This document shows, one piece after another, positions 1-64,000 of a DNA stretch of 64,000 nucleotides. Position numbers and translations under genes: made by a program. The notes under the pieces are model-generated. The model searched no databases, had not been told where the DNA came from, and saw only the letters and a program-made list of their open reading frames with translations. Each line of letters begins with the position of its first letter. The stretch's first letter is position 1. This DNA comes from Spirochaetia bacterium (GTDB taxonomy: Bacteria > Spirochaetota > Spirochaetia > UBA9216), in assembly GCA_963677925.2 (NCBI GenBank), contig CAXXYH010000003.1, positions 96,001-160,000 of the forward strand. The letters are read 5' to 3'.

Positions 1-1
1 T

Positions 2-241
2 ATTATTATGATACTTTTCATGTTCACAAAGTGAAATAGAATCAATCGTACAGTGTTCTTCAATTAAGATTTGTCTATCCTTATCATAATTTAAACATTG
101 CATAAAACATGTATATACTTTTTTATAACTTTTCGACAACGTCATATTATTTTTCTTCAAATATTCGTAAAGTATTGAATACTCACTATTAAAATCTTTT
201 TTTATTTTTGAATATTCTTTATTAAGATATGATTTTTCCAT
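2..241 (-). CDS. Cassette hypothetical protein, 3' end truncated by window edge (MEKSYLNKEYSKIKK...)
   Basis: ATG at 241 with upstream GAGGG; frame open to window start; not in ORF track. Confidence 0.6.
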   Translation of the reverse strand, partial: MEKSYLNKEYSKIKKDFNSEYSILYEYLKKNNMTLSKSYKKVYTCFMQCLNYDKDRQILIEEHCTIDSISLCEHEKYHNN

Positions 242-327
242 CTATCTATTATACACCCTCTTTTATAATAATTATTACTTTTTCATCCTTATATAGTCTT
301 TAATGCATATAGCATCTCTCTTATTGT

Positions 328-465
328 ACATAACGACGATTTGAGTAGCGAAACCGGCCGAGTCTTCGAGGCTTGGCGCAGTTCTGGAACGCAGCGCGAT
401 CAGCGCGGAGTGTCTCCGCCAGAACTGTGACAAAGGTTTTGACTACTCCAAATCTCTTGTTATGA
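328..465 (-). repeat. attC type A #1
   Basis: TAAC...GTTA ends, imperfect inverted repeat gatttgagtag/ctactccaaatc, branched centre. Confidence 0.92.
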
Positions 466-471
466 AGTATT

Positions 472-1635
472 TTATAAATAATAATCAGTCAGATTCTCCA
501 ATTCTTTATTAAATTCTTCTATTGTGTTCTCTTCTATATTAAGCACGACAGTTATATCTAATTTAATATCCTCTTCACCCTTTTCTATTTTATCATATAA
601 CCTATTTACATCTTCATGAAATTTCTGTGGAAATCTCCATAAAGTATTTATTGAATCATCAAACATTCCACCAAGAATCTTTATTATCTTTACCATTTCA
701 TCATTTACGCTAACACTTTTGATTTCTAAAGAGCATTTTATCATTTCTTCTAATAATCTTGTCATTGCAACAGCAACAAGGAATAAGCCATTTAAATCTG
801 CCGGTTCACCAGGGGCACCAATACTTTGATTTAATTTATTATTAAATAAATTAGTAAATGAAGTTGAAATATTTTCCATTGTTCTAAAATGGCTTCTACT
901 CCAATCAGCAAATATTTGTGGTTCACTTATATGTAGATTGCTTTTAGTAAGAATATTATAATCAAAATAATCTTTTAATAATTCTATTTTATTATACTCA
1001 TCAAATAACACTTGATTAAAAAACTCAAATTCAAATAATTCATTTTTCAAAATTAAGATTCGTCTAGCTTCTGGAGATATTTTATCAAATAATTTTCTAT
1101 CCTTAATATTCATTTCGATTTTTCTTTTATCTAGCATTTTTTTAAATAAAAATGAAAACTGTTCCTTTAAACATTCAATAATATCTCCAGCATATTCAAA
1201 TTCGAAACACCAATTTTCTCCAGAATCTCTTAATTTTTCAATAAATTTAAATATTTCAATGTCATCAACAATTCCTTCGAAATTACCACTTTTATTTCTT
1301 TTCCAAACCTCATATGTAGGTAAGATTTTCTTATTAATAAAAATATAGATCGGAACATTTTTTTCTTTTGCAGTTAAGTATTCTAAATTTGTTATAGATT
1401 TACCGCTTTCATTCTTAGAACCATACCTATTCCCTATTAATAAAATAAAAAGATCTGCATTTTCACGAACAGTTTCTATACAATTTGTATACGTATCGTT
1501 TTCTGGATTAATTGGAAAACTTTTATGCTCTGATAGAATAGGTATAAATCCGATATTGTTTAAATATGTAGATATTTCTTGCCTAATCTGTGATAGATCA
1601 TAGCAAGTTGAACTAACAAATACTTTTGGTTTCAT
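472..1635 (-). CDS. DUF4062 domain-containing cassette protein
   Basis: N-terminal KVFVSST-DL...R...FILLIGNRYGS...SITNLEY motif. Confidence 0.85.
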   Translation of the reverse strand: MKPKVFVSSTCYDLSQIRQEISTYLNNIGFIPILSEHKSFPINPENDTYTNCIETVRENADLFILLIGNRYGSKNESGKSITNLEYLTAKEKNVPIYIFINKKILPTYEVWKRNKSGNFEGIVDDIEIFKFIEKLRDSGENWCFEFEYAGDIIECLKEQFSFLFKKMLDKRKIEMNIKDRKLFDKISPEARRILILKNELFEFEFFNQVLFDEYNKIELLKDYFDYNILTKSNLHISEPQIFADWSRSHFRTMENISTSFTNLFNNKLNQSIGAPGEPADLNGLFLVAVAMTRLLEEMIKCSLEIKSVSVNDEMVKIIKILGGMFDDSINTLWRFPQKFHEDVNRLYDKIEKGEEDIKLDITVVLNIEENTIEEFNKELENLTDYYL

Positions 1636-1747
1636 TTTATCCTTCTTTATTGATACTTTTTACTATATTTTATCACCAAACTTAATAATCTTAAATTTAT
1701 TTCTATAGAGATTTTTTATAAGACACTATTGCGATAAATCCTATATC

Positions 1748-1886
1748 TTCATAACGACCAGTTCAGCAGCTTAGCGGCGTGTGTTTTCACACGCATTGGC
1801 GAGGTTCTGGAGTGTAGCGCATCAGCGCGTAACGTCTCAGCCAGAACCTTGACAATAGCTAAGACTGTTGCAACTGCTTGTTATAT
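1748..1886 (-). repeat. attC type A #2 (divergent)
   Basis: taacgaccagttcagcagc...gactgttgcaactgcttgtta with same branched core. Confidence 0.88.
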
Positions 1887-2221
1887 TTCGATATGCCCAA
1901 GTTAAAAAAATTAGGAAACCCATGAGCTTTCTCCAGTTCAAAAAGCTTCTTAATTCGTAGATTCCCAGGCAAATTCGGATACCTTAACCCTACTTGCCTG
2001 CTTTAAGAAAGCTCATTCGGTTCAGGCAAATTCACATATATTTTTGCTATCTTGGCCTGCACAGATTAATTCAATGAACCTTTAATTTACGCAGACCATC
2101 AGGTCTGATTTATTTTAAACCCAAATATGAAATTTACCTAACCAATTATTGGCCAGGAGTTAAGCTTTTATTGTAAAAAACAAGTTTAAAGAATAGACAA
2201 AGTTTACTGATATAGTCGTAA
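1887..2221. other. ORF-less cassette with internal inverted repeats (candidate ncRNA/structured DNA)
   Basis: Complementary core ends gttatattt/aaatataac; no ORF >=60 aa; atgagctttct/agaaagctcat and caggcaa/ttgcctg stems. Confidence 0.6.
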
Positions 2222-2417
2222 ATATAACGACCAAATTGAGTTGCGCCCTCGATCCTGGACACTGGAATAAGTTAAATGCTGCTGTTTAGTCGGAAAAGTA
2301 ACGGTTTTAGTAATGTGTGTCCAGGAATTGGCGTGGTTCCAGAGTGGAGCGATTAGCGGAACGTCTCCGCTGGAACCATGACAATAGACGGCGTCAACTC
2401 CAATTTATTTGTTATGT
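2222..2417 (-). repeat. attC type A #3, long-arm variant
   Basis: Same ends and core; 62-nt insert between cctgg and ccagg. Confidence 0.88.
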
Positions 2418-2438
2418 TCATTTTTTTAATTATAATTA

Positions 2439-3476
2439 TTATTTGTCAAAAGTAATATTTTTAATATTTCTCCAATCAGTTTCCATGATAATATCAATTT
2501 TTATTTCATTTTCAGTATCTATTAATTCTATATTTTCATTTTCGAAGCTTAACAATTTTATATGCATTTTGCTAATGGAAATACCAATATTTTTCTCTAT
2601 TTCACTTCTTTTTTCATTAATTATTTCAATTATTTTTTTTTGGATTTGTTCCCAAATAATGGCAGATTGAATATAATTCATTGTTGCCTTTGTACTACGT
2701 CCGGCAGTATTAATACCTCCGCCTGGAGAAAAATAGAGATCACCATCGATTGAGGTTGATGTCGAACCACCAGCTTTTCTAATAGAAATCCTTTCACTTT
2801 CAGTTATATTTTGTTCGGGATTATGTATGTTTTCAAATTTTGAGTTTTCCAAAATCTCTGGAAAATCATTTTTGATTATTTTTAGTAAATCCAAATCTGC
2901 CCATTTACCATGGTTATCAATACAAAGGAAGAATGCAATATCTTTGTAAAAAGTTAAATATAAAATTTCTGCTGTAGTCTCAACTAAATAAGGCTTATCT
3001 TTATGAGGTTCTATTCCGAGATGTAAATGATATATTCCCCAATCAAATAGCATTCCATCTTGCATAGTAGAAGCCTGTATTCCACGGCTGACATGTGGAT
3101 ATAAAGACTCTCCATTTTTTATCTTTTTTTCTAAGTTATCTAAACCTTTTCTTAAATATGTAGGACACTTAAAATCTCTAGAATATTTTACTTTTCTTGG
3201 GATAGATTCAGGAATTTTATATAATAGATTATGATAAGTTATTATTAATTCAGATTTAAATTTATTTTTTAAAGATTTTTCTTCAAGTAGTTTTTCAACA
3301 TTAGCAAAGTTTTTTTTCTCTTTTTTTAAAGTATTAATTCTATTTTTGTAGTCAACAATTTTTTGAGCTTTCCAATCATCATATTCAATAAAAGTAAAAC
3401 CAATAGTTTTTAATTCATTAATCTTCAATAAAATCTTATTTTTCCAATCGTTTATTAAATTTATCGTGATTTCCAT
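2439..3476 (-). CDS. Cassette hypothetical protein (DWGIYHLHLG motif)
   Basis: 345-aa ORF filling the cassette; GAGG RBS. Confidence 0.8.
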   Translation of the reverse strand: MEITINLINDWKNKILLKINELKTIGFTFIEYDDWKAQKIVDYKNRINTLKKEKKNFANVEKLLEEKSLKNKFKSELIITYHNLLYKIPESIPRKVKYSRDFKCPTYLRKGLDNLEKKIKNGESLYPHVSRGIQASTMQDGMLFDWGIYHLHLGIEPHKDKPYLVETTAEILYLTFYKDIAFFLCIDNHGKWADLDLLKIIKNDFPEILENSKFENIHNPEQNITESERISIRKAGGSTSTSIDGDLYFSPGGGINTAGRSTKATMNYIQSAIIWEQIQKKIIEIINEKRSEIEKNIGISISKMHIKLLSFENENIELIDTENEIKIDIIMETDWRNIKNITFDK

Positions 3477-3619
3477 TTTTTACCTCTTATTGAGATAATT
3501 TTTATAATTTTAAGTATAATACCAAATTTTAATAAAAAAAATATTGTATTTGGTATCGAATAAACATTATGGTAAATTAACTAAAATTTAAAAATTATAT
3601 TTTAGTTAATTGTAAATGA

Positions 3620-3816
3620 ACATAACGACCTTTTGAGCTGCGCCCTCGTTCCTGGCCAGAAGAGTTATATTGTTCTTGCGGTTTGTGAGTAAAATGGGTC
3701 AGATTTATTGAAGGTCTGGCAAGGAATTGGCGCGGTTTTTGAGTGAGCGATTAGCGAACGGCTGAAAGCAAAAACCGTGACAATAGACGGCGTCTGCTCC
3801 AAAAGACTTGTTATGT
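3620..3816 (-). repeat. attC type A #4, long-arm variant
   Basis: 64-nt arm insert; TAAC/GTTA ends. Confidence 0.88.
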
Positions 3817-3828
3817 CGATTTTGTCTA

Positions 3829-4431
3829 TTATTTTCTAAATATCTTTAAAACAGGTGTTAATAAACTTTTATTGATTGCCTCACTATCTTTCAAGCTATA
3901 TAGCTTTCTTTCTAAATATTCACCTTTTAATGTCATATAAGAATCTGAATAATTAATTGTTTTTGGTTCAGTAAAAATCTTCTTGTAGGAATATTCAATT
4001 TGGCCAATTATATTTTCATATTTTTTTATCCACTTAACGTTTTCTTTTCTTGCGATTTCATTAAAAATCCCTGCTAAAATTATTGGCTCTGAATCTAATG
4101 AATCAAAAAGTGAAAATCGAAAGAAGATAACTTTTAAATCAGGTGAAAAATTTGTTATTGTTTGGCCTTTTTCTAGTTTGGTGAAAATTTCAGGAATAAA
4201 TGTTACGGAAAAATTCTTTAATAACCAATATGGTACATTATTTGATTCTAAGCCAGTTGAACTTCTTGCCGAAATACTATAGCCAGACGGTCTGGCGATT
4301 AAAAAATTCTCTTCTTCATTACTTAGTATGCCTTCAATTTCTTTTATGAGATAAGAAATTTCAAAAAAAAGTTTTTCAATAAAATTAAAAGCGTTATTAG
4401 ATTGAATAATTAAATTTTTGCCATCATCCAT
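3829..4431 (-). CDS. Cassette hypothetical protein, coupled to upstream nuclease-like gene
   Basis: 200-aa ORF overlapping 4424-5257 by 8 nt. Confidence 0.8.
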   Translation of the reverse strand: MDDGKNLIIQSNNAFNFIEKLFFEISYLIKEIEGILSNEEENFLIARPSGYSISARSSTGLESNNVPYWLLKNFSVTFIPEIFTKLEKGQTITNFSPDLKVIFFRFSLFDSLDSEPIILAGIFNEIARKENVKWIKKYENIIGQIEYSYKKIFTEPKTINYSDSYMTLKGEYLERKLYSLKDSEAINKSLLTPVLKIFRK

Positions 4432-5257
4432 AAAATTCTCCTGAAAAAAATATATTGTTGGTAAAATTTCTTATTACTCCAATATCTTCCAATGAAGAAA
4501 AATGTTTCTTAATGGAGTTGAAGAAAATGGTTTTATCATTAGTTATTTTGTTTATGGTATTTGTATCATTTAAACTGTTTATAAAACCGATAAAATGTCC
4601 TCTAAATTTAGATTTTTTAAAATTAAAGAAAATTTCGTTGCGATCTTCTATCTGAGAATTGAATTGATTCAAATTTTTCAAATCAAATTTTATTAGTTTT
4701 TTCTTTTCAAGAAGTAAATATAAATCAAGAGCAAAATATAAATTTTGCTGCATTTTATCAATAAATAGTTTTTGATAAAGAAATGTAGAAATGGATTGCC
4801 AATTTGTCCAAATATGATATTTTTTCTGGGTTGAATTAATAATATTAAACTTTTCTTTTTTGTAAAAATAATCAGCTGTAACTGTTAAATAGATAAAGTT
4901 AAGATTTTGGTTTGATGCTTCTTGTAATCCCATTTCGATTTCTCTGTTAATTTGAGAATCAATTTTGTTTGTTGCATCTGAAAAATTTGAGAAATATTTT
5001 GCTTCAACTAAAATATAATAAATTCCTGCAATAATAACTAAATCAGGTTCAGTTCCATCAATGAATTTAGGCCAGAAAATGAATTGTGCATTATTTACAT
5101 CATTTACAGTAACTTCAAGATTAAGATTTAATAAATAATTAAATAAATAGATTGAACGATCTGAATACTTAAAAAAAGAGAAAACGTTTGAAGTTAATAT
5201 ATCCTCTAAATTGTCTAATTTTGAAGATATTTTTCCATTTAATTCCGCTTGGTACAT
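4424..5257 (-). CDS. PD-(D/E)XK nuclease-fold protein
   Basis: EDILTSNVF...TEPDLVI...ILVEAKY...QINRE pattern. Confidence 0.7.
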   Translation of the reverse strand: MYQAELNGKISSKLDNLEDILTSNVFSFFKYSDRSIYLFNYLLNLNLEVTVNDVNNAQFIFWPKFIDGTEPDLVIIAGIYYILVEAKYFSNFSDATNKIDSQINREIEMGLQEASNQNLNFIYLTVTADYFYKKEKFNIINSTQKKYHIWTNWQSISTFLYQKLFIDKMQQNLYFALDLYLLLEKKKLIKFDLKNLNQFNSQIEDRNEIFFNFKKSKFRGHFIGFINSLNDTNTINKITNDKTIFFNSIKKHFSSLEDIGVIRNFTNNIFFSGEFYG

Positions 5258-5312
5258 TTATTTTAATATTATAATTGAAAAAATTAAAATGTAAACAATT
5301 ATTTGTAAAGCG

Positions 5313-5514
5313 ACATAACGGCCCAATTGAGCTGCGCCCTCGATCCTGGACATCCGAATGAGCTAGTTCTTCCTGTTTTTGGTTTAAAAGGGTGGGTTGT
5401 AGAAATGGTGTGGCCAGGAATTGGCGCGGTTCCAGAGCGGAGGGCGATAAGCCCGCAGCGTCTCTGCTGGAACCGTGACAATAGACGGCGTCAGCTCCAA
5501 TTGATATGTTAACT
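5313..5514 (-). repeat. attC type A #5, long-arm variant
   Basis: 64-nt arm insert; TAAC/GTTA ends. Confidence 0.88.
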
Positions 5515-5928
5515 TCCAGTATCGAGGGTTAGATGTTTCCTCTTTTAATAATCACAACCGAAAAGCAAATATTTATTCAGTAAAGAAATGGGTTGTAAGT
5601 GCGATTCTTTATCTTTCCAGTAATGAAATATTTATCAATTTGGATTAAAAATGGTAGCCGAAGAGCAGTAAAAGAAAGCAAGCATGCCTTAAAAATGCCA
5701 TGAGGACTATTTATAGCCTAAAAGATAAGTACAAAACCGAAAAACATGAATGGGGTGCGCGGGATGAGCGAGGCCCAGCGTGGAGAACAGGCGAATATGC
5801 GTGGGATTTCTCTTGAGCGCGGAAGCCTGTTCAATAAGGGCTCGAACCGTGAATATAGTGAAAAATGCTCATGCTTGAGGCCCTTATCCAGAAAGGCAAA
5901 AATATTATAAAGCCCTCCCCGGAGGGGA
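5515..5928. other. ORF-less, relatively GC-rich structured cassette (candidate ncRNA)
   Basis: Ends gttaacttcc/ggaagttaac; stems gaacaggc/gcctgttc and ataagggc/gcccttat; no ORF >=60 aa. Confidence 0.6.
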
Positions 5929-6125
5929 AGTTAACGACCCAATTGAGCTGTTCCCTCGATCCTGGACAAAGATTTATTTATTTCTTATGGTTTTGGGGGT
6001 GAAAAAGTAGGTTTTAGTGATGGTTTGGCCAGGAATTGGCGCGGTTCCAGAGTGGAGCGAAGAGCGGAACGTCTATGCTGGAACCGTGACAATAGACGGA
6101 ATCTGCTCCAATTGACTTGTTATCT
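5929..6125 (-). repeat. attC type A #6, long-arm variant
   Basis: 63-nt arm insert; TAAC/GTTA ends. Confidence 0.88.
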
Positions 6126-6133
6126 TCATACTT

Positions 6134-6991
6134 TTAATATTTGTTAATTTCTCCGTATAACATTTCATATTGTAATTCTTGAAATGTTTTAGGAAGTTGT
6201 TTTTCAATTTTTTTAATATCCGGAATCAAATCAAAAATTGTGTTATATAATCCCATTTGTCCCAATATCCAAATACAATAGCATAGTTCTCCGATTGATT
6301 TAACACTATAAAAAATTTCCTTTATATTACTTAAAAAATTTTTATTATTTGCATGATAAGAAGCTGACATAAAAGATACCAAATCTAATTCTTTTATTTT
6401 TGGTAATATATCCTTATTATATTTTCCTAATTTATTAATAATATCATGCTTTAGCTTTATATTTATTTCAGTATTATTCCATAATTCTTTAAAATTATTA
6501 TAAATATAGTCATAATCATCTTTTGCAATAAATATATAAATTACCTCAATATCATGATACTTTTCCCAATTATCAATTAAATCTTTTTTAATATTATTTC
6601 TATTATATAATGAATAAGCTTGCTCATATCCTTTTTTCCTAATAGATGGCATATTAGATTTAATTGATAATTTATATATTTTTTCTCGTTGAAAAGTATT
6701 TAATTTTTCATCTAATACAGTAAATATTTTTCCAATAATTCTTTTTATTTTTCCATTTGCATTTTCATATTTTTCAATTAAGAAAGATATTAGTTCTTCA
6801 CAGTTCTGTTTTACATATCTTTTTTCTAATTGTTTTAAGAGTTTATCTCTTATTTCAACATTCAAATAATTTTCTTTTAAATACTTTATTATTTCTTCAT
6901 ATTTTAAGGTTGAGTATAAAGCATATTTAATTGTGTATTCAGATCTTAATGATTCTTCTGAAATTCTTTCAATTTTACTTATTTTACTCAT
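6134..6991 (-). CDS. Cassette hypothetical protein, probably all-helical
   Basis: 285-aa ORF filling the cassette. Confidence 0.78.
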   Translation of the reverse strand: MSKISKIERISEESLRSEYTIKYALYSTLKYEEIIKYLKENYLNVEIRDKLLKQLEKRYVKQNCEELISFLIEKYENANGKIKRIIGKIFTVLDEKLNTFQREKIYKLSIKSNMPSIRKKGYEQAYSLYNRNNIKKDLIDNWEKYHDIEVIYIFIAKDDYDYIYNNFKELWNNTEINIKLKHDIINKLGKYNKDILPKIKELDLVSFMSASYHANNKNFLSNIKEIFYSVKSIGELCYCIWILGQMGLYNTIFDLIPDIKKIEKQLPKTFQELQYEMLYGEINKY

Positions 6992-7111
6992 AATATATTA
7001 GCTTACTCTTATATTACAACGAATTTGAGAAATTGCAATCATTTCTCTATTTACCATTATATAAATATTATTAAAAAAATAAATTTAAATTTTGAATTTC
7101 CCAATTATTGA

Positions 7112-7250
7112 AGATAACGACGTTTTGAGTAGCAAAATCGTTCGGCGTCTTCGCCGAATTGGCGCGATTCTGGAGTGAGGGCCATTGCCCGAACGTCTTT
7201 AGCCAGAATCGTGACAATAGATTTTGACTACTCCAAAACTCTTGTTAAAT
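7112..7250 (-). repeat. attC type A #7
   Basis: Family consensus. Confidence 0.92.
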
Positions 7251-7296
7251 GCCGTTTCTTACCAGACCGCACGGTAGAGCCAAGGTCTGGTTAATT

Positions 7297-8016
7297 CTAA
7301 TATGACTTTCTGAAATGTTCTAATATTTCTTTTGCAATATTCAGATTTTTATCATATTCAGTATCAAGCAAATTACTGATCAATTCACATGATTTTACCA
7401 ATACCCCCATCATGCTATCAACATAAGGTAATATCTTTGATTCATCAATCTTCTTAAATATCTCAACCCCGAGAGTATCTTCATTAAAATGTCTACTAGA
7501 TAAACTTATCACATTATTATGAGTTTCTTGGCAGAGCAAATTATAAATAGATAAATATAAATCTTCAGATTCAGCTTTCTCAAATTTTTCTATTATTGTT
7601 AAGACTTTGGCACCATCATTTATTAAATCATCAAATTCGTCTTTTGATTCTTGGTATTTTTTACAAATATCCTCTATATTTTTTAATTCTTCAATAAATC
7701 TATTTTCTTTTTTATCACATGCAGATTTCAGAATTTTATTTCGTTCTTTTAAATAAGATACCGCCATATCTTTATAATAATTTTCATCCTGAATAATATT
7801 AATCAAGTCGATATGGGCTTCTAAGATATTTCTAAATAATACAGTAACTGCTGTATACATATTTTTCTTCAATAAAATCATACTTGACGTACAATTCTCA
7901 TAAATTGTGCACAGTAAGGTCATCATAAAAAATTGCTGTGGGATTGTATTATCAAAAACATAGTTTTTTATTGTAGATTCTAATAATGTAATTACATTTT
8001 CTAAATATTTAATCAT
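7297..8016 (-). CDS. DUF5677-like protein
   Basis: RNILEAHIDL...YLSIYNLLCQETH pattern. Confidence 0.65.
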   Translation of the reverse strand: MIKYLENVITLLESTIKNYVFDNTIPQQFFMMTLLCTIYENCTSSMILLKKNMYTAVTVLFRNILEAHIDLINIIQDENYYKDMAVSYLKERNKILKSACDKKENRFIEELKNIEDICKKYQESKDEFDDLINDGAKVLTIIEKFEKAESEDLYLSIYNLLCQETHNNVISLSSRHFNEDTLGVEIFKKIDESKILPYVDSMMGVLVKSCELISNLLDTEYDKNLNIAKEILEHFRKSY

Positions 8017-8034
8017 CTCTTAAATCTTCATTTT

Positions 8035-8496
8035 TTATTGTTTTTTAATTTCTTTTACTATACGAATAATGCCTTTTGCAACTTCAAAACTTGCTTCATC
8101 CATATTATCCCAAGTTGTTATCGGCTTCCCATCAGCTGGTAATGCTTGTAATTTACCAAATGGAGAATCTTGCCAAGCACATGGTCTTAAAATAATAGGT
8201 ATTACAACAGCTTCTTGAGCTTCATGTCTTTTTAAAGCTTCCTGCCCCTCAATTTCATAACAATATTTTGATTCTATAAAACTTGGACTCATAAATAGTA
8301 ATATTATAGCAGCCCGTTTTATTCGATTATCAATTTGGGTCTTCCATTCTGAGCCAGCAGGTATTTTCCTATCATGCCATTTCCGAATATAATTTTCTCG
8401 TTCATAAACAATCAATTGACGTCTCACTTCATCCATCAGAACTTCATCTTCATGTGCGTATGAAAAGAAAACTTCTATCATTATTATATTCTCCAA
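8035..8496 (-). CDS. Stand-alone TIR domain protein
   Basis: VFFSYAHED...WHDRKIPAG...SPSFIESKYCYEIE...VIPIILRPC. Confidence 0.9.
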   Translation of the reverse strand: MENIIMIEVFFSYAHEDEVLMDEVRRQLIVYERENYIRKWHDRKIPAGSEWKTQIDNRIKRAAIILLFMSPSFIESKYCYEIEGQEALKRHEAQEAVVIPIILRPCAWQDSPFGKLQALPADGKPITTWDNMDEASFEVAKGIIRIVKEIKKQ

Positions 8497-8607
8497 CAGT
8501 TCATATTTCTAATAGCCCGTCGGCCGGAGGTCCGGGCTATTTCTTCCCTCATTTTACACCCAGAAACGAGAAACTCCTAAGATTTTTAGTATTCCTCCGC
8601 TTCATGC

Positions 8608-8745
8608 ATTTAACGACGATTTGAGTAGCAAAATCGGCCGAGTCTTCGAGGCTTGGCGCAGTTCTGGAGTGAAGCGCGATCAGCGCTGAACGTCTCCGCC
8701 AGAACTGTGACAAAGATTTTGACTACTCCAAATCTCTTGTTAAAT
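8608..8745 (-). repeat. attC type A #8
   Basis: Family consensus. Confidence 0.92.
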
Positions 8746-8793
8746 ACCTTTCTTAACCAGACCGTACGGCGGAGCCAGGTCTGGTTTATCTTC

Positions 8794-9381
8794 TTATTTT
8801 AAGATATCTATTACTTTTATTTCTCCATTAAAAATTATTTCATTATTTCTCTTAATATTCGTACTTTCTCCTGACCAATATTTGACAGCATTATTATAAT
8901 ATTCATTGTACCCTACAATCTCGCTATCAAGAAAATCTTGATTACCTTTATGAAAATTTCCTTCACACTCAAATTCATAAATTTTATAATCAAAACCATC
9001 CTGCTTTATCCACTTCAACCAAAATTCTATATTTTCTTCTTCTGTTAGCCAAATACAATTCCTACGAGAAGGCGAATTATTATAATCTTGCTTTCTTACT
9101 TCTTCAAATATCAATTCTCGAATAAGCATTCCACTTTCATATAATGCATCAGAAAGATATTTTAAACCAATTGGATGTATTTCATTTTTCTCTACACAAG
9201 ATAATGCGTATCTTGCAGGTTTTATATATCGTTTATCATCGAAAGTAATATATGGAGAATATGTTTTATAAAATTCCCAAAAATTATTACTATCAAAAGT
9301 ATTATATATTTTTCCTAATTCAAAAAACGGTTTATTTTTACATTCAAATTTATGTATGTGAAATAATCTTTTAATATTCAT
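8794..9381 (-). CDS. DUF2441-like protein
   Basis: RELIFEEVR...PSRRNCIWL...YWSGE...EIIFNG. Confidence 0.7.
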   Translation of the reverse strand: MNIKRLFHIHKFECKNKPFFELGKIYNTFDSNNFWEFYKTYSPYITFDDKRYIKPARYALSCVEKNEIHPIGLKYLSDALYESGMLIRELIFEEVRKQDYNNSPSRRNCIWLTEEENIEFWLKWIKQDGFDYKIYEFECEGNFHKGNQDFLDSEIVGYNEYYNNAVKYWSGESTNIKRNNEIIFNGEIKVIDILK

Positions 9382-10147
9382 TATTTTTTACATCTTCATC
9401 TGATAAAAACAATTCAAATTTTTCAATTCCATTTTCTTTTGCTATTCTTGTTATTTCTTGTTTTCCTTGTATGACTATAACATTTGACTCTCTTGCTTCA
9501 CGATATTGTTCACTTGATAATCTTCCGGTTGTAATAAATATTGCATTATCTACCCTTCTTGCAAAACATCCTGATAAGAATTTCAACCATTCCATTTGCG
9601 TTGGTGAATTCTTTTCTTTATGAAACTTAGCTTGAACACCTATAGATCGTATTTCACTAAATTTTTCACCCAATTTATCTCCAATAAAATCCAATCCTCT
9701 TTCAGAAGCTTTATATCGACCTTGATGATGCCATACAAAATTTGGATATAATGCTTTTAGCAATTCTAATGTATATAGCTCAAAAGCTTGCCCACGCGCT
9801 GAATTAGAGATAGATAATTCTTCTTGATCAGTATCAGTATTTACTGTAATTTCATTTTCTAATTCATTTTTTATATATTCTTTTCCAGACGGTGTAACTT
9901 GCCATCCTGGATCTTCTTTATTATAAGGATATATAAAACCAGCTTTCACAGCTACCTTATTTATAAAAAACCTTAGGCTTGCTTTCCCTTGAGTTGATAA
10001 CTTCTTTCCTGGCATTTCATTTTCAATAGCTTTATATAAATCTTTAATATCAGCTTTTCCACCTAAATCTAAAATCGCTTTTATTGCAATTTTAATTTGA
10101 GCTTCACCATTTAAACCAATATCATTTCCAGTACATTCATTATCCAA
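9371..10147 (-). CDS. Mrr-like restriction endonuclease (wHTH N-terminus + Mrr catalytic domain)
   Basis: FELYTLELL...GLDFIG...VQAKF...AIFITTGRLS..ARE. Confidence 0.8.
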   Translation of the reverse strand: MDNECTGNDIGLNGEAQIKIAIKAILDLGGKADIKDLYKAIENEMPGKKLSTQGKASLRFFINKVAVKAGFIYPYNKEDPGWQVTPSGKEYIKNELENEITVNTDTDQEELSISNSARGQAFELYTLELLKALYPNFVWHHQGRYKASERGLDFIGDKLGEKFSEIRSIGVQAKFHKEKNSPTQMEWLKFLSGCFARRVDNAIFITTGRLSSEQYREARESNVIVIQGKQEITRIAKENGIEKFELFLSDEDVKNNEY

Positions 10148-10267
10148 TTTTAACCTCTTACATTTCTTTATAGCTCGTCGGCCGGAGGTCCGGGCTATTA
10201 CTTCTCATATTTTACACCCAACCAGCGAATTCTTCTAATATTTTTATTGCTTCAAATTCTAATGTGT

Positions 10268-10409
10268 ATTTAACGACGTTTTGAGTTGCAAAATCGTTCG
10301 GTGTCCACGCCGAATTGGCGCGATTCTGGAGTGCAGCGCGATCAGCGCGGAACGTCTTTAGCCAGAATCGTGACAATAGATTTTGACTACTCCAAAACTT
10401 TTGTTAAAT
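10268..10409 (-). repeat. attC type A #9
   Basis: Family consensus. Confidence 0.92.
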
Positions 10410-10435
10410 GCTTATACCCAACTTACCCTGCACAT

Positions 10436-10496
10436 AAAATAAAAATGTGGCAAAGCCTGGAGCCCGAATGGGCGGAACATATAACCCCTGTTATAT
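10436..10496 (-). repeat. Half of type-B attC (R'' side)
   Basis: aaaataaaaatgtggc...ataacccctgtta matches right part of intact site 29740-29830. Confidence 0.8.
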
Positions 10497-11057
10497 AAAG
10501 TACTTGGGCCACCTAATTAAAAACCCTAAATACATGGATGTATTTAGGGCAGTATTGATTTTGGTTTTATATTTCAATATCTGTAATACGAATAAATAAA
10601 TTACTAATTCTATCAATAATTTTTCAAACACTTCATGATTATCAATTACTTCTATCATAGTCTTTAAACCAGTTTTGTTTTTATCTTTCATTCTTAAATA
10701 TTTGATATAACTTCCATGGTATTCAACTATCTCATAATATGAATGAACATATTTATTTCTATCTTCTTCAACTCTTTTTAATTCTTTCTTCAGTTCTGAA
10801 AATTCGTCAATCACAATACTTTTAACATTATTCTGATACATTATTGATTCAATAATATTTATGATTTTATAGAAACTAATCTCGGAGGCTATAATTCTTG
10901 CATATTCAACATTCCCCAATAATTGCCCCAACAATTCAACAAGTGCATGTTCCAATTCTTGAAAGGAAAAAATAATTAATCCTAATGTACTTGTCGGATC
11001 ATTCATGAATAAATTATTATTTGCATTTTCCATCCAATCGGGTATTTTTGAATCCAT
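10491..11057 (-). CDS. Cassette hypothetical protein with HEPN-like RxxxxH motif
   Basis: FQELEHAL...RNKYVH; C-terminal ~25 aa read through flanking motifs. Confidence 0.65.
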   Translation of the reverse strand: MDSKIPDWMENANNNLFMNDPTSTLGLIIFSFQELEHALVELLGQLLGNVEYARIIASEISFYKIINIIESIMYQNNVKSIVIDEFSELKKELKRVEEDRNKYVHSYYEIVEYHGSYIKYLRMKDKNKTGLKTMIEVIDNHEVFEKLLIELVIYLFVLQILKYKTKINTALNTSMYLGFLIRWPKYFI

Positions 11058-11091
11058 TTCATCCTCTATCTAAGATTTAAGTTTTAACTTG

Positions 11092-11445
11092 TCAAACAAA
11101 TTGAACTAATATTATCACACCTTCTGCCCATTCATATTTCTCAATTATGCGTTGAACTATTTTTGTAACAAACTCTATATAATTGTTTTTGGCACTATAA
11201 GATATTGGATTTTCTCCATTAGCAGTAGTCAATGTAACAATTAATTTATTAACTCCTTCTTCATTTAATAGGGCAACTCTAAAAGCTATTCTAGTTGCCC
11301 ATGCATCAGTTTCAATTTTTATATTTTTAAAAGCTTCATATTCTAACCATTCTTTTCTACTGATATCATATGGTAGAGTTAAATCATAAGAGAATAATGG
11401 TATAGTTAAAGCAAAAAGCATAATACTGAAGATTAATTTTTTCAT
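11092..11445 (-). CDS. Small exported protein
   Basis: MKKLIFSIMLFALTIPLFS signal peptide; AGGAG RBS. Confidence 0.8.
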   Translation of the reverse strand: MKKLIFSIMLFALTIPLFSYDLTLPYDISRKEWLEYEAFKNIKIETDAWATRIAFRVALLNEEGVNKLIVTLTTANGENPISYSAKNNYIEFVTKIVQRIIEKYEWAEGVIILVQFV

Positions 11446-11530
11446 TCTTACTCCTAACTTCTAATTCAATCTTTTATGTTCAACACGAGCCAGGACGGCG
11501 AGTGCCAAATCTCCGCTGCCCAAGTATTTT

Positions 11531-11567
11531 ATATAACGTCCCGGGGTTATATGACGTTTTTATTTTT
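11531..11567 (-). repeat. Half of type-B attC (R' side)
   Basis: taacgtcccggggttatatgacgtttttatttt matches left part of intact site 29740-29830. Confidence 0.8.
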
Positions 11568-11628
11568 CTTAATTTTACCACCACTTACCCGTATTTACCA
11601 ATCATAAACTATTGGCCCATGTCTGTGC

Positions 11629-11772
11629 ATTTAACGACGAAATAAGTTGCGCCCTCGATCCTGAGCCGCAGGCGAAGGAATTGGCGCGGTTTCTGAGTGA
11701 GGGCCATTGCCCGAACGTCTTTAGCAGAAACCGTGACAATAGACGGCGACAACTTCATTTCATTTGTTATGT
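11629..11772 (-). repeat. attC type A #10
   Basis: Family consensus. Confidence 0.92.
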
Positions 11773-11775
11773 GTT

Positions 11776-12792
11776 TCATTCCCTCATCTCAGGTGCAAAT
11801 CGATAAGAATATACTATTTCTTCTACTGAATTATTATAAAGTATTTCATTATCAACTAAATTATATAATTGTCTTAGTAATTTTTGATATTCTTCATTAT
11901 CATTTATCTGGCTCATTACAGTGTAATGTTCTAAAAAGAATGGTAAGAATGAAATAGTAGTAATTTCGTTTACTTCTTTATAAAATTCATTTGTATCAGT
12001 ATTATTATACAATCCTAAATACTTCTCAAAATTTTCATATTGAATTGTCAAATACTCTAATATTTCTATTTCTCCATTGATCAACTTATCCAAATTCATT
12101 TTACCACTGATAACCACATCTCTATCAATTCCTAAAAAATAATTTGAGAAAGAGGCTAAATAATTATCTTTATAATCTACACTTAAAAACCATTCAAATC
12201 TGGTAACCTTATATCCTTTTTCAATAAATGCATGATTAATATATCTGCTTTGAAAATAATATGAATCAAGAATATACAAATATTCTTCTAATTTGTTTGC
12301 AGAAATATATTCGAACCTTTTATTATTCATATAATCATATATAACTTTGAATTCTCGTACCACTGAAGATATTACTAATGTTAATAAGTCTTCTTTTTCA
12401 AGATAATATCTACTTAGATACAATGTTAAATTCTCATTTTCATCAGTTGATACGAGTGCGACATGGGTTATATCTTCATCTGTATTAGTCTTTATTTCAA
12501 ATACTCCATTTTCAATCATTTCTGCAATATCTTTAGCGATTGCCCCATAATCGATCATTTCATCTTCAATATTTTGCATATCATCTAAAATATGATCTAT
12601 CAATTCATATGTCCCAGGCCCTGCTTCTCGTGAATCTGTGTCAGGTAATAAATCATTTAAATCTGAATAATTAATATTCCATTCTTCTTCCATTCCGGAT
12701 ATATACCCAGTTCTTGCACTGAAATCAATTGTTTCAGCATAAATGATTACTGTACTGCAAAAAAATAGAAGTATTAGACTAATCTTTTTCAT
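11776..12792 (-). CDS. Exported acidic hypothetical protein
   Basis: Signal peptide MKKISLILLFFCSTVIIYA; GAGG RBS. Confidence 0.82.
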   Translation of the reverse strand: MKKISLILLFFCSTVIIYAETIDFSARTGYISGMEEEWNINYSDLNDLLPDTDSREAGPGTYELIDHILDDMQNIEDEMIDYGAIAKDIAEMIENGVFEIKTNTDEDITHVALVSTDENENLTLYLSRYYLEKEDLLTLVISSVVREFKVIYDYMNNKRFEYISANKLEEYLYILDSYYFQSRYINHAFIEKGYKVTRFEWFLSVDYKDNYLASFSNYFLGIDRDVVISGKMNLDKLINGEIEILEYLTIQYENFEKYLGLYNNTDTNEFYKEVNEITTISFLPFFLEHYTVMSQINDNEEYQKLLRQLYNLVDNEILYNNSVEEIVYSYRFAPEMRE

Positions 12793-12842
12793 TAAATTTC
12801 CTCTTTAAATTATTTTATCACTAAATCGTAAATCTTAAATAC

Positions 12843-12986
12843 ACATAACGACGAAATAAGTTGCGCCCTCGATCCTGAGCGTAGCGAAGGAATTGGCGTG
12901 ATTCTGGAGTGGAGCGCGATCAGCGCGGAACGTCTCCGCCAGAATCATGACAATAGACGGCGACAACTTCATTTCATTTGTTAAAT
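12843..12986 (-). repeat. attC type A #11
   Basis: Family consensus. Confidence 0.92.
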
Positions 12987-13147
12987 GCCGATAATATCGA
13001 CTCATTTCAGAAAAATAAAAATGAGCTGAAGGCCAAGCTCAATTATAACAATGCTTATATTCTCCAAGAATGTACAAGTTTCTGATTACTTTTAATAATA
13101 TCGCCAAAAGTACACGGATGTACTTTTGAAACTGTATTCTAATATAT

Positions 13148-13912
13148 TTACAAATCTTCTCCAGTTTTATTTTTATATGCAGCAAACAAATAGTTACATA
13201 TAGATTTTGTAGAATCAATTGTCAGTCTTGCATGATGTTCTTTAAGTTTATAATATTTCCCCTTAGATTTTCCATGTGAATCCGAATGTTGATTTCTTAT
13301 CTCACTAATTCCTTGTACTATTGAAAAAAATCCAGATAGAATTTTCTTAAAATATTCTTCTTTATAATCTATTGGATCTAAGTGAAGAAAATTAGAAACT
13401 TTCTTATACAGTTTTATTAGATCATCATTACTACTAATTTCTATAGACTGCTTTTCAAGTATTGTTTTTAATAATGTTTCAAGTAATGTTCGAGAATTTG
13501 TTACTGCACCGTCAAAATCTTTATCCATTAATTTACGATCAATTTTTTCTATCTGTTCTATAGCGTAATCAAAGCTAATTTTCTCTATATGGTTTTCAAT
13601 TTTGATATTATCTACAGGAATTTTCATTGTTGGATCTATAAAAGATTCAATCCAACAAAGATCAATAGAATTTTCTTCAACTGGATATAAAATATGGAAA
13701 GCATCCAAGATTATTTCATTATCATCATGAGAAAGTTCTTGTAACTTTTCATAAGTTACAATATCAGAGTATAATTTTAGTCCAGTACGATATGAATTAA
13801 AGGCTCGACCAAAGCTACTTGATTCAATAAACTCATATGAACATTTTTTAAGTAAAATTGCTAAATCATTCCTTTTTTTATAAATCAAATATTCTAAAAT
13901 TCTATCTTCCAT
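13148..13912 (-). CDS. Abortive infection (Abi_C) family protein
   Basis: DFDGAVTNSRTLLETLLKTIL...IRNQHSDSHG...HHARL. Confidence 0.8.
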   Translation of the reverse strand: MEDRILEYLIYKKRNDLAILLKKCSYEFIESSSFGRAFNSYRTGLKLYSDIVTYEKLQELSHDDNEIILDAFHILYPVEENSIDLCWIESFIDPTMKIPVDNIKIENHIEKISFDYAIEQIEKIDRKLMDKDFDGAVTNSRTLLETLLKTILEKQSIEISSNDDLIKLYKKVSNFLHLDPIDYKEEYFKKILSGFFSIVQGISEIRNQHSDSHGKSKGKYYKLKEHHARLTIDSTKSICNYLFAAYKNKTGEDL

Positions 13913-14054
13913 TCTTCCTCTTTATAGCGAGCCAAGGACGGCGAGCAAAAAACCAACTAAAATCAGAAATTGTACATAGATTATGTGACGTTTTATTTTT
14001 CTTATTGTATTCTATCACACTCATCATTTTCCCAAAACTGTTATTTTTTCGTGC

Positions 14055-14194
14055 ATTTAACGACAATTTGAGCTGCCTGGCGGCGCGAGTCTTCGAGCGC
14101 ATTGGCGTGATTCTGGAACGTAGCGCGATCAGCGCGAAGTGTCTCTGCCAGAATCATGACAATAGCCAGGACTGCTCCAAATTTTTTGTTAAAT
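14055..14194 (-). repeat. attC type A #12
   Basis: Family consensus; stop codon of 14189 ORF lies in R''. Confidence 0.92.
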
Positions 14195-15355
14195 GCCGTT
14201 TTCCATCAAGTCTAAAGTTTCATCTGCTTCTTCAATCCATCTATTTATTATCGCTTTATTCTCATTCTTTTTTTCTTGATTTTTTGTATAGGATTCATTC
14301 AAGTCTTTTTGATGTTTATAATATTCACCGAGTTTTGATATTAAATCGCGTCCTTTCTCATTAATTTTCTTATCTTTAATTATCTTGGTTAGTTCTCTTT
14401 CCATTTCTTCAACAGAATATCCTGTCGTTTTCTTAAAATCTCTTATTACCCATTGTTTTTCAAATATATTTCGTTTCAACCAGCCGTCATATTGTTCTTT
14501 ATATGTTCCATAGATCTTTTCTATTTTGTTTTCCAGTTCTTTATCTATTGCTCTTTTATTTTCTTCTTTTTCACTAATTTTTATTTTCTCATCAAGTAAT
14601 ACCTGTATTGAGCCTACTTCCTTTCCATTATATTTCTCCGGCACTAATAATGATAATGCAACCCCTAAACCTGCTTCTTCTTTGGTTAATTCATGACTTT
14701 TATTTATTTCATCAAATTCTTTTTGACTTATTCCCATATATCCTGCAATTTGTTCTGTTGATTCTTTTGTCGTCATAGTTTTTACATACCCCGGCCCAAC
14801 ACAATAAGTATTTATCTTTAATCTTTCTAATTCCATTGATAAAGTATTACATAATTCAATCTGTGCTGTTTTTAATATCTCATAACATCCCATATATGGG
14901 ACTGCACCTGATGACGGCATAAAAACTATAGTTCCACTATTCTTTTCTTTCATATATGGTAAAAATGCTTTTATTAGTAATACTGGACCCTTTAAATTTA
15001 CATTATAGCTTAAATCCCATTCTTCCGGTTCAATTTCTTCAAGTTTTCCAATCTTTACTATTGTTGCATTATTTATTATCACATCTATTCTTTTATATTT
15101 ATTAAAAATAAGTTTTTTAACTTTTTCAATTTCATTGATATCACCAATATCGCATTCTATTATCTTTAAATTTCCTAATTCCTTTTTCTCACGAGTGTAA
15201 TTTTCTATTTTATTCTTGTCATTTTCTAATATTACTACATTTGCTCCAAATTTTTCACAATTCCTCGCAATTTCCATGCCTATATCACCACAGCCTCCAG
15301 TAATTAAAATGACTTTTCCTTTTAACCTATCGTAGTCTTTAATTTCTTTTTCCAT
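14189..15355 (-). CDS. SDR family oxidoreductase with helical C-terminal extension
   Basis: ITGGCGDIG, INNA, YEILK (YxxxK), VGPGYVKT. Confidence 0.9.
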   Translation of the reverse strand: MEKEIKDYDRLKGKVILITGGCGDIGMEIARNCEKFGANVVILENDKNKIENYTREKKELGNLKIIECDIGDINEIEKVKKLIFNKYKRIDVIINNATIVKIGKLEEIEPEEWDLSYNVNLKGPVLLIKAFLPYMKEKNSGTIVFMPSSGAVPYMGCYEILKTAQIELCNTLSMELERLKINTYCVGPGYVKTMTTKESTEQIAGYMGISQKEFDEINKSHELTKEEAGLGVALSLLVPEKYNGKEVGSIQVLLDEKIKISEKEENKRAIDKELENKIEKIYGTYKEQYDGWLKRNIFEKQWVIRDFKKTTGYSVEEMERELTKIIKDKKINEKGRDLISKLGEYYKHQKDLNESYTKNQEKKNENKAIINRWIEEADETLDLMENGI

Positions 15356-15414
15356 ATTCTTCTCATCATAATTGTATTATTGATAATAACAAATGTATAT
15401 CATAAATTCCGTGC

Positions 15415-15547
15415 ATTTAACGACGAAATAAGTAGCGAAACTGTCCCGAGTCTTCGAGGGTTGGAGCGGTTCTGGAACGAGCGATCAGCGAGTGTCTCCG
15501 CCAGAACCGTGTCAAAAGTTTTGACTACTTCATTTCATTTGTTAAAT
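15415..15547 (-). repeat. attC type A #13
   Basis: Family consensus. Confidence 0.92.
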
Positions 15548-15587
15548 GCTTTTCTTTATCAGACCGCACGACGGAGTCAAGGTCTGA

Positions 15588-16469
15588 TTATATATTACTC
15601 TTAATAATGATTGTGGTACCAACTCCACCTTCTTTATAAATATTTCCTAAATTTTCTTTAAAATATTCTATTCCTACATCTCCAGTGCTATGCATAGGAT
15701 ATAAACATCTTAAAGGTATCTCCTGAAATTTCTTCTTTGTATATACCAATAATCTTTCATTTGCTTGATGTAATTGTAAGCCTCCAATAATAAAACTTAT
15801 ATTATTATCACTCTTTTTTATGATATGATTTATTGTATTCACTATTCCTGAATGACAACATCCACATATTACAATTTTACTATTATCTTCAAGTTCAATA
15901 ACTAATGAAATATCATCATCCAATTGATCCTGTTCTTCAATTCCATTCTCTCTTTTTATTACTTTTTTTAACATTGGATTTAAAATCTCATAATCATTTT
16001 TTCTTGGGATTTCTCCTGTTATCCAAATATTATCAGTTATTCTATATTCATCTTTTCTCTTAATTATTCTGCCACTTTGTTCAATTCTTTCTATTTCTTT
16101 AGTATCTTGTATCCCAACATTTTTTTCAGTACCATCTTCCAATATTAATATTTTTTCTATTAACGTATCAGGATGGCAAACAACTCTAACATAGTCATTT
16201 GAATTCGTAAAAGCATATGATAATCCACCGGTATGATCAAAATGTCCATGACTTAAAACTATATAATCAATATCGCTTATATCTAACTTTAATTTTTGTA
16301 GATTTATTTTCAATCTTTCATTTTCTGGGCCAGTATCAAATAGTATTTTTATAATAGTTCCATCATCTAATTCATTCTCAACTAATGCTGAAAATCCTCC
16401 AGGAGCATATTCGTCTCCAACAATTGATTTATTATCAACTATTACCGTGATTTTAACCTGTTTTACCAT
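15588..16469 (-). CDS. MBL-fold metallo-hydrolase
   Basis: LFDTG, SHGHFDHTGG, GCCHSG, PMHSTG. Confidence 0.9.
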   Translation of the reverse strand: MVKQVKITVIVDNKSIVGDEYAPGGFSALVENELDDGTIIKILFDTGPENERLKINLQKLKLDISDIDYIVLSHGHFDHTGGLSYAFTNSNDYVRVVCHPDTLIEKILILEDGTEKNVGIQDTKEIERIEQSGRIIKRKDEYRITDNIWITGEIPRKNDYEILNPMLKKVIKRENGIEEQDQLDDDISLVIELEDNSKIVICGCCHSGIVNTINHIIKKSDNNISFIIGGLQLHQANERLLVYTKKKFQEIPLRCLYPMHSTGDVGIEYFKENLGNIYKEGGVGTTIIIKSNI

Positions 16470-16619
16470 TTACAATATTTCCCTTATCTATTATCGAGAG
16501 TATAAACACTGATACAATCCTATAGCCCGTCGGCCGGAGGTCCGGGCTATTTCTTCATTCTTATACTAAACCCAATATACAAAATCGACTAACATTTTTA
16601 TGATTTATACTTTAAGTGC

Positions 16620-16756
16620 ATTTAACGACCAAATAAGTAGCGAAACCGGCTGAGGTCTTCCGAAGCTTGGCGCGGTTTCTGAGCGAGGAGCATTCGACGA
16701 GCGTCTCCGCAGAAACCGTGTCAAAGGTTTTGACTACTTCATTTGATTTGTTATCA
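16620..16756 (-). repeat. attC type A #14
   Basis: Family consensus. Confidence 0.9.
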
Positions 16757-16783
16757 AGAGCAATTTTCTTCATTTCTCGAATT

Positions 16784-17221
16784 CTATTTTTCCCATTCCA
16801 TTATGAATTCTATTTCTCCAGTATCTTTATCTATTGAGTCTGATATTATTTCAAATTTTTTATTCCTATAGAATCTTATACTTTTCTCATTCTTTTTATA
16901 TACTCTTAATTCTATTCTTTCTCGTTTTTCTTTTACGAAGTTTAATAATTGACTACCAATCCCCATACCTTGTATTTCTGTTAGTACAAAAATTGCTGCA
17001 AGATATTCATTTATCATTGATACGAACCCCAAAAGCTTTTTATCATTTTGGGCGATATAGGTTTCTGACTTTGGGATATATTCTTCTTTCATCATTGATT
17101 TATTCCTTTCCCAATATTCATCTGAAATAAAACTATGAGTTTCTATTGATACCTTATACCAAAGTTCAACAATATCATCTATATCTTCATGACTTGCTTT
17201 CGTTATCCTTACATTTTCCAA
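16784..17221 (-). CDS. GNAT family N-acetyltransferase (YjaB-like)
   Basis: THSFI...AIFV...QGMGIGSQLL...VYKKNEKSIRFY. Confidence 0.9.
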   Translation of the reverse strand: MENVRITKASHEDIDDIVELWYKVSIETHSFISDEYWERNKSMMKEEYIPKSETYIAQNDKKLLGFVSMINEYLAAIFVLTEIQGMGIGSQLLNFVKEKRERIELRVYKKNEKSIRFYRNKKFEIISDSIDKDTGEIEFIMEWEK

Positions 17222-17342
17222 TAATTTACCTTTTAATATCGACGCAGTCTCTATTCCCAGCCCTAATGTTCGCTTCCACTGGGGTTTTTACTTTCAGTTC
17301 CGCTTCCATTGGGATTTTTCTTAATTATCTCTTTCCTTTTCT

Positions 17343-17573
17343 TTATGATACCTTCCACTTAATATCCAATTTAAGATGTTTTCTAGCGCAATCTGCCAAA
17401 TACAAATTGATCAATTGCTGATATTTTATTCCAGATTCCTCTGACATATCCTTAAAATAATCTATTGTATCTTCATCTAAGCGGATAGTTATCTGTTTCT
17501 TTAATTTCGATACATACGGATTCTTTTTTGCATTTGAAAAATCATAATGTTCTCTCATAATTTCATCCTCCAT
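17343..17573 (-). CDS. brnA: BrnA-family antitoxin
   Basis: YDFSNAKKNPY...KKQITIRLD...YFK...YQQLINLYL. Confidence 0.82.
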   Translation of the reverse strand: MEDEIMREHYDFSNAKKNPYVSKLKKQITIRLDEDTIDYFKDMSEESGIKYQQLINLYLADCARKHLKLDIKWKVS

Positions 17574-17847
17574 ATTCCCTTGTTTCATCCTTATCAGCTT
17601 TCCTTGCTGATATAATCCTTATTATTTCGTCATTTTCCCTATAACAATGACACACCACCAATACTTTTAAAGTTTGTGATAATCCCATAATCAAGAATCT
17701 TTCTTCATCTTCAGAATGATCCGGATCATGTATTATTAAAGCAGCTGGATCATAGAACACTGTTTTTGCTTCATCAAAGCTTACCTTATGTTTCTTTTTA
17801 TTGATATTATTCTTATTTTCATCCCATTCGAACTGGATATTTTTCAT
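17563..17847 (-). CDS. brnT: BrnT-family toxin (likely start Met at 17847)
   Basis: FEWDENKN..N.KKH.VSF.EA..VF.D...HSEDEERF...IRIISARKA. Confidence 0.9.
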   Translation of the reverse strand: MKNIQFEWDENKNNINKKKHKVSFDEAKTVFYDPAALIIHDPDHSEDEERFLIMGLSQTLKVLVVCHCYRENDEIIRIISARKADKDETREYGG

Positions 17848-17853
17848 ACTTAT

Positions 17854-17882
17854 AATGTACATACATTGTAGTGTTTTGTCAA
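17854..17882 (-). promoter_or_regulatory. Sigma70 promoter of brnTA with overlapping palindrome
   Basis: TTGACA-17 nt-TACATT; aatgtacatacatt palindrome. Confidence 0.7.
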
Positions 17883-18032
17883 TTTTTATATTTCATAATA
17901 ATCCCAGCCCTAACGCTCGCTTCCACTGGGGTTCTCTCACCGTTTCGCTTCCGCTGGCAGCTGAATTTCGTTCCCATATGGGTTTAAACTACAACAATTA
18001 TTTCATCAAATTTACACTGCGTTATTGGTTCT

Positions 18033-18178
18033 TGATAACGACGAAATAAGTTGCGCCCTCGATCCTGAGCCGAAGGCGAAGGAATTGGCGTGATTCTGGA
18101 GTGGAGCGCGATCAGCGTGGAACGTCTCCGCCAGAATCATGACAATAGACGGCGACAACTTCATTTCATTTGTTATAC
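18033..18178 (-). repeat. attC type A #15
   Basis: Family consensus. Confidence 0.92.
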
Positions 18179-18185
18179 GGATTTT

Positions 18186-18476
18186 CTATACTTTTTCCAA
18201 TAATTTCCCAGATACATATTTATGCAATATCATTGAAACCAGGGTTTGATATGGTAATCCTTCTTCCATTGCTTTTATCTTCAAATTCTTCAAATCTCTT
18301 TCTGATATTCTTATATTCATCCTTTTATCTTTTTTCATCGTAGCTTCAGCATATTTTTTTGCTTGAAGCCTATATTCTTCATTTTCTTCTATTTCTTCCC
18401 ATTCACCTTTCTCAAGTGAATTTATTAAATCGCGTTCTTCTTCATCTATCGGAGTAAACATATTTTCCTCTTTCAT
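18186..18476 (-). CDS. CopG/BrnA-like antitoxin
   Basis: KKDKRMNIRISERDL..LK.KA..EGLPYQTL. Confidence 0.85.
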   Translation of the reverse strand: MKEENMFTPIDEEERDLINSLEKGEWEEIEENEEYRLQAKKYAEATMKKDKRMNIRISERDLKNLKIKAMEEGLPYQTLVSMILHKYVSGKLLEKV

Positions 18477-18760
18477 TCCTTTCCTCCATTCTTCAATAAT
18501 TTCTTCGTATATTCCCTACTCGGGTATATTGTCTTTAGAAATATCTCTTCACCTTCTTTATTTTCAACAAAAGGCACTATATATATATAATCATTATAGT
18601 TGATTAGATAAATTTTCTGATTTCCATATTTTTCTTCATTTGGATGCCTTAAGACTTTTACAACTTTTCCTTCAGAAATACACAATATAATTTCTTCAAA
18701 TGACATGTTTCGTTGTTCCTTCAGTATTTCATTCTTTTCATCATTCCAATTATATGTCAT
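18473..18760 (-). CDS. BrnT-like toxin
   Basis: WNDEKNE.LK..R..SFEEI...HPN.EKY.NQ...IFLKTIYPSR. Confidence 0.85.
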   Translation of the reverse strand: MTYNWNDEKNEILKEQRNMSFEEIILCISEGKVVKVLRHPNEEKYGNQKIYLINYNDYIYIVPFVENKEGEEIFLKTIYPSREYTKKLLKNGGKE

Positions 18761-18766
18761 ATTATA

Positions 18767-18795
18767 AAGATAAGCTCACGTGTGCCTTTTGTCAA
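18767..18795 (-). promoter_or_regulatory. Sigma70 promoter of second TA cassette
   Basis: TTGACA-17 nt-TATCTT, 6 nt before ATG. Confidence 0.65.
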
Positions 18796-18896
18796 TACTT
18801 TATATTTCTTAATTTTTTACGGAGTCTCGATTTAACCACAAATGGCCCACTAAACTATGAAATCTATCAATATTATTTTATCTAATTCTTAATTCC

Positions 18897-19034
18897 GTAT
18901 AACGACGATTTGAGTAGCAAAACCGGCCGAGTCAGCGAGGCTTGGCGCAGTTCTGGAACGTAGCGCGATCAGCGCGGAGTGTCTCCGCCAGAACTGTGAC
19001 AAAGGTTTTGACTACTCCAAATCTCTTGTTATGT
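18897..19034 (-). repeat. attC type A #16
   Basis: Family consensus. Confidence 0.92.
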
Positions 19035-19598
19035 TTCAGTATCTCTATCTATTAAAGCTCTAATATTCTCTCGATTCTTTAATCTATTAATTTCTTTATA
19101 AAAAAATCTTAATGATTGTTCATTGAAAATGTCATGCATATATTCAAAAGCATCCTTAATTTCAGATGTTAATTCCATTATATCGACACTATCGTATTTT
19201 CTTATCATTTTATGAGCAAGTAAATTTCTTGTTGCATTTAGTTTCTTGCTTAATATTAATATATCTTCTTTACCTTCAAATTGAAAAGAATCTTTAATAT
19301 AACTGATTATATTGCCAATAGGGATATCTAAATTATGTTCTTTTATTTTCTTTGGATATGCCTTACATTTTTCAATTAAATCTATATACAATAATACCAA
19401 TTTTAAAATTTCTTTTTGCAATTGATTATAAATAAATACTGATGCTATTCTTCCTTCAATTGTATTTTGTTCAAACATTTGTGATGCTTTTTTATTTAAT
19501 TTCACATGTGGTTCAATATTCTCTATCCAGAGACGATTAGGAGTATCAATTAAATCTAGTTTCAATATTTCTTCATATTCCATATATTCTATCTCCAA
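19029..19598 (-). CDS. Cassette hypothetical protein with HEPN-like RNLLAH motif
   Basis: 189-aa ORF, stop in R''. Confidence 0.72.
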   Translation of the reverse strand: MEIEYMEYEEILKLDLIDTPNRLWIENIEPHVKLNKKASQMFEQNTIEGRIASVFIYNQLQKEILKLVLLYIDLIEKCKAYPKKIKEHNLDIPIGNIISYIKDSFQFEGKEDILILSKKLNATRNLLAHKMIRKYDSVDIMELTSEIKDAFEYMHDIFNEQSLRFFYKEINRLKNRENIRALIDRDTET

Positions 19599-20434
19599 AA
19601 TCTATGATCGTATCTATAAATATTTTTCATATTTTCATAGTCAAATTGAAAAAAACCTCTATCATGAAAATCATATATCTCTTTTTCTACTTTAATACTT
19701 TCTATAATCTCAATTTTATCATTTTCAAAAGATTCAAAACAGGTATAGTCATCTAAAATAATTTCCGAGTCAATTTGAATCTTAAAATATCTAGAAATTG
19801 CTTTTCTATACATATATATTTTGTCATATGACGTAACCGCTTCTATAGGGACTCTACATTTTAAAATGTATGGAACACCATTATTCCTTAAAAATCTCCT
19901 ACAAATTTCTGGATTTAAACTAGTTACAATACCTAATAGCGTTTCACTCCCATATATTAAATAATGACATGAACCATCATGGTCAAAGCAATGAATATTA
20001 GAGCAAAAATTCAAGTTCATATCATTAATTCGGTTAGTATTGTTCTCTATTGCCTTCTGTATCTCTTCATCAGCAAATCCATCAAACATGGTTTTACATA
20101 TATATTCATAATCACTTTTTCTTAATATTTTTAAACTGGTAAAACCACCTTGAAATAGTTTAGTTGCATGATATCCGTAAATATTATTTAATGAATTTTC
20201 TATTAATTCAATTTGTATATCATTATCATAGAATTTATAATCAATCAAATAGCCGTCTATAATTTCTTCAATTACTGAATAGAAATCTAATCCACTTTGG
20301 TAAGGATCTATTTTCAATATCTCTTCTCTTACATAATCAAGAAGATACTTATTTATATGTTCTTCGAGCAAATTGATATATACTTCTTTATCATCTAAAT
20401 CAATAACATCATACATATTTATTATATTTCTCAC
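19589..20434 (-). CDS. Cassette hypothetical protein (GYHAT motif, possible ADP-ribosyltransferase-like fold)
   Basis: 281-aa ORF overlapping downstream gene; fold call tentative. Confidence 0.7.
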   Translation of the reverse strand: MRNIINMYDVIDLDDKEVYINLLEEHINKYLLDYVREEILKIDPYQSGLDFYSVIEEIIDGYLIDYKFYDNDIQIELIENSLNNIYGYHATKLFQGGFTSLKILRKSDYEYICKTMFDGFADEEIQKAIENNTNRINDMNLNFCSNIHCFDHDGSCHYLIYGSETLLGIVTSLNPEICRRFLRNNGVPYILKCRVPIEAVTSYDKIYMYRKAISRYFKIQIDSEIILDDYTCFESFENDKIEIIESIKVEKEIYDFHDRGFFQFDYENMKNIYRYDHRFWR

Positions 20435-20462
20435 TCATTTTATTCCAATTTTTCTTCTGTAA

Positions 20463-20601
20463 ACATAACGACGATTTGAGTAGCGAAACCGGCCGAGTCT
20501 TCGAGGCTTGGCGTAGTTCTGGAACGTAGCGCGATCAGCGCGGAGTGTCTTTAGCCAGAACTATGACAAAGGTTTTGACTACTCCAAATCTCTTGTTATC
20601 T
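20463..20601 (-). repeat. attC type A #17 (same sequence as #23)
   Basis: Family consensus. Confidence 0.92.
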
Positions 20602-21241
20602 ATATTATTTTTCTTATCAAAATTCCTCGTTCTGCAAAATATTTTTTAAATAGTTCCAATTGTATTTTGTAATTTTGTTGAGTTCTTATTTCATCTCCTG
20701 AAGGATTATTAATATAAATAGTATTGTTCAAATTATCGACACCTGATACAACAACAAGATGACCACCTTTTTCCCCATTATATGTCATATCCGGTTTACG
20801 GATTAAATAATGTACCGACACAATAAATATATTGCCATCTAATGTTGCATTAAATATCTCATCTGTGTTTAAAGGTGAAACAGAGTTTGCATCTAACTGA
20901 AAACTATCCTTTAAATATTCACAAAACGGTACATAAAATAATCCATCAATACTTTCCTTATTAACTTTAGATCCACCATATTCAGTACATTCTTTTGCTA
21001 ATTGGATTATAGGTGGTGAATCAATCTTCCAGTATTCTAAAATCATTTTCAAACATGCCATTCCGCAAATGTTTTTAGCCCATAATTCATATTCTTTAAC
21101 ATTATTTGCTCCAGAATATTCCCATAAAGGATCATTTGTTGCTTGGATTTTACCAGATATAATTTCTCCTACTATCTCACGAGACATCCATTGTGAATAA
21201 TAAGGCATTTCATTAAGTATAATTTTTTGACTATTAACCAT
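20600..21241 (-). CDS. C39-like cysteine peptidase, copy 2
   Basis: PYYSQ, CGMACLKM, GHLVVVSG, YINNP. Confidence 0.82.
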   Translation of the reverse strand: MVNSQKIILNEMPYYSQWMSREIVGEIISGKIQATNDPLWEYSGANNVKEYELWAKNICGMACLKMILEYWKIDSPPIIQLAKECTEYGGSKVNKESIDGLFYVPFCEYLKDSFQLDANSVSPLNTDEIFNATLDGNIFIVSVHYLIRKPDMTYNGEKGGHLVVVSGVDNLNNTIYINNPSGDEIRTQQNYKIQLELFKKYFAERGILIRKII

Positions 21242-21771
21242 TTTCCCAACTTAAAATTTGATAGACAATAATATAGAGCTTTATTCCCAATTTTTTTGGG
21301 TTAATTCTATCACCTAACATAATCATTTACATTTATTCAATAGCTTAGTGCTTTTGTATATTCATATTCTTCTTATTTACCTCATAATACGGTAAAATCT
21401 ATTCAAAGACATTAGATCTATTTCCGAATGTTCAGACCGAGCCTTATATACAAATTTCTAATAACCACATGTACAGAAATTCTTGTATTTTTTCATTTTA
21501 AAGCTGTTTTCAGACTATTGGAACTATATTTTATTAATTATTCTATATTGTTCTTTTGGATATAGGCAATTGTTAAGTAAGTCTTTAGCTGATAAATACT
21601 TAATGATTTTAAATGCAATTGAAAATCATTAATTTCCTTTATTCTTATAATTCTTATAGGCTTAAGATTTTAATAACAAACTGCTTTTTTAAAGAATTCT
21701 AATTGTATTAAGCTTGTACACTAATTCATTAGAAATTTGATGACAGAGTTATCCGCCTGTACCCGAATTAT

Positions 21772-21909
21772 AGATAACGACGATTTGAGTAGCGAAACCG
21801 GCCGAGTCTTCGAGGCTTGGCGCAGTTCTGGAACGCAGCGCGATCAGCGCGGAGTGTCTCTGCCAGAACTGTGACAAAGGTTTTGACTACTCCAAATCTC
21901 TTGTTAAAT
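21772..21909 (-). repeat. attC type A #18
   Basis: Family consensus. Confidence 0.92.
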
Positions 21910-21988
21910 GCCTTATTATCCAGACCGTACGGCGGAGCCAGGTCTGGATTTCTTCATTATTATTTTTTTGATATTAATAAAGTTTTTA

Positions 21989-23152
21989 TTAAACCTCTTG
22001 TATTAATTCATTTTTATAGAAATTTTTTAAACTTTCTTCATATGCTAAATATGGTCTTTTTATAGATTCGGTTGATAATTTTATTAATTCTGATAACCAA
22101 ATAATTAGATCAACTAATGCATTTTCAATTCTAAATTTATCTATTTCAAAATGTAACCCTTTATTAAATAAGTCTAAAAGACGATCAGCTTCATCCCCAA
22201 GTTCAGTTAATTTATTTGTTTCTTTTATATTATTTTCTTCAATTGTTTTTTCAATATATGCCCATATTCTATTTTTAAACTTATCATTTCCAACATCTCT
22301 CCCTTTCCATTTTTCTTTTTGTGCAGGGAAAAGGTAATTTGCAATTTTTTCTAAAAATCTTCTTCCAGATATTGCAACTTGAGCAAAATCATCCTCTGTT
22401 TCAGCATTTTTAAATACTCTTGCAGCAGAAGCTAAAGTTTCAAAAATCTTTGGATGAAGCTCTTCAATAAAAAAGCTGACGTCTGATGCAATTTCATCAT
22501 TTAATCCATTTAACTTAGAAAAAATATCTTTAAATTCTTCAACTCTTTTAAAATGTTCTAAACTATCATAATTATCAAAAATTGTTCTTCTTGCGCCTAT
22601 ATCTTCATAATTAACAATAAATCCATTTTTTTCGAAACAATTCTTTATGGAGATATCGGGATCTTCATTATCATTCATATGGTAAAAGATTGAGCATTTA
22701 TTTGAAATTAATCCATATTCTTCACATAATGAATTCCTAAATAATGCCAAATGTGGGCCATAATTAAAAATAACATCCATAGCTCCAAGATAAGTTTTAT
22801 CATCTCGTAAAATTACATCAATGTTAGAAGCAATTTCATATGTCATATTTTGAAAAACCCAACAAAAAACTGTTGCAGTTGTAAATGTACTTTCCAACTC
22901 TGTTTCTTTAAGCTTATTATATTTATGAGGTCTATAAACTTTTCTACAAACTTCTTCCAGATGAGCATAAGTTCTATTCTGACTTTGAGAAACAATTCCA
23001 TAAGTTAAAACGTCTCCTATCGAAAGCCTCATATGTCTCTTTGTATTTTGTAAAATGTTAGTTCTAAGTATTTTATTCATTATCGGAATACCATAAAATC
23101 CATCATACTCTTCATGATCTGAATTAAATAGAAAAGCAATATTCATACACAT
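21989..23152 (-). CDS. Hypothetical protein with AbiTii/HEPN-like C-terminal domain
   Basis: AQVAISGRRFLEKIANYLFP...KFKNRIWAYI...NKGLH. Confidence 0.65.
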   Translation of the reverse strand: MCMNIAFLFNSDHEEYDGFYGIPIMNKILRTNILQNTKRHMRLSIGDVLTYGIVSQSQNRTYAHLEEVCRKVYRPHKYNKLKETELESTFTTATVFCWVFQNMTYEIASNIDVILRDDKTYLGAMDVIFNYGPHLALFRNSLCEEYGLISNKCSIFYHMNDNEDPDISIKNCFEKNGFIVNYEDIGARRTIFDNYDSLEHFKRVEEFKDIFSKLNGLNDEIASDVSFFIEELHPKIFETLASAARVFKNAETEDDFAQVAISGRRFLEKIANYLFPAQKEKWKGRDVGNDKFKNRIWAYIEKTIEENNIKETNKLTELGDEADRLLDLFNKGLHFEIDKFRIENALVDLIIWLSELIKLSTESIKRPYLAYEESLKNFYKNELIQEV

Positions 23153-23294
23153 CCCTTCGTCATAATTTTTTAATAAGAGTTAATTACTCCCCACAATCGC
23201 CCGTCGGCCGGAGGTCCGGGCGATTTCTTATTCCTTATATTACCCCCTAAAACGATTATCAGCTAATATTTTTATTATTACATTCTCTAAGTGC

Positions 23295-23434
23295 ATTTAA
23301 CGACGTTTTGAGCTGCCTGGCGGCGCGAGTCTTCGCGCGCATTGGCGTGATTCTGGAGTGCAGCGCGATCAGCGCGGAACGTCTATGCCAGAATCATGAC
23401 AATAGCCAGGACTGCTCCAAAACTTTTGTTAAAT
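23295..23434 (-). repeat. attC type A #19
   Basis: Family consensus. Confidence 0.92.
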
Positions 23435-23459
23435 GCTATACCCAAACAACCCAATCCAT

Positions 23460-23520
23460 AAAATAAAAATGTGGCGCAGCCCGAAGCCCGAATGGGCTGA
23501 GCATATAGCCCCTGTTATAG
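23460..23520 (-). repeat. Half of type-B attC (R'' side)
   Basis: aaaataaaaatgtggcgcagccc...atagcccctgtta. Confidence 0.8.
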
Positions 23521-23619
23521 GAAGTATTTTGGCTCTTGAGTCAGACCGTACATCGGAGATAGGGCTGGCCTCTTAAACATACAACTTTCAACTTTAACAG
23601 TATCCTAAAACAAACTTTG

Positions 23620-24747
23620 TCAATTAAAAGCATACTTCACTAAAGCTATTTCATTCTCACTATCACTACCTTTTTCAAATAAAAATAAGTTATCTCCAGT
23701 TTGAAGTTTTCTTACAACTTCGATGTCTTTCAAATCCTCATCAATAGTCCCAATCCATCTTGGACTATTTAACTCTCTTATATCATAAACAAAATAATTC
23801 CCGATTAAAATATTATTAAAATCAAAATCTAAATCAAAATAACTAAACAAGTTTATTTCATCTGTTGAATTACATTTTTGTAGAAATTCATATTTTTTTT
23901 CACTATCTAATTTTATTATGCTCCAAAAATACTCTTCTGAATTTAAACCTCTTGCTCCATCACTTACTATAATATCATTATATATATTAAATCCATTGTC
24001 CTCTAAACTGATAGAATTTATATCGACCAATTCATAATTATTAGAAATATTAGTAATATCATAAACAATCATTTGATTTGTTATTGTAAAAGGATTACCA
24101 TCTTTATCAACTTTAAGCTCACTTGAAAAAGTGTATAAATAATTTGAATTTAAGTAAATTTCTTTATCAATTACTCCTTCGAAAGAATCTAAATAATGTC
24201 TTTCAATTTCTAGCATATTATCAGCATCCAAAATTAATAATAGTTTATAGTATGAAAATGAATTAGAATCTAAAATATAAATTTTATTATCCATACATCT
24301 TAAACTTAAATAATAGGTAGTGTTTAAATTATAGGTATTATTTTCACTAATAGAATATTTAAAAGATGGATTTGTTATATCCTCAATCAAATATACCAGA
24401 CAATCCGTTGACCCTAGAAGATACAAATAATTTTCATAAATATACAATTGTTTAAAATCAGGAACAATATCATTATAATAATTTGAATTATCAACCCAAG
24501 GGATGGTGGAAACTTCAATCAATCCTTCCAAATCTATCAAGTGCACCATCCCATCAGTACTATAATATACTAAAACTTTAGAAGTCTCAGATATAAACGC
24601 AGAGAATGAATCTGCTTTTTCATCTAAAATAAGTTTTGTATCTTTAGAAAATATTTGATTGAAATGGTATCCATTTTGATAATATGGAAAAAAGTTTTTA
24701 CATGAGGTTATTCCTAATAATAATAAAAATAATAAAATCCTTTTCAA
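23620..24747 (-). CDS. Lipoprotein, possible beta-propeller
   Basis: MKRILLFLLLLGITSC lipobox; repeated (V)YDI..P motifs. Confidence 0.8.
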   Translation of the reverse strand: MKRILLFLLLLGITSCKNFFPYYQNGYHFNQIFSKDTKLILDEKADSFSAFISETSKVLVYYSTDGMVHLIDLEGLIEVSTIPWVDNSNYYNDIVPDFKQLYIYENYLYLLGSTDCLVYLIEDITNPSFKYSISENNTYNLNTTYYLSLRCMDNKIYILDSNSFSYYKLLLILDADNMLEIERHYLDSFEGVIDKEIYLNSNYLYTFSSELKVDKDGNPFTITNQMIVYDITNISNNYELVDINSISLEDNGFNIYNDIIVSDGARGLNSEEYFWSIIKLDSEKKYEFLQKCNSTDEINLFSYFDLDFDFNNILIGNYFVYDIRELNSPRWIGTIDEDLKDIEVVRKLQTGDNLFLFEKGSDSENEIALVKYAFN

Positions 24748-24860
24748 TACGTTTCATTCCTTATATATTGACATAATATATCAATTTTAAATTTTATTCT
24801 TTTTTTCTTATTGCCCGTCGGCCGGAGGTCCGGGCGTCTTTCTCTTAGCCAAAATATTTC

Positions 24861-24898
24861 CTATAACGTCCCGGGGTTATATGACGTTTTTATTTTTT
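24861..24898 (-). repeat. Half of type-B attC (R' side)
   Basis: taacgtcccggggttatatgacgtttttatttt. Confidence 0.8.
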
Positions 24899-24954
24899 AA
24901 TTTTACCACCAATTACCCGTATTTACCATTTCAAACTGTTTTACCATGTTGTGC

Positions 24955-25092
24955 ATTTAACGACGATTTGAGTAGCAAAATCGGCCGAGTCTTCGAGGCT
25001 TGGCGCAGTTCTGGAACGTAGCGCGATCAGCGCGGAGTGTCTCTGCCAGAACTGTGACAAAGATTTTGACTACTCCAAATCTTTTGTTATAT
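24955..25092 (-). repeat. attC type A #20
   Basis: Family consensus. Confidence 0.92.
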
Positions 25093-25106
25093 GGGATTTC
25101 CATTAT

Positions 25107-25601
25107 TTATGGATAAAAATTATGTTCTGGGTCTACAAATACGACATAAAAAGTATTCTTATCAAATGCTTTTCCAGTTTTACAATGGATTTTCCCATTA
25201 TATTCATCTGGAACTACAAAACCAATAAGCCTTTTATCATATTCTAAACGGAATCTACCCCATAGTACTTGATGTGGAATATATGAAGGATGTTTTAATT
25301 TTGAATGCTTTGGAAATGCACCATAATTTACATAAATACTGTTTCGGTGCTTCCCACTTCCAATTTTCATATTTTCCCAATGCTCTAAATTTTCTCTACT
25401 ATACTCAATTAATTTCTTAAATATTTTATTACTATCATCCTTCTGCATATTCTTTATATCTTCACATAAAGACTGAGAGCTATCAAAATAGCTGAAATTA
25501 AATTTCATTCTATTGGATAGAGTATCGGTTTCAGAATCAAGACTAGCTTGTGGAAAAGAATTAATAAACGAATCTTTTTTACTATTCTGAAAATTTTTCA
25601 T
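25107..25601 (-). CDS. MAG6450-like protein (possible RelE-fold toxin)
   Basis: KFNFSYFD...WGRFRL...RLIGF...TFYVVFVDPEHNFYP. Confidence 0.6.
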   Translation of the reverse strand: MKNFQNSKKDSFINSFPQASLDSETDTLSNRMKFNFSYFDSSQSLCEDIKNMQKDDSNKIFKKLIEYSRENLEHWENMKIGSGKHRNSIYVNYGAFPKHSKLKHPSYIPHQVLWGRFRLEYDKRLIGFVVPDEYNGKIHCKTGKAFDKNTFYVVFVDPEHNFYP

Positions 25602-26734
25602 ATTTTAGGGACTCCCCCTAATTTACCACTAAAATAAATATTTGAAATTTGTCGATCATTCCTTACAATATCGCCAGGTAGCTCATCTAATCTATAAGCA
25701 AAACTACAATTTTTTTCTTTATTTACCAGAATTGTTTTGTATTTCCCAAGTTCGTCCATTATTTTATTATTATGTGTTGTAAAAATTAATTGAGCATCCT
25801 TTTGATTTGCTTCTTCATCAAATAACTTAATTAGTTTTGGTAAAATTAATGGATGGAGATTTATATCAAATTCATCCAGAACTAAAACTCCTCCCACATC
25901 CAAAATTGCTTTATATAAAAATAAAGTTGAATACAATGCTTTAGTTCCACTTGATTCATAATGTATTGTTAATGCTTCGACTCTATCCTCTAAATCATGA
26001 TAAAAAATAGGAAAATAACTTTTATCACCATTATCTAAATCGCGATCGAATATTTTTATATCATTAATTCCTACATCACATTTTTTTATTTGTTCAATTG
26101 CAAAAGTAAAAGCTTTTTCATTTTGTAAATATAATTCTGAGATCTTACTAATATCAGGGTTGAATCCATGATAACCAAAATTATTTACATTAGTTACAAT
26201 GTTTTTAAAAAATGAATACACATTATTGATTGATTTGAAATCATATTGATGTGCAGTACTTATAAACGAGGCATTATTTCTTAACTTCATCATTTTGATT
26301 TCATCATAATCTTTATTCGTGTATATAATTTCATTATATTTTCTTTCTACTATTTTAGTATTTCTTTTAATTTTCTTATATAAGACTTCTGAAATAACGT
26401 TTTGTTGTGTTGTCTCTAGCTCGTATCTATACTCGATATCATCAATCTTGAAAACAATATAAAAATCGGTTGGGTCCTTACTTTCAAAAAATGATTCTAA
26501 CATTATTTCATCGTCAGGTTTCATTCGAAATGAATCAATACAAAAATTCCTTATGAAATCTATAGTTTTTAATATATTTGTTTTTCCACTTGCGTTTCCA
26601 CCTTTTACACATATTACATTTGTAAATTCCTTTCCATGAGATATGCTTTCTGGACAATTATTATTCAAACGCAATGAAGCTTCAAAACCTTCTTTAAAAG
26701 AAAAGTAATTCCTAGCACCAAATTCTAATAACAT
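25598..26734 (-). CDS. AAA_21 (RloA/AbiEii-like ABC-type) ATPase
   Basis: NYFSFK, GGNASGKTN, ESSGT, LVLDEFD..LHP, LIFTTHN, G.LGGVP. Confidence 0.9.
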   Translation of the reverse strand: MLLEFGARNYFSFKEGFEASLRLNNNCPESISHGKEFTNVICVKGGNASGKTNILKTIDFIRNFCIDSFRMKPDDEIMLESFFESKDPTDFYIVFKIDDIEYRYELETTQQNVISEVLYKKIKRNTKIVERKYNEIIYTNKDYDEIKMMKLRNNASFISTAHQYDFKSINNVYSFFKNIVTNVNNFGYHGFNPDISKISELYLQNEKAFTFAIEQIKKCDVGINDIKIFDRDLDNGDKSYFPIFYHDLEDRVEALTIHYESSGTKALYSTLFLYKAILDVGGVLVLDEFDINLHPLILPKLIKLFDEEANQKDAQLIFTTHNNKIMDELGKYKTILVNKEKNCSFAYRLDELPGDIVRNDRQISNIYFSGKLGGVPKI

Positions 26735-26850
26735 ATCGATCTCCTATAGGATTCTACTAATAATATCGTCTAAATCCTTAAAAAGTCAACTCTTATTAGC
26801 TTTTTTTGTCATTTTTGACTAATTATGCCTGTTATAATCCAATATTCTCC

Positions 26851-26991
26851 ATATAACGACGATTTGAGTAGCGAAACCGTGCCGAGTCTTCGAGGCTTGG
26901 CGCGATTCTGGAGTGGAGGCACGATCAGTGCCGCAACGTCCCTGCCAGAACCGTGACAATGGTTTTGACTACTCCAAAACTTTTGTTATAC
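26851..26991 (-). repeat. attC type A #21
   Basis: Family consensus. Confidence 0.92.
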
Positions 26992-27001
26992 ATTTTTTAT
27001 T

Positions 27002-27856
27002 TCAATCATGTTTTTCTATTTCTTTTTGTTCTTTTGAATAAATAGTTTTAGCCATTCCTTTAACCATAGTTTCAGAAATAAAAATAATTTGTCCTTTTTT
27101 ATTTTTATAATAATCAGAGGATAATCTTTTATAATAACCTCTACGAAAGTGAGGGGACACAACTTTACCAGAAGAAGAGTTATTGACAGGTTCTACTATT
27201 TTATCGGCAATTTCTAATATGAAAGATTTTTCCTTTATTTCCTCCTTAATATAAGGAGGAACTCCTTCCTTAACACATTCAGGAAATGCTTCCATATATG
27301 CAATAGTGTTAATTGCAAGTCGAAAGATTCGGCAAATTTCATTGGAATTTCGTGAATCTTCCTTTAATAATTCTTTATAATTTTTCTCTGAGCACCAGGC
27401 ACCTCCTTTGCCTATAGCCCAATATAGAATAATTTGATTCTGTTCATTATTCATTAATCCAAATGCATAACCCTTATACTTATTTTCATATGGAATATGT
27501 AATCCAAATGGAAAAATACGTAATTTTAAATTACCTTGTTCTTCAATCATTCCATTCTCATTAATATATTTTCCAATACCTTCGAGATCTGCTAATTGAA
27601 TATTTTCAAGAAAATTTCTTAAGTTTTTATCAATGAAGTATAGGTGTAACATTTTATTAATAGCATCTGTATACCATAAATCCCACGTAAACTTTTTTAA
27701 TTGCTGCTTTTGCCAAGATTGAAAAGGATTATTCATTATTTGTTGATTAATGCGTATTAAAAACTGTTCAATTGTATCTTTATTATTTTTGTAATTTTCT
27801 AAGTAGTTATCCCATTGAGTCGCTAAAGGTTTACTATACCAAGGTTTCTTTCCCAT
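27002..27856 (-). CDS. Hypothetical protein with C-terminal PHxRRG motif
   Basis: VSPHFRRGYYKR...IFISETMVKG. Confidence 0.78.
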   Translation of the reverse strand: MGKKPWYSKPLATQWDNYLENYKNNKDTIEQFLIRINQQIMNNPFQSWQKQQLKKFTWDLWYTDAINKMLHLYFIDKNLRNFLENIQLADLEGIGKYINENGMIEEQGNLKLRIFPFGLHIPYENKYKGYAFGLMNNEQNQIILYWAIGKGGAWCSEKNYKELLKEDSRNSNEICRIFRLAINTIAYMEAFPECVKEGVPPYIKEEIKEKSFILEIADKIVEPVNNSSSGKVVSPHFRRGYYKRLSSDYYKNKKGQIIFISETMVKGMAKTIYSKEQKEIEKHD

Positions 27857-27859
27857 ATT

Positions 27860-28258
27860 CTAAAATAGTGGCATTATAAATTGTTCATCTTTATTAAAAG
27901 ACCACTGAACTTGCCACGTTGAACCTGTAATTTGATCTAAAAGGATAAAATTCCACATATTACTAGTATAATATAGTGTAAATCTTCCATCTATCTTTTT
28001 TTTATTTTCTGCCAGATTCTTATCATTTAAAATTACTCCACCTCTTTCATTATCTTCTACAGAATATTGTAAAATCCACATTTTTCCCGTAGCAGTCTCT
28101 AGTTCAATAAATGTCCAAATATTTTGTGTTTTAAAGAGTCGATAAGGAGCATTAGGATCTTGAGTTGATTCTATAACCTGAGTTTGTGCTATTAATCCTG
28201 TAGATATAATAAAAAAGACAACTAAAAATATCATAACTTTCTTCATAATATCCTCCAA
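27860..28258 (-). CDS. Small exported protein with duplicated motif
   Basis: Signal peptide; YRLFKTQNIWTFIELET.TG / FTLYYTSNMWNFILLDQ.TG repeat. Confidence 0.8.
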   Translation of the reverse strand: MEDIMKKVMIFLVVFFIISTGLIAQTQVIESTQDPNAPYRLFKTQNIWTFIELETATGKMWILQYSVEDNERGGVILNDKNLAENKKKIDGRFTLYYTSNMWNFILLDQITGSTWQVQWSFNKDEQFIMPLF

Positions 28259-28283
28259 AACTATTTAACCCTTCTTAGAATAT

Positions 28284-28419
28284 GTATAACGACGATTTGA
28301 GTAGCAAAATTGATCCGCGTCTTCGCGGAATTGGCGCGATTCTGGAGTGAGCGATCAGCGAACGTCTTTAGCCAGAATCGTGACAATAAATTTTGACTAC
28401 TCCAAATCTCTTGTTAAAT
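28284..28419 (-). repeat. attC type A #22
   Basis: Family consensus. Confidence 0.92.
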
Positions 28420-28445
28420 GCTTTTGCCCAACTTACCCAATTCAT

Positions 28446-28508
28446 AAAATAAAAATGTGGCGTAGCCCAAGGAGCGCTTAGCGACGAAGCAAATAACCCC
28501 TGTTATAC
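28446..28508 (-). repeat. Half of type-B attC (R'' side)
   Basis: aaaataaaaatgtggcgtagccc...ataacccctgtta. Confidence 0.8.
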
Positions 28509-28603
28509 GCTTTGAGCTTGACATACAGACCGTTCAACGGAGTTAGGTCTGGATTCTTTATCTAATATAGTAAAATTTTTATCGGAATAATTAATATTAT
28601 ACT

Positions 28604-29638
28604 CTAATCAACCCAAGCAGGTACTTCAGGAGCAAAATCTATTTTATTAGTTACTAACCGATATGCTAATGCCTCTCCTTCATGTTTTATATCAATAGAT
28701 GTTATTTCACATTTGAAAATATGTTGATATTTCTCAGTTAGAACTTCATACGCTTGTTGATTCAGGAGAGTATTAGAAGCTTCTGTATTTGACATTCGAC
28801 AAGCATATACTACAGGGACTCCAACAACAGTGTACTCATTATTTATGATATTCAACGAAACCTCTCCATAATCAATCCCAATGCCTAATCCTATATTATT
28901 TAAAATAACGTTAAAACATGATTTTGATTGATCATAAACTTTATTAAATTCTTCATGACATTCAATTGAACTTTTTAAAGCATAAAACAGAGCATCTTTT
29001 CCTGAATAAAAATCAGGAAAAAATGCAAGAATCCCATCGCCAGTAAATTTATCAAATATACCATAATTTTTTTGTATTATTTTAATTATTCCTTTTATTA
29101 GCTCATTTATAAATTCAGAGAATTTATCTGGGGTTCTTGACTTTAACATTAATTCTGTAGATCTTCTAATATCCAATGAAAACACAACAGCATTTGATTT
29201 TCTCACTTCCTCAAATTGCTTTCTAAATTTTTCATCATTTAGTAATTTGGTTTGAGCTGCTTCATTAATCCTATGATAAATGTATCTTAATTTATATTTA
29301 TTCTGAAGTTCTTCGAATTTATCCTTTAGCACTTTTGTTTCATCTCTTGGATTTTTATTAAAAGTACCAAGTTTTTTTGCCATATCTGCTATTTCATCAA
29401 AAGTGCTAAAATAGTTTTCAAATTTTATGGATTTTAATGTTTCGTCTAATTGATCCAACACATCAAAAGCTATTGATTTAATATTTCTATCAGAAAAATC
29501 TTTTAGAGCCTCAGCTAATTCTTTTATTTTTTCTTCTTCTAAATAACTTTTTGTTAAAATAGCATCTACTTTTGAAATATTATTTTTAGATTCTCTTAAT
29601 GCTTTTCCTGACTCTTCTTTTGCATCATCAAAATTCAA
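28604..29638 (-). CDS. Class III nucleotidyl (adenylate/guanylate) cyclase domain protein
   Basis: FSLDIRRST, DKFTGDGILAFF, GIGIDYGEV, YTVVG.PV..ACR. Confidence 0.88.
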   Translation of the reverse strand: MNFDDAKEESGKALRESKNNISKVDAILTKSYLEEEKIKELAEALKDFSDRNIKSIAFDVLDQLDETLKSIKFENYFSTFDEIADMAKKLGTFNKNPRDETKVLKDKFEELQNKYKLRYIYHRINEAAQTKLLNDEKFRKQFEEVRKSNAVVFSLDIRRSTELMLKSRTPDKFSEFINELIKGIIKIIQKNYGIFDKFTGDGILAFFPDFYSGKDALFYALKSSIECHEEFNKVYDQSKSCFNVILNNIGLGIGIDYGEVSLNIINNEYTVVGVPVVYACRMSNTEASNTLLNQQAYEVLTEKYQHIFKCEITSIDIKHEGEALAYRLVTNKIDFAPEVPAWVD

Positions 29639-29739
29639 TATTACACCTCCAACTTTTTTATATCTAAAAATAAAAACTAAATATTAACTCGCCCGTCGGC
29701 CGGAGGTCCGGGCGTCTTATTCTTGTCAAGCTCATTGCG

Positions 29740-29830
29740 TAATAACGTTCCGGGGTTATGTGACGTACGGCGAAGCCGTATGTGGCGCAGCCCGAGGAGC
29801 GTAGTGACGAGCGAATAACCCTTGTTAGAC
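29740..29830 (-). repeat. Intact attC type B
   Basis: taacgttccggggttat...ataacccttgtta inverted repeat with tacggcgaagccgta arm. Confidence 0.85.
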
Positions 29831-29879
29831 GATGTCACGAACCTTCTTCAAAGCCAAGCAACATGGATGTTGTTTGGCT

Positions 29880-30209
29880 TTAATCTATTAACATTTCCTG
29901 TAGCACATTCTTGACGAGATCTACTTCTTTTCTATTTATTTTACCAATCTTTTTAATTAATCTCTTCCTATCAACAGTTCTTAATTGATCTAAAACAATC
30001 CATCCATCTTTATTTTGAAACTTAACAGCTACACGAGTAGGATATGTATGTGATTTTGTTGTCATTGGAGCGATAATAATAGTCTGGATTGTTTCATTCA
30101 TTTCATTTGGTGAAATCACTAAACAAGGTCTTGTCTTTTTTATTTCATGGCCAACTGTTGGATCTAAGTTTATTAAATATACCTCATATTGATGAATTAC
30201 CATTCCCAT
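29880..30209 (-). CDS. mazF: MazF/PemK family toxin
   Basis: LDPTVGHEIKKTRPCLVIS...DQLRTVDRKRL. Confidence 0.92.
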   Translation of the reverse strand: MGMVIHQYEVYLINLDPTVGHEIKKTRPCLVISPNEMNETIQTIIIAPMTTKSHTYPTRVAVKFQNKDGWIVLDQLRTVDRKRLIKKIGKINRKEVDLVKNVLQEMLID

Positions 30210-30445
30210 TCAAAATCACCCTGTTCAGTCAAATTGTCTAAAAGTAATGAATCATCCCCATTTTGATGCATCTTCATAAACTCTTCGGACCATCCTTCCC
30301 TTGGCTTTTTCTTTATTGGTCTAATCAGTATTTCTGTATTATGCACTTCTAATTCAACTTTTTCTTCAATATTTAACTGTTGCAAAATGCTCTTCGGAAT
30401 TCGTATTCCTTTTGAATTGCCTATAGGAACCACTGAAACTAACAT
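30197..30445 (-). CDS. mazE: MazE/AbrB family antitoxin (start corrected to 30445)
   Basis: IGNSKGIRIPK; GAGGTG RBS before ATG at 30445. Confidence 0.9.
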   Translation of the reverse strand: MLVSVVPIGNSKGIRIPKSILQQLNIEEKVELEVHNTEILIRPIKKKPREGWSEEFMKMHQNGDDSLLLDNLTEQGDFEWEW

Positions 30446-30464
30446 AATACACCTCTTTATTGTA

Positions 30465-30493
30465 ATTATATAGTAATTACATAAATTTGTCAA
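30465..30493 (-). promoter_or_regulatory. Consensus sigma70 promoter and operator of mazEF
   Basis: TTGACA-17 nt-TATAAT; tgtaatta...taattaca palindrome. Confidence 0.85.
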
Positions 30494-30546
30494 TCTTTGC
30501 TTGCCAAGGATGGCAAGCATCCTCTTTCTCTTAGGTTCGTGATTTC

Positions 30547-30583
30547 GTCTAACGCCCCGGGGTTATATGACGTTTTTATTTTT
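30547..30583 (-). repeat. Half of type-B attC (R' side)
   Basis: taacgccccggggttatatgacgtttttatttt. Confidence 0.8.
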
Positions 30584-30642
30584 CTCAATTTTACCACCAA
30601 TTACCCGTATTTACCATTTCAAACTGTTTTACCATGTTGTGC

Positions 30643-30781
30643 ATTTAACGACGATTTGAGTAGCGAAACCGGCCGAGTCTTCGAGGCTTGGCGTAGTTCT
30701 GGAACGTAGCGCGATCAGCGCGGAGTGTCTTTAGCCAGAACTATGACAAAGGTTTTGACTACTCCAAATCTCTTGTTATCT
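30643..30781 (-). repeat. attC type A #23 (attC of first cassette)
   Basis: Family consensus; same sequence as #17. Confidence 0.92.
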
Positions 30782-30784
30782 ATA

Positions 30785-31438
30785 TTATTTTTCTTTATTT
30801 ATTAATTTTCTTATCAAAATTCCTCGTTCTGCAAAATATTTTTTAAATAGTTCCAATTGTATTTTGTAATTTTGTTGAGTTCTTATTTTATCTCCTGAAG
30901 GATTATTAATATAAATAGTATTGTTCAAATTATCGACACCTGATACAACAACAAGATGACCACCTTTTTCCCCATTATATGTCATATCCGGTTTACGGAT
31001 TAAATAATGTACCGACACAATAAATATATTGCCATCTAATGTTGCATTAAATATCTCATCTGTGTTTAAAGGTGAAACAGAGTTTGCATCTAACTGAAAT
31101 CTATCCTTTAAATATTCACAAAACGGTACATAAAATAATCCATCAATACTTTCCTTATTAACTTTATATCCACCATATTCAGTACATTCTTTTGCTAATT
31201 GGATTATAGGTGGTGAATCAATCTTCCAGTATTCTAAAATCATTTTCAAACATGCCATTCCGCAAATGTTTTTAGCCCATAATTCATATTCTTTAACATT
31301 ATTTGCTCCAGAATATTCCCATAAAGGATCATCTGTTGCTTGGATTTTACCAGATATAATTTCTCCTACTATCTCACGAGACATCCATTGTGAATAATAA
31401 GGCATTTCATTAAGTATAATTTTTTGACTATTAACCAT
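30785..31438 (-). CDS. C39-like cysteine peptidase, copy 1 (first cassette)
   Basis: Near-identical to 20600-21241. Confidence 0.82.
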   Translation of the reverse strand: MVNSQKIILNEMPYYSQWMSREIVGEIISGKIQATDDPLWEYSGANNVKEYELWAKNICGMACLKMILEYWKIDSPPIIQLAKECTEYGGYKVNKESIDGLFYVPFCEYLKDRFQLDANSVSPLNTDEIFNATLDGNIFIVSVHYLIRKPDMTYNGEKGGHLVVVSGVDNLNNTIYINNPSGDKIRTQQNYKIQLELFKKYFAERGILIRKLINKEK

Positions 31439-31968
31439 TTTCCCAACTTAAAATTTGATAGACAATAATATAGAGCTTTATTCCCAATTTTTTTGGGTTA
31501 ATTCTATCACCTAACATAATCATTTACATTTATTCAATAGCTTAGTGCTTTTGTATATTCATATTCTTCTTATTTACCTCATAATACGGTAAAATCTATT
31601 CAAAGACATTAGATCTATTTCCGAATGTTCAGACCGAGCCTTATATACAAATTTCTAATAACCACATGTACAGAAATTCTTGTATTTTTTCATTTTAAAG
31701 CTGTTTTCAGACTATTGGAACTATATTTTATTAATTATTCTATATTGTTCTTTTGGATATAGGCAATTGTTAAGTAAGTCTTTAGCTGATAAATACTTAA
31801 TGATTTTAAATGCAATTGAAAATCATTAATTTCCTTTATTCTTATAATTCTTATAGGCTTAAGATTTTAATAACAAACTGCTTTTTTAAAGAATTCTAAT
31901 TGTATTAAGCTTGTACACTAATTCATTAGAAATTTGATGACAGAGTTATCCGCCTGTACCCGAATTAT

Positions 31969-32070
31969 AGATAACATATTAGATCCCAAGTTTTCTATAT
32001 ATCAAAGAATATCCCACAATCAACAGAAACATTAAACCGGTCTATTTAACTTGATCCCGAGTTCTATATA
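31969..32070 (-). other. attI region
   Basis: Identity with duplicate cassette ends at TAAC 31972-31975 (G/TTATCT on minus strand); no attC hairpin follows; gatccc(a/g)agtt(tt)ctatata direct repeats. Confidence 0.8.
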
Positions 32071-32198
32071 ACTCAGCTATTTCTAAATTATACAGCATAT
32101 ATCCTTAATGAGCATAAAAATATTCTCTTATACTGTTAGAAGAAACAGTTTTAGCAGTTTTTTTCAATCATACAGAAAAATTTTTAGTTTATAAAAAC

Positions 32199-33458
32199 AT
32201 GAAAAATTTATTAAATTTCACATTTGATCCAGCTGAATATACTAGATATCTTAGAATAAATACTGTACTCCCTGTCAAGGTTTATCCATACTATTGCAAT
32301 TGGGTTAGTAGTTTTTTATCATATTTGAAAAAGGCCCCCTCGGATGATAGTTTATATAAAAATTATATCAGTTATCTAAAACTAAATAGTAAAATAGATG
32401 ATTGGCAGATAATTCAAGCTGAAGATGCTGTAATAAAATATCTGAAATTTTCACGTGTTGATATAAATTTTGAAGATAATAGCCATAAAGATATCGATCC
32501 CGGATGGATATCAAAAATTGAGGAAAATCGTATTCAGTTACGTTTAAGGCATAGATCATTACAAACTGAAAAATCTTACCAGTGGTGGGTTAAAGATTTT
32601 ATAAAAAATACAGATGCATTACCTGATGCAGTTGAAGAGCAGGATTTCATCAAGTATATTCATACGATAGCTTCAACCCGGCAAGTTTCTGCAAGCACAC
32701 AAAAGCAGGCATTTAATGCTGTACTTTTCTTTGCAAGAAGCGTATATGGTATAGATGAAATAAACATAAAAAATATAAAGCTTTCTACAAGGAATCCGAA
32801 GTTACCTGTAGTACTCACAATAGATGAAGTATCTAAAGTATTCAATTATTTGGAAGGGACTAATAAGCTTATGTCCAAATTGATATACGGTACTGGTATG
32901 CGCTTAAAGGAATGTCTTGCATTAAGGGTGAAGGATATTGATTTTAATGGAAAATGTATTCATATTCGCTCTGGAAAAGGGAATAAAGATCGTCTCACAT
33001 TGCTTCCTGAATCCTTGATATCGGAACTTGAACATCATCTGAAAACAATAAGAAAAATATATGAAAAAGATCGTAATTCGGGGTGTGAAGGTGTAATGAT
33101 GCCGCAGGCTCTTTCATCAAAATACACAAATGCTTCAAAATCGTGGATATGGTTCTGGGTTTTTCCATCCAAACATCTTTCTGTTGATCCATTTTCACAG
33201 GTGGTTAGAAGATTTCACATTTATCATTCTACATTACAAAAAGCTTTCCATACAGCTGTCTTACAAGCTGGGATAACAAAACAGGCAAGCGTTCATACTT
33301 TAAGGCACAGCTTTGCCACTAATTTAATAGAAACAGGATATGATATCCGAACAGTTCAGGAACTTCTCGGGCATTCTGATCTCAGTACTACAATGATATA
33401 CACTCATGTAGCGAATAAAAACAAGCTTGGAGTTAAAAGTCCTCTCGATAATCTTTAA
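32199..33458 (+). CDS. intI: Integron integrase with extended N-terminus
   Basis: [31 protein letters not shown]; integron insertion PQAL..KY.NA..SW.WFWVFPS. Confidence 0.96.
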
Positions 33459-33495
33459 TTTGATGGCATTTTAGATGTTAGTATTATAAGCTGTT

Positions 33496-34125
33496 TTATA
33501 GATGCTTCTTTTTTTCAAGTCGGCTTTTGACCATCTTCATTAACAGAAAACTTTCTCTTTCTGCTTCTTCAAGACGGCTTATTGTGAATTGAAGCGATTC
33601 TTTTAAGTCTGGAATTGCAATTTTTTCGAGGGCGTTTACTTTTCTGATTGTTTTTTTTACTTCCTGTGCAAGCCGCATAATTGATACTTTCAGTTCTGCC
33701 ATACGGCCCATCAGTTTCAAAGCTTCCTTGAAATTATACAGAGCATCCTCTATCAGATAGCTTGTGCCAAGCGGGCTAAAGTATGGTCCGTTATCAATAA
33801 ACTCTGTGTTTACAACCGGAAGGCGTACTCCCATTACTCGTCTTTCTTTAATTTTGATGTTGCTGGTAATATCAATTGCTCCGGTAAGATTTCCGATTTT
33901 TAATTTCCCCATTTCCATCACGGCATCTTCAAGGCTGCTGTACGCCTGACTGAGAGAATCATTTACTTTTGTTTCATATTCTACTGCCTGGTCTACAAGG
34001 TTAAGAAGTTCAATAACAAGGATATTTCTTTTCTGATCAAGAAGTTCATAGCCCAGTTCTGCGAACTTAAGTTCTTCTTTGAGCTTCATCAAATTGGATC
34101 TTGTAGGCGCTATGTTTTTACTCAT
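33496..34125 (-). CDS. atpD: V/A-type ATP synthase subunit D
   Basis: PTRSNL...GYELLDQKR...RKVNALEK. Confidence 0.95.
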   Translation of the reverse strand: MSKNIAPTRSNLMKLKEELKFAELGYELLDQKRNILVIELLNLVDQAVEYETKVNDSLSQAYSSLEDAVMEMGKLKIGNLTGAIDITSNIKIKERRVMGVRLPVVNTEFIDNGPYFSPLGTSYLIEDALYNFKEALKLMGRMAELKVSIMRLAQEVKKTIRKVNALEKIAIPDLKESLQFTISRLEEAERESFLLMKMVKSRLEKKKHL

Positions 34126-35532
34126 TTAACCTCTGTAGTAGTCATCAATTTCATCCTCGGTGACTCGATGAAGTTCTTCCGCTGGAAGTTTTGAAAGAGC
34201 CTGCCAGCCTATGTCCAGTGTTTCGTCAATGCTGCGATTATCATGATAGCCCTGATTTACAAAATTCCTCTCAAAATATTCACCGAACTCAAGATACTGA
34301 TGATCCAAAGGAGTTAATTCCTCTTCTCCAATGACAGATGCAAGGTTACGTACATCCTTAACATAACTGTAGGATGCAAAAAGTTGATTTGATAGATGCG
34401 GATGATCTTCCCTAGTCATCCCCTCACCTATGCCGTCTTTCATCAGACGGGATAATGATGGAAGACCTGCAACAGGAGGATATATTCCCCTGCTGAACAT
34501 CTCACGTTCAAATACTATCTGACCTTCTGTAATGTACCCGGAAAGATCCGGAACCGGATGACTGATATCATCATTAGGCATTGTAAGTATGGGGAGTTGA
34601 GTAATTGAACCCGAATAACCTTTCAACATTCCTGATCTTTCGTATATCTCTGCAAGGTCTGAATACAGGTAACCGGGATATCCTTTTCGTGAAGGGATCT
34701 CTCCGCGTAGAGTTGAAATTTCTCTAAGAGATTCACAGTAGTTTGTCATATCGGTCATTATAACAAGGACATGCATTCCCTTTGTAAAGGCCAAATGCTC
34801 TGCAAGTGTAAGTGCTGTTCGTGGTGTAATAGTCCGTTCAATTGAAGGGTCATCTGCCAGGGAAAGAAAAAGCGCTACGTTTGCGAGTACTCCGGTTTCT
34901 TCAAAGCTCTTTATAAAGAATCTTGCTACATCATGCTTAACTCCCATTGCAGCAAATACAACAGCAAAGTTTGAAGTACTGCTTTTAATTTTTGCCTGCC
35001 GGGCAATTTGAGCAGCCAGTTCATTGTGGGGCAAGCCGTTTCCGCTGAAGATAGGCAGTTTCTGTCCGCGTATCAGCGTGGTCATTCCGTCAATTATCGA
35101 AATACCTGTCTGAATAAAATCACGGGGATATTCGCGGGCTGTAGGGTTTATAGGCCGGCCGTTTACATTAAGCTCATCCTCCGAAGCTGTTGCTCCACCT
35201 CCGTCTATTGGTTTTCCCAGTCCGTTAAAAACACGGCCGAGCATTGATTCTGAGACACCTATTGAAAGAGGTTCCCCCATAAAGCGTATCTTAGTGTCAG
35301 GAAGTGTCAGTCCTGAAGTTCCTTCAAAAATCTGGACTACTACAACATCATCAGAGGTATCAAGCACCAGACCTGTTCTGATGTTTCCATCCTTATCTAC
35401 ACATTCAACAAGTTCCTGATAGCCGACCGGGTGCGTATTTTTTATATAAACAAGCGGACCTTCAATCTGATTCACACCGGAATACTCTCTTCCTGCCAGA
35501 AGCTGTTTTTCAATGCTGTTCAAATTATTCAT
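34126..35532 (-). CDS. atpB: V/A-type ATP synthase subunit B (start corrected to 35532)
   Basis: [35 protein letters not shown]. Confidence 0.96.
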
Positions 35533-37303
35533 AAATACTCTCCAGCTGGTCCATAGCCCTTTCAAGTTTAACCTGAAGTTTATCAAGCTCTTTTGTATCT
35601 TCATTTGATACATTGAATTTCATTCGGGCAATATCCTGTACAACTTTCATATGTCTCAATTTTAGAATTGTAATTCCTTTTTTTATCGCTTCAGAGCCTC
35701 TTCGACTGTATTCAAGAATTATCTCAAGCATCTTGATTTGTTTTTCAACTGTAGAATAGCGGTCAATATCATCAAAAGCGTTCTGCTGTAAAAAGGCATT
35801 CTTGAAAAGTGTGCAGACTTCAATAATAAATCTCTGACTGTCAGGAAGAGCGTCGGGTCCGACAAGTTTAACAACCTGCTGCAGCCTTACCTCTTTCTGA
35901 AGAAGCTCCATTATTTCGCTTCTGTTCTGTACCCAGGATGTTTCTGATTTATCCTCCCACCAGGCAGATACATCGTCAATGTATTCGCTGTAGGAATCAA
36001 GCCAGCCTATTGCCGGATAATGTCTTGCATTGGCAAGCTGTCGATCCAGCCCCCAGAAGCATCGGACAAAACGTTTGGTATGCTGCGTAACGGGTTCAGA
36101 AAAATCCCCTCCTGGCGGAGATACGGCTCCAATAATGGTGACCGAGCCTTCATCTTCATTCAGGGTAGTCATATAACCTGCTCTTTCGTAGAACTCGGCT
36201 ATTCTTGTGGGCAGATATGCGGGAAAGCCTTCTTCAGCCGGCATTTCCTCCATACGGCCTGAAAGCTCGCGAAGGGCTTCTGCCCATCTTGAGGTTGAGT
36301 CTGCCATTATCGCTACATGGTAGCCCTGATCACGATAATATTCTGCGAGAGTCACCCCGGTATAAATACTGGCTTCACGTGCAGAAACCGGCATATTACT
36401 GGTATTAGCAATCAGGATTGTCCGCTCCATTAACGACATTCCCGTTCGAGGATCTATAAGCTCGGGAAACTCCATGAGTACATCAGTCATTTCATTACCG
36501 CGTTCACCGCATCCTATGTAGACGATAATATCAGCATCACACCATTTTGCAATTGCATGCTGAGTCATTGTTTTCCCGGTACCGAAGCCGCCGGGTATTG
36601 CAACTGTTCCGCCTTTTGCAAGCGGGAACAGTGTATCAATGACTCTCTGTCCGGTAACAAGAGGAATATTAAGAGGCTGTCTATATTTAACAGGCCGTGG
36701 GTTTCTTATCGGCCAGCGCTGAAGCATTGAAACCTCAATGTCGCTTCCATCCTTCTGCTTTATGACTGCTATAGTGTCTTCAATAGTAAAAAGTCCCTGT
36801 TCTGATATTCTGACAAGTTCTCCTTCCATTCCCGGAGGCAGAAGGACTTTATGCAGAACACGCTCTGTTTCCTGAACTGTTCCAATGATGGAACCCGCTG
36901 TAATATAATCTCCGGGTTTTAGATCTGCAGAAGGAGAAAATTCCCATTGCTTTTGCTTATCAAGCGCAGGCCTGGTTACTCCGCGTTCAATAAATTCACC
37001 GCTTGCCTCAAGCAGGGCTTCAAGCGGACGCTGAATACCGTCATAGATGGTTCCGATAAGTCCTGGTCCAAGTTCAACCGATAGGGGCATCCCGCTTCCA
37101 AAAACATTGTCTCCGGGTTTTATGCCGGTTGTATCTTCATACACCTGTACAACTGCTGTATTTTCGTAGAGTTTTACAATTTCCCCTACAAGACGCCCTT
37201 CTCCTACACGCACAAGTTCCATCATCATGGCATCGGTTATATTATCTGCTTCAATAACAGGTCCGTTAACCCGCTTTACCTGCCCGATTATTCTGTCCAT
37301 CAT
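35525..37303 (-). CDS. atpA: V/A-type ATP synthase subunit A
   Basis: [28 protein letters not shown]. Confidence 0.97.
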
Positions 37304-37926
37304 TTCTGAAGCCGCTCCTTTTCGAGGTCGCTTGAAATTATCCGGTTAATATCATCCTTAAAGCGTCTGATCCTGGATTCAACAGTATTTGTATACGATA
37401 CTCTCATATCAGATGACAGTACGCTAATCCCGTTTTCAAACAGATAATTATCTCTGTCCGGGGTCAGGATAATATCCTTGCCCGTATATTCCTTTACTAT
37501 CTCAACGGACTTTTTTAGTATTTGGTCTGATATCTGAATGTTGCTGCTGCTTCTGACATACATCTCCTGGAAATTAACAGATATACAGCCTTCCGCAATC
37601 CAGGCAGAAAGAATGTTTTCAAACTCTGGTTTATTTATAGTTTCTGTAAAGTGTTTTTTAACATCTTTGATAGATTTCAAATAAACCTTTTCCCGTTTAC
37701 TTAATTTGATTTTTCGTCTTTCAGATACAATCACAGATTCTGTCTGTTTTTCTATAAGTTTAATCTTCTCTGATATCTTGAGATCTGTCTCGGAAGTAAT
37801 TTGGGAAATCTGTGTTTTTATTCCGCCGCGAATAATTGATGCTCTTTCACTGGCCTCACTAAGAAGCCGTTCTCTTTCATTTTCCGCGTCATCAATAATT
37901 TTTTTAATAATTTTATTCTCTGACAT
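37300..37926 (-). CDS. atpE: V/A-type ATP synthase subunit E
   Basis: Coiled N-terminus, operon position. Confidence 0.82.
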   Translation of the reverse strand: MSENKIIKKIIDDAENERERLLSEASERASIIRGGIKTQISQITSETDLKISEKIKLIEKQTESVIVSERRKIKLSKREKVYLKSIKDVKKHFTETINKPEFENILSAWIAEGCISVNFQEMYVRSSSNIQISDQILKKSVEIVKEYTGKDIILTPDRDNYLFENGISVLSSDMRVSYTNTVESRIRRFKDDINRIISSDLEKERLQK

Positions 37927-37930
37927 ATTA

Positions 37931-38236
37931 TTACAACTTTATCCCGATGGCTTCATTAACGAGTGTTCGAAGATCCCTCCGGCCTTCCTTTCGTCCACGG
38001 CTTCCGGGAATCTCAACAATAAGAGGAAATTGGGCTGAAAATAAATATCTGTCTACAACTTCACGAATCATATCAGCTGTATTTTCAGTGATGATTAGAA
38101 TTCCATGTTCTTTGTTTTGAAGGGCGCCGTTAAATGAAGCAAGAGCCTCGGAAGGAGTTTTTACAGCCTTTCCGCTTACTCCCGCAAGTTCAAAACCGAG
38201 AACTGTATCCTCATCACCGATTATAAAATAGTCCAT
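37931..38236 (-). CDS. atpF: V/A-type ATP synthase subunit F
   Basis: IGDEDTVLGFELAGV...PLIVEIP...EAIG. Confidence 0.93.
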   Translation of the reverse strand: MDYFIIGDEDTVLGFELAGVSGKAVKTPSEALASFNGALQNKEHGILIITENTADMIREVVDRYLFSAQFPLIVEIPGSRGRKEGRRDLRTLVNEAIGIKL

Positions 38237-38251
38237 ACGGTTATATTACCG

Positions 38252-38599
38252 TCATACCTTTCCAAGTATCATCAGTGCTGTAATAAAACCGAATACTACG
38301 AGTCCTTCAGCAAGGGCTATAAAAATAAGTGCCTGTGAAGCCAGTTCCGGCTTTTCGCCGATAGCGCCCATTGCTGCGGCGCCTACATTTGCAATCGCAA
38401 TACCTGCACCTATAGCCCCAAAACCGAATGCAACAGCTGCCGCTATCAAAGCCCACTGCAGTGATGAGGAATTTGAAGCTTCAGTAGTACCTTCAGCAAA
38501 TACACTTGCAGATCCTGCAAAGAAAAATATAACAAGGAATACTGTCAAGAATACAACACTGAAAGTTACCTTTCTTTTAAAATCTCGTTTTACGTTCAT
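38252..38599 (-). CDS. atpK: V/A-type ATP synthase subunit K (proteolipid)
   Basis: GAIGAGIAI...EKPE...IALAEGL. Confidence 0.92.
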   Translation of the reverse strand: MNVKRDFKRKVTFSVVFLTVFLVIFFFAGSASVFAEGTTEASNSSSLQWALIAAAVAFGFGAIGAGIAIANVGAAAMGAIGEKPELASQALIFIALAEGLVVFGFITALMILGKV

Positions 38600-40599
38600 T
38601 TACTCCCTCCAGAGTTTCTGTTCTTCAGTGATACCGGATTATAGGCTATGCCGGTGCCGGTAAAATACCTTGAAAAGAATTCGTAATAATTAAGCCTTAA
38701 GGCCTGAATACCTGCAGAAAGTCCTTCAAGGGCAATTACAAGTATGTTTCCCAATACAAGAATAATTATAGAGCCGAGTCCTCCGCCGGTCATCGCTGCG
38801 ATTGTAGCGAAGGCAGTCATAAGACTTACATGTGCAATACCTAATCCCGCAACCCTCATAAATGAAAGAGTATTAGCAAGATATCCGGAAAATATTTCAA
38901 GAAGCTCTACTATCCACTCCATTATAAAATCAATAATTGTGAACGGGGAGAACTCCTTATGTCCTCTTTCATTAAAATAGAAATTAAGAGGTGCTTTAAA
39001 AAGCAGAAGCATTACGGGTATTCCGAAAACTAGAGGAATAAAATTACCCTCCGGCAGAGATTTATACCCGGTCCCTACGAAATAAAATGATGTATAGACT
39101 CCAAAACCATAGAACCAGCCGCCAAGTATTCCGGACTTATCCAGAAGCAGCGTAAAGAAATCTCTTTTCTTTATAAGATTTATCCAGTTGAGTAACAGTC
39201 CGACGAAGATAACGCTGATGCCGAAATAGATTGTTATCCTTAAAATATCATAAACATTCTGAATACTGCTGCCTGTTTCAGCATTATGCCCGGAAACGAC
39301 TCCGTGATAATCAAACCATAGCGGCGGAAATATCGGATTCCCGAAATAACTGCCGAAAAGAATACCTGTAATAATTGATGCGATTCCGCAGTAAACGAAC
39401 AGCTGCATGAGGTTTTTAATTCCTTCTGATGCAGTTTTAAACAGTTTTTTACCAAACAGACCCATCAGCATAATAACAAGCCCCTGTCCCGAATCTCCAA
39501 ACATCAGTCCGAACATAATTGTATAAGCTGCTGCCACGAATATTGTCGGATCGACCGTACCGTATTCAGGGATGGCGTAATTGGATACCAGCATTCTGAA
39601 CGGCTGCAAAGCCTTTGAGTGATTAATCTCAACAGGAATACGGCTTTTATCAAAATCAGATGTTTGAGACCATTCAATATAACATTCATCATCAGAAGCT
39701 TTTCTAATTACTGCTTCAATATCTCCAGCTTTCTCAGCCGGCAGCCAGCCTGAAAAGAGGCTCGTATTTTTTGTATGTGAATAATTCTCTTTAATAACCC
39801 CGAAAAGTTCATGAAGGCGCAGATTTATCCATTGTGATGTAAGTTCAGATTTCTTATCGCTGATAAAGGAGCTGATGGATATTTTAATGAAATCCATTTG
39901 TTCTTTAAGAGCTATTTCCTGTTTACTTATGTTTTCAGAAACAGCTTCGCTTTCTTTTCTGCTTACCGGCTGATTGTCGGATTCTATCCAGCCGTATCTT
40001 TCAAGAATTCCATTTACAGCTGATATATCACGTTTAAGAACAAGCAGGACGGATTCGTCTGAATCCGGTATCCGGTAAAGCATATGAGGATAGTTTTCAA
40101 GATTTGCTTCAAAATTTTCAAGTGAAATTTTTGAAGGTCTGCCTCTGAGTACTGCAAGAAATTTACCTCCGGAGGATTTGGTATCTTTATCATTTGAATT
40201 GAAATATTCAGACACTTCATGAATTTTCATCAGTTCCTGATTCAGGGTTTTCAGTTCTTCTCTTCTTTTGTTGATTTCGTTATTGATGGAATCAATAACC
40301 TGAACACAGGACTCAATATCAAGCGGCTCTATCTGCTCTACACTCAATTCAATGTTATATAAAGATGGAAGGTTGGCTTGAGAATAGATACTTTCAATTT
40401 TTTTACGTAAATCACTTATTTTAAGTCTCTCGGAACTTACTCCGGCGCTGGATAATTCTATTTCGGAAATTTCCGGAATACTGGAGATTTTTATAAAATC
40501 AATAACACCGATTTTCAGCAGCTGAGTTGTAACTTTTTCAACCTTTTCTTCGCTTACCACGGCAGTAAGAAGTCTCATCTTTGATGTGAAAAAACTCAT
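38596..40599 (-). CDS. atpI: V/A-type ATP synthase subunit I
   Basis: DPT, FGLMFGDSGQG, NTLSFMRV, IQALRLNYYEFF. Confidence 0.95.
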   Translation of the reverse strand: MSFFTSKMRLLTAVVSEEKVEKVTTQLLKIGVIDFIKISSIPEISEIELSSAGVSSERLKISDLRKKIESIYSQANLPSLYNIELSVEQIEPLDIESCVQVIDSINNEINKRREELKTLNQELMKIHEVSEYFNSNDKDTKSSGGKFLAVLRGRPSKISLENFEANLENYPHMLYRIPDSDESVLLVLKRDISAVNGILERYGWIESDNQPVSRKESEAVSENISKQEIALKEQMDFIKISISSFISDKKSELTSQWINLRLHELFGVIKENYSHTKNTSLFSGWLPAEKAGDIEAVIRKASDDECYIEWSQTSDFDKSRIPVEINHSKALQPFRMLVSNYAIPEYGTVDPTIFVAAAYTIMFGLMFGDSGQGLVIMLMGLFGKKLFKTASEGIKNLMQLFVYCGIASIITGILFGSYFGNPIFPPLWFDYHGVVSGHNAETGSSIQNVYDILRITIYFGISVIFVGLLLNWINLIKKRDFFTLLLDKSGILGGWFYGFGVYTSFYFVGTGYKSLPEGNFIPLVFGIPVMLLLFKAPLNFYFNERGHKEFSPFTIIDFIMEWIVELLEIFSGYLANTLSFMRVAGLGIAHVSLMTAFATIAAMTGGGLGSIIILVLGNILVIALEGLSAGIQALRLNYYEFFSRYFTGTGIAYNPVSLKNRNSGGSK

Positions 40600-41669
40600 T
40601 AAAGAAACTCCCTGAATTTATCATCTTTCAGCTTATAATATTTACCGCTTAATACGGATGAAATGAATTTTACTTCTCTTTCAACCATAAACAGAAAAAC
40701 AAGTACTGTACCTATTGTAAATGGATATCCTGCAAGAATGGAAGTAAAATATCTTTTCCTTGTCTCTGAAAGAAGTTTTTCAAAGAGCATAGCCTGTGAA
40801 GAGAAGTTACGGTTCTCGGAAATGTTTATACGGGAAAGTTCCGGATAGCTGCGGCTTAAAAGTTCAGCAGGATTCAGTTTGTCTGAATCGCCTTTTATAA
40901 AATTATTTATCAAATCAGAGTTCAGATCATGTCCGCCCGGAAGCAGAATATTTCTTAGATCATCAGTCTGAAGTTTATAAAAATGTGTGTATCTTACAAG
41001 CCAGCTTATGTTCTGCAGATCTACCTCGGTGCTTGTTATATTCCTCACAATTTCAGCATCTCTGCCGGATAGTTTGTCAGCAGCGTCTATAAGTGATGTG
41101 TAATAGAACCTGTCCAGAGCCGTTTCAAATTCAAATAATCCGGATTTTCCGCTAATATCTTCTTTTTTATCGGAGAAAATACTGCTATAAGCTGTCCGGG
41201 CAAGAATCTCTTTTATTTCGGCGAAAGTTTCAGCGTTGATTATCGAAATCCAGTCGATATCTTCGTGTATTTTTTCCTTATAGATATACCCTGACCTGTA
41301 ATCTATAGGACGGCCTTTTATTCTGCTTCCGTACCATAACCTGACAGTATTCTTTAGATTCTCTATTTCAGGTTTAAACAGAAGTACCGAACAGAAATCC
41401 TTGACTTCTTCTTCCGTATTTCTGAGAATTACGATGTATTCATTGATAAGTTTTTTGAAAAGTTCAAATTCTACAAGCTGAATGTCGGCTGTATTCTGCC
41501 ATACTTCCGCAACTCCGGAATATCCGTTTTCTGCAACCGTTTGTACAGCCTCTGAAATATCAGAGGCGTAAATAAGAGAATCTGTAAAACTATCAGACAA
41601 TATTCTGCTGAGCCTTGTACGCAGTTTTGCATTGATATAAGCATATCGGCTGACAGCAGTTTTCTTCAT
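40599..41669 (-). CDS. atpC: V/A-type ATP synthase subunit C
   Basis: YAYINAKLR...E.ENLK...ETALDRFYY...D..NI.W..R. Confidence 0.88.
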   Translation of the reverse strand: MKKTAVSRYAYINAKLRTRLSRILSDSFTDSLIYASDISEAVQTVAENGYSGVAEVWQNTADIQLVEFELFKKLINEYIVILRNTEEEVKDFCSVLLFKPEIENLKNTVRLWYGSRIKGRPIDYRSGYIYKEKIHEDIDWISIINAETFAEIKEILARTAYSSIFSDKKEDISGKSGLFEFETALDRFYYTSLIDAADKLSGRDAEIVRNITSTEVDLQNISWLVRYTHFYKLQTDDLRNILLPGGHDLNSDLINNFIKGDSDKLNPAELLSRSYPELSRINISENRNFSSQAMLFEKLLSETRKRYFTSILAGYPFTIGTVLVFLFMVEREVKFISSVLSGKYYKLKDDKFREFL

Positions 41670-41688
41670 TTTATTGTCTCATCCCCTT

Positions 41689-41991
41689 TCAACGCTGCTG
41701 ATCGAAAACTGTCTGTTTAATCCTGTTAATAATTTTTTCAGTAATATTTGAAGTATCAGGGATGTTGACTTCACTATGCTGTTCTTTCTCAATTAATTTA
41801 CTGCGTGACTCTTCAAATATTTTTACTTCCTGATTAAACCTTTTAATCTCAGTTTCACGATATTTTCTTGTTTCCAGGGCAACATCCGATTCAGCCTGAC
41901 TTATTAAACCAAGGGCGGTATTTGCTGCCTCAGCCACTATTTTTTCAGCCTCTTTTTCTGCATCAATTATCGATTCAATAACTTCACGCAT
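41689..41991 (-). CDS. V/A-type ATP synthase subunit G/H
   Basis: I..IIDAEKEAEKIV.EA coiled coil; first gene of operon. Confidence 0.75.
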   Translation of the reverse strand: MREVIESIIDAEKEAEKIVAEAANTALGLISQAESDVALETRKYRETEIKRFNQEVKIFEESRSKLIEKEQHSEVNIPDTSNITEKIINRIKQTVFDQQR

Positions 41992-42110
41992 AGGTTACAG
42001 TAAATGGAAATACATCAGAGTTCAAGTCTTTTTTCTTAAGGTTTTCAGTATATTTTTTTTTCTTTATAAATTAAAATAATATATCATAATTTGAGCGAGG
42101 GAGTTTTCAA

Positions 42111-43298
42111 ATGAATGTTTCTGCTTTTAACTGTGTAAACAATAAAAAATTAATCTTCAGTAAAGGTTCATTTTCAAAATTGCCGGAAGAAGCTGCATTC
42201 TTTGGAGATCAAGTCCTGCTGCTTACCGGTGGCAAATCTTTAAAGGCCGGAGGAAAACTGGATGAACTTCTTTCAGCTTTCGAAGCACAAAACGCCGAAA
42301 TTTCGGTTAATTCTATTATTGGAGAGCCCTCCCCGGCAATTATTGATGGAATAACAGCAGAATTCAGTAATAATATTCCCGATGTTATCTGTGCAGTTGG
42401 AGGCGGAAGCGTCATTGATTCTGCTAAGGCTGTAAGTGCTATGCTGTGTCAGCCTGGAAAAATAAGTGATTATCTTGAGGGTGTGGGAACCGAGAAACCG
42501 ACCGGAAGGAAAGTTCCTGTTATTGCGGTTCCAACTACTGCAGGCACAGGAAGTGAAGCCAGCTGCAACGCAGTAATCACCGATCTCGGACCTGAAGGCT
42601 ACAAAAAATCCCTGAGGCATTACAACTATATTCCGGATGTTGCACTCATTGATCCTGAATTATATATGAGCTGTCCTTCTACAGTTGCAGCTTCCAGCGG
42701 TATGGATGCTCTTTCCCAGCTAGTTGAATCATATATTTCAACCGGTTCAAACTTCTATACCGACATGCATGTTGCCGGTGCTATAAAATTGGCTCTTGAA
42801 GCCCTCCCAGTTATAACAGGCAGCAATGAATCCGAAGAAAAAAAATCGAAGGCATGGGAGAAGATTGCATATGCTTCATACATAAGCGGTTTTGCACTCC
42901 TGAATGCCGGACTTGCTCTTGTGCACGGTATAGCCGGACCTGCCGGCGGATTTTATGATATACCTCACGGTGTTATATGCGGGACACTTCTGGCGCCTGC
43001 TATGAAACATACTATTAACAAGCTTTCAAGGGTTGAACCTGAATCTCCTTACCTTCTGAAATTTTCAGCACTCGGTAATATTGCTTCCGGCAGTGATGAT
43101 ATGCTGCCCTCGGAATCACGAACCAGATTTATCAGAGTCCTTGAAGGCCTTACTGAAAGTCTCAATATACCCAGATTTTCTGATTACGGTCTGAAAACCG
43201 AAGATCTTAAAAAGATTGCCGCAGCTTCTGACAATAAGAAAAACCCTGTCAAACTTGATGAACAGGAAATCTTCGAAGTACTCAGCGAACGCTTATAA
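42111..43298 (+). CDS. Iron-containing alcohol dehydrogenase
   Basis: GGGSVIDSAK, PTTAGTGSE, GMDAL, LVHG, PHG. Confidence 0.93.
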   Translation: MNVSAFNCVNNKKLIFSKGSFSKLPEEAAFFGDQVLLLTGGKSLKAGGKLDELLSAFEAQNAEISVNSIIGEPSPAIIDGITAEFSNNIPDVICAVGGGSVIDSAKAVSAMLCQPGKISDYLEGVGTEKPTGRKVPVIAVPTTAGTGSEASCNAVITDLGPEGYKKSLRHYNYIPDVALIDPELYMSCPSTVAASSGMDALSQLVESYISTGSNFYTDMHVAGAIKLALEALPVITGSNESEEKKSKAWEKIAYASYISGFALLNAGLALVHGIAGPAGGFYDIPHGVICGTLLAPAMKHTINKLSRVEPESPYLLKFSALGNIASGSDDMLPSESRTRFIRVLEGLTESLNIPRFSDYGLKTEDLKKIAAASDNKKNPVKLDEQEIFEVLSERL

Positions 43299-43347
43299 TC
43301 ACTGACTGAGAATATTAAAAAAACAATCCTGTCTTATAATACTGCTC

Positions 43348-43376
43348 TTGCATTATGAGCATATGTTCAATATAAT
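43348..43376 (+). promoter_or_regulatory. Sigma70 promoter with palindromic operator in spacer
   Basis: TTGCAT-17 nt-TATAAT; TGAGCATATGTTCA at 43356-43369. Confidence 0.75.
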
Positions 43377-43407
43377 AACTCAATAAACTTAAATATTCGG
43401 AGATTAT

Positions 43408-43851
43408 ATGCCAAGACCGCAAAAAGAGCGGATAGTATCTGTACCGCCGGTGTTCAGTTCATTTAAACCTACGGGTGTGCAGAGACATAAACTGAACCTA
43501 GTAATTATGTCGCTTGATGAATATGAAGCAATAAGACTTGCTGATTTTCTAAAACATGATCATGAAAGTGCTGCTGAACTTATGGGAATTTCAAGACCGA
43601 CGTTCACAAGGCTTATTGATTCTGCAAGAGCTAAATCGGCCCGGCACTTTGTAGAAGGTGCGGAACTTCGGATTGAAGGCGGAAACATTCATTTCAAGGG
43701 AAATATCTATAAATGCAGGAACTGCGGTCATATTTTCCGTAAAGAACTAAGTGAAAATGAACAGGAATGTCCAGAGTGCAGCAGCCGCGAATTGACTGAT
43801 ATCGCTGAAAGCTTTGGTCACGGTAAGTGCTGCAGGGAGTTTAATTCATGA
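43408..43851 (+). CDS. DUF134 HTH protein with C-terminal Zn/Fe ribbon
   Basis: MPRP.K.R, EYEAIRL.D, MGISRPTF, CxxC...CPEC. Confidence 0.9.
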   Translation: MPRPQKERIVSVPPVFSSFKPTGVQRHKLNLVIMSLDEYEAIRLADFLKHDHESAAELMGISRPTFTRLIDSARAKSARHFVEGAELRIEGGNIHFKGNIYKCRNCGHIFRKELSENEQECPECSSRELTDIAESFGHGKCCREFNS

Positions 43852-44714
43852 TTACTGCAGTAGCCAGTGGAAAGGGCGGAACAGGAAAAACCACATTATC
43901 TGTTAATCTTGCTGCATATCTTACATCCGAAATAAAATCGGAGAATCAGATAGTTCTTGCAGACCTTGATGTCGAAGAGCCGAATTCCGGACTGTTTATA
44001 GGCAGAGATTATACAGATAAAATTGAAAGATACAGGAAGGTCCCTTCCTGGGACAGGGAGAAATGCATACTTTGCGGAAAATGTGATGACTACTGCCGTT
44101 TTAATGCAATAATCAAAATGGGAAAAAGCATAGTCGTACTTCCTGAAGTATGCCATTCATGCCGAATGTGCACCGAACTCTGCCCGCAGAACGCCCTGCC
44201 GTTTAATAATCTGCATATAGGAACTACATCAATAAGCAGCAGTGATAACCTGATTTTTATTGAGAGCCGCCTTGATATTGGTCAGGAACAGGCAGTACCG
44301 CTGATAAAACAGACTTTGGATCATATTAATAAAAAATACGGCAGTTATGAACATATTCTTCTCGACTGCCCGCCCGGCACTTCATGTCCCATGATTGAAT
44401 CTGTTCATCATGCAGATTTTGTACTTCTTGTCACAGAACCGACACCATTCGGATTTCATGATCTGAAGCTTGCAATTGAGACCATGCAGATTATAGGAAA
44501 AGATTTTGCAGTTGTGATAAACCGTTACGGATCCGGTAATAATGAAGTTGAAGATTACTGTGAACAAAATAACATAGATATTGCCGCAAAATTTCCTGAC
44601 AGCCGAAAAGCAGCCGAGCTCTATTCTGAAGGAAAACTAATCTATGAAGAATTGCCGGAATTCAGGAGTGAGCTTGAGAAGCTGTCAAAGTATTTAGGAA
44701 GGCAAAAGAAATGA
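43848..44714 (+). CDS. MinD-superfamily P-loop ATPase with 4Fe-4S ferredoxin insert
   Basis: SGKGGTGKT, DVEEPN, CxxCxxC, DCPPGTSCP, EPTPFG.HDL. Confidence 0.92.
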   Translation: MITAVASGKGGTGKTTLSVNLAAYLTSEIKSENQIVLADLDVEEPNSGLFIGRDYTDKIERYRKVPSWDREKCILCGKCDDYCRFNAIIKMGKSIVVLPEVCHSCRMCTELCPQNALPFNNLHIGTTSISSSDNLIFIESRLDIGQEQAVPLIKQTLDHINKKYGSYEHILLDCPPGTSCPMIESVHHADFVLLVTEPTPFGFHDLKLAIETMQIIGKDFAVVINRYGSGNNEVEDYCEQNNIDIAAKFPDSRKAAELYSEGKLIYEELPEFRSELEKLSKYLGRQKK

Positions 44715-45598
44715 AAGAAATTGTAGTTTTATCTGGCAAGGGAGGCACAGGAAAAACATCTATTACAGCATCATTGGCGGTTAAGTTCGGCAGTGATGCT
44801 GTAGTATGTGACTGCGATGTAGATGCTGATGACATGCATATCCTGCTTGAACCCGATTACTCAGGCAGGGAGGATTTTTACATCGGAAACGAAGCTTATA
44901 TAGATTCCTCAAATTGTATTTCATGCGGTAAATGTATTGAGTCCTGTGCATTTGGAGCTATTTCTGTTAAAAAGGGAAAATTCGAAGTTAATTCGGTTTC
45001 ATGCGAAGGCTGCGGCTACTGCTTTGAAATATGTCCGGCAGGGGCAGTCAGTCTTTCACCTAAACATTCAGGTGAAAGCTATACGTCTGGCATTCGTACA
45101 GGAACCACAATGGTGCATGCCAGGCTTAAACCCGGCTCGGACAACTCGGGGAAGCTTGTTGCTCATGCTAAAAAAACTGCTCGTCAAATAGCAGAAAGAG
45201 ACAGCAAGCAAATTATTATTGTTGACGGCTCACCCGGTATAGGCTGTCCGGTAATTTCATCGATAAGCGGAGCAGATTTAATTGTCTTCGTTACCGAGCC
45301 CACCAAGTCAGGACTTCATGATCTTAAAAGGGTTTTTGAACTTTCACGGAAATTCGGTATTAAATCATGTCTGATTATTAATAAGGCAGATCTGAACAAT
45401 TCCAATACTGTTGAAATCAGAGTCTTCGCAGAGCAAAGCGGTCTTCCACTGCTTGCTGAATTACCATACAGCAGAGTATTTACCGAAATGATGCTTGAAG
45501 GGAAAACAGCAGCTGAAACTTCGGATGATTCAATACACAAAATAATTTGTGATATTCATAAAGAAATTAAAGTTATAATTAAGGAGAACAATAAATGA
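44711..45598 (+). CDS. MinD-superfamily P-loop ATPase with 4Fe-4S ferredoxin insert (paralog)
   Basis: SGKGGTGKT, CxxCxxC, SGKLV, DGSPGIGCP. Confidence 0.92.
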   Translation: MKEIVVLSGKGGTGKTSITASLAVKFGSDAVVCDCDVDADDMHILLEPDYSGREDFYIGNEAYIDSSNCISCGKCIESCAFGAISVKKGKFEVNSVSCEGCGYCFEICPAGAVSLSPKHSGESYTSGIRTGTTMVHARLKPGSDNSGKLVAHAKKTARQIAERDSKQIIIVDGSPGIGCPVISSISGADLIVFVTEPTKSGLHDLKRVFELSRKFGIKSCLIINKADLNNSNTVEIRVFAEQSGLPLLAELPYSRVFTEMMLEGKTAAETSDDSIHKIICDIHKEIKVIIKENNK

Positions 45599-45939
45599 AA
45601 ATAGCATTTACGACAAAGGGAACAGATCTGGATTCACAGATTGATGCAAGATTCGGCAGAACTGACTATCTGCTCTGCCTTGATGAAGAAGATAATTCAA
45701 TCAGCCTGGTAGACAATACTGATGTACAGAATGAGGCACATGGTGCAGGTCCGAGAACTACAAAAAGACTGTTTGATACAGGTTCAGAAATACTGATAAC
45801 AGGCAACGGGCCGGGAGGAAATGCCGCTGAAGTTCTGAAGAGTTCCGGGATTAAAATATATGTCGGAGCAGAAGGTCTAAGTGTAAAAGATGCGCTTGAA
45901 AAATATAAAAGCGGTGAACTTAAAGAATTTGCACTTTAA
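45595..45939 (+). CDS. NifB/NifX family Fe-Mo cluster-binding protein
   Basis: MKIA...RFGR...HGAG...ITGN.PG. Confidence 0.88.
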   Translation: MKIAFTTKGTDLDSQIDARFGRTDYLLCLDEEDNSISLVDNTDVQNEAHGAGPRTTKRLFDTGSEILITGNGPGGNAAEVLKSSGIKIYVGAEGLSVKDALEKYKSGELKEFAL

Positions 45940-45964
45940 GCTTCAGAAAAAAGATGTTCAGTGC

Positions 45965-46855
45965 TTAGAGGCTGAACATCTTTCTGAGTTCCTGTTTGGA
46001 AAACTCGTATACGGTATTGCAGTTATGACAGGTGGTTTTTAATGGAAATGGACCATTATCTGCCAGATCTGTCCTGTCATTTTCCGGAAGCCCCTTCAGA
46101 TAGGTCTCAAAAAGCTCCCTGTTGCAGCTGCATGAAAAGTTTATCGACCTTTCGGAAATAACATCCGGTTGAAAAATCTTAAAATTATTAAAAACAATCT
46201 CGGATAATTCTGTACCCTCTGCAATACTATCTCCGATAGAATCCATATCTACCAAAGCATTTTCAATCTCTGCTGTTCTCTCATCACCGCCTTTTAAAAT
46301 CTCAGAATCAGGAAGTCGTTGAATAAACATTCCTCCGGCACCTTTTATTGAGCCGTCTTTATTGAATTTAACACTCAAATTAAATGCAGTAGGAGTATTC
46401 TCAGAGGTTGTATAATACCCGGCCAGATCTTTTGCGATGCTTCCGTATTCAATCATAACCTGTCCGGTAAATGACTGCCTGCTGCCTTCCGGGAATTTTA
46501 TAATAGAGAGAAACCCAGGACCGAATAAATCTGACAGATCCAAACTCTCAGGAATTTTCGAAAGCGGTATAGGGTTATTCATTAAATAACCCCTGACATT
46601 ACCTTCAGCAGTGGTTTCTACACTTATTCCCTTAATTGGCCCCTGACATTCGAAGCGGATTATCATCCGGTCTTTGCCTTTAAGCATCGATGATAACAGT
46701 CCGGCAGCCGTGTATGTTTCACCTAAAGCAAAGGTTTCAAGTACGCCTGTTTCATGTTTTTCCTGCATCAATCTCAGCATTTCCGTAGAATCAATTATTG
46801 CGCCTCTATATCTTCCGTTATCAAGAAGAAAAATCAGCATATTGTCCTGTGACAT
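45965..46855 (-). CDS. hslO: Hsp33 redox chaperone (start corrected to 46855)
   Basis: GPIKG, VRGY, AGG..IQ.LP, CSC...CHNC. Confidence 0.9.
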   Translation of the reverse strand: MSQDNMLIFLLDNGRYRGAIIDSTEMLRLMQEKHETGVLETFALGETYTAAGLLSSMLKGKDRMIIRFECQGPIKGISVETTAEGNVRGYLMNNPIPLSKIPESLDLSDLFGPGFLSIIKFPEGSRQSFTGQVMIEYGSIAKDLAGYYTTSENTPTAFNLSVKFNKDGSIKGAGGMFIQRLPDSEILKGGDERTAEIENALVDMDSIGDSIAEGTELSEIVFNNFKIFQPDVISERSINFSCSCNRELFETYLKGLPENDRTDLADNGPFPLKTTCHNCNTVYEFSKQELRKMFSL

Positions 46856-46856
46856 C

Positions 46857-47426
46857 TTAACTCCATTTATCAATAGTTTCGCCGCTGTAATTATCCAGCA
46901 GTTTAAATAACTCTTCAGGCTCATCAGAAATAATAAGTCTGTTTCTGTGAACCGGCTTTATAAATCCTTCGCTTACTGCATGATCAAGAAAACCTGTAAA
47001 ACGGTCAAAAAATCTATTAATATTATAAAGCGAAACCGGTTTATTATGGTAACCGAGCTGCTGCCAGGTATAGACTTCCGACAATTCTTCTATAGTGCCT
47101 ATACCGCCTGGAAGTGCTATAAAACCGTCCGCAAGCTCATACATTGTTTTCTTACGTTCATGCATGTCTTTTGTAACTATATTTCTGGTCAGATTTATAT
47201 GTTCCACCTTTCCGCTTATCAGTTCTGGAATAACCCCGGTGACCGTTCCGCCGTTCTTCATGACAGCTTCAGCCAACACTCCCATAAGCCCGACGGCACC
47301 GCCTCCATATACAAGGTTAATGCTTTTTACAGCTAATAATCTTCCAAGTGCTTCTGTTTTCTCTCTATATATCTTGTTGTTTCCGAAACTTGATCCGCAG
47401 AATACGCAGATGCTTTTTACTGACAT
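46857..47426 (-). CDS. LOG family (TIGR00730) protein
   Basis: ICVFCGSS, LVYGGG..GLMG, MHERK, PGGIGTIEE. Confidence 0.93.
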   Translation of the reverse strand: MSVKSICVFCGSSFGNNKIYREKTEALGRLLAVKSINLVYGGGAVGLMGVLAEAVMKNGGTVTGVIPELISGKVEHINLTRNIVTKDMHERKKTMYELADGFIALPGGIGTIEELSEVYTWQQLGYHNKPVSLYNINRFFDRFTGFLDHAVSEGFIKPVHRNRLIISDEPEELFKLLDNYSGETIDKWS

Positions 47427-47517
47427 AATAAAACCCCAACACAATATACTAATCACTTAGCTTGTGGTAAATAGGAAATATCATTATTATTGAGCACAAA
47501 AGATATGTGAGGTTGCC

Positions 47518-48192
47518 TTGAATAGATACAATTGTCTGATATTTGATCATGATGATACTTCAGTTAAAAGCACTGCTGAGATTCACTATCCGGCCCATGT
47601 TGAAACTATAAGGATTATGCGTCCCGAACTGACCCCCGTAGATTTAAATACCTGGCTTTTAAAAAACTATGATCCCGGAGTTATTCAATACTTTGTAAAT
47701 GAACTTGGATTTTCAGATGAAGAAATGAAGCAGGAATATGACATATGGAGAAGTTTTAATGAAGACTCCAACCCCCACTTCTTTAAGGGTATTCTTGATA
47801 TAATGAAAATCTTCCAGTCTCGGGGCGGTAAGATTATTGTTGTTTCACACTCGGAAGCTGATGTAATAAAAAGGCATTATAAAACCCGAGGCGACGGCTT
47901 TATGCCTGATATGATATTCGGATGGGATTATGATGAGAGTAAAAGAAAACCCAGTGTCTGGCCGGTGGATCAGATAATAGATGAATACGGTTTTAAACGG
48001 AATGAAATTCTAATGATTGACGACCTAAAACCGGGAGTCACTATGGCCAGAAATTCAGGTATTGACATTGCCGGTGCCGGATGGGGACATGCAATTCCTG
48101 AAATTGAAAATGATATGAAAGCTTCATGTGATTATTATTTTCATTCTGTAACACAACTTGCTGATCTTCTGGAGATAGAATTATGCATTTAA
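47518..48192 (+). CDS. HAD family hydrolase
   Basis: IFDHDDT, VVS, KP, MIDD. Confidence 0.88.
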   Translation: MNRYNCLIFDHDDTSVKSTAEIHYPAHVETIRIMRPELTPVDLNTWLLKNYDPGVIQYFVNELGFSDEEMKQEYDIWRSFNEDSNPHFFKGILDIMKIFQSRGGKIIVVSHSEADVIKRHYKTRGDGFMPDMIFGWDYDESKRKPSVWPVDQIIDEYGFKRNEILMIDDLKPGVTMARNSGIDIAGAGWGHAIPEIENDMKASCDYYFHSVTQLADLLEIELCI

Positions 48193-48749
48193 CAACGGTT
48201 TTTGCAATTGCTGTCAGTCTGGCCATGGATGCCTTTGCAGTATCAATAACATGCGGATGTTCAAATCCCGGGCTTAAATGGTCCAAATCTCTTATAGTCG
48301 CCGGAGCGTTCGGATTTTTCCAGTTCCTCATGCCGATAATCGGCTGGTTTGCAGGAAATATACTCAGCCTTTTCATGGCTGTCGTTACAAGGTGGATTTC
48401 CTTTGGACTGCTGGGCTTTGTCGGCGTCAAAATGATGTTTGAGAGTATTAAATCAGAAGAAGGCTGCCGTGATCCTGATGATTATTTTAATTTCAGAATA
48501 CTTCTCATGCTCTCGGTAGCAACAAGCATAGATGCTATGGCTGCCGGAATGTCATATTCCAGTATGGGATATGGTATTATTTTTCCGGCTTTGATAACCG
48601 GCGTAGTAACCCTGTTAATCTCAACATTCGGAGCCCATGCCGGCAAACGGATCGGACTCTCGCTTGGACAGCATGCAGAAACTGCAGGCGGCGGAGTACT
48701 TGTACTGATAGCGGTTATTATGCTTTTAAGAAACCTGGGAGTGTTTTAA
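48183..48749 (+). CDS. mntP: Manganese efflux pump MntP family
   Basis: LAMDAFAVS, FGFFQFLMP, ATSIDA. Confidence 0.9.
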   Translation: MHLTTVFAIAVSLAMDAFAVSITCGCSNPGLKWSKSLIVAGAFGFFQFLMPIIGWFAGNILSLFMAVVTRWISFGLLGFVGVKMMFESIKSEEGCRDPDDYFNFRILLMLSVATSIDAMAAGMSYSSMGYGIIFPALITGVVTLLISTFGAHAGKRIGLSLGQHAETAGGGVLVLIAVIMLLRNLGVF

Positions 48750-48750
48750 G

Positions 48751-50298
48751 CTATTCCCACTCGATTGTTGCGGGCGGTTTTGATGAAATATCATAAACCA
48801 CCCTCCCGATACCCGGTATAGAGTTTGTTATTAGAGATGATATTTCAAGCAGGTCTTTGGTTTCAAATGGATATACATCAGCGGTCATTCCGTCGCTGCT
48901 GTTGATTGCCCGCAGTGCAAGAACATTACCGTATTTTCTGACATCGCCTGCAACCCCTACCGATTTAACCGGCAGCAGAACGGCAAATGCCTGCCAGATT
49001 TTATCATATAAACCGCGCTTTTTAAGTTCACTGATAAATATATAATCTGCTTCACGAAGCAGCTCGCATTTTTCAAAGGTAATATCACTTAGTATTCTTA
49101 CAGCAAGGCCCGGTCCCGGGAAGGGATGCCTTCGGATAATTTCTTCGCTTATTCCAACCTTGCGTCCGAGTTCACGAACTTCGTCCTTATACAATTTCCC
49201 GAGAGGTTCAATTATCAGCCCTGCTTCCCTTTTTGCTTCAACAAGAGGTGAGCGGACATTGTGATGTGATTTAATTACATGGGCTTTCTTGCCGACGCCC
49301 TTGCCCGATTCAATAAGATCGGTGTACAAAGTTCCCTGCGCGAGCATATAGTCTCCGCTGAGTCTTTTTCTAATCTCATCTTCCTGGACTTTGATAAAAA
49401 GGTCGCCGATAATTTCACGCTTTTTCTCAGGTTCGCTTACACCCTTAAGAGCTGTAAGAAAACGCTCCGAAGCATCAATAAGATAGAGATTTTCAGCACC
49501 CAGTTTCTTAAGTCCCTGCTCTACCTCTGCTGATTCATTCTTGCGCATCATACCGGTATCAATGTACATAAGATGTACTTTTGAAGGATTTAGAGCTTTA
49601 AGCAGCAGTCCCCCCACTACCGTGGAATCAACACCGCCGGAAATGAGAAGAAGGACATCATGTTCACCAACACGGCGCTGAACTTCCTCAATTTCCTGGT
49701 GAAGGTAGGCGTCCATATTCCATCCAGTCTCTGCTCCGCAAATTCCTGTAACGAAGTTTTTAAGAACATCAATACCCCGCTCACAATGGGTTACCTCAGG
49801 ATGGAACTGAATTCCGTAGGCATTTATTTTACTGTTATATCCGCAGGCGATATGATGCTCGGATTCAGCAATCAGCTCAAACCCGTCTCCGAGTTGTTCT
49901 ATACTGTCGCCGTGACTCATCCAGGATGTGAATCCGTCATTTATGCCCGCGAAAAGCTGTGATTCTTTTTTATAGGAGATATTGGATCTTCCGTATTCCC
50001 GTTTTTCGAGGGCTTCAACCTTTCCCCCGAAGTCGGCTGTCATTCTCTGAAAGCCGTAGCAGATTCCAAGCATCGGAAGACCTGTTTCATATATAGAAGA
50101 ATGAGGCTTTGGTGCATCCTGTTCATAAACTGAGGAAGGTGAACCGGACATTATAATGCCCCTTACATCCTTCAACAGTTCAGGAGTACATTCAGTTTCC
50201 GCTGTAACTATATCGGTGTACACACCGAAATCGCGTATTCTTCTTGCTATGAGCTGTGTAGTCTGACTGCCGAAATCAAAAACGAGAATTTTATCCAT
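48751..50298 (-). CDS. guaA: GMP synthase (glutamine-hydrolysing)
   Basis: GICYG, QFHPEV, SGGVDS, IKSHHN, KPPATIEWE. Confidence 0.97.
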   Translation of the reverse strand: MDKILVFDFGSQTTQLIARRIRDFGVYTDIVTAETECTPELLKDVRGIIMSGSPSSVYEQDAPKPHSSIYETGLPMLGICYGFQRMTADFGGKVEALEKREYGRSNISYKKESQLFAGINDGFTSWMSHGDSIEQLGDGFELIAESEHHIACGYNSKINAYGIQFHPEVTHCERGIDVLKNFVTGICGAETGWNMDAYLHQEIEEVQRRVGEHDVLLLISGGVDSTVVGGLLLKALNPSKVHLMYIDTGMMRKNESAEVEQGLKKLGAENLYLIDASERFLTALKGVSEPEKKREIIGDLFIKVQEDEIRKRLSGDYMLAQGTLYTDLIESGKGVGKKAHVIKSHHNVRSPLVEAKREAGLIIEPLGKLYKDEVRELGRKVGISEEIIRRHPFPGPGLAVRILSDITFEKCELLREADYIFISELKKRGLYDKIWQAFAVLLPVKSVGVAGDVRKYGNVLALRAINSSDGMTADVYPFETKDLLEISSLITNSIPGIGRVVYDISSKPPATIEWE

Positions 50299-51522
50299 CT
50301 ATTTCCAGAAATCCTTTCTTAAGATTGTTTCTTCCCTTTTATAACCTATTGAAACAATATCTACTGAAGTTTCAGTGTACTTTTCAATAAACTCAATGTA
50401 TTCAACGGCTTCTTTCGGAAGTTCATCAAAAGACCTGCAGTCTTTTAGGCTTTTTTTCCAGCCTTTGAATTTCCTGGTTACAGGAACAGCTTTTTCAAGA
50501 ACTGTTATATCTGTCGGGAAGTTTTCAATAAGCTCACCGTCGCATTCATAAGCTATACAGACTTTAAGCTCATCTATTTCGTCGTAAACATCAAGGTGTG
50601 TAAGAACAAGTGAATCAAGCGAGTTAACCCTGCATGAATATTTTAGAGCAGGCAGATCAAGGTATCCGCAGCGTCTGGGACGTCCGGTTGTTACACCGTA
50701 TTCACGGCCGGTTTCCCGTATGTAGTTTTCAAGATCGCCGTCGCGGCCTTCTTTAAACTCACTTGGGAAAGGACCATTTCCTACTCTTGTTGAGTAAGCC
50801 TTGAATACGCCCATTACTCCATGAATATTACGCGGGCCGATTCCCCCGCCCATAGCGGCACCGGCAGCCTGTGAGTAGCCAGAAGATACAAAGGGATATG
50901 TCCCGACGTCCAGGTCAAGAAGTACACCCTGTGCTCCTTCGAACAGAACTCTTTTGTCTTTGCTGTCTGCCATAAAGCTGCAGAGATCAATTACCATTTC
51001 TTTGATACGATCTTTGTACTGGGAAAGATAATCGGTATCTGCCTTGCTAAGGCGTCCGTAAATATCATCGTTAAACAGATCCGCAATTCTCACACCGTCC
51101 CGGTGTGCTTTGTGAGCATAAGTAACACCCATTCCGCGGCCTGTTGTTCCGATGGGTTTGATTCGTTTTTTATCGAGGTCTATATCTTCTTCCTTATATC
51201 TAGGAAGAACAATATGTGCACGATCAGAAATAAGAACTCTTCCCTTCCAGTCAATTCCCTGACTGCTTAGGGTTTCCAGCTCCTCAAACATTGAAGTAAG
51301 GTCGATAGCCATTCCGGTACCAAGTACAACAGTTTTATCTCCGTAAATAATACCGGAAGGAATCAGGTGAAGCTTGTAAGTCGTATCACCTGCAACAATA
51401 GTATGTCCAGCATTGGCGCCGCCGGAATATCGTACTACGAGATCCGCCTCACTAGCGAGATAATCAACAATTTTACCCTTGCCCTCATCACCCCACTGAG
51501 CGCCGACAACTACAAGATTCAT
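50299..51522 (-). CDS. purA: Adenylosuccinate synthetase
   Basis: QWGDEGKGK, GGANAGHT, GVTTGRPRRCG. Confidence 0.97.
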   Translation of the reverse strand: MNLVVVGAQWGDEGKGKIVDYLASEADLVVRYSGGANAGHTIVAGDTTYKLHLIPSGIIYGDKTVVLGTGMAIDLTSMFEELETLSSQGIDWKGRVLISDRAHIVLPRYKEEDIDLDKKRIKPIGTTGRGMGVTYAHKAHRDGVRIADLFNDDIYGRLSKADTDYLSQYKDRIKEMVIDLCSFMADSKDKRVLFEGAQGVLLDLDVGTYPFVSSGYSQAAGAAMGGGIGPRNIHGVMGVFKAYSTRVGNGPFPSEFKEGRDGDLENYIRETGREYGVTTGRPRRCGYLDLPALKYSCRVNSLDSLVLTHLDVYDEIDELKVCIAYECDGELIENFPTDITVLEKAVPVTRKFKGWKKSLKDCRSFDELPKEAVEYIEFIEKYTETSVDIVSIGYKREETILRKDFWK

Positions 51523-51533
51523 AAAAATTCCCC

Positions 51534-52973
51534 TTAATTCTTTGAATAGTTAGGAGCCTCCTGGGTTATCATAATGTCATGAGCATGACTTTCCCGGAGA
51601 CCAGCGGGGGAAATCTTAACAAAATTTTTATAATTGCGCAATTCATTTATATCCGAACATCCGCAATAACTCATCCCTTTTTTCAGGCCTGTCATAAGCT
51701 GATGAAGGAAGGGTTTCAGCTCACCCTTGTACGGAACGCGTCCCTCAATTCCCTCGGGCACCGGTGCGTCACCTTCTTTCATCTGATAGCGGTCTCCGGA
51801 ACCTTCGGCTATGGCTCCGATTGACCCCATACCTCTGTACTGCTTGAAAATACGACCTTCGTAGATAACTTCCTTACCCGGTGATTCTTTAAGCCCGGCA
51901 AAGAGGTTTCCTACCATAATGGAAGAACCTCCCGCTGCAATCGCCTTGGTGATATCGCCGGAAAACTTGATTCCGCCGTCAGCAATAATTGGTATGTTAT
52001 CTTTTTCAGCTTCTTCGGCGCACCACATAACTGCTGAAAACTGCGGAACACCGATTCCTGCAACAATACGTGTTGTACAGATTGAACCTGGCCCTACTCC
52101 CACTTTTACAGCATCAGACCCGGCATCAATCAGCCTTCTGGTAGCTTCAGCTGTTGCTGCATTTCCGCCGATAACAGTGATGTTGTATTTTTTCTTGATG
52201 TCTGCAACAGCTTTGATTACGCTGTCTGCGTCACCGTGGGCAGTATCAAGTGCAATAAAATCAACTCTGTTTTCAAGCAGCAGCGGAATACGTTTATCAA
52301 AATCCTGAGGAGAAACAGCGGCGCCTACAATAAGCCTTCCATGAGCATCAGTTGCTGCATTTGGATGATCGTTGTGCTTTTCCATATCTTTTACGGTAAT
52401 CAGTCCGGTAATCTTTCCGGAAGCATCAACTACCGGCAGTTTCTCAATTTTATAAGTGTTGAATTTATCCTGTGCAGATTCAGGTGTTATGTTTCCGCTT
52501 TCAGTAATAACCTTTCCGGTCATAACATCTTTAACAAGCAGATTATTGTTATCGCAGAACCTCAGATCACGTCCGGTAATAATACCTGTTAAAATACCGG
52601 TTTCATTGGTTACCGGAAAGCCAGACACACCGTATTTCTGTCTGAGAGCCCTTACATCGCCTATCAGCGTGTCTTCATGAACAGTTATGGGATTTTCTAT
52701 GATCCAGTTTAGAAAACGCTTTACAGACCCAACCTGAGCAGCCTGTTCTTCCGGAGAAAGATTACGGTGAATAACACCTGCGCCTCCTTCAAGTGCCAGT
52801 GCAATGGCCATATCCTCTTCTGTTACGGTATCCATAGCGGCTGAAAGAACCGGAGTATTAAGATATATATCACCGGCCAGTCTTGTTTTTACACTCGCTG
52901 TATGAGGAAGAACTGAAGAATTCCCGGGGATGAGAAGAATATCGTCGTAACTGTATGATTCTTTTATTTCCAT
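51534..52973 (-). CDS. guaB: IMP dehydrogenase with CBS pair
   Basis: SAAMDTVT, KVGVGPGSICTTR, YRGMGS. Confidence 0.97.
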   Translation of the reverse strand: MEIKESYSYDDILLIPGNSSVLPHTASVKTRLAGDIYLNTPVLSAAMDTVTEEDMAIALALEGGAGVIHRNLSPEEQAAQVGSVKRFLNWIIENPITVHEDTLIGDVRALRQKYGVSGFPVTNETGILTGIITGRDLRFCDNNNLLVKDVMTGKVITESGNITPESAQDKFNTYKIEKLPVVDASGKITGLITVKDMEKHNDHPNAATDAHGRLIVGAAVSPQDFDKRIPLLLENRVDFIALDTAHGDADSVIKAVADIKKKYNITVIGGNAATAEATRRLIDAGSDAVKVGVGPGSICTTRIVAGIGVPQFSAVMWCAEEAEKDNIPIIADGGIKFSGDITKAIAAGGSSIMVGNLFAGLKESPGKEVIYEGRIFKQYRGMGSIGAIAEGSGDRYQMKEGDAPVPEGIEGRVPYKGELKPFLHQLMTGLKKGMSYCGCSDINELRNYKNFVKISPAGLRESHAHDIMITQEAPNYSKN

Positions 52974-52974
52974 C

Positions 52975-54402
52975 TTAGAGACTCTCCCTTATTTTTTTCA
53001 TTTCTTCTGTATATCTGCCGGTAATCATCATTGTCTTTTCTACAGCCTTGCCCCGGTAAAGTTCTGGTTTTGCAAAAAATTCTGCAGCATCTATTCCTGC
53101 AGTTGATGAAAGCTGTTCAGAGATGCTCTTCCAGACTTCGGGCTGCTTCGGAAGTTCAGCAGCAAGAGTTGTTCCGTTCTTTTCACATTCAAGGGTCACT
53201 TTTCTTATAACTTCGTGTGCATCGGGTTCACCGGCGCATGAAAGAAGAATATAAGCGGCCTCTGCAAGAACAAGATCTCCGGTGAAATGCAGATTCTCGG
53301 AAAGTCTCTTCTTATCAACATAAAGTGTGCTGACAATCTTAATCATTCTTGCCACTGCAGCGCTGAAGCCTGCTATGTAATCAGCAATAAATCTGGATGA
53401 GGCTGAGTTGGAAAGATCCCTCTGATGCTCTGAAATCTGGTCCATGTAAAATGTAACAACCCTGGGTGCAAATGCTTTCCACAGGCTTTTGACATGCTCT
53501 GAATTCCACGGATTTCTTTTCTGGGGCATTGTCGATGAGCCGACCTGGGTTGATGTGAACATCTCGCGCAGTTCGGAAATTTCAGAACGCTGTAGATGCC
53601 TCAGGTCATCGGCAAGATTTGCCAGTACTCCGAATGCTGTATTTATTTCGAGAAGCAGTCTAAGCAGGTATTCCGGCTCCACCATCTGGGTTGAATGCTC
53701 TGAGGCTTCAAGGCCGAGATAGTCAAGATATCTTTTTTCAAGATCAAAGGGATCCTTAACCATCATGCTTGTTGAGTTATATGCTCCTACGGCACCTGCA
53801 AGTTTTCCTTTAAGCTGATTGGATAGTCTTTCAATTTCAATAATTGATTTACCTAGTCTGGATACATACTCTGCAAGGGCAAAACCAAGAGTTACCGGAA
53901 CCGCATGCTGTCCGTGAGTTCTTCCTACCTGCGGAGTATCTGCCTCATCGGCAGCAACTTTTATAAGTTTTTCTTCGAGTTCAATTAACTGCGGCAGAAT
54001 AACGTTTTTAACACCATCCCGGTACTTCATAGATGAAGCGGTATCAAGAATATCTACCGAAGTAGCGCCGAGATGAACAAAGGGTTTTATTTCATCCGGG
54101 AGCTTTGCCTTCATAACGTTGACAAGAGCTCTGATGTTATGCTGTGTTTTTTCTTCTTCAGCGTATACTTCGTCGGGAGTTATTTCTTCTGCGATTCGGT
54201 CAACTGTTTCGAAGAAGCTGTCATAAGCGGGGCTCTGAAGGCTCATGTGGCTTTTGAGCAGTGCACATTCGGCTTTGATGCAGTACATGATACTGGCTTC
54301 TTCACTTATATATTCTGCCAGCGCATCAAAATTCTTTCGGTTTGCTAAATAATATCGGTGATCTAGCGGTGATATGTTCTTAAAAATGTTTCTGTCTTCC
54401 AT
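52975..54402 (-). CDS. purB: Adenylosuccinate lyase
   Basis: ISPLD.RY, GRTHGQHA, GSSTMPQKRNP. Confidence 0.94.
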   Translation of the reverse strand: MEDRNIFKNISPLDHRYYLANRKNFDALAEYISEEASIMYCIKAECALLKSHMSLQSPAYDSFFETVDRIAEEITPDEVYAEEEKTQHNIRALVNVMKAKLPDEIKPFVHLGATSVDILDTASSMKYRDGVKNVILPQLIELEEKLIKVAADEADTPQVGRTHGQHAVPVTLGFALAEYVSRLGKSIIEIERLSNQLKGKLAGAVGAYNSTSMMVKDPFDLEKRYLDYLGLEASEHSTQMVEPEYLLRLLLEINTAFGVLANLADDLRHLQRSEISELREMFTSTQVGSSTMPQKRNPWNSEHVKSLWKAFAPRVVTFYMDQISEHQRDLSNSASSRFIADYIAGFSAAVARMIKIVSTLYVDKKRLSENLHFTGDLVLAEAAYILLSCAGEPDAHEVIRKVTLECEKNGTTLAAELPKQPEVWKSISEQLSSTAGIDAAEFFAKPELYRGKAVEKTMMITGRYTEEMKKIRESL

Positions 54403-54473
54403 ACGAGAAGATACCAGAAAACTTTTAAAATGTGAATACAGACCGGGTTTAAATATGATATTATTCAGTATCT

Positions 54474-56366
54474 ATGATAAAAACCAAAAGTCCTGAATTA
54501 CTTCTGACAGAGGCCATAGAAGACGGGCGCAACCGTAATTACCAGTCGGCACTGAAAAAACTCAAAGAAGTACTCGTGCTCACAGACGGGCTCCCCGAAG
54601 CTTTTCTTTATGCCGGAAGGGCTAACCATGCCCTGGGTAATCTTGAAGCGGCGGTTACAGCATATAAATTTTATATAGATAAAGTTCCTCAATCAGGTGC
54701 CGGATATTTTTATCTTGGAAGAACTTATATTGCTCTGGATAACTTTGTGCAGGCGTCAATCTGCTTTGCAGAATCAATACAGTATAGCAAAAGCTTCGCC
54801 CCTGCCTATGCCTATTATGGTTATTCACTGGTAAGACGGGGGAAATTCAGAATCGCGCTAAGGTATCTTGAACAGGCTGTTAATCTTGATCCAGTTGACA
54901 GATCAATTTACACGATGTATGTAAACGCTGTTTTTATTGCTTCTGTAGATGCGTTTCGAAAGGAAGATTTCGACTACGCACTATCTGGTTTTCTTTTTCT
55001 TAATGAATCAGATAATTCGAATCTTTCTACTCTTCTATATACCGGAATCATTCTAAAAGACAGCGGAAGACATGACGAGGCTGCTGCTTTTTTACAGATG
55101 GCCTCAGCATACGCTTCTGATGATAATGAAATAAAAAGTCTTTTAGCAGAAGCTCTTTTTTTAAGCGGACAAATCGAGGAAGGAGATAAAGTCCTCTCAT
55201 CTTTTATGACGCCGTCTGATAAAAATGAATTTATCAGCAATTTGAGCAATCTGGAAGATATTTTTGCGGTAGCTTACTATAAAAAAAATGATTTTAAATC
55301 CGCCTTTCATTTTGCAATAAAATCACTTAAAAAAGATAAAACCGAAAGCATGTATCTGTTGGCAGGTGACTGCATTCTTAAATCCGGCAATATAGAAATT
55401 GCCTACAATCACTTCACACGTGCCCTTGAATTAAACAGAAAGTCCTCCGGCGCAATGCAGGGACGGGCTGCAGCTCTCTGGCTTTTAAGAGATTTCAGTA
55501 ATATGAAGAAAGAAATCAGTGCTATCCTGAAAATTAATCCGTCAGACGAGTTTGCTGAATATTATAAACCCTTGTGCAGTTATTATACAAAAGAGCCTGT
55601 ATCAGAATGGAAGTTCGCTATAGAGCAGAGAATCAAGAAAAATCCTGATCACTGGTACTGCACTGTTCTTGGCGAATATTATTTAAATCAAGGCAAGGCT
55701 CCTGAAAAAGCTGAAAAACTTTTTAAGAAAGCTGTAGCTGCCAAACCGGACCACAAAGAAGCCTGGGATGGACTTTTAATCATTCACCATGACAGGTCCG
55801 ATAACAATACTGAAAAAATTCTCAGTGATTATCTCCGTGTTTACCGATTTGATCAGCAGATAAGAGAAAAACTTGTTCATATCTACATTAAAAATTCTAA
55901 TTTTAAGCAGGCTATAACCGAACTGGAAATAATTTCAGCAGAACAGAGTACTAATATTAAAATAATCAGGCAGCTTGCATACTGCAACAGAATGAGTAAA
56001 AACTTCAGGGAAGCTGCAATATTGTACCGCAGAATCCTTCAAACCATGCCGGAAGATGAAAACATCCTGAAAAACCTGGTCTACTGCTATCGAAGATCAG
56101 GGAATGAAGTGCAGGCAGGCCTTCTGCTTGCTGCGGCTATAGATTACCTGCCCAAGCCGGGAACAGAACTATTTCTTACATACGGAGTATCATTATACAG
56201 GCTTGGGAAACCGGAAGAGGCATTAAGCGTTTTTCAGAAATGCTTATACAGCGGTCATCGTGACTGGCGGCTTTTTAGAAATATGGGAATTATCTACCGT
56301 GAAAAAGGCCTTAAAGATTATTCAAGAATGTATTTCAGTAAGGCAGAGGAACTGAAAAAAAGATAA
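54474..56366 (+). CDS. Tetratricopeptide repeat protein
   Basis: Many A..Y.G..Y..LG....A...F..AL...P repeats. Confidence 0.9.
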   Translation: MIKTKSPELLLTEAIEDGRNRNYQSALKKLKEVLVLTDGLPEAFLYAGRANHALGNLEAAVTAYKFYIDKVPQSGAGYFYLGRTYIALDNFVQASICFAESIQYSKSFAPAYAYYGYSLVRRGKFRIALRYLEQAVNLDPVDRSIYTMYVNAVFIASVDAFRKEDFDYALSGFLFLNESDNSNLSTLLYTGIILKDSGRHDEAAAFLQMASAYASDDNEIKSLLAEALFLSGQIEEGDKVLSSFMTPSDKNEFISNLSNLEDIFAVAYYKKNDFKSAFHFAIKSLKKDKTESMYLLAGDCILKSGNIEIAYNHFTRALELNRKSSGAMQGRAAALWLLRDFSNMKKEISAILKINPSDEFAEYYKPLCSYYTKEPVSEWKFAIEQRIKKNPDHWYCTVLGEYYLNQGKAPEKAEKLFKKAVAAKPDHKEAWDGLLIIHHDRSDNNTEKILSDYLRVYRFDQQIREKLVHIYIKNSNFKQAITELEIISAEQSTNIKIIRQLAYCNRMSKNFREAAILYRRILQTMPEDENILKNLVYCYRRSGNEVQAGLLLAAAIDYLPKPGTELFLTYGVSLYRLGKPEEALSVFQKCLYSGHRDWRLFRNMGIIYREKGLKDYSRMYFSKAEELKKR

Positions 56367-56418
56367 ACTTTATTGCGTAATAAAGTTGTTCATTCTATAA
56401 TAATTACAGGAGGATGGC

Positions 56419-56967
56419 ATGGGTAACGTAAAAGCACTCGATTTATTTCAGGCATACAACGAAGGTAAACTTCCGCAGGACGGCGGATATATTGTTTCTT
56501 CATTTTTCAGCAATAATTCCCCATATGCAATTTATGAGGTTGTAGCCTATGCAGGAGTTAAAAATATCAGTTTAAGCGGTGAAGGTCTTACATTTCAGAC
56601 TGACGGAAGCAAACTGTACATACTTGTCGAACCGTCAATGTATCCCAAAAAGTACATTGAACCGGTTTCCAGGGAATTCGGTAAATCTATTCCTTTCAGA
56701 TTTAATGAACTTAATATACATAATTCAAAAAATCAGTATAAAATTATGGTTCCTAAAAAGCCGATTATTACTTATTCTTCATTTACAATCCTGAAACCAA
56801 CCGGTATTAATTTTGCATTATGTTTTTATCATCTTCCAGAAGTACTGGAAACACTTGAATTTTTCTTCGTACAGACCTTCAACAGAGAATGTCAGGTACC
56901 TAAAAGAGATTCGGAACAGGCAGCCAAGATGGTAATTGAAGGTGTTAAAAATTTCGGAACATTCTAA
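56419..56967 (+). CDS. Hypothetical protein
   Basis: 182-aa ORF with AGGAGG RBS. Confidence 0.8.
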   Translation: MGNVKALDLFQAYNEGKLPQDGGYIVSSFFSNNSPYAIYEVVAYAGVKNISLSGEGLTFQTDGSKLYILVEPSMYPKKYIEPVSREFGKSIPFRFNELNIHNSKNQYKIMVPKKPIITYSSFTILKPTGINFALCFYHLPEVLETLEFFFVQTFNRECQVPKRDSEQAAKMVIEGVKNFGTF

Positions 56968-56984
56968 TAACTTTTTATTTTTAT

Positions 56985-57023
56985 AAAAAAAGGGGCTTTC
57001 TTATAAAAAGATGCCCCTTTTTT
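56985..57023. terminator. Probable bidirectional intrinsic terminator
   Basis: aaaaaaggggc...gcccctttttt between convergent genes. Confidence 0.7.
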
Positions 57024-57044
57024 GTTTATGTATGCGTTAAGCTT

Positions 57045-59681
57045 CTAATTCGTTTTCAGCAGAGCCTGTGCAGTTGCAAGAGCGGCTATAGGAACTGAAT
57101 AGGTTGAGCAGGATACATAATCCAGTCCGTTTTCAATACAGAATTCTATATTCTCAGGTGCTGCTCCATGTTCACCGCAAAGTCCCTTCTTTAGATCGGG
57201 CCTTGTTATAGTTCCCCGCTGAACAGCTGTTGCTATCAGTTCCTTTACAGGACGTTCCAGTGTTCTGAAAGGATTACCGCTCATAATATCATAAAGGGTA
57301 TAGTCAGGCATAAACGAAGTAAAATCATCTCTTGAGAGGCCTAATGTAGTCTGAGTAAGATCATTGGTGCCAAACGAGAAAAACTGTGCATATCTGGCAA
57401 TATTATCAGCGGACAATGCAGCCGCAGGAAGCTCAATCATAGTCCCTACTTTATAATCAACCGGTTTTACTTTCAGCTGTTCACGAACGTTCTGCTCTAT
57501 TTCGACAAGGCCCTTATAATGAGAACCTTCAATTTTCTTTCCGTAAAGGATCATCTTAAGTTCGGTCTCATTCATAATCAGCGGTATCATTATCTCAGGT
57601 TTTACATCTATACCCTTCGATTTAACAGCATAGGCGGCCTCAAAGATAGATTCGATCTGCATTTGATAAATTTCAGGATAACTGATTGCTATTCTGCACC
57701 CTCTATGACCAAGCATGGGATTGAATTCTTTAAGGCTCTCTGATTTTTCCCTTAGCTGTTTTTCAGTGATTTTCGTTCCGGAAGTTTTAAGGTAATCAAG
57801 AAATGCTTTTACCTCTGCAGTATTGTGAGGCAGAAACTCATGAAGCGGAGCATCAAGAAGTCTTATGTTGATTTCTTTTCCGTTCATTACCTTAAAGAGA
57901 TCCTGAAAATCTTTTTTCTGCATCTGTTTAAGTTTTTTAAGGACCTTAGCTCTTTCTTCAGAGGTCTCGGCAAAAATCATTTCACGAAATACATTGATGC
58001 GTTTTTCATCGAAAAACATATGCTCTGTTCTACATAGCCCGATTCCATCTGCACCGAAGGCAAGAGCCAGTTTTGCATCTGCAGCTTTATCACAGTTTGC
58101 CCGTATATCAAATCCTTTTATATTATCTTTAACTATCTTAAGAAAATCTATCAAACCATTTTTAGCAGGATCAGGTTTTATAAGCTGAGCTTTACCCCAT
58201 ACAATTGAAGGTGTATCAAATTCCGGTACATTAAGCGTGATGAAATCACCTTCCTTAATAGTCTTACCGCCAATAGTGGCTTTTTTACCGTTGATTTTAA
58301 TATCAGGATTTACAAGCGATACTTTACCATACTGTCTTGCAACTACTGAGGCATGAGCCGAATAGCCACCTTCTGAAGAAAGTACTCCGGTAGCAATTTC
58401 TATAGCCTTAACATCCTCTGCAAAACTTGAAGTAAGACACAAAATCAGTCTGTCATCAAGATCATTCATTCTTGAGGTTTTATACTCTTCAATAAGTCCC
58501 TCTGTAGAAAAGAAAACCCTGCCGACAGCCGCACCCGGAGCGCCTGAAATTCCCCCCTCTACTTTCGGCATAGACTTTACTGAATCAAGATCTATAACAG
58601 GGTGTAGAAGTTCATTAAGTTCAGAAGGTTTGATAGCATTAATAACCTGAGTATCATTTATAAGTTTTTTATTTTTAAGGTCAAGAAGCAGCTGAATATC
58701 GGCTCTTGTTGATTTTTCACTGATCGGATTCTGATTTATAAGTGACAGTCTTCCGTTTTCAATAGTAAAACCTATTTTTCGGATATCAAGATAGGTCGTT
58801 TCAAGTTTTAAAGCTATATCTTCAAACTGTTTAAGATATTTTTTATCTATATTTTTGATCGACTTACCGCTTGATTCGGGGGAATTGAATTTATTAGTAA
58901 AATATTCACCTTCAAGAACTCCATTTCCGGTGATTGTATTTCTTGTTGTGAAATATCCGGAATAACTGTCTTTACCATAGTTACCGTAAACCATAGGCTG
59001 TATAAGAACGGCAACACCGGTATTTTCAGTATCTTCCAGTTTAATCAGGTAGCTTATGCGTTTTAAAACGGCCGCCAGCTGAGTCCTTGCAGTACTGAAA
59101 AGTTCTTCAGGAAGATCTTTCTTTTTCTGTTCCAGATATTTTCTACATTCATCAGCCTTCATGTTCTTACTGAGAAAACGTCCCGTTTCCTTTATATACT
59201 GATGATATTTATTGGCAAGTTTTGTATCTTCATTAAGTTCTGCAATTCTTTCTTCTATTGCGTAAATACCGTTGAGCATAAAAAGTATTTCCTGATACGC
59301 AAAATCTTTACCAACAAACTCACTGAAGCCTTCGAATGTATTATCAGCAAGTCCGAAATTATGCAGAACGGGGTACCTGGCGATTGCCAGATTAGAACTG
59401 ATAACGAGTTTAAGCAGCATCGGGTTTTTATCGCTGTCAAATGTTTTGCCGCTTTCTTTAGTATAATCACTGAAAAAGGGTTTTAAAGCATCAATAACTG
59501 CATCAACATCATCAAGATTTGAAGTTATTTCTGTTCCAAGTATAACACCTGGAACTACAGGCATTCCCATTGAAATGAGGTCATAGGTCTGCTGCCCTCT
59601 TATTCCTATTTTATTCTGTTCAGGTGCAGTTTTTGATAATTTATTCTTGCTTATAAAATATATATTTGATTTGATATCCAT
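57045..59681 (-). CDS. Pyruvate phosphate dikinase-like protein with degenerate nucleotide-binding domain
   Basis: GGYSAHASVVAR, GIGLCRTEHMF, EFNPMLGHRGCR, FSFGTNDLTQ, LCGEHG intact; N-domain motifs altered. Confidence 0.9.
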   Translation of the reverse strand: MDIKSNIYFISKNKLSKTAPEQNKIGIRGQQTYDLISMGMPVVPGVILGTEITSNLDDVDAVIDALKPFFSDYTKESGKTFDSDKNPMLLKLVISSNLAIARYPVLHNFGLADNTFEGFSEFVGKDFAYQEILFMLNGIYAIEERIAELNEDTKLANKYHQYIKETGRFLSKNMKADECRKYLEQKKKDLPEELFSTARTQLAAVLKRISYLIKLEDTENTGVAVLIQPMVYGNYGKDSYSGYFTTRNTITGNGVLEGEYFTNKFNSPESSGKSIKNIDKKYLKQFEDIALKLETTYLDIRKIGFTIENGRLSLINQNPISEKSTRADIQLLLDLKNKKLINDTQVINAIKPSELNELLHPVIDLDSVKSMPKVEGGISGAPGAAVGRVFFSTEGLIEEYKTSRMNDLDDRLILCLTSSFAEDVKAIEIATGVLSSEGGYSAHASVVARQYGKVSLVNPDIKINGKKATIGGKTIKEGDFITLNVPEFDTPSIVWGKAQLIKPDPAKNGLIDFLKIVKDNIKGFDIRANCDKAADAKLALAFGADGIGLCRTEHMFFDEKRINVFREMIFAETSEERAKVLKKLKQMQKKDFQDLFKVMNGKEINIRLLDAPLHEFLPHNTAEVKAFLDYLKTSGTKITEKQLREKSESLKEFNPMLGHRGCRIAISYPEIYQMQIESIFEAAYAVKSKGIDVKPEIMIPLIMNETELKMILYGKKIEGSHYKGLVEIEQNVREQLKVKPVDYKVGTMIELPAAALSADNIARYAQFFSFGTNDLTQTTLGLSRDDFTSFMPDYTLYDIMSGNPFRTLERPVKELIATAVQRGTITRPDLKKGLCGEHGAAPENIEFCIENGLDYVSCSTYSVPIAALATAQALLKTN

Positions 59682-59697
59682 GAATTAACCCTTATTA

Positions 59698-60720
59698 TTA
59701 GAAAAGATTTAAAACAGTATTGACCGGAAACCTTAAAAAGGCTTCAAACTGAGGACTTGCTCCCTGTTTTAAATATTTCTGAAGTTTTGCAACATCCTGA
59801 ATATTTTCACCTGCTACGGCAAATAGAATAGCACTTCCATGTTTAACTTTACCCCATTTAAACAGTGAAGCAATATTTTGAATTCTTTCACCTTCATAAA
59901 AAATATATACTTCAAGATCAGGATTCTTTACTTTATAACTCTGAATTATTCGCTTCCAGGCTTCTACGTTACCATTATGAAAGAGTTCGTTGGTAACGGG
60001 GACTGAATATAAGGGGGTCATTTTAGAAGTATTTACAGGACCGCCGGCAACAACATCTTCCGTTTCTTCATCCTGATATGAAGTTTCAGCTTTTTGGGGA
60101 GCTGAAGCTTTTTTAGCCGGGGTCTTAGCCACTTTTCTGGGTGCTGCTTTTTTCACAGGCTCTTCTGAAAGAGCATTATACTTATATTTGCCCTTTAGTA
60201 GGTTTTCCGGAAGTTTGAGCTTTTTACCCTCAAAAAGATCGAAAACCTTCTGAATTAAAGTATCCACCTCTTTAGGGTTGGAAACCTCATCAGTAAATTT
60301 TCCGGCATATACAGTGAAATACTCATTTTTTCTGAACTCAGAGACATTTTTCCAGCTCTCAGGATTCTTTGGATTTATTACATTATATCCAAGCTCCGGA
60401 TGTATGTAAGAAATTACTAAATCATAGGATTTAAGCTTCTCTAATGAAGAAGCGATATATTCAAAATCAATTAAACTGTTTTTAAAATTACCGGACTTAT
60501 ACTTGTAGGAATATTTATCAACGAGAAGTGCACTCACTATTGACGGCATCTGATCCTGCTTGATTTCCTTCTCATTTACAAGATCATTTAATATATCAGC
60601 AAGACTGTATCCATCTTCAAAATCTGCAATAATACCCATTACAGACTGAAAATGAATTAATGCATTATTAAAACCATTCCTGTCAGACAGATGATCATAG
60701 ACGCGTAAAGTATCGTTCAT
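59698..60720 (-). CDS. cfpA-downstream protein: K/A/P-rich linker plus C-terminal HPr-like domain
   Basis: Between cfpA and the PPDK homologue, as recalled for Treponema; VTNELFH...EVYIFYEGERI...VKHGSAILFAVAGEN. Confidence 0.8.
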   Translation of the reverse strand: MNDTLRVYDHLSDRNGFNNALIHFQSVMGIIADFEDGYSLADILNDLVNEKEIKQDQMPSIVSALLVDKYSYKYKSGNFKNSLIDFEYIASSLEKLKSYDLVISYIHPELGYNVINPKNPESWKNVSEFRKNEYFTVYAGKFTDEVSNPKEVDTLIQKVFDLFEGKKLKLPENLLKGKYKYNALSEEPVKKAAPRKVAKTPAKKASAPQKAETSYQDEETEDVVAGGPVNTSKMTPLYSVPVTNELFHNGNVEAWKRIIQSYKVKNPDLEVYIFYEGERIQNIASLFKWGKVKHGSAILFAVAGENIQDVAKLQKYLKQGASPQFEAFLRFPVNTVLNLF

Positions 60721-60734
60721 TATGTTCCCTCGGT

Positions 60735-60763
60735 AAAAAATGCCCCTCAATAATTGAGGGGCA
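60735..60763 (-). terminator. Intrinsic terminator/attenuator after cfpA
   Basis: tgcccctcaat-a-attgaggggca followed by T6 on minus strand. Confidence 0.78.
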
Positions 60764-60773
60764 GCATTTCTTG

Positions 60774-62837
60774 TTAGATTGTATCCAGATTTGATCTTCT
60801 TGGTCTGCCGCGTCTTGTTTTTGTCTTGTCGTTATCAACAACACCCTTAGACTTGGCTTTAGTTTTCGGTGCAGCTTTTTTAGCAGGTGCCTTAGGCTTT
60901 GTTTTGATAGTAGTATCCGCTAATGCAGGACTGTCATCTGGTGAATTAAGCATATCAAGATATGATTCACCAAGAGATTTCTGCTTAAGCATATCATCTT
61001 CAGAAAGATCCGAAGCAAAACTCATATCAATATCTTCTCTGACAGTGGAACGTCTTCTTGAGAAGGCTGCAAATGCTGCATCCTGAAATCCTTTTGAAAC
61101 ACCATGAAGGAACTCATTGAGAACATTTGCCATTCCGTCCAGAGTAGCCTTCTTTCTCTTGATTGAAGTAATATCAACATCAAGAAGAAGTCCAGGCTGG
61201 ATATGGTAAGGATTGATAAGATAATCGAATTTATTGAATTCGGCTTCAAGAAAAGTAAGTCTGTCTTCAAGGACACGTCTCTGAATCGGGTACTTATAAC
61301 TGTACATATCCTGAAGTTTATCTCTCATAAGAATAAGCTTTTTCTTAAGTTTATCTTTTTCCAGAACATATGTTCTGTTCATTTTTTCAACTTCAGTTTC
61401 AGCTGCGCTTACAAAAGAGATTTCATCCCAGCTCTTTTCGATGTCTTCGTAAAGAGGATCACCGGTTTTTGCCTTGATGTTCTTCTTGATTTTATTTTTG
61501 TATCTGTCTGATAGGTCTTTAAAATCGACAACGCCTTTAAATCTCTTACCGTCAGAGTAAACCATTTCAAGAACGTCCCATACATGTTCAACTTCAACCT
61601 CAAAGGATTTTACCTGAACATCATAAGCCTTTCTCTCTTCGATTAGCTGAGCATTGTCGTAGTATTTAAGACGAATGTTATATCTTTCATCAGGAAGTAT
61701 GGCTGCATCAGTATCTTCATACTCTCTGATAACAAGTTCTCTTGCATTTTTAAGGTTCTCGATATACTGATAACCCATTTTTGAAGTATCAAGAATACTT
61801 GTAATTGAATTAACTGCTGTGTTGTAGCCTCTGTTTCTAATATTCTCAATATCCATGATTTTTTTAAGATTTTCACGGATGTTCAGAGGATCGAACTCAT
61901 TAGGATCAATCTCAGCTCTAAGCCCTTCAACCTTCTCCATAATGTTCTTGGCTATGTATTTATACCTGTTTGATTTTGCATTGTTTACTTCATCAGCGGT
62001 ATGATTTTCTACACGGCCCATCTTCTGAAAGATGATTTCACTGTCGTTAAGCTCTTCAAGTCCCTTATCGAGTCTTTCATCCTTAAGATTCTCAATTTCC
62101 TTGTCAATTGCGTCAATAATCTGCTTTGAAACAAGGTCTTTGATAAGATACTCAACTGTAGCCTGATAGTGAAAAATTGGACTTATCAGCTCAGAATCAA
62201 GAATATTAACTGAAAGCTTTACATTACATACAGTCTTTGGTTTCTCGATACTGTCCTTGAAAGAACATTTAACTACTGAATAAGCATTCTCGCCTCTTAT
62301 GAAAGCACCAACATCGGTTTTCTGTCTAAGGAGTGAGTTGGTAAGGTTTTCAAGATCATTCATACCTCTCTGTATATGCCCCTGAAGGTGACCATACATA
62401 TTAACAATTGATTTCTCAATTTCACCGGTATTGAATCTGTCCATACCGCCTACTTCTTCAAGCAGCGCTGCTATTTCTTTGGGTGTGTACCTGGTAAGTA
62501 CTTTCATTTCTTCTTTATCAATGAAGTTTCTTACCTTTTTAACCATTTCATCTTCAGTTGTAACTATGTAACGGTTGAACATATTCTGGTAGTTCTGGTT
62601 GAAATAGTTATAAACTTTCTCTTTTAAGCCACCCATGACATCCAGTTTAGAAAGGACATCTTCCGGTAATTTGGCATTGATATGGTTAACGACTTTATCT
62701 ACTTCTTCTTCGAGCAGTCTTTCTACTTCTGCCTGCTGGTCCCTGCTTTCCTGAGCGAGAGAGTTCCTGGAGCCCACCGCACTCCTCTTTTCAGGATGGA
62801 ATACCATTGGACTTTTAGGTAGATCTATGCTTCCCAT
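60774..62837 (-). CDS. cfpA: Cytoplasmic filament protein CfpA
   Basis: [23 protein letters not shown]-terminus as in treponemal CfpA; ~690 aa, coiled-coil rich. Confidence 0.9.
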
Positions 62838-62984
62838 TTTACTCTCCTTAATTCTCTTATATCTATACAGATTATCAATAAGATTACTGATATGTAAAGT
62901 ACGTTTTTTTTTTTTTTAATAAGTTTTAATGCTTTTTTATAAAAAAACAACATGTTACTATAAAGCCGAAGGGTAAATGTTATT

Positions 62985-64000
62985 ATGAAAAAAAATTACA
63001 CGTTCTTTATGGTTTTATTAGTATTTTCAGTACTCTCTACCTCTCTTTACGCTGATAAAAGGACTGAAAATATTGATATGTTTCTTGTAGTCGATAAAAG
63101 CAAGTCGATGGTTGAAGAAATTGAAGATGTCAGTACTTATATTATAGAAAATTTCATTGATAATTTTCTTATTGAGGGTGACCATTTAACTGTAATAGAA
63201 TTCTATGGCAAAGCTGATGTTGTTTTCAATAAAACACTTACTTTTCAGGGAATTGAACAGATATCAGATGAGCTGCTGAACCTGAAAGCCGACGGACGGT
63301 TTACAGATATAGGAAATGCTCTGGACAGACTTGGAAGTTCACTTTCGGCATATAATTCAGAAAACAGCCGGCAATATCTTATTTTATTGACAGACGGAAA
63401 GCAGGAGGCTCCGGAGAATAGTCCATATTATTCTCCGGACGGCTCTTTTAATCACAACTTTCTGGAAAATACAAAGACTATCCAGAAAAAAGGCTGGAAA
63501 ATCATTCTTCTTGGTGTCGGCAACGAATCCGCTGTTGAGGAACTTTCAAAAGAGCTGTTAACAACATACGAAGAAATTGATTTCAGCAGCAATGTCACCG
63601 AACTCTCTCCTGCAGATGAGACTCTTGGACGTATTCTTTCATCAGGATTTTATATACAGGATGACACAATCAATATAAGTCTTAAAAGCGACGGCTACAG
63701 TACTGAACGTACTGTGATCATCAGCAGAATACTGTATCAGGAACAGGGAATTAATTACGAGCTACTCGCTGAACCCTTTGAAGTTAAAATTCCTTCAGAA
63801 ACTGCAGTTGAGGTAAAAATTCCGTTTAAATTATCAGGTGAACTTACTCCCGGAATGCATTCGGGCTCCTTTCTTTTCAACTTTTCGGGCGATACACCAT
63901 TTATACCTGCCGTATTTGATTACCAGATTGAAGTTGAAAACGGTAGAATTATGACGGAAAGCAGTGAAATTGTTAAAAATAATTCTGCAGAGGGAAGCAA
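62985..64000 (+). CDS. Exported vWA-domain protein, truncated by window edge
   Basis: Signal peptide; FLVVDKSKSM (MIDAS DxSxS), TDIGNAL, ILLTDG. Confidence 0.85.
   Translation, partial: MKKNYTFFMVLLVFSVLSTSLYADKRTENIDMFLVVDKSKSMVEEIEDVSTYIIENFIDNFLIEGDHLTVIEFYGKADVVFNKTLTFQGIEQISDELLNLKADGRFTDIGNALDRLGSSLSAYNSENSRQYLILLTDGKQEAPENSPYYSPDGSFNHNFLENTKTIQKKGWKIILLGVGNESAVEELSKELLTTYEEIDFSSNVTELSPADETLGRILSSGFYIQDDTINISLKSDGYSTERTVIISRILYQEQGINYELLAEPFEVKIPSETAVEVKIPFKLSGELTPGMHSGSFLFNFSGDTPFIPAVFDYQIEVENGRIMTESSEIVKNNSAEGS

Follow-up and report, generated by a model that had tools for sequence, protein, structure and literature searches.

The canonical attC site, or 59-base element, consists of one imperfect hairpin reaching as far as the R box, and the 5' ends of cassettes share only ~6 nt. 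The cassettes described here resemble this system in lying in an array beside intI, in their inverted R and L boxes (RYYYAAC ... GTTRRRY) and in a probable crossover at AAC/GTT, as well as in their co-oriented genes, better-folding bottom strand and presumed circular excised form. They differ in that the R box runs on into a covarying stem of ~22 bp drawn from both cassette ends, in that this stem holds a conserved imperfection (ATT / (C)WKT), and in that two more conserved hairpins, A and B, stand at the stem foot. About 55 nt upstream of the cargo are conserved, because the R box continues into this two-ended stem with A and B at its foot.

A division of a recombination site between two ends is familiar from lambda Int and similar heterobivalent tyrosine recombinases, where the circular partner has accessory arm-type sites on either side of the core and integration distributes them to the two ends; in some of these enzymes an extra N-terminal domain reads the arm-type sites. 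The lambda arm sites are double-stranded repeats, whereas A and B are hairpins and putative sites.

Among integron-like elements, the DUF1874 motif (PMC5737381; Weinberg et al. 2017) and the OTH-22-1 motif (PMC8632094) have been proposed as unusual attC-like single-strand DNA elements, the former being a multi-stem structure repeated in consecutive intergenic regions (PMC5737381). The passages that introduce these motifs describe them as single intergenic units with no part beyond the cargo (PMC5737381, PMC8632094), whereas the module reported here is split to both sides. Co-directional ('atypical') integrons, with the recombinase gene oriented like the cassettes, are described from spirochaete hosts in an account of Treponema (PMC3607928). 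A search of article full texts returned no description of such an arrangement. At gathering scores, Rfam had no match in the window; with E up to 5, the interval 23100-25100 gave only two chance-level matches, neither of them to the DUF1874 or OTH-22-1 motif.

We give about an even chance to the reading that A and B are cis-acting accessory single-strand DNA hairpins of an enlarged multi-helix attC module, and not terminators or REP repeats. If so, the hairpins and the hidden 22-base-pair stem would make recombination site folds far larger than known for integrons, in a subset of marine spirochaete cassettes.

Six integron cassettes bracketed by hairpins A and B

The window, the whole 64,000-nucleotide stretch of Spirochaetia DNA that was analysed, holds a chromosomal integron with intI at 32199-33458 and ~25 cassettes to its left. 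The IntI protein scored 382.5 bits against NCBIfam TIGR02249 (cut-off 265, profile positions 5-315) and carries the Phage_integrase and SAM_4 domains of Pfam. The array adjoins an integrase with the IntI-specific domain, as expected of integron cassettes. Their ~25 attC sites read A(TT)TAAC...GTTAAAT or GTTAT, lie between co-oriented genes and show the R''/L''/L'/R' arrangement. A second attC type reads ATAAC-G-TCCC-GGGGTTATGTG ... CACATAGCCCC-T-GTTAT.

32199..33458, + strand: intI, canonical integron integrase of 419 aa, divergent from the cassette array (TIGR02249, Pfam)
8610..8743, + strand: attC1, the array's main type (~134 nt), located after hairpin A of cassette 1 and before hairpin B of cassette 2
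7114-7248, 10270-10407, 15417-15545, 16622-16754, 21774-21907, 23297-23432, 24957-25090 and 28286-28417, + strand: further attC1 equivalents, same site type as 8610..8743
29747..29851, + strand: complete attC2, the second type (~100 nt), including the B-side arm of the MazEF cassette (29824-29851)

A fold energy of -54.9 kcal/mol (z -6.25) was computed for the stretch 8510-8790.

In six cassettes of the window, unrelated cargo is preceded by hairpin A and followed by hairpin B. The hairpins are all on the + strand, where the order is B, cargo (minus-strand genes), A in 6/6 cassettes.

8515..8537, + strand: hairpin A of cassette 1; cargo TIR and DUF5677 genes, 7297-8496, minus strand
7263..7289, + strand: hairpin B of cassette 1, loop AGA; found by regular expression and covariance model
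10173..10195, + strand: hairpin A of cassette 2, with 1 mismatch; cargo Mrr_cat and DUF2441 genes, 8794-10147
8758..8783, + strand: hairpin B of cassette 2; fixed-length pattern and covariance model
16525..16547, + strand: hairpin A of cassette 3; cargo metallo-beta-lactamase-fold gene, 15588-16469
15560..15586, + strand: hairpin B of cassette 3; regular expression and covariance model
23199..23221, + strand: hairpin A of cassette 4; cargo 387-aa protein without Pfam family, 21989-23152
21921..21946, + strand: hairpin B of cassette 4; fixed-length pattern and covariance model
24813..24835, + strand: hairpin A of cassette 5; cargo 375-aa protein without Pfam family, 23620-24747
23542..23567, + strand: hairpin B of cassette 5, 3' arm GGGCTG; fixed-length pattern and covariance model
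29691..29713, + strand: hairpin A of cassette 6; cargo 344-aa protein without Pfam family, 28604-29638
28526..28551, + strand: hairpin B of cassette 6; fixed-length pattern and covariance model

Hairpin A, GCCCGTCGGCCGGAGGTCCGGGC, is present in six copies, all on +, the one at 10173 with 1 mismatch, against a chance expectation in the window of 0.00 (100 shuffles). The initial annotation had described six near-invariant A hairpins 5' of the genes; these were confirmed, at positions that it had set 1-4 nt too low. Its six B partners 3' of the genes were all recovered as well. A fixed-length pattern found 4/6 (expectation 0.08), a regular expression added the two copies with an AA bulge, and a covariance model scanned over the window returned exactly the six sites. 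The cargo, likewise claimed to be unrelated, shares no relation by Pfam across the six cassettes, and three of the proteins have no Pfam family at all.

The two hairpins have one common architecture and similar flanks. Hairpin A is nearly invariant, whereas hairpin B covaries. Among 245 copies of A, 162 are identical and 54 more differ only at the bulge base; the inner G.T pair is kept in 232/245, with G-C in 9, A-T in 3 and an ambiguous pair in 1. Its apical loop on + is GGA in almost all copies, and 12 carry AGG, GAA, AAA or AGA. The inner stems of B in the window are GGC/GCC, GGT/GCC, GAC/GTC, ATC/GAT and AAC/GTT, and the covariation noticed there persists in a larger alignment, with a score of 0.233 versus 0.144 in shuffles (0/500 reach the observed value) and two-sided changes in 54 cells versus 23.2 expected. 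The GGA loop held for B in 5/6 window copies (AGA at 7263) and proved less than universal beyond them: it occurs in 137/188 copies, while 40/188, from one genome, have ACC or AAC, so GGA is not essential for hairpin B.

An attC stem extended from both cassette ends

In the common type of attC, the stem is lengthened by ~22 bp, and A and B are attached to the base of this extension through fixed linkers. The added stem is contiguous only in the excised circle, because it is formed between both ends of one cassette. On the + strand, the first half of the module runs A, a pyrimidine linker (G-A/T-Y-T-T-Y-C-T-C-T-T), S1 (9 nt), ATT, S2 (4 nt) and ATAA|C; the second half runs attC core (L boxes, loop), GTTAT, S2', (C)WKT, S1', the linker CTTCTTGTC and B. 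Every hairpin A has the linker and then S1 on its 3' side, and every B with attC context has a pyrimidine linker before it, directly after S1' or, in attC1 cassettes, directly after the R box. Two cassettes of the window illustrate the arms.

23514..23541, + strand: B-side arm of cassette 5 (R box GTTAT, S2, AGT, S1, linker), complementary to 24836-24867
24836..24867, + strand: A-side arm of cassette 5 (linker, S1, ATT, S2, ATAAC)
28502..28525, + strand: B-side arm of cassette 6, complementary to 29714-29746
29714..29746, + strand: A-side arm of cassette 6, partner of 28502-28525

The geometry differs in the four attC1-type window cassettes, which have no S1 arm, because ~60 nt separate A from the R box. 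Some arm-bearing cassettes lack hairpin A, e.g., the MazEF cassette. Both observations count against the enlarged-attC reading.

The arms pair within their own cassette. Median duplex energy was -37.5 kcal/mol within a cassette (151), versus -19.8 kcal/mol between array neighbours (121 pairs) and -14.4 kcal/mol between random pairs. In 58 informative cases the B-side arm matched its own A-side arm 48 times, a neighbour's twice and neither 8 times. With 47 distinct S1 arm pairs, pairing was Watson-Crick in 378/423 S1 cells and 172/188 S2 cells. The bases flanking AAC/GTT also covary within a cassette (CTAAC with GTTAG, AGAAC with GTTCT), and the two copies of a cassette that occurs in two arrays part just past ATAAC. 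Judged from sequence and not from a reaction, the crossover would fall within the R box, at its conserved AA|C (G|TT); a crossover at this canonical point would place the A half at the cargo 5' end and the B half at the 3' end in the array. Computed with DNA parameters, the circle-form junction was more stable than the array form in 53/58 cassettes (mean 11.6 kcal/mol), and of the 58 predicted circle-form folds, 42 contained A, 56 contained B and 54 contained the arms.

In the enlarged-attC reading, the A and B halves would meet only in the excised circle or through long-range pairing. The R box in this joined state would be extended by ~22 bp with A and B at its foot, and the folded single-stranded DNA may be the substrate of the array's recombinase. 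Candidate enzymes are IntI in the window and, in A/B-rich arrays, an Xer-like enzyme that lacks the IntI-specific domain; a host factor may assist. Hairpin A is a putative site of sequence-specific recognition, and the role of B and the arms would be one of shape, setting strand and register and holding the attC fold apart from the cargo. DNA as the molecule, a protein reader of A and an effect on recombination are our inferences.

Within-cassette pairing fits a transcript as well as it fits a circle, because the paired arms share one transcript in the array. The arms might pair across the gene-sense mRNA with the message of a single cassette between them, in the manner of rRNA-flanking processing stems, and after cleavage or folding a 5' hairpin A' and a 3' hairpin B' would stabilise or insulate each cassette mRNA. 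A' also shows ACCUCC, which is anti-Shine-Dalgarno-like and could damp translation. Although A' lies a median of 65 nt ahead of the first start codon and B' a few tens of nt past the stop codon, and although other cassettes have a different, gene-sense-terminator-like hairpin at the B position, we consider a role in mRNA unlikely: the distance of A and B is fixed to the attC arms and variable to the genes, and no gene-sense U run follows B'.

Strand of the hairpins and readings at the RNA level

Both hairpins are antisense to the genes and so lie, by definition, on the attC bottom strand, as had been proposed; the longest ORF is on the strand opposite the hairpins in 144/151 cassettes. We infer which strand acts, and whether as DNA or RNA, from counts of G-T versus A-C pairs and from fold energies. 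The initial annotation held that G-T pairs favour the + strand. This stands for hairpin B overall (46 G-T versus 10 A-C pairs on +) and for A, whose G.T alternates with A-T and G-C. It fails for one conserved position of B, which pairs only in the gene sense: in 170/188 copies, a C before the inner stem is opposite an A after it, a mismatch on + and a G.U pair in gene-sense RNA.

That position speaks for the mRNA role and against the enlarged-attC reading, as do the slightly better minus-strand folds of GGC-type B (DNA -5.9 versus -4.0 kcal/mol; RNA -11.1 versus -9.6) and the S1/S2 arms, where 13 G-T versus 8 A-C pairs give no clear bias to either strand. The B counts on + argue against it, and so do two further features. 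The conserved G.T of A would be an A-C mismatch in mRNA, and the RNA fold of A favours + (-11.5 versus -8.1 kcal/mol on minus). In the arm stem, the conserved ATT opposite AGT or TGT gives a T.G pair on +, and ATT opposite AGT would give an A.C mismatch in mRNA. Also against the enlarged-attC reading, the hairpins taken alone were not more stable than shuffled sequence.

G.U pairs are allowed in RNA of + sequence, antisense to the genes, where the hairpins might act as weak terminators that keep antisense transcripts from running through attC sites and cargo, the alternative named in the initial annotation, or as GGA-loop hairpins bound by CsrA. CsrA prefers GGA in hairpin loops; the genome encodes it, and GGA is apical in almost all 245 A and in 137/188 B, but absent from 40/188 B loops. 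A pyrimidine/U-rich tail, GAUUYCUUY, follows both hairpins on +, but these U/C-rich tails contain no run of at least 4 U directly after the stem. A simple terminator scan of both strands over 7000-25200 flagged 0/10 hairpins, which is weak evidence because bulged stems are invisible to the scan. Terminators would need no covarying within-cassette arms, fixed linkers or invariant A stem, and we regard an antisense RNA role as quite improbable.

Array confinement, recombinases and reuse of the scaffold

In the 5.04-Mb genome, 16 A-like and 15 B sites were found, all in two cassette arrays (C3:91675-125713 and C4:1139215-1160305). This bears out the earlier claim that the hairpins occur in pairs, a degenerate A at C4:1160283 being the one whose partner B was not detected, and shows the pair confined to cassettes. 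The same A/B units occur in other Spirochaetia genomes and are clustered in five of them; one genome has 158 A copies, all on one strand, in a ~200-kb array.

As short GC-rich bulged hairpins present in many copies in AT-rich DNA, A and B recall generic REP-like repeats, or IS200/IS605-type element ends that came to lie in cassettes by chance. Such an origin is highly implausible, since no copy lies outside the cassette arrays in this genome, near core genes or elsewhere, the hairpins keep to one strand and strictly follow the sequence B, cargo, A, no transposase occurs among the diverse cargo, A differs from B, unlike insertion sequence ends, and a Y1 transposase gene is absent from the genome. 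The Y1/HUH transposase (PF01797) and reverse transcriptase (PF00078) families each had 0 matches in the genome (99.6% complete), with control genomes positive for PF01797; the initial annotation had suggested a search for co-occurring HUH/TnpA or RT genes. Three specific candidates were rejected: REP/BIME elements with RAYT (all 16 A and 15 B in two arrays, PF01797 0 matches), IS200/IS605-type ends (A unlike B; cargo TIR, Mrr, metallo-beta-lactamase fold or unknown; no Y1 transposase gene) and a group IIC-attC intron (PF00078 0 matches in the genome, no Rfam intron family in the window).

A/B-rich arrays begin beside a co-directional Xer-like recombinase without the IntI-specific domain. Its orientation relative to the cassettes is a likeness to the Treponema integrons as described in PMC3607928. 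Its match falls below the integron-integrase cut-off, a possible difference from them, and the IntI-specific insert is judged to be missing because the profile matched in two pieces. The N-terminal domain of this recombinase (beta-beta-alpha-beta-beta-alpha) is HARP/XPB-like on weak matches only, to HARP and to the XPB damage-recognition domain, and in this differs from the lambda Int type. Both the HARP domain and the XPB domain bind distorted DNA, and the enzyme is a possible reader of the hairpins. None of 80 loci with distant recombinase relatives had hairpin A; the N-terminal domain is thus not A-specific.

In 18/21 multi-cassette barcode groups, unrelated cargo occurs with identical two-sided arm barcodes, and same-barcode cassette pairs number 263 with unrelated versus 26 with related cargo. 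Pairs with related cargo but truly different barcodes are few, 7 in all, of which ~3 are genuine. Even inside a single barcode group, conservation ends sharply, ~5 nt ahead of A (TCYTC) and ~8-10 nt past B (GAYTCTTY). The core of the cargo-swapping scaffold proposal is upheld, in that the non-coding scaffold recurs with unrelated cargo. The strong form of the proposal would make A, B and their TTCTTC-like flanks the recognition and cut sites of a dedicated enzyme for single-strand DNA, which loads or swaps cargo in a reusable attC scaffold, and these cassettes would show how cassettes are built. The barcode groups, the sharp borders just outside A and B, the shared architecture and flanks, and a conserved part that wraps to the cargo 5' side, unlike mere addition of attC after a gene, are all in keeping with this form, which we nevertheless think distinctly unlikely. 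PF01797 and PF00078 are absent from the 99.6%-complete genome, and no empty scaffold (B and A 3-33 nt apart) was found in two public collections, genome_contigs and metagenome_contigs, the single match being a GC-rich chance hit; the shortest B-to-A span observed is 629 nt. Homologous exchange between near-identical A/B units (~35 nt with linkers) could yield the same pattern with no special enzyme. The fixed A/B geometry is tied to the extended attC stem, which argues for ordinary cassette recombination rather than a separate cassette-building machine.

Paired hairpins in the cassette arrays

The window holds a chromosomal integron whose intI gene (32199-33458, + strand) encodes a 419-aa product that matches TIGR02249 with 382.5 bits (cut-off 265). 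About 25 cassettes lie to the left of intI, with their genes on the minus strand and attC1 sites of ~134 nt spacing them, and the G+C content is 26-32% in the cassette array and 34-45% in the core genes to its right. The attC bottom strand is by convention the strand antisense to the cassette genes, here the + strand. Judged from sequence, the units are integron cassettes, with all testable features of membership present. Six of them (cassettes 1-6) carry two small conserved hairpins, A (GCCCGTCGGCCGGAGGTCCGGGC) and B. Six copies of A were found, all on the + strand, where none is expected by chance, and a covariance model of B recovered exactly the six copies of that hairpin. Their order on the + strand is B, cargo, A in 6/6 cassettes; in gene sense, where we write A' and B', A' lies in the leader and B' just past the stop codon. 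The initial annotation had described six such pairs around unrelated cargo, which we confirmed and extended; its loops and inner stems were correct, and its hairpin coordinates were off by 1-4 nt. By Pfam, the six cargos are mutually unrelated.

Cargo classes of the six A/B cassettes (Pfam)
TIR with DUF5677
Mrr_cat with DUF2441
metallo-beta-lactamase fold
three proteins without a Pfam family

Much of the array's cargo appears defence-like (window 7297-10147 and elsewhere in the array): TIR is found together with DUF5677, a nuclease of the Mrr type accompanies DUF2441, a 378-aa ATPase-like protein has a partner, and there are several toxin-antitoxin pairs. A near-identical pair of Peptidase_C39-like cassettes sits in one array (20600-21241 and 30785-31438; 213 and 217 aa).

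Across the genome of this bacterium (5.04 Mb, 99.6% complete), we found 16 A-like and 15 B sites, all in two arrays (the window array and a second on contig C4) and none elsewhere, confining the A/B pair to cassette arrays genome-wide. The exact A 23-mer occurred in at least 80 stretches of a species-level genome collection, which among the matches listed were mostly marine Spirochaetia MAGs with a few short contigs binned to other phyla. Copies were clustered in five of the genomes with the 23-mer; one genome held 158 on a single strand from 1.850 to beyond 2.048 Mb, in an array continuing to at least 2.061 Mb. The one isolated copy inspected belongs to a solitary cassette and not to a core gene. 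Of 151 cassettes carrying both A and B, 144 had their longest ORF on the strand opposite to the hairpins. The exceptions comprised four with an inserted transposase or recombinase gene, two with only short ORFs (63-101 aa) and a 5.9-kb span with a membrane-like ORF; these seven + strand exceptions yielded no clear case of reversed cargo that could serve as a DNA-versus-RNA test. Since A and B are confined to arrays, clustered and constant in strand order, on a single strand with ORFs opposite, a generic REP-like repeat was excluded.

A solitary A/B cassette with two genes (locus L044, ~1.69 Mb on contig C1 of G004, another genome carrying A) is remote from the main array. A truncated arm of another cassette borders it on one side, and on the opposite side non-attC DNA follows CCTATAAC directly; this arrangement suggests an insertion at a secondary site. 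A transposase-like ORF of 385 aa, opposite to the cargo, was present in several copies inside cassettes of the G001 and G002 arrays (loci L001, L058 and L069).

Hairpin covariation and an extended attC stem

A and B are built alike: an outer stem of 5-7 bp leads through a 5' internal loop, whose first base is G, to an inner stem of 3-4 bp capped by a triloop, and the 3' side has a small bulge. Both lie within similar pyrimidine-rich flanks. Among 245 copies of A, 162 were identical and a further 54 differed at the bulged base only. The inner G.T pair of A was kept in 232 copies and appeared as G-C in nine and A-T in three (one ambiguous), an alternation indicating a real pair whose wobble is tolerated only on the + strand. 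We catalogued 188 copies of B with a pairing-free pattern and dropped 5 of 78 distinct sequences, which lacked attC context, before alignment; the loops were GGA in 137 copies, ACC in 21, AAC in 19 and other in 11. The stem covariation of B reported in the initial annotation persisted in a larger set of 150 copies (76 distinct; the best 150 of 239 matches), scoring 0.233 against 0.144 for shuffled alignments in a model-fitted alignment that itself leans towards structure. None of 500 shuffles reached 0.233, 54 cells were changed on both sides against 23.2 expected, and partners slid by one to three columns scored far lower. Pair counts were taken from the model-fitted alignment because MAFFT misregistered the 3' arm of B where the base A replaces AA. 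Single-hairpin fold energies did not differ from those of shuffled sequence. No Rfam family matched the window when gathering scores were applied, and a relaxed search (E up to 5) of 23100-25100 gave only two chance-level hits.

Arms S1 and S2 on the A side and S1' and S2' on the B side extend the stem of attC2, the ~100-nt site type of the C4 array, window cassettes 5 and 6 and most copies in other genomes. On the + strand these cassettes read A, pyrimidine linker, S1 (9 nt), ATT, S2 (4 nt), ATAA|C, then attC core, GTTAT, S2', (C)AGT/TGT/TTT, S1', linker CTTCTTGTC and B, with the ATT triplet between S1 and S2 invariant. S1 and S2 complement S1' and S2' of their own cassette, facing them across the cargo, and within a cassette the arm duplex energy had a median of -37.5 kcal/mol. 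The corresponding values were -19.8 for the two arms on either side of an attC in the array and -14.4 for randomly drawn pairs. In the 58 cases in which a cassette's arm could be told from that of its left neighbour, the B-side arm matched its own A-side arm in 48, the neighbour's in two and neither in eight (another 18 were uninformative and 11 unparsable). The arms formed 47 distinct S1 pairs from 40 distinct S1 sequences, with Watson-Crick cells at 378/423 in S1 and 172/188 in S2. That A stays invariant beside arms covarying so freely argues that it is read by sequence. The bases adjoining AAC/GTT covary within the cassette, and the two copies of one cassette present in two arrays part just after ATAAC, so the predicted crossover is the canonical AA|C.

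Because the arms pair across the cargo, the extended stem would be contiguous only in the excised circle, or through long-range pairing in the array. When circle-form junctions were computed from the array loci and folded with DNA parameters, they were favoured over the array form for 53 of the 58 cassettes (mean 11.6 kcal/mol). Across all 58 folds, B formed in 56, the arms in 54 and A in 42. In the attC1 cassettes 1-4, the R box is followed by a 10-nt linker and then B, the S1 arm is absent, and ~60 nt of conserved leader separates A from the R box. Cassettes 5 and 6 have an attC1 nested in attC2, with two R boxes available. The extended-stem model is therefore full for attC2 and partial for attC1.

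Additional features of the cassettes (window coordinates)
23297-23541, 24836-25090, 28286-28525, 30521-30784, 10270-10490 and 11530-11775: nested attC1-in-attC2, also in the C4 array
29824-29851 and 30521-30553: arms of the MazEF cassette, AGGTTCGTG / CACGAACCT
8538-8607, 10196-10267, 16548-16619 and 23222-23294: leader between attC1 and A'
10523-10550, 13104-13128 and 29852-29879: second hairpin family
11486-11502 and 13928-13945: motif CGAGCCA(A)GGACGGCGAG

In the nested double sites, the attC2 loop accommodates attC1 together with ~95 and 40 nt of sequence flanking attC1, giving two usable R boxes. The MazEF cassette (genes 29880-30520) has complementary arms and linkers and lacks hairpin A, so the arms are a general attC2 feature. 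The leader between attC1 and A' (~60-70 nt) is conserved across attC1-type A/B cassettes and in G002. In gene sense it has a -10-like TAAAAT/TATAAG/TAATAT ~13 nt before A' with an A-rich tract ahead, and it may be a cassette-borne promoter putting A' at the mRNA 5' end; a promoter scan, with 125 promoter-like sites where 106 were expected, is uninformative in 30% GC DNA and leaves this promoter unsupported. In cassettes without A and B, the B position is taken by another family of hairpins, in which the outer stem varies and the core, (A/G)TACA-YGGA-TGTA(Y), is conserved. On the + strand this core resembles the CsrA selection consensus; in gene sense, T-rich tails come after two copies, which look like terminators. 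The motif CGAGCCA(A)GGACGGCGAG stands at the A position of two other cassettes, just upstream of the gene in gene sense.

In the usual view, an integron recombination site is a single hairpin ending at the R box. Here, in contrast to described attC sites, the R-box extension is built from both cassette ends, it includes a conserved ATT imperfection and two flanking hairpins, and the extra structure leaves the cassette 5' end conserved. The recombination module would comprise three to four helices, half of them beyond the cargo, and would be larger than the known site. Full-text searches of the integron literature returned no description of an extended R-box stem with flanking hairpins, and the passages on integrons and attC that we compared (PMC8352920, PMC3607928, PMC5737381, PMC8632094) do not describe it. 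Among the ideas published in these passages, the closest is the DUF1874 motif, for which several stems and a candidate role as attC are described (PMC5737381); Rfam gave no match to it in the window.

Several features favour the + strand as the folding strand: the G.T pair of A, the 46 G-T against 10 A-C pairs on + in the B catalogue, the T.G pair formed where ATT faces AGT or TGT, and the slightly better folding of a complete A-attC-B unit on + (-54.9 kcal/mol, z -6.25) than on minus (-53.1, z -4.5). Against it, the arms have no strand bias (13 G-T versus 8 A-C), the hairpins taken singly gain no stability over shuffled sequence, a C/A juxtaposition in 170/188 B copies pairs only in gene-sense RNA, and GGC-type B folds slightly better on the minus strand. 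These last two points speak for an action of A and B in gene-sense mRNA, which, set against the G.T pairs, we consider unlikely. Action in an antisense RNA would draw on the same + strand pairs, and we give it little credence. The most likely reading, to which we assign about an even chance, is an accessory role of A and B in the recombination of folded cassette DNA. The acting molecule would then be single-stranded DNA, as the fixed attC geometry and known attC biology suggest.

Reuse of barcoded scaffolds

Taking S1 plus S2 as a barcode, we counted 48 barcodes among the parsed cassettes. Twenty-one occurred in more than one cassette, 18 of them with unrelated cargo (<5% of 13-mers in common), and one barcode had up to 10 distinct cargos. 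Cassette pairs with the same barcode had unrelated cargo in 263 cases and related cargo in 26, and related cargo with different barcodes was seen in seven pairs, one owing to an insertion sequence in common and three to single-base differences. Similarity within a barcode group extended no further than ~5 nt ahead of A (TCYTC) and 8-10 nt past B (GAYTCTTY). Barcode reuse and these sharp ends indicate that the two arms are passed on as a pair and that the cargo enclosed by B and A is replaced. The cargo-swapping scaffold proposed in the initial annotation is thus supported in that arms are kept during replacement; a dedicated machine was not shown. Neither a Y1/HUH transposase nor a reverse transcriptase was found in this genome; the initial annotation had proposed to look for co-occurring genes of both kinds. 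No empty scaffold (B and A 3-33 nt apart) was present in two public collections, where the search returned a single GC-rich chance match from a contig common to the two; all B-to-A spans observed were 629 nt or longer. Homologous recombination within near-identical A and B units would yield the same reuse pattern, and a dedicated cargo-loading process served by A and B, with which the sharp ends would also agree, seems improbable. The two-sided arm barcode provides a lineage marker for tracing how scaffolds acquire cargo, making the origin of integron cassettes, to our knowledge unsolved, testable by comparative genomics and simple recombination assays.

Recombinase at the head of A/B-rich arrays

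In this genome, a gene for a 357-aa tyrosine recombinase (C4:1138043-1139116; locus L093:1468-2541) immediately precedes the second array and is co-directional with the cassettes; the interval from its stop codon to the first A' contains GTTTATAA-like repeats. The search for a co-occurring gene was positive for this enzyme, a tyrosine recombinase heading A/B arrays here and in four other genomes. In G004, a weaker relative is found nearby and is divergent.

Recombinase homologues at A/B arrays (identity)
G005 C9:487083, 96%
G002 3511207, 53%
G003 3240131, 41%
G001 1846803, beside the 200-kb array, 40%

The C4 recombinase reached the cut-off of NF040815 (232.7 bits, cut-off 220) and matched the integron-integrase model in two pieces with 192 bits, below the cut-off of 265. 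Alignment of the G001 homologue with the window IntI gave 56 gapped positions at the IntI-specific insert. By these comparisons the array-head recombinase is Xer-like, without the IntI-specific insert. Its first 60 residues (C4) form a confident beta-beta-alpha-beta-beta-alpha domain, which weakly matches Pfam HARP (22.3 bits, below the cut-off of 25) and, by Foldseek, the SMARCAL1 HARP domain (probability 0.95, TM 0.53, E 0.09) and the XPB N-terminal domain; a Protein Atlas search with it returned unnamed clusters only, all below 0.9. HARP and XPB N-terminal domains bind distorted DNA. The recombinase family is widespread, and A was absent from 80/80 loci of its distant relatives in many phyla, so the N-terminal domain is a candidate reader and no more.

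Taken jointly, these features could describe a sister system to classical integrons, a reading we regard as rather unlikely. A small attC scaffold with a barcode (A, arms, attC, arms, B) would be reused repeatedly, unrelated genes would enter it between B and A at a defined position that TTCTTC-like flanks mark, and the platform would be run by an Xer-like recombinase in which a HARP-like structure-reading domain replaces the IntI-specific domain. If true, cassettes would preserve a footprint of cassette making. The finding itself comprises a larger recombination site and a cargo-tracing barcode, and it points to very large arrays under a recombinase that is not a classical IntI; the enzyme of arrays up to ~200 kb may differ from classical IntI. 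Standard integron finders would probably file such arrays as integrase-less attC clusters. The sole IntI-like gene of G001 is interrupted by stop codons, and A/B cassettes are also present in canonical IntI arrays, namely the window array and that of G002.

Follow-up and report, generated by a model that had tools for sequence, protein, structure and literature searches.

What are the two halves of one recombination site doing at opposite ends of cassettes that are bounded by sites of another kind? The question is raised by a 64,000-nt stretch of DNA from a Spirochaetia bacterium (henceforth the window), in which an array of integron cassettes bounded by one attC family (type A) includes units whose ends carry the right and left halves of a second hairpin site (type B). 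The original prediction was that circularisation of such a unit would rebuild the type-B site around a complete type-A attC, and that this compound site could be an adaptor between cassette families or a trace of how new attC sites are installed.

Split type-B sites in the window

Reading of the sequence placed all of the half-sites, the intact type-B site, and the flanking type-A attC sites at the positions that had been claimed for them, and nhmmer found every unit in the window to be bounded by type-A sites (table 1). The B-left core GGGGTTATATGACG occurs exactly at 11543, 24873, and 30559 and with one mismatch at 29752, in the intact site; with up to three mismatches it has 14 matches against 2.93 expected, a number reached in none of 100 shuffles. 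The B-right junction AAAATAAAAATGTGGC is exact at 10436, 23460, and 28446 and has three mismatches at 13012; its loose count of six is not above chance (reached in 15 of 100 shuffles), and its signal lies in the three exact 16-mers. On the contig of the window (C3, where window positions 10262–10413 are C3:106262–106413), an nhmmer profile built from four plain B sites matched only half-sites, the intact site (110 bits), and one extra unit beyond the window (C3:53455–53511 and 54117–54153). This profile misses unit U3 (13011–13057 and 13981–14000), which had been described as decayed; its halves are indeed present, and by eye they are diverged from, but recognisable as, the linker and L-box variant that prevails in another genus.

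Table 1. Recombination sites, half-sites, linkers, and genes of the split units in the window
Feature	Position	Strand	Evidence
Type-A attC, left boundary of U2	10262–10413	+	nhmmer, 140.6 bits
U2 linker R, between A R' box and A-run	10404–10435	+	sequence
U2 B right half: A-run, arm 2, L', R' (GTT at 10490)	10436–10496	+	sequence, B profile, flank pairing
U2 cargo: ORFs 10491–11057 and 11092–11445	10491–11445	-	weak HEPN-like Pfam match below cut-off
U2 B left half: R'', L'', T-run	11531–11567	+	R'' flank cognate to R' at 10490, 21/26
U2 linker L	11568–11627	+	extended -10-like TGGTAAAAT on coding (minus) strand
Type-A attC, right boundary of U2	11622–11776	+	nhmmer, 112.4 bits
Type-A attC, left boundary of diverged U3	12836–12990	+	nhmmer, 139.0 bits
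U3 B right half, diverged; type-2 L' (GCTTATATTCTCC) as in genus g4	13011–13057	+	sequence
U3 cargo: Abi_C/HEPN-like protein	13148–13912	-	Pfam PF14355, E = 3.1e-20
U3 diverged B left half, T-run, type-2 linker L	13981–14053	+	linker matches G007 type
Type-A attC, right boundary of U3	14048–14199	+	nhmmer, 147.6 bits
Type-A attC, left boundary of U4	23288–23439	+	nhmmer, 150.7 bits
U4 B right half	23460–23520	+	sequence, B profile
U4 cargo, 375 aa, no Pfam match	23620–24747	-	same cassette as C4:1147787–1149386
U4 B left half (24861–24898) and linker L	24861–24943	+	cognate R'/R'', 22/26
Type-A attC, right boundary of U4	24948–25096	+	nhmmer, 148.9 bits
Type-A attC, left boundary of U5	28280–28424	+	nhmmer, 123.6 bits
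U5 B right half	28446–28508	+	sequence, B profile
U5 first B cassette cargo, 344 aa, no Pfam match	28604–29638	-	R' cognate to intact-site R'', 22/26
Intact plain type-B site parting the two B cassettes of U5	29740–29830	+	nhmmer, 110.4 bits; fold
U5 second B cassette cargo: mazE 30197–30520, mazF 29880–30209	29880–30520	-	Pfam
U5 B left half (30547–30583) and linker L	30547–30639	+	R'' cognate to intact-site R', 19/26
Type-A attC, right boundary of U5; attC of integrase-proximal cassette	30636–30783	+	nhmmer, 144.6 bits
IntI integron integrase, 419 aa, of the type-A array; divergent from cassettes	32199–33458	+	TIGR02249, 382.5 bits

Across each cargo, about 20 nt past a B R' box are complementary to the sequence preceding the next B R'' box. 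Cognate R'/R'' pairs in the window agree at 21, 22, 22, and 19 of 26 positions and non-cognate pairs at 4–17, and the unit at 28446–30583 therefore contains two complete B cassettes.

Two cassette arrays in one genome

The genome holds two separate gene-cassette platforms with different recombination sites, one on C3 and the other on a second contig, C4. The C3 platform, the array seen in the window, is an integron of the classical kind, comprising IntI and about 39 type-A attC sites, and the C4 platform consists of about 19 type-B hairpin sites (19 by nhmmer) co-oriented with a gene for an Xer-like tyrosine recombinase. Genome wide, nhmmer returned 43 type-A matches: 39 on a single strand of the C3 array (C3:51614–126783), and four nested within compound sites on C4. 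All nine B-profile matches on C3 fall within A-bounded units, and with both profiles no plain B site was found as a top-level boundary among the 39 A-bounded cassettes adjoining IntI. As expected of an integron, the attC sites of the C3 array have RYYYAAC/GTTRRRY cores and bound co-oriented cassettes beside intI; its ORFs lie on the strand opposite the type-A sites, intI is divergent, and R'' and R' of a cassette match each other (e.g., CACATAAC/GTTATGTG).

The segregation of A and B sites is incomplete, in that the B array of genome G006 contains one top-level type-A site and an A remnant.

Compound sites and their folds

A type-B site is a three-way junction in which arm 2 and a variable arm 1 branch from an R/L stem, with xTAAC ... 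GTTAx cores and an L stem of 11 bp. It has the inverse R''/R' cores and L''/L' boxes that form the boundary hairpin of an attC site. The extrahelical L-box bases that mark the recombining strand of attC sites are absent from its bulge-free L stems, and its asymmetry takes the form of an internal loop of 5 nt versus 1 nt between the R and L stems. Sites of one B subfamily have, in place of arm 1, a module made up of a T-run, linker L, an entire type-A attC, linker R, and an A-run. Such a compound site equips its cassette with two recombination sites. Four contiguous compound sites are present on C4 (C4:1142518–1142854, 1143759–1144090, 1145035–1145373, and 1149153–1149485).

On C4 the flanks of R' and of the next R'' are also complementary across cargos, with a cognate mean of 16.9 of 24 (n = 17) versus 10.7 (sd 2.2, n = 307) for non-cognate pairs; of the pairs that start at the compound sites, three score 20, 21, and 19 and one scores 6, owing to a 1-nt indel. 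To judge from their sequence, then, the compound sites are boundaries of B cassettes.

We searched 401 genomes of the class for the exact compound junction pattern and found it in three, with four copies in the genome under study (G000), all in its second array, one in a genome of the same genus (G001), and two in a genome of another genus (G007); the reversed pattern, used as a control on the same 401 genomes, had no matches. The contiguous attC-in-attC arrangement foreseen for the excised circle thus exists. Split units with identical junctions occur in the A arrays of G007 and G008. Every unit begins and ends at the same core positions in three genomes. The GTTAAATGC/GCATTTAAC cores at the break correspond simply to the R boxes of the type-A consensus, where A sites cross over.

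The contiguous compound site from C4 folds into a nested structure (dG -53.9, z -4.5, with 0 of 100 shuffles as good), and so do, once circularised in silico, the single-cassette units U2 (dG -71.9, z -8.8) and U4 (dG -81.0, z -9.3), whose minimum-energy folds comprise a 20-bp R stem, an L stem, a T/A stem, and the nested A site. The tttttatttt and aaaataaaaa arms pair, as had been proposed, in the contiguous site and in both of these circles. The bottom (non-coding) strand folds better than the coding strand (-71.9 vs. -62.9 for U2 and -81.0 vs. -70.3 for U4). The expectation that joined unit ends would restore the site held for these two units and failed for U5 and U1, whose circles would not rebuild a good outer B stem. 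Between genera the B L stem shows compensatory change (GGGGTTATATG/CATATAACCCC vs. GGGAATATAAG/CTTATATTCCC), and RNAalifold analysis of the seven compound sites gave a nested consensus with 82 pairs, of which 25 show double changes, three of these within the B L stem. The T/A-run stem does not vary and hence has no covariation support.

Two other kinds of element were considered for the insert of about 250 nt and rejected. A group II intron in an attC site finds no match, as no Rfam family reached the gathering score over the linkers and A sites of the window and the ORF lists call no ORF within the insert. A MITE or other transposable insert would account for the inverted repeats formed by the T-run and A-run, but there is no duplication, and copies occur only in B arm 1 or in units of the A array.

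A proposed route from the B array to the A array

We consider it likely that compound sites make dual-format cassettes, such that B cassettes are excised at nested A sites and taken up by the A array, where split B halves are left behind. IntI would recombine two nested A sites within a B array, and the excised circle would consist of the A site, linker R, the B right half, one or more B cassettes, the B left half, and linker L. On insertion of this circle at the attI of the integron or at a type-A site, the product would be a unit like those of the window, with B halves at its ends that pair only when it is circular again. IntI would act on A and the Xer-like enzyme on B, and return traffic may be possible because the circle carries a rebuilt B site. 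Linker L would give the cargo an outward promoter, a putative element recognised as a consensus match alone (10/12 in two copies and 7–9/12 in the others). IntI might act on B sites too, and an adaptor would then be unnecessary.

A different account is that the module is a selfish or promoter-bearing insert that colonised the variable arm of B sites by some insertion route or by gene conversion from one B site to another. The split would then be a by-product of IntI action on the hitch-hiking A site, and selection for an adaptor role would not come into it. Other long inserts are indeed tolerated in arm 1: the predicted long-armed sites without A were found, with a 105-nt arm once in G000 and four times in G001 and with a separate arm type of 75 nt in G006. 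An invader could also explain why the module is near-identical across at least eight unrelated cargos and why both linker L variants retain an extended -10-like motif aimed at the next cassette. The module, however, substitutes exactly for the short arm, with neither a short-arm remnant nor a target duplication; no copy of the module or of a linker, U2-type linker R included, lies outside compound or unit contexts in the 5.04 Mb of the genome; and compound sites have an L-box subtype of their own (ATATG/CATAT vs. ATGTG/CACAT in plain B sites), which suggests one whole-site lineage rather than repeated insertion. We therefore think this account unlikely, and it does not dispute the origin of the split forms proposed above. 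The exact replacement and the separate L-box subtype also speak against the compound site as a trace of attC installation.

A second recombinase beside the B array

IntI exceeds the TIGR02249 cut-off of 265 with 382.5 bits and carries the IntI-specific insertion near patch III, which is spanned by a single continuous alignment to IntI4 (2a3v). The C4 recombinase scores 194.2 with the same model, under the cut-off, and its best family is the XerA-like NF040815 (232.5; cut-off 220); it is closest to XerA (4a8e) and lacks the IntI insertion, where its alignment has gaps of 31 aa and 8 aa. The integron integrase is probably not the enzyme of type B, which would belong to a separate array beside this different recombinase.

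If instead the B array were just a group of attC sites without an integrase of its own (CALIN), served by the same IntI, the Xer-like gene would be unrelated to it and compound sites would be neutral fusion products. B sites resemble attC sites in their AAC/GTT cores, L boxes, and cassette-specific R pairing, and integron integrases accept diverse attC sites. Yet plain B sites are missing from the top-level boundaries next to IntI, and orthologues of the C4 recombinase adjoin B arrays in the same orientation in all five genomes examined, from two genera. In G000 and G007 a box like the B L box followed by GTTATAC stands directly after the stop codon of the recombinase gene, and in an Ignavibacteriota MAG and a Desulfitobacterium genome relatives of the recombinase are followed by sites built with the same asymmetry (xTAAC, 1 nt, stem ... 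stem, 5–6 nt, GTTAx). We regard a CALIN of this kind as quite unlikely.

The I2 insertion is thought to be necessary for single-stranded hairpin recombination. We tentatively suggest, without leaning toward it, that type-B arrays are a second integron-like platform run by an Xer/XerA-like recombinase without I2, and that the compound site, as a natural bi-specific adaptor, would couple it to a classical integron. On that reading, cassettes, many of them for defence or toxin-antitoxin functions, would flow between two mechanistically different recombination systems. A breadth scan found 573 relatives of the recombinase, of which 80 loci were kept, and a crude repeat scan detected arrays of at least three repeats downstream of the recombinase gene in 13 of the 80, including loci from Desulfitobacterium, the Ignavibacteriota MAG, and Algibacter; the second platform may be widespread well beyond this family.

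Cassettes common to both arrays

Two cassettes occur on both contigs. Window positions 23291–24890 match C4:1149386–1147787 with 98.4% identity over 1,601 bp, in a block that spans A, linker R, the B right half, the cargo, and the next B left half, so that the left type-A attC of U4 is shared with the nested A of a C4 compound site; the identity begins in the A R'' core, where IntI crossover is expected. In C4 the compound site of this 375-aa cassette is contiguous, and in the window it is split. The MazEF cassette at 29742–30573 matches C4:1152880–1152049 with 99.76% identity over 832 bp, beginning in the B R'' core. Such near-identical cassettes in both arrays, together with the same junctions in relatives, favour the adaptor reading of the original prediction.

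Homologous recombination by RecA at the 150-nt type-A repeats could likewise have moved segments of the B array into the A array with a similar-looking end product, as nested and array type-A sites are 75–99% identical over about 140 nt, enough for occasional exchange, but this is highly improbable given that the U4 block shared by C3 and C4 starts within the 11-nt R'' core, with 98% identity in the A body and no homology left of the core, that the MazEF block likewise begins in a core, and that the core positions at unit starts and ends are constant in three genomes.

For transfer by IntI, the present C4 array cannot itself have been the donor of U4 or U5, because the linker-L side of its 375-aa cassette has a long-armed B site without A and its MazEF cassette lies between two plain B sites; a donor array arranged differently from present C4 must be assumed. 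Linker L of U4 is also unlike linker L of the C4 compound site. U1 (C3:53385–54352) combines a g1-type B right half with a g4-type B left half and linker, and its L boxes are unpaired. Mixed halves of this kind are what A x A excision involving two distinct compound sites should produce, and are not expected of a single B circle.

Relation to known systems

We found no published description of attC-in-attC compound sites that link two arrays. Integron attC x attC exchange offers the closest set of likenesses: folded imperfect palindromes with AAC/GTT cores bound the cassettes, crossover is in the R box, R''/R' flanks are matched per cassette, circles would be the intermediate, and the window array has a true IntI. 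Recruitment of chromosomal-integron cassettes by the integrase of another integron differs in that here exchange would pass through a site of one family nested in another, the moved unit carries whole foreign cassettes and split foreign half-sites, and the two arrays adjoin different recombinases. The terminal structures of attC sites vary from 3-nt loops to branched forms, with extra DNA in the distal part of the hairpin and R/L stems intact as seen here, but in our case the variable arm contains a complete site of a second family that is itself a cassette boundary elsewhere in the genome.

The pdif modules of Acinetobacter plasmids are likewise gene modules flanked by Xer-type recombinase sites, which in their case are short, double-stranded, dif-like, and served by host XerCD, whereas the sites described here are hairpins of 85–340 nt arrayed beside a dedicated recombinase. 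Group IIC-attC introns and IS1111-attC elements are foreign DNA within attC-like sites from which an outward promoter is possible; for the introns, one is reported (PMC3001079). Unlike them, the insert of about 250 nt has no called ORF, Rfam family, or transposase, and sits in the distal arm rather than the R/L region. Gene-less, promoter-bearing cassettes are described from Vibrio chromosomal integrons; they too are short non-coding members of an array and may drive promoterless cassettes downstream. Here the non-coding module belongs to a recombination site, not to a cassette of its own, and its promoter is putative.

The same sites and cassettes are present within a single genome in contiguous, split, and plain form, which makes the proposed route and the tie to a second recombinase testable by standard recombination assays. 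The B array, linked as it is to a recombinase that lacks the integron-specific insertion, bears on the real nature of many integrase-less attC clusters and on the evolution of hairpin single-strand recombination from Xer-type enzymes. On the current view, integron cassettes switch platforms only when one integrase accepts the attC of the other platform. With a nested site, a cassette seems to have two plugs, which would be a simple natural way for differently sited arrays to share cargo.

The Window Array and Its Split Type-B Halves

The window region is a cassette array with its ORFs on the minus strand. The core of the B left half, GGGGTTATATGACG, is present there in exact copies at 11543, 24873, and 30559 and with one mismatch at 29752, in the intact B site; its loose matches number 14 versus 2.9 expected, and none of 100 shuffles contained as many. 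The junction AAAATAAAAATGTGGC occurs in exact copies at 10436, 23460, and 28446 and in a diverged form at 13012. Because its loose matches are no more numerous than expected by chance, it is the exact copies that carry weight. All coordinates that the original prediction assigned to the B halves and to the intact B site hold when the sequence is read out. Scanned with Rfam at gathering thresholds, the window yielded no matches.

We searched the whole genome (four contigs, 5.04 Mb, in which the window occupies C3:96001-160000) using a type-A profile built from seven type-A sites of the window (the attC family of the integron array on contig C3) and a B profile built from four plain type-B sites (the family of the array on contig C4). 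The type-A profile identified 43 copies, 39 of which form one array on a single strand at C3:51614-126783 and four of which are on C4. On C3 the B profile gave nine matches, every one within units bounded by type-A sites; these are the intact site and four pairs of half-matches, one pair coming from a unit outside the window (U1), and the diverged unit at 13011-14000 (U3) is not detected by this profile. Also outside the window, a 23-kb stretch of the type-A array (C3:60513-83472) is devoid of type-A sites and may be an inserted element; a weak tyrosine-recombinase match is found within it (C3:62251-62784).

Coordinates of features in the window, on contigs C3 and C4 of the same genome (G000), and at recombinase loci (L001, on C4; L024, G001 of the same genus; L026, G007 of genus g4; L029, G006; L031; L045, Desulfitobacterium)
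Feature	Location	Remark
Tyrosine recombinase gene	window 32199-33458	419 aa, plus strand
Unit U1	C3:53385-54352	
Units with split B halves	window 10436-11567 (U2), 13011-14000 (U3), 23460-24898 (U4), 28446-30583 (U5)	U3 diverged
C4 recombinase	C4:1138043-1139116 (L001:43-1116)	357 aa, co-oriented with its cassettes
Orthologues of the C4 recombinase	L024:19080-19988, L026:1201-2265, L029:1843-2919, L031:16295-17359	
GGGTTATATG element	L001:1146-1185; L026:2272-2300	
Compound sites, module replacing arm 1	C4:1142518-1142854, 1143759-1144090, 1145035-1145373, 1149153-1149485	
B sites with 105-nt arm	C4:1147633-1147822; L024:3195-3387, 9628-9815, 15797-15986, 17950-18144	
B sites with 75-nt arm 1	L029:4906-4970, 7668-7828	G006; closed by CTGA/TCAG
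Top-level type-A elements	L029:10986-11108; L029:4664-4717	G006; stand-alone site; remnant
Abi_C/HEPN cargo	window 13148-13912	
MazEF cargo	window 29880-30520	
Shedu SduA_C-like protein	L001:1188-2735	first C4 cassette
GmrSD + HNH	L026:3953-5515	early G007 cassette
GC-rich hairpin	window 23200-23223, 24815-24838, 29690-29713, 30497-30515; L045 e.g. 11230-11250	

Compound Sites in the Type-B Array

On C4 the B profile matches 19 sites, two of them weakly, at C4:1140786-1160264. Each B site is composed, in order, of R'' (xTAAC), 5 nt, an 11-nt L'', arm 1 (a short hairpin), arm 2 (a second hairpin), L', 1 nt, and R' (GTTAx), where R''/R' and L''/L' are the paired boxes of one site, and arm 1 covaries among the plain B sites (TACGGC/GCCGTA, TTCGGT/GCCGAA, and TTGGCC/GGCCAA). 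In compound sites arm 1 is replaced by a module consisting of TTTTTATTTTT, a linker of ~57 nt (linker L), a complete type-A site, a linker of ~24 nt (linker R), and AAAATAAAAA. The nested type-A sites on C4, at 109–150 bits, rank with the genome's best-scoring ones, and the compound site folds with the type-A site within a T/A stem within the B stem (ΔG −53.9 kcal/mol, z −4.5; opposite strand −48.7 kcal/mol, z −2.8). Both contiguous sites of this kind and long-armed B sites without a type-A site had been predicted from the window, and the C4 array contains four of the former and one of the latter. The 105-nt arm 1 of the long-armed site is conserved and closed by TTTTGT/ACAAAA, with one copy in this genome and four in G001.

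The B sites, including the compound ones, are real cassette boundaries. The ~20 nt that follow each R' are complementary to those that precede the following R'' on the far side of the cargo, and these cognate pairs have a mean score of 16.9/24 on C4 (n = 17) versus 10.7 (sd 2.2, n = 307) for noncognate pairs (Mann–Whitney p = 4e-7, the pairs not being independent). Four C4 cognate pairs score low, three of which have a 1-nt indel, and the remaining one probably spans a missed site. By gapped alignment, cognate pairs in the window score 21, 22, 22, and 19 of 26 versus 4–17 for noncognate pairs, and this complementarity indicates that U5 holds two full B cassettes divided by the intact B site.

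Cassettes Shared between the Two Arrays

Cassettes have recently been shared between the two arrays. Window 23291-24890 corresponds to C4:1149386-1147787 with 98.4% identity over 1,601 bp, in a block that begins inside the R'' core of the type-A site; the cassette's own site in C4 is a contiguous compound site, and in the window one end of its unit carries the identical type-A site together with linker R and the B right half. Window 29742-30573, which comprises the intact B site and mazEF, corresponds to C4:1152880-1152049 with 99.76% identity over 832 bp, and this block begins in the B R'' core. On C4 the far side of the 375-aa cassette is bounded by the long-armed B site without a type-A site, and the mazEF cassette is flanked by two plain B sites; linker L of U4 is unlike that of the C4 compound site. 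In view of these present flanks and the differing linker, the donor must have been a B array with another arrangement.

For each unit in the window, the ends were joined in silico at the type-A crossover and the product was folded with DNA parameters and compared with 60 dinucleotide shuffles. It had been proposed that the split halves rebuild a B site on joining; this is borne out by U2 (−71.9 kcal/mol, z −8.8) and U4 (−81.0 kcal/mol, z −9.3), which fold into the nested form that was predicted, with an R stem of 20 bp, and does not fully extend to U5 (−57.0 kcal/mol, z −6.4), the fold of which is partly different. Because U5 holds two cassettes, its outer R flanks are noncognate. The diverged U3 gave −52.9 kcal/mol (z −4.6). 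In all four units folding is better for the noncoding plus strand, which corresponds to the integron bottom strand, than for the minus strand.

In U1 the left type-A site (C3:53385-53425) is internally deleted, with R'' joined almost directly to L'-R', and the unit is therefore probably no longer excisable at that end. U1 combines a B right half of local type with a B left half and linker like those of genus g4, and the L boxes of the two halves cannot pair; this composition fits an A × A excision between two different compound sites. Relatives of its cargo are located between plain B sites in the B array of a same-genus genome with 87–90% identity.

The cargo is rich in defense and addiction genes. 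Many cassettes of both arrays have a conserved GC-rich hairpin between the recombination site and the start codon, which reads GCCCGTCGGCCGGAGGTCCGGGC on the plus strand and has a coding-strand loop of ..CCTCC.. or GTCCWTGG; in the Desulfitobacterium array a similar hairpin (GCC GTCCATGG C) is followed by an RBS.

Recombinases Associated with the Two Arrays

Judged by its sequence, the window enzyme is a true integron integrase: it scores 382.5 bits against TIGR02249 (cutoff 265) and aligns continuously to IntI4 (2a3v) across the insertion. It has an N-terminal extension of ~100 aa (32199-32525), the match to the integron-integrase model beginning at residue 110. The C4 recombinase has a TIGR02249 score of 194, which is under the integron cutoff, has gaps of 31 aa and 8 aa exactly at the IntI insertion, and has archaeal XerA as its closest structures; its N-terminal domain of ~80 aa has a weak HARP-like Pfam match. 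Orthologues share 52–96% identity, and in all five genomes examined (G000, G001, G004, G006, and G007) the recombinase gene is co-oriented beside the B array in the same arrangement. Directly 3' of the stop codon in G000 and G007, which represent two genera, is GGGTTATATG followed by 3–4 nt and G(A/T)TATAC, and the first cassette begins just past this element. The element looks like the L and R boxes of a B site in double-stranded form and may be a candidate attI-like site.

Scanning one genome per species for the recombinase gave 591 candidate stretches, of which 573 proved to be relatives; 80 loci were retained. The closest relatives that carry a name come from Spirochaetales or Spirochaetota MAGs, and by these names the host of the window is probably a spirochaete. 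Further relatives come from Bacillota, Bacteroidota, Nitrospirota, Ignavibacteriota, and archaeal MAGs. B-profile matches follow the recombinase gene in three Spirochaetota loci. A crude self-BLAST showed at least three repeats on the downstream side of 13 of these 80 loci and on the upstream side of four; most contigs stop less than 3 kb from the recombinase gene. In this analysis the Desulfitobacterium locus L045 has 12 downstream repeat positions, and sites read from that locus share the asymmetric B-site architecture (ATAAC, 1 nt, stem ... stem, 5–6 nt, GTTAT), as do at least ten sites in the Ignavibacteriota locus L120. A hairpin-architecture scan of 22 loci, which was too noisy in AT-rich DNA, gave a clear downstream excess on the strand of the gene only in the arrays of the family itself (L001, L026, L029, and L031) and in L120; of these five loci only L120 was then read, and counts from other loci were not used. 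Type-B-like arrays beside recombinase relatives in other phyla are a lead and not a census.

A literature search of full texts returned neither nested or compound attC sites nor arrays tied to insertion-less recombinases. According to Cury et al. (2016; PMC4889954), recombinases that lie near attC but have no IntI domain were co-localized with fewer than three sites and are not IntI, and integrons were lacking in Firmicutes. Smyshlyaev et al. (2021; PMC8138268) describe the insertion as incompletely conserved in their integron-like subgroup, and Ghaly et al. (2022; bioRxiv 10.1101/2022.02.06.479319) describe integrase-less clusters as more widespread than complete integrons.

Compound Sites in Related Genomes

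Querying related genomes with the DNA of one compound site gave matches in 11 of 41, mostly owing to the type-A part, with near-full-length matches in G001 (92%) and G007 (74%). The exact pattern of a T-run, 205–235 nt, and an A-run was found in three of the 401 genomes of the class (four copies in G000, one in G001, and two in G007, one of which has a degenerate B left half), the relatives being few and mutually related; the reversed pattern, used as a control, was found in none of the 401. Split units with the same junctions are present in the type-A arrays of G007 and G008, in line with the earlier claim that the break falls at a constant place, and none were found in G001 using exact patterns. 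The L boxes are GGGAATATAAG/CTTATATTCCC in the G007 compound site versus GGGGTTATATG/CATATAACCCC here. RNAalifold analysis of the seven contiguous sites recovered the nesting in a fold of 82 pairs; double changes affect 25 of them, including three in the B L stem, and the 13 pairs of the T/A stem are invariant. G006 breaks the clean segregation of the two families by having a top-level type-A site and a type-A remnant in its B array, and its long arm 1 belongs to a third type.

Proposed Movement of Cassettes through Compound Sites

Type-A sites are nested within type-B sites, the resulting compound sites are used as B boundaries, and in type-A arrays they are split exactly at the A R box. We considered three other explanations, namely, that the module hitch-hikes, that homologous recombination took place at the type-A repeats, and that IntI serves an attC cluster lacking its own integrase; all three leave the nested anatomy undisputed. 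Insertion of a gene-less type-A cassette into arm 1 by IntI is ruled out by the order of the elements, as it would give the linker-L side, the linker-R side, and then attC, which is the order of the type-A array and not that of the compound site. An assembly artefact is ruled out by the same junctions in four assemblies. Four runs of assembled contigs were aligned to window 22900-31000, and the resulting joints go back to the paralogous compound sites on C4 and to the repeated type-A and type-B sites.

That compound sites are a trace of how attC sites are installed, as had also been suggested, is a reading to which nothing in the data points. How one compound site came to be shared by unrelated cargos belongs to the general problem of cassette genesis. 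Linker L has, on the coding strand, a promoter-like TTGAGA, 18 nt, and TAAAAT with TG (10/12 in two C4 copies); the extended −10-like motif is present in both linker L variants, and the −35 is weak in the other copies. This element would drive the cargo that follows.

In the mechanism that we propose, IntI would recombine two nested type-A sites in the B array, and the circle would insert into the integron. The T/A stem would clamp the two B halves across the 250-nt insert, and because the circle would carry a rebuilt B site, return traffic would be possible.
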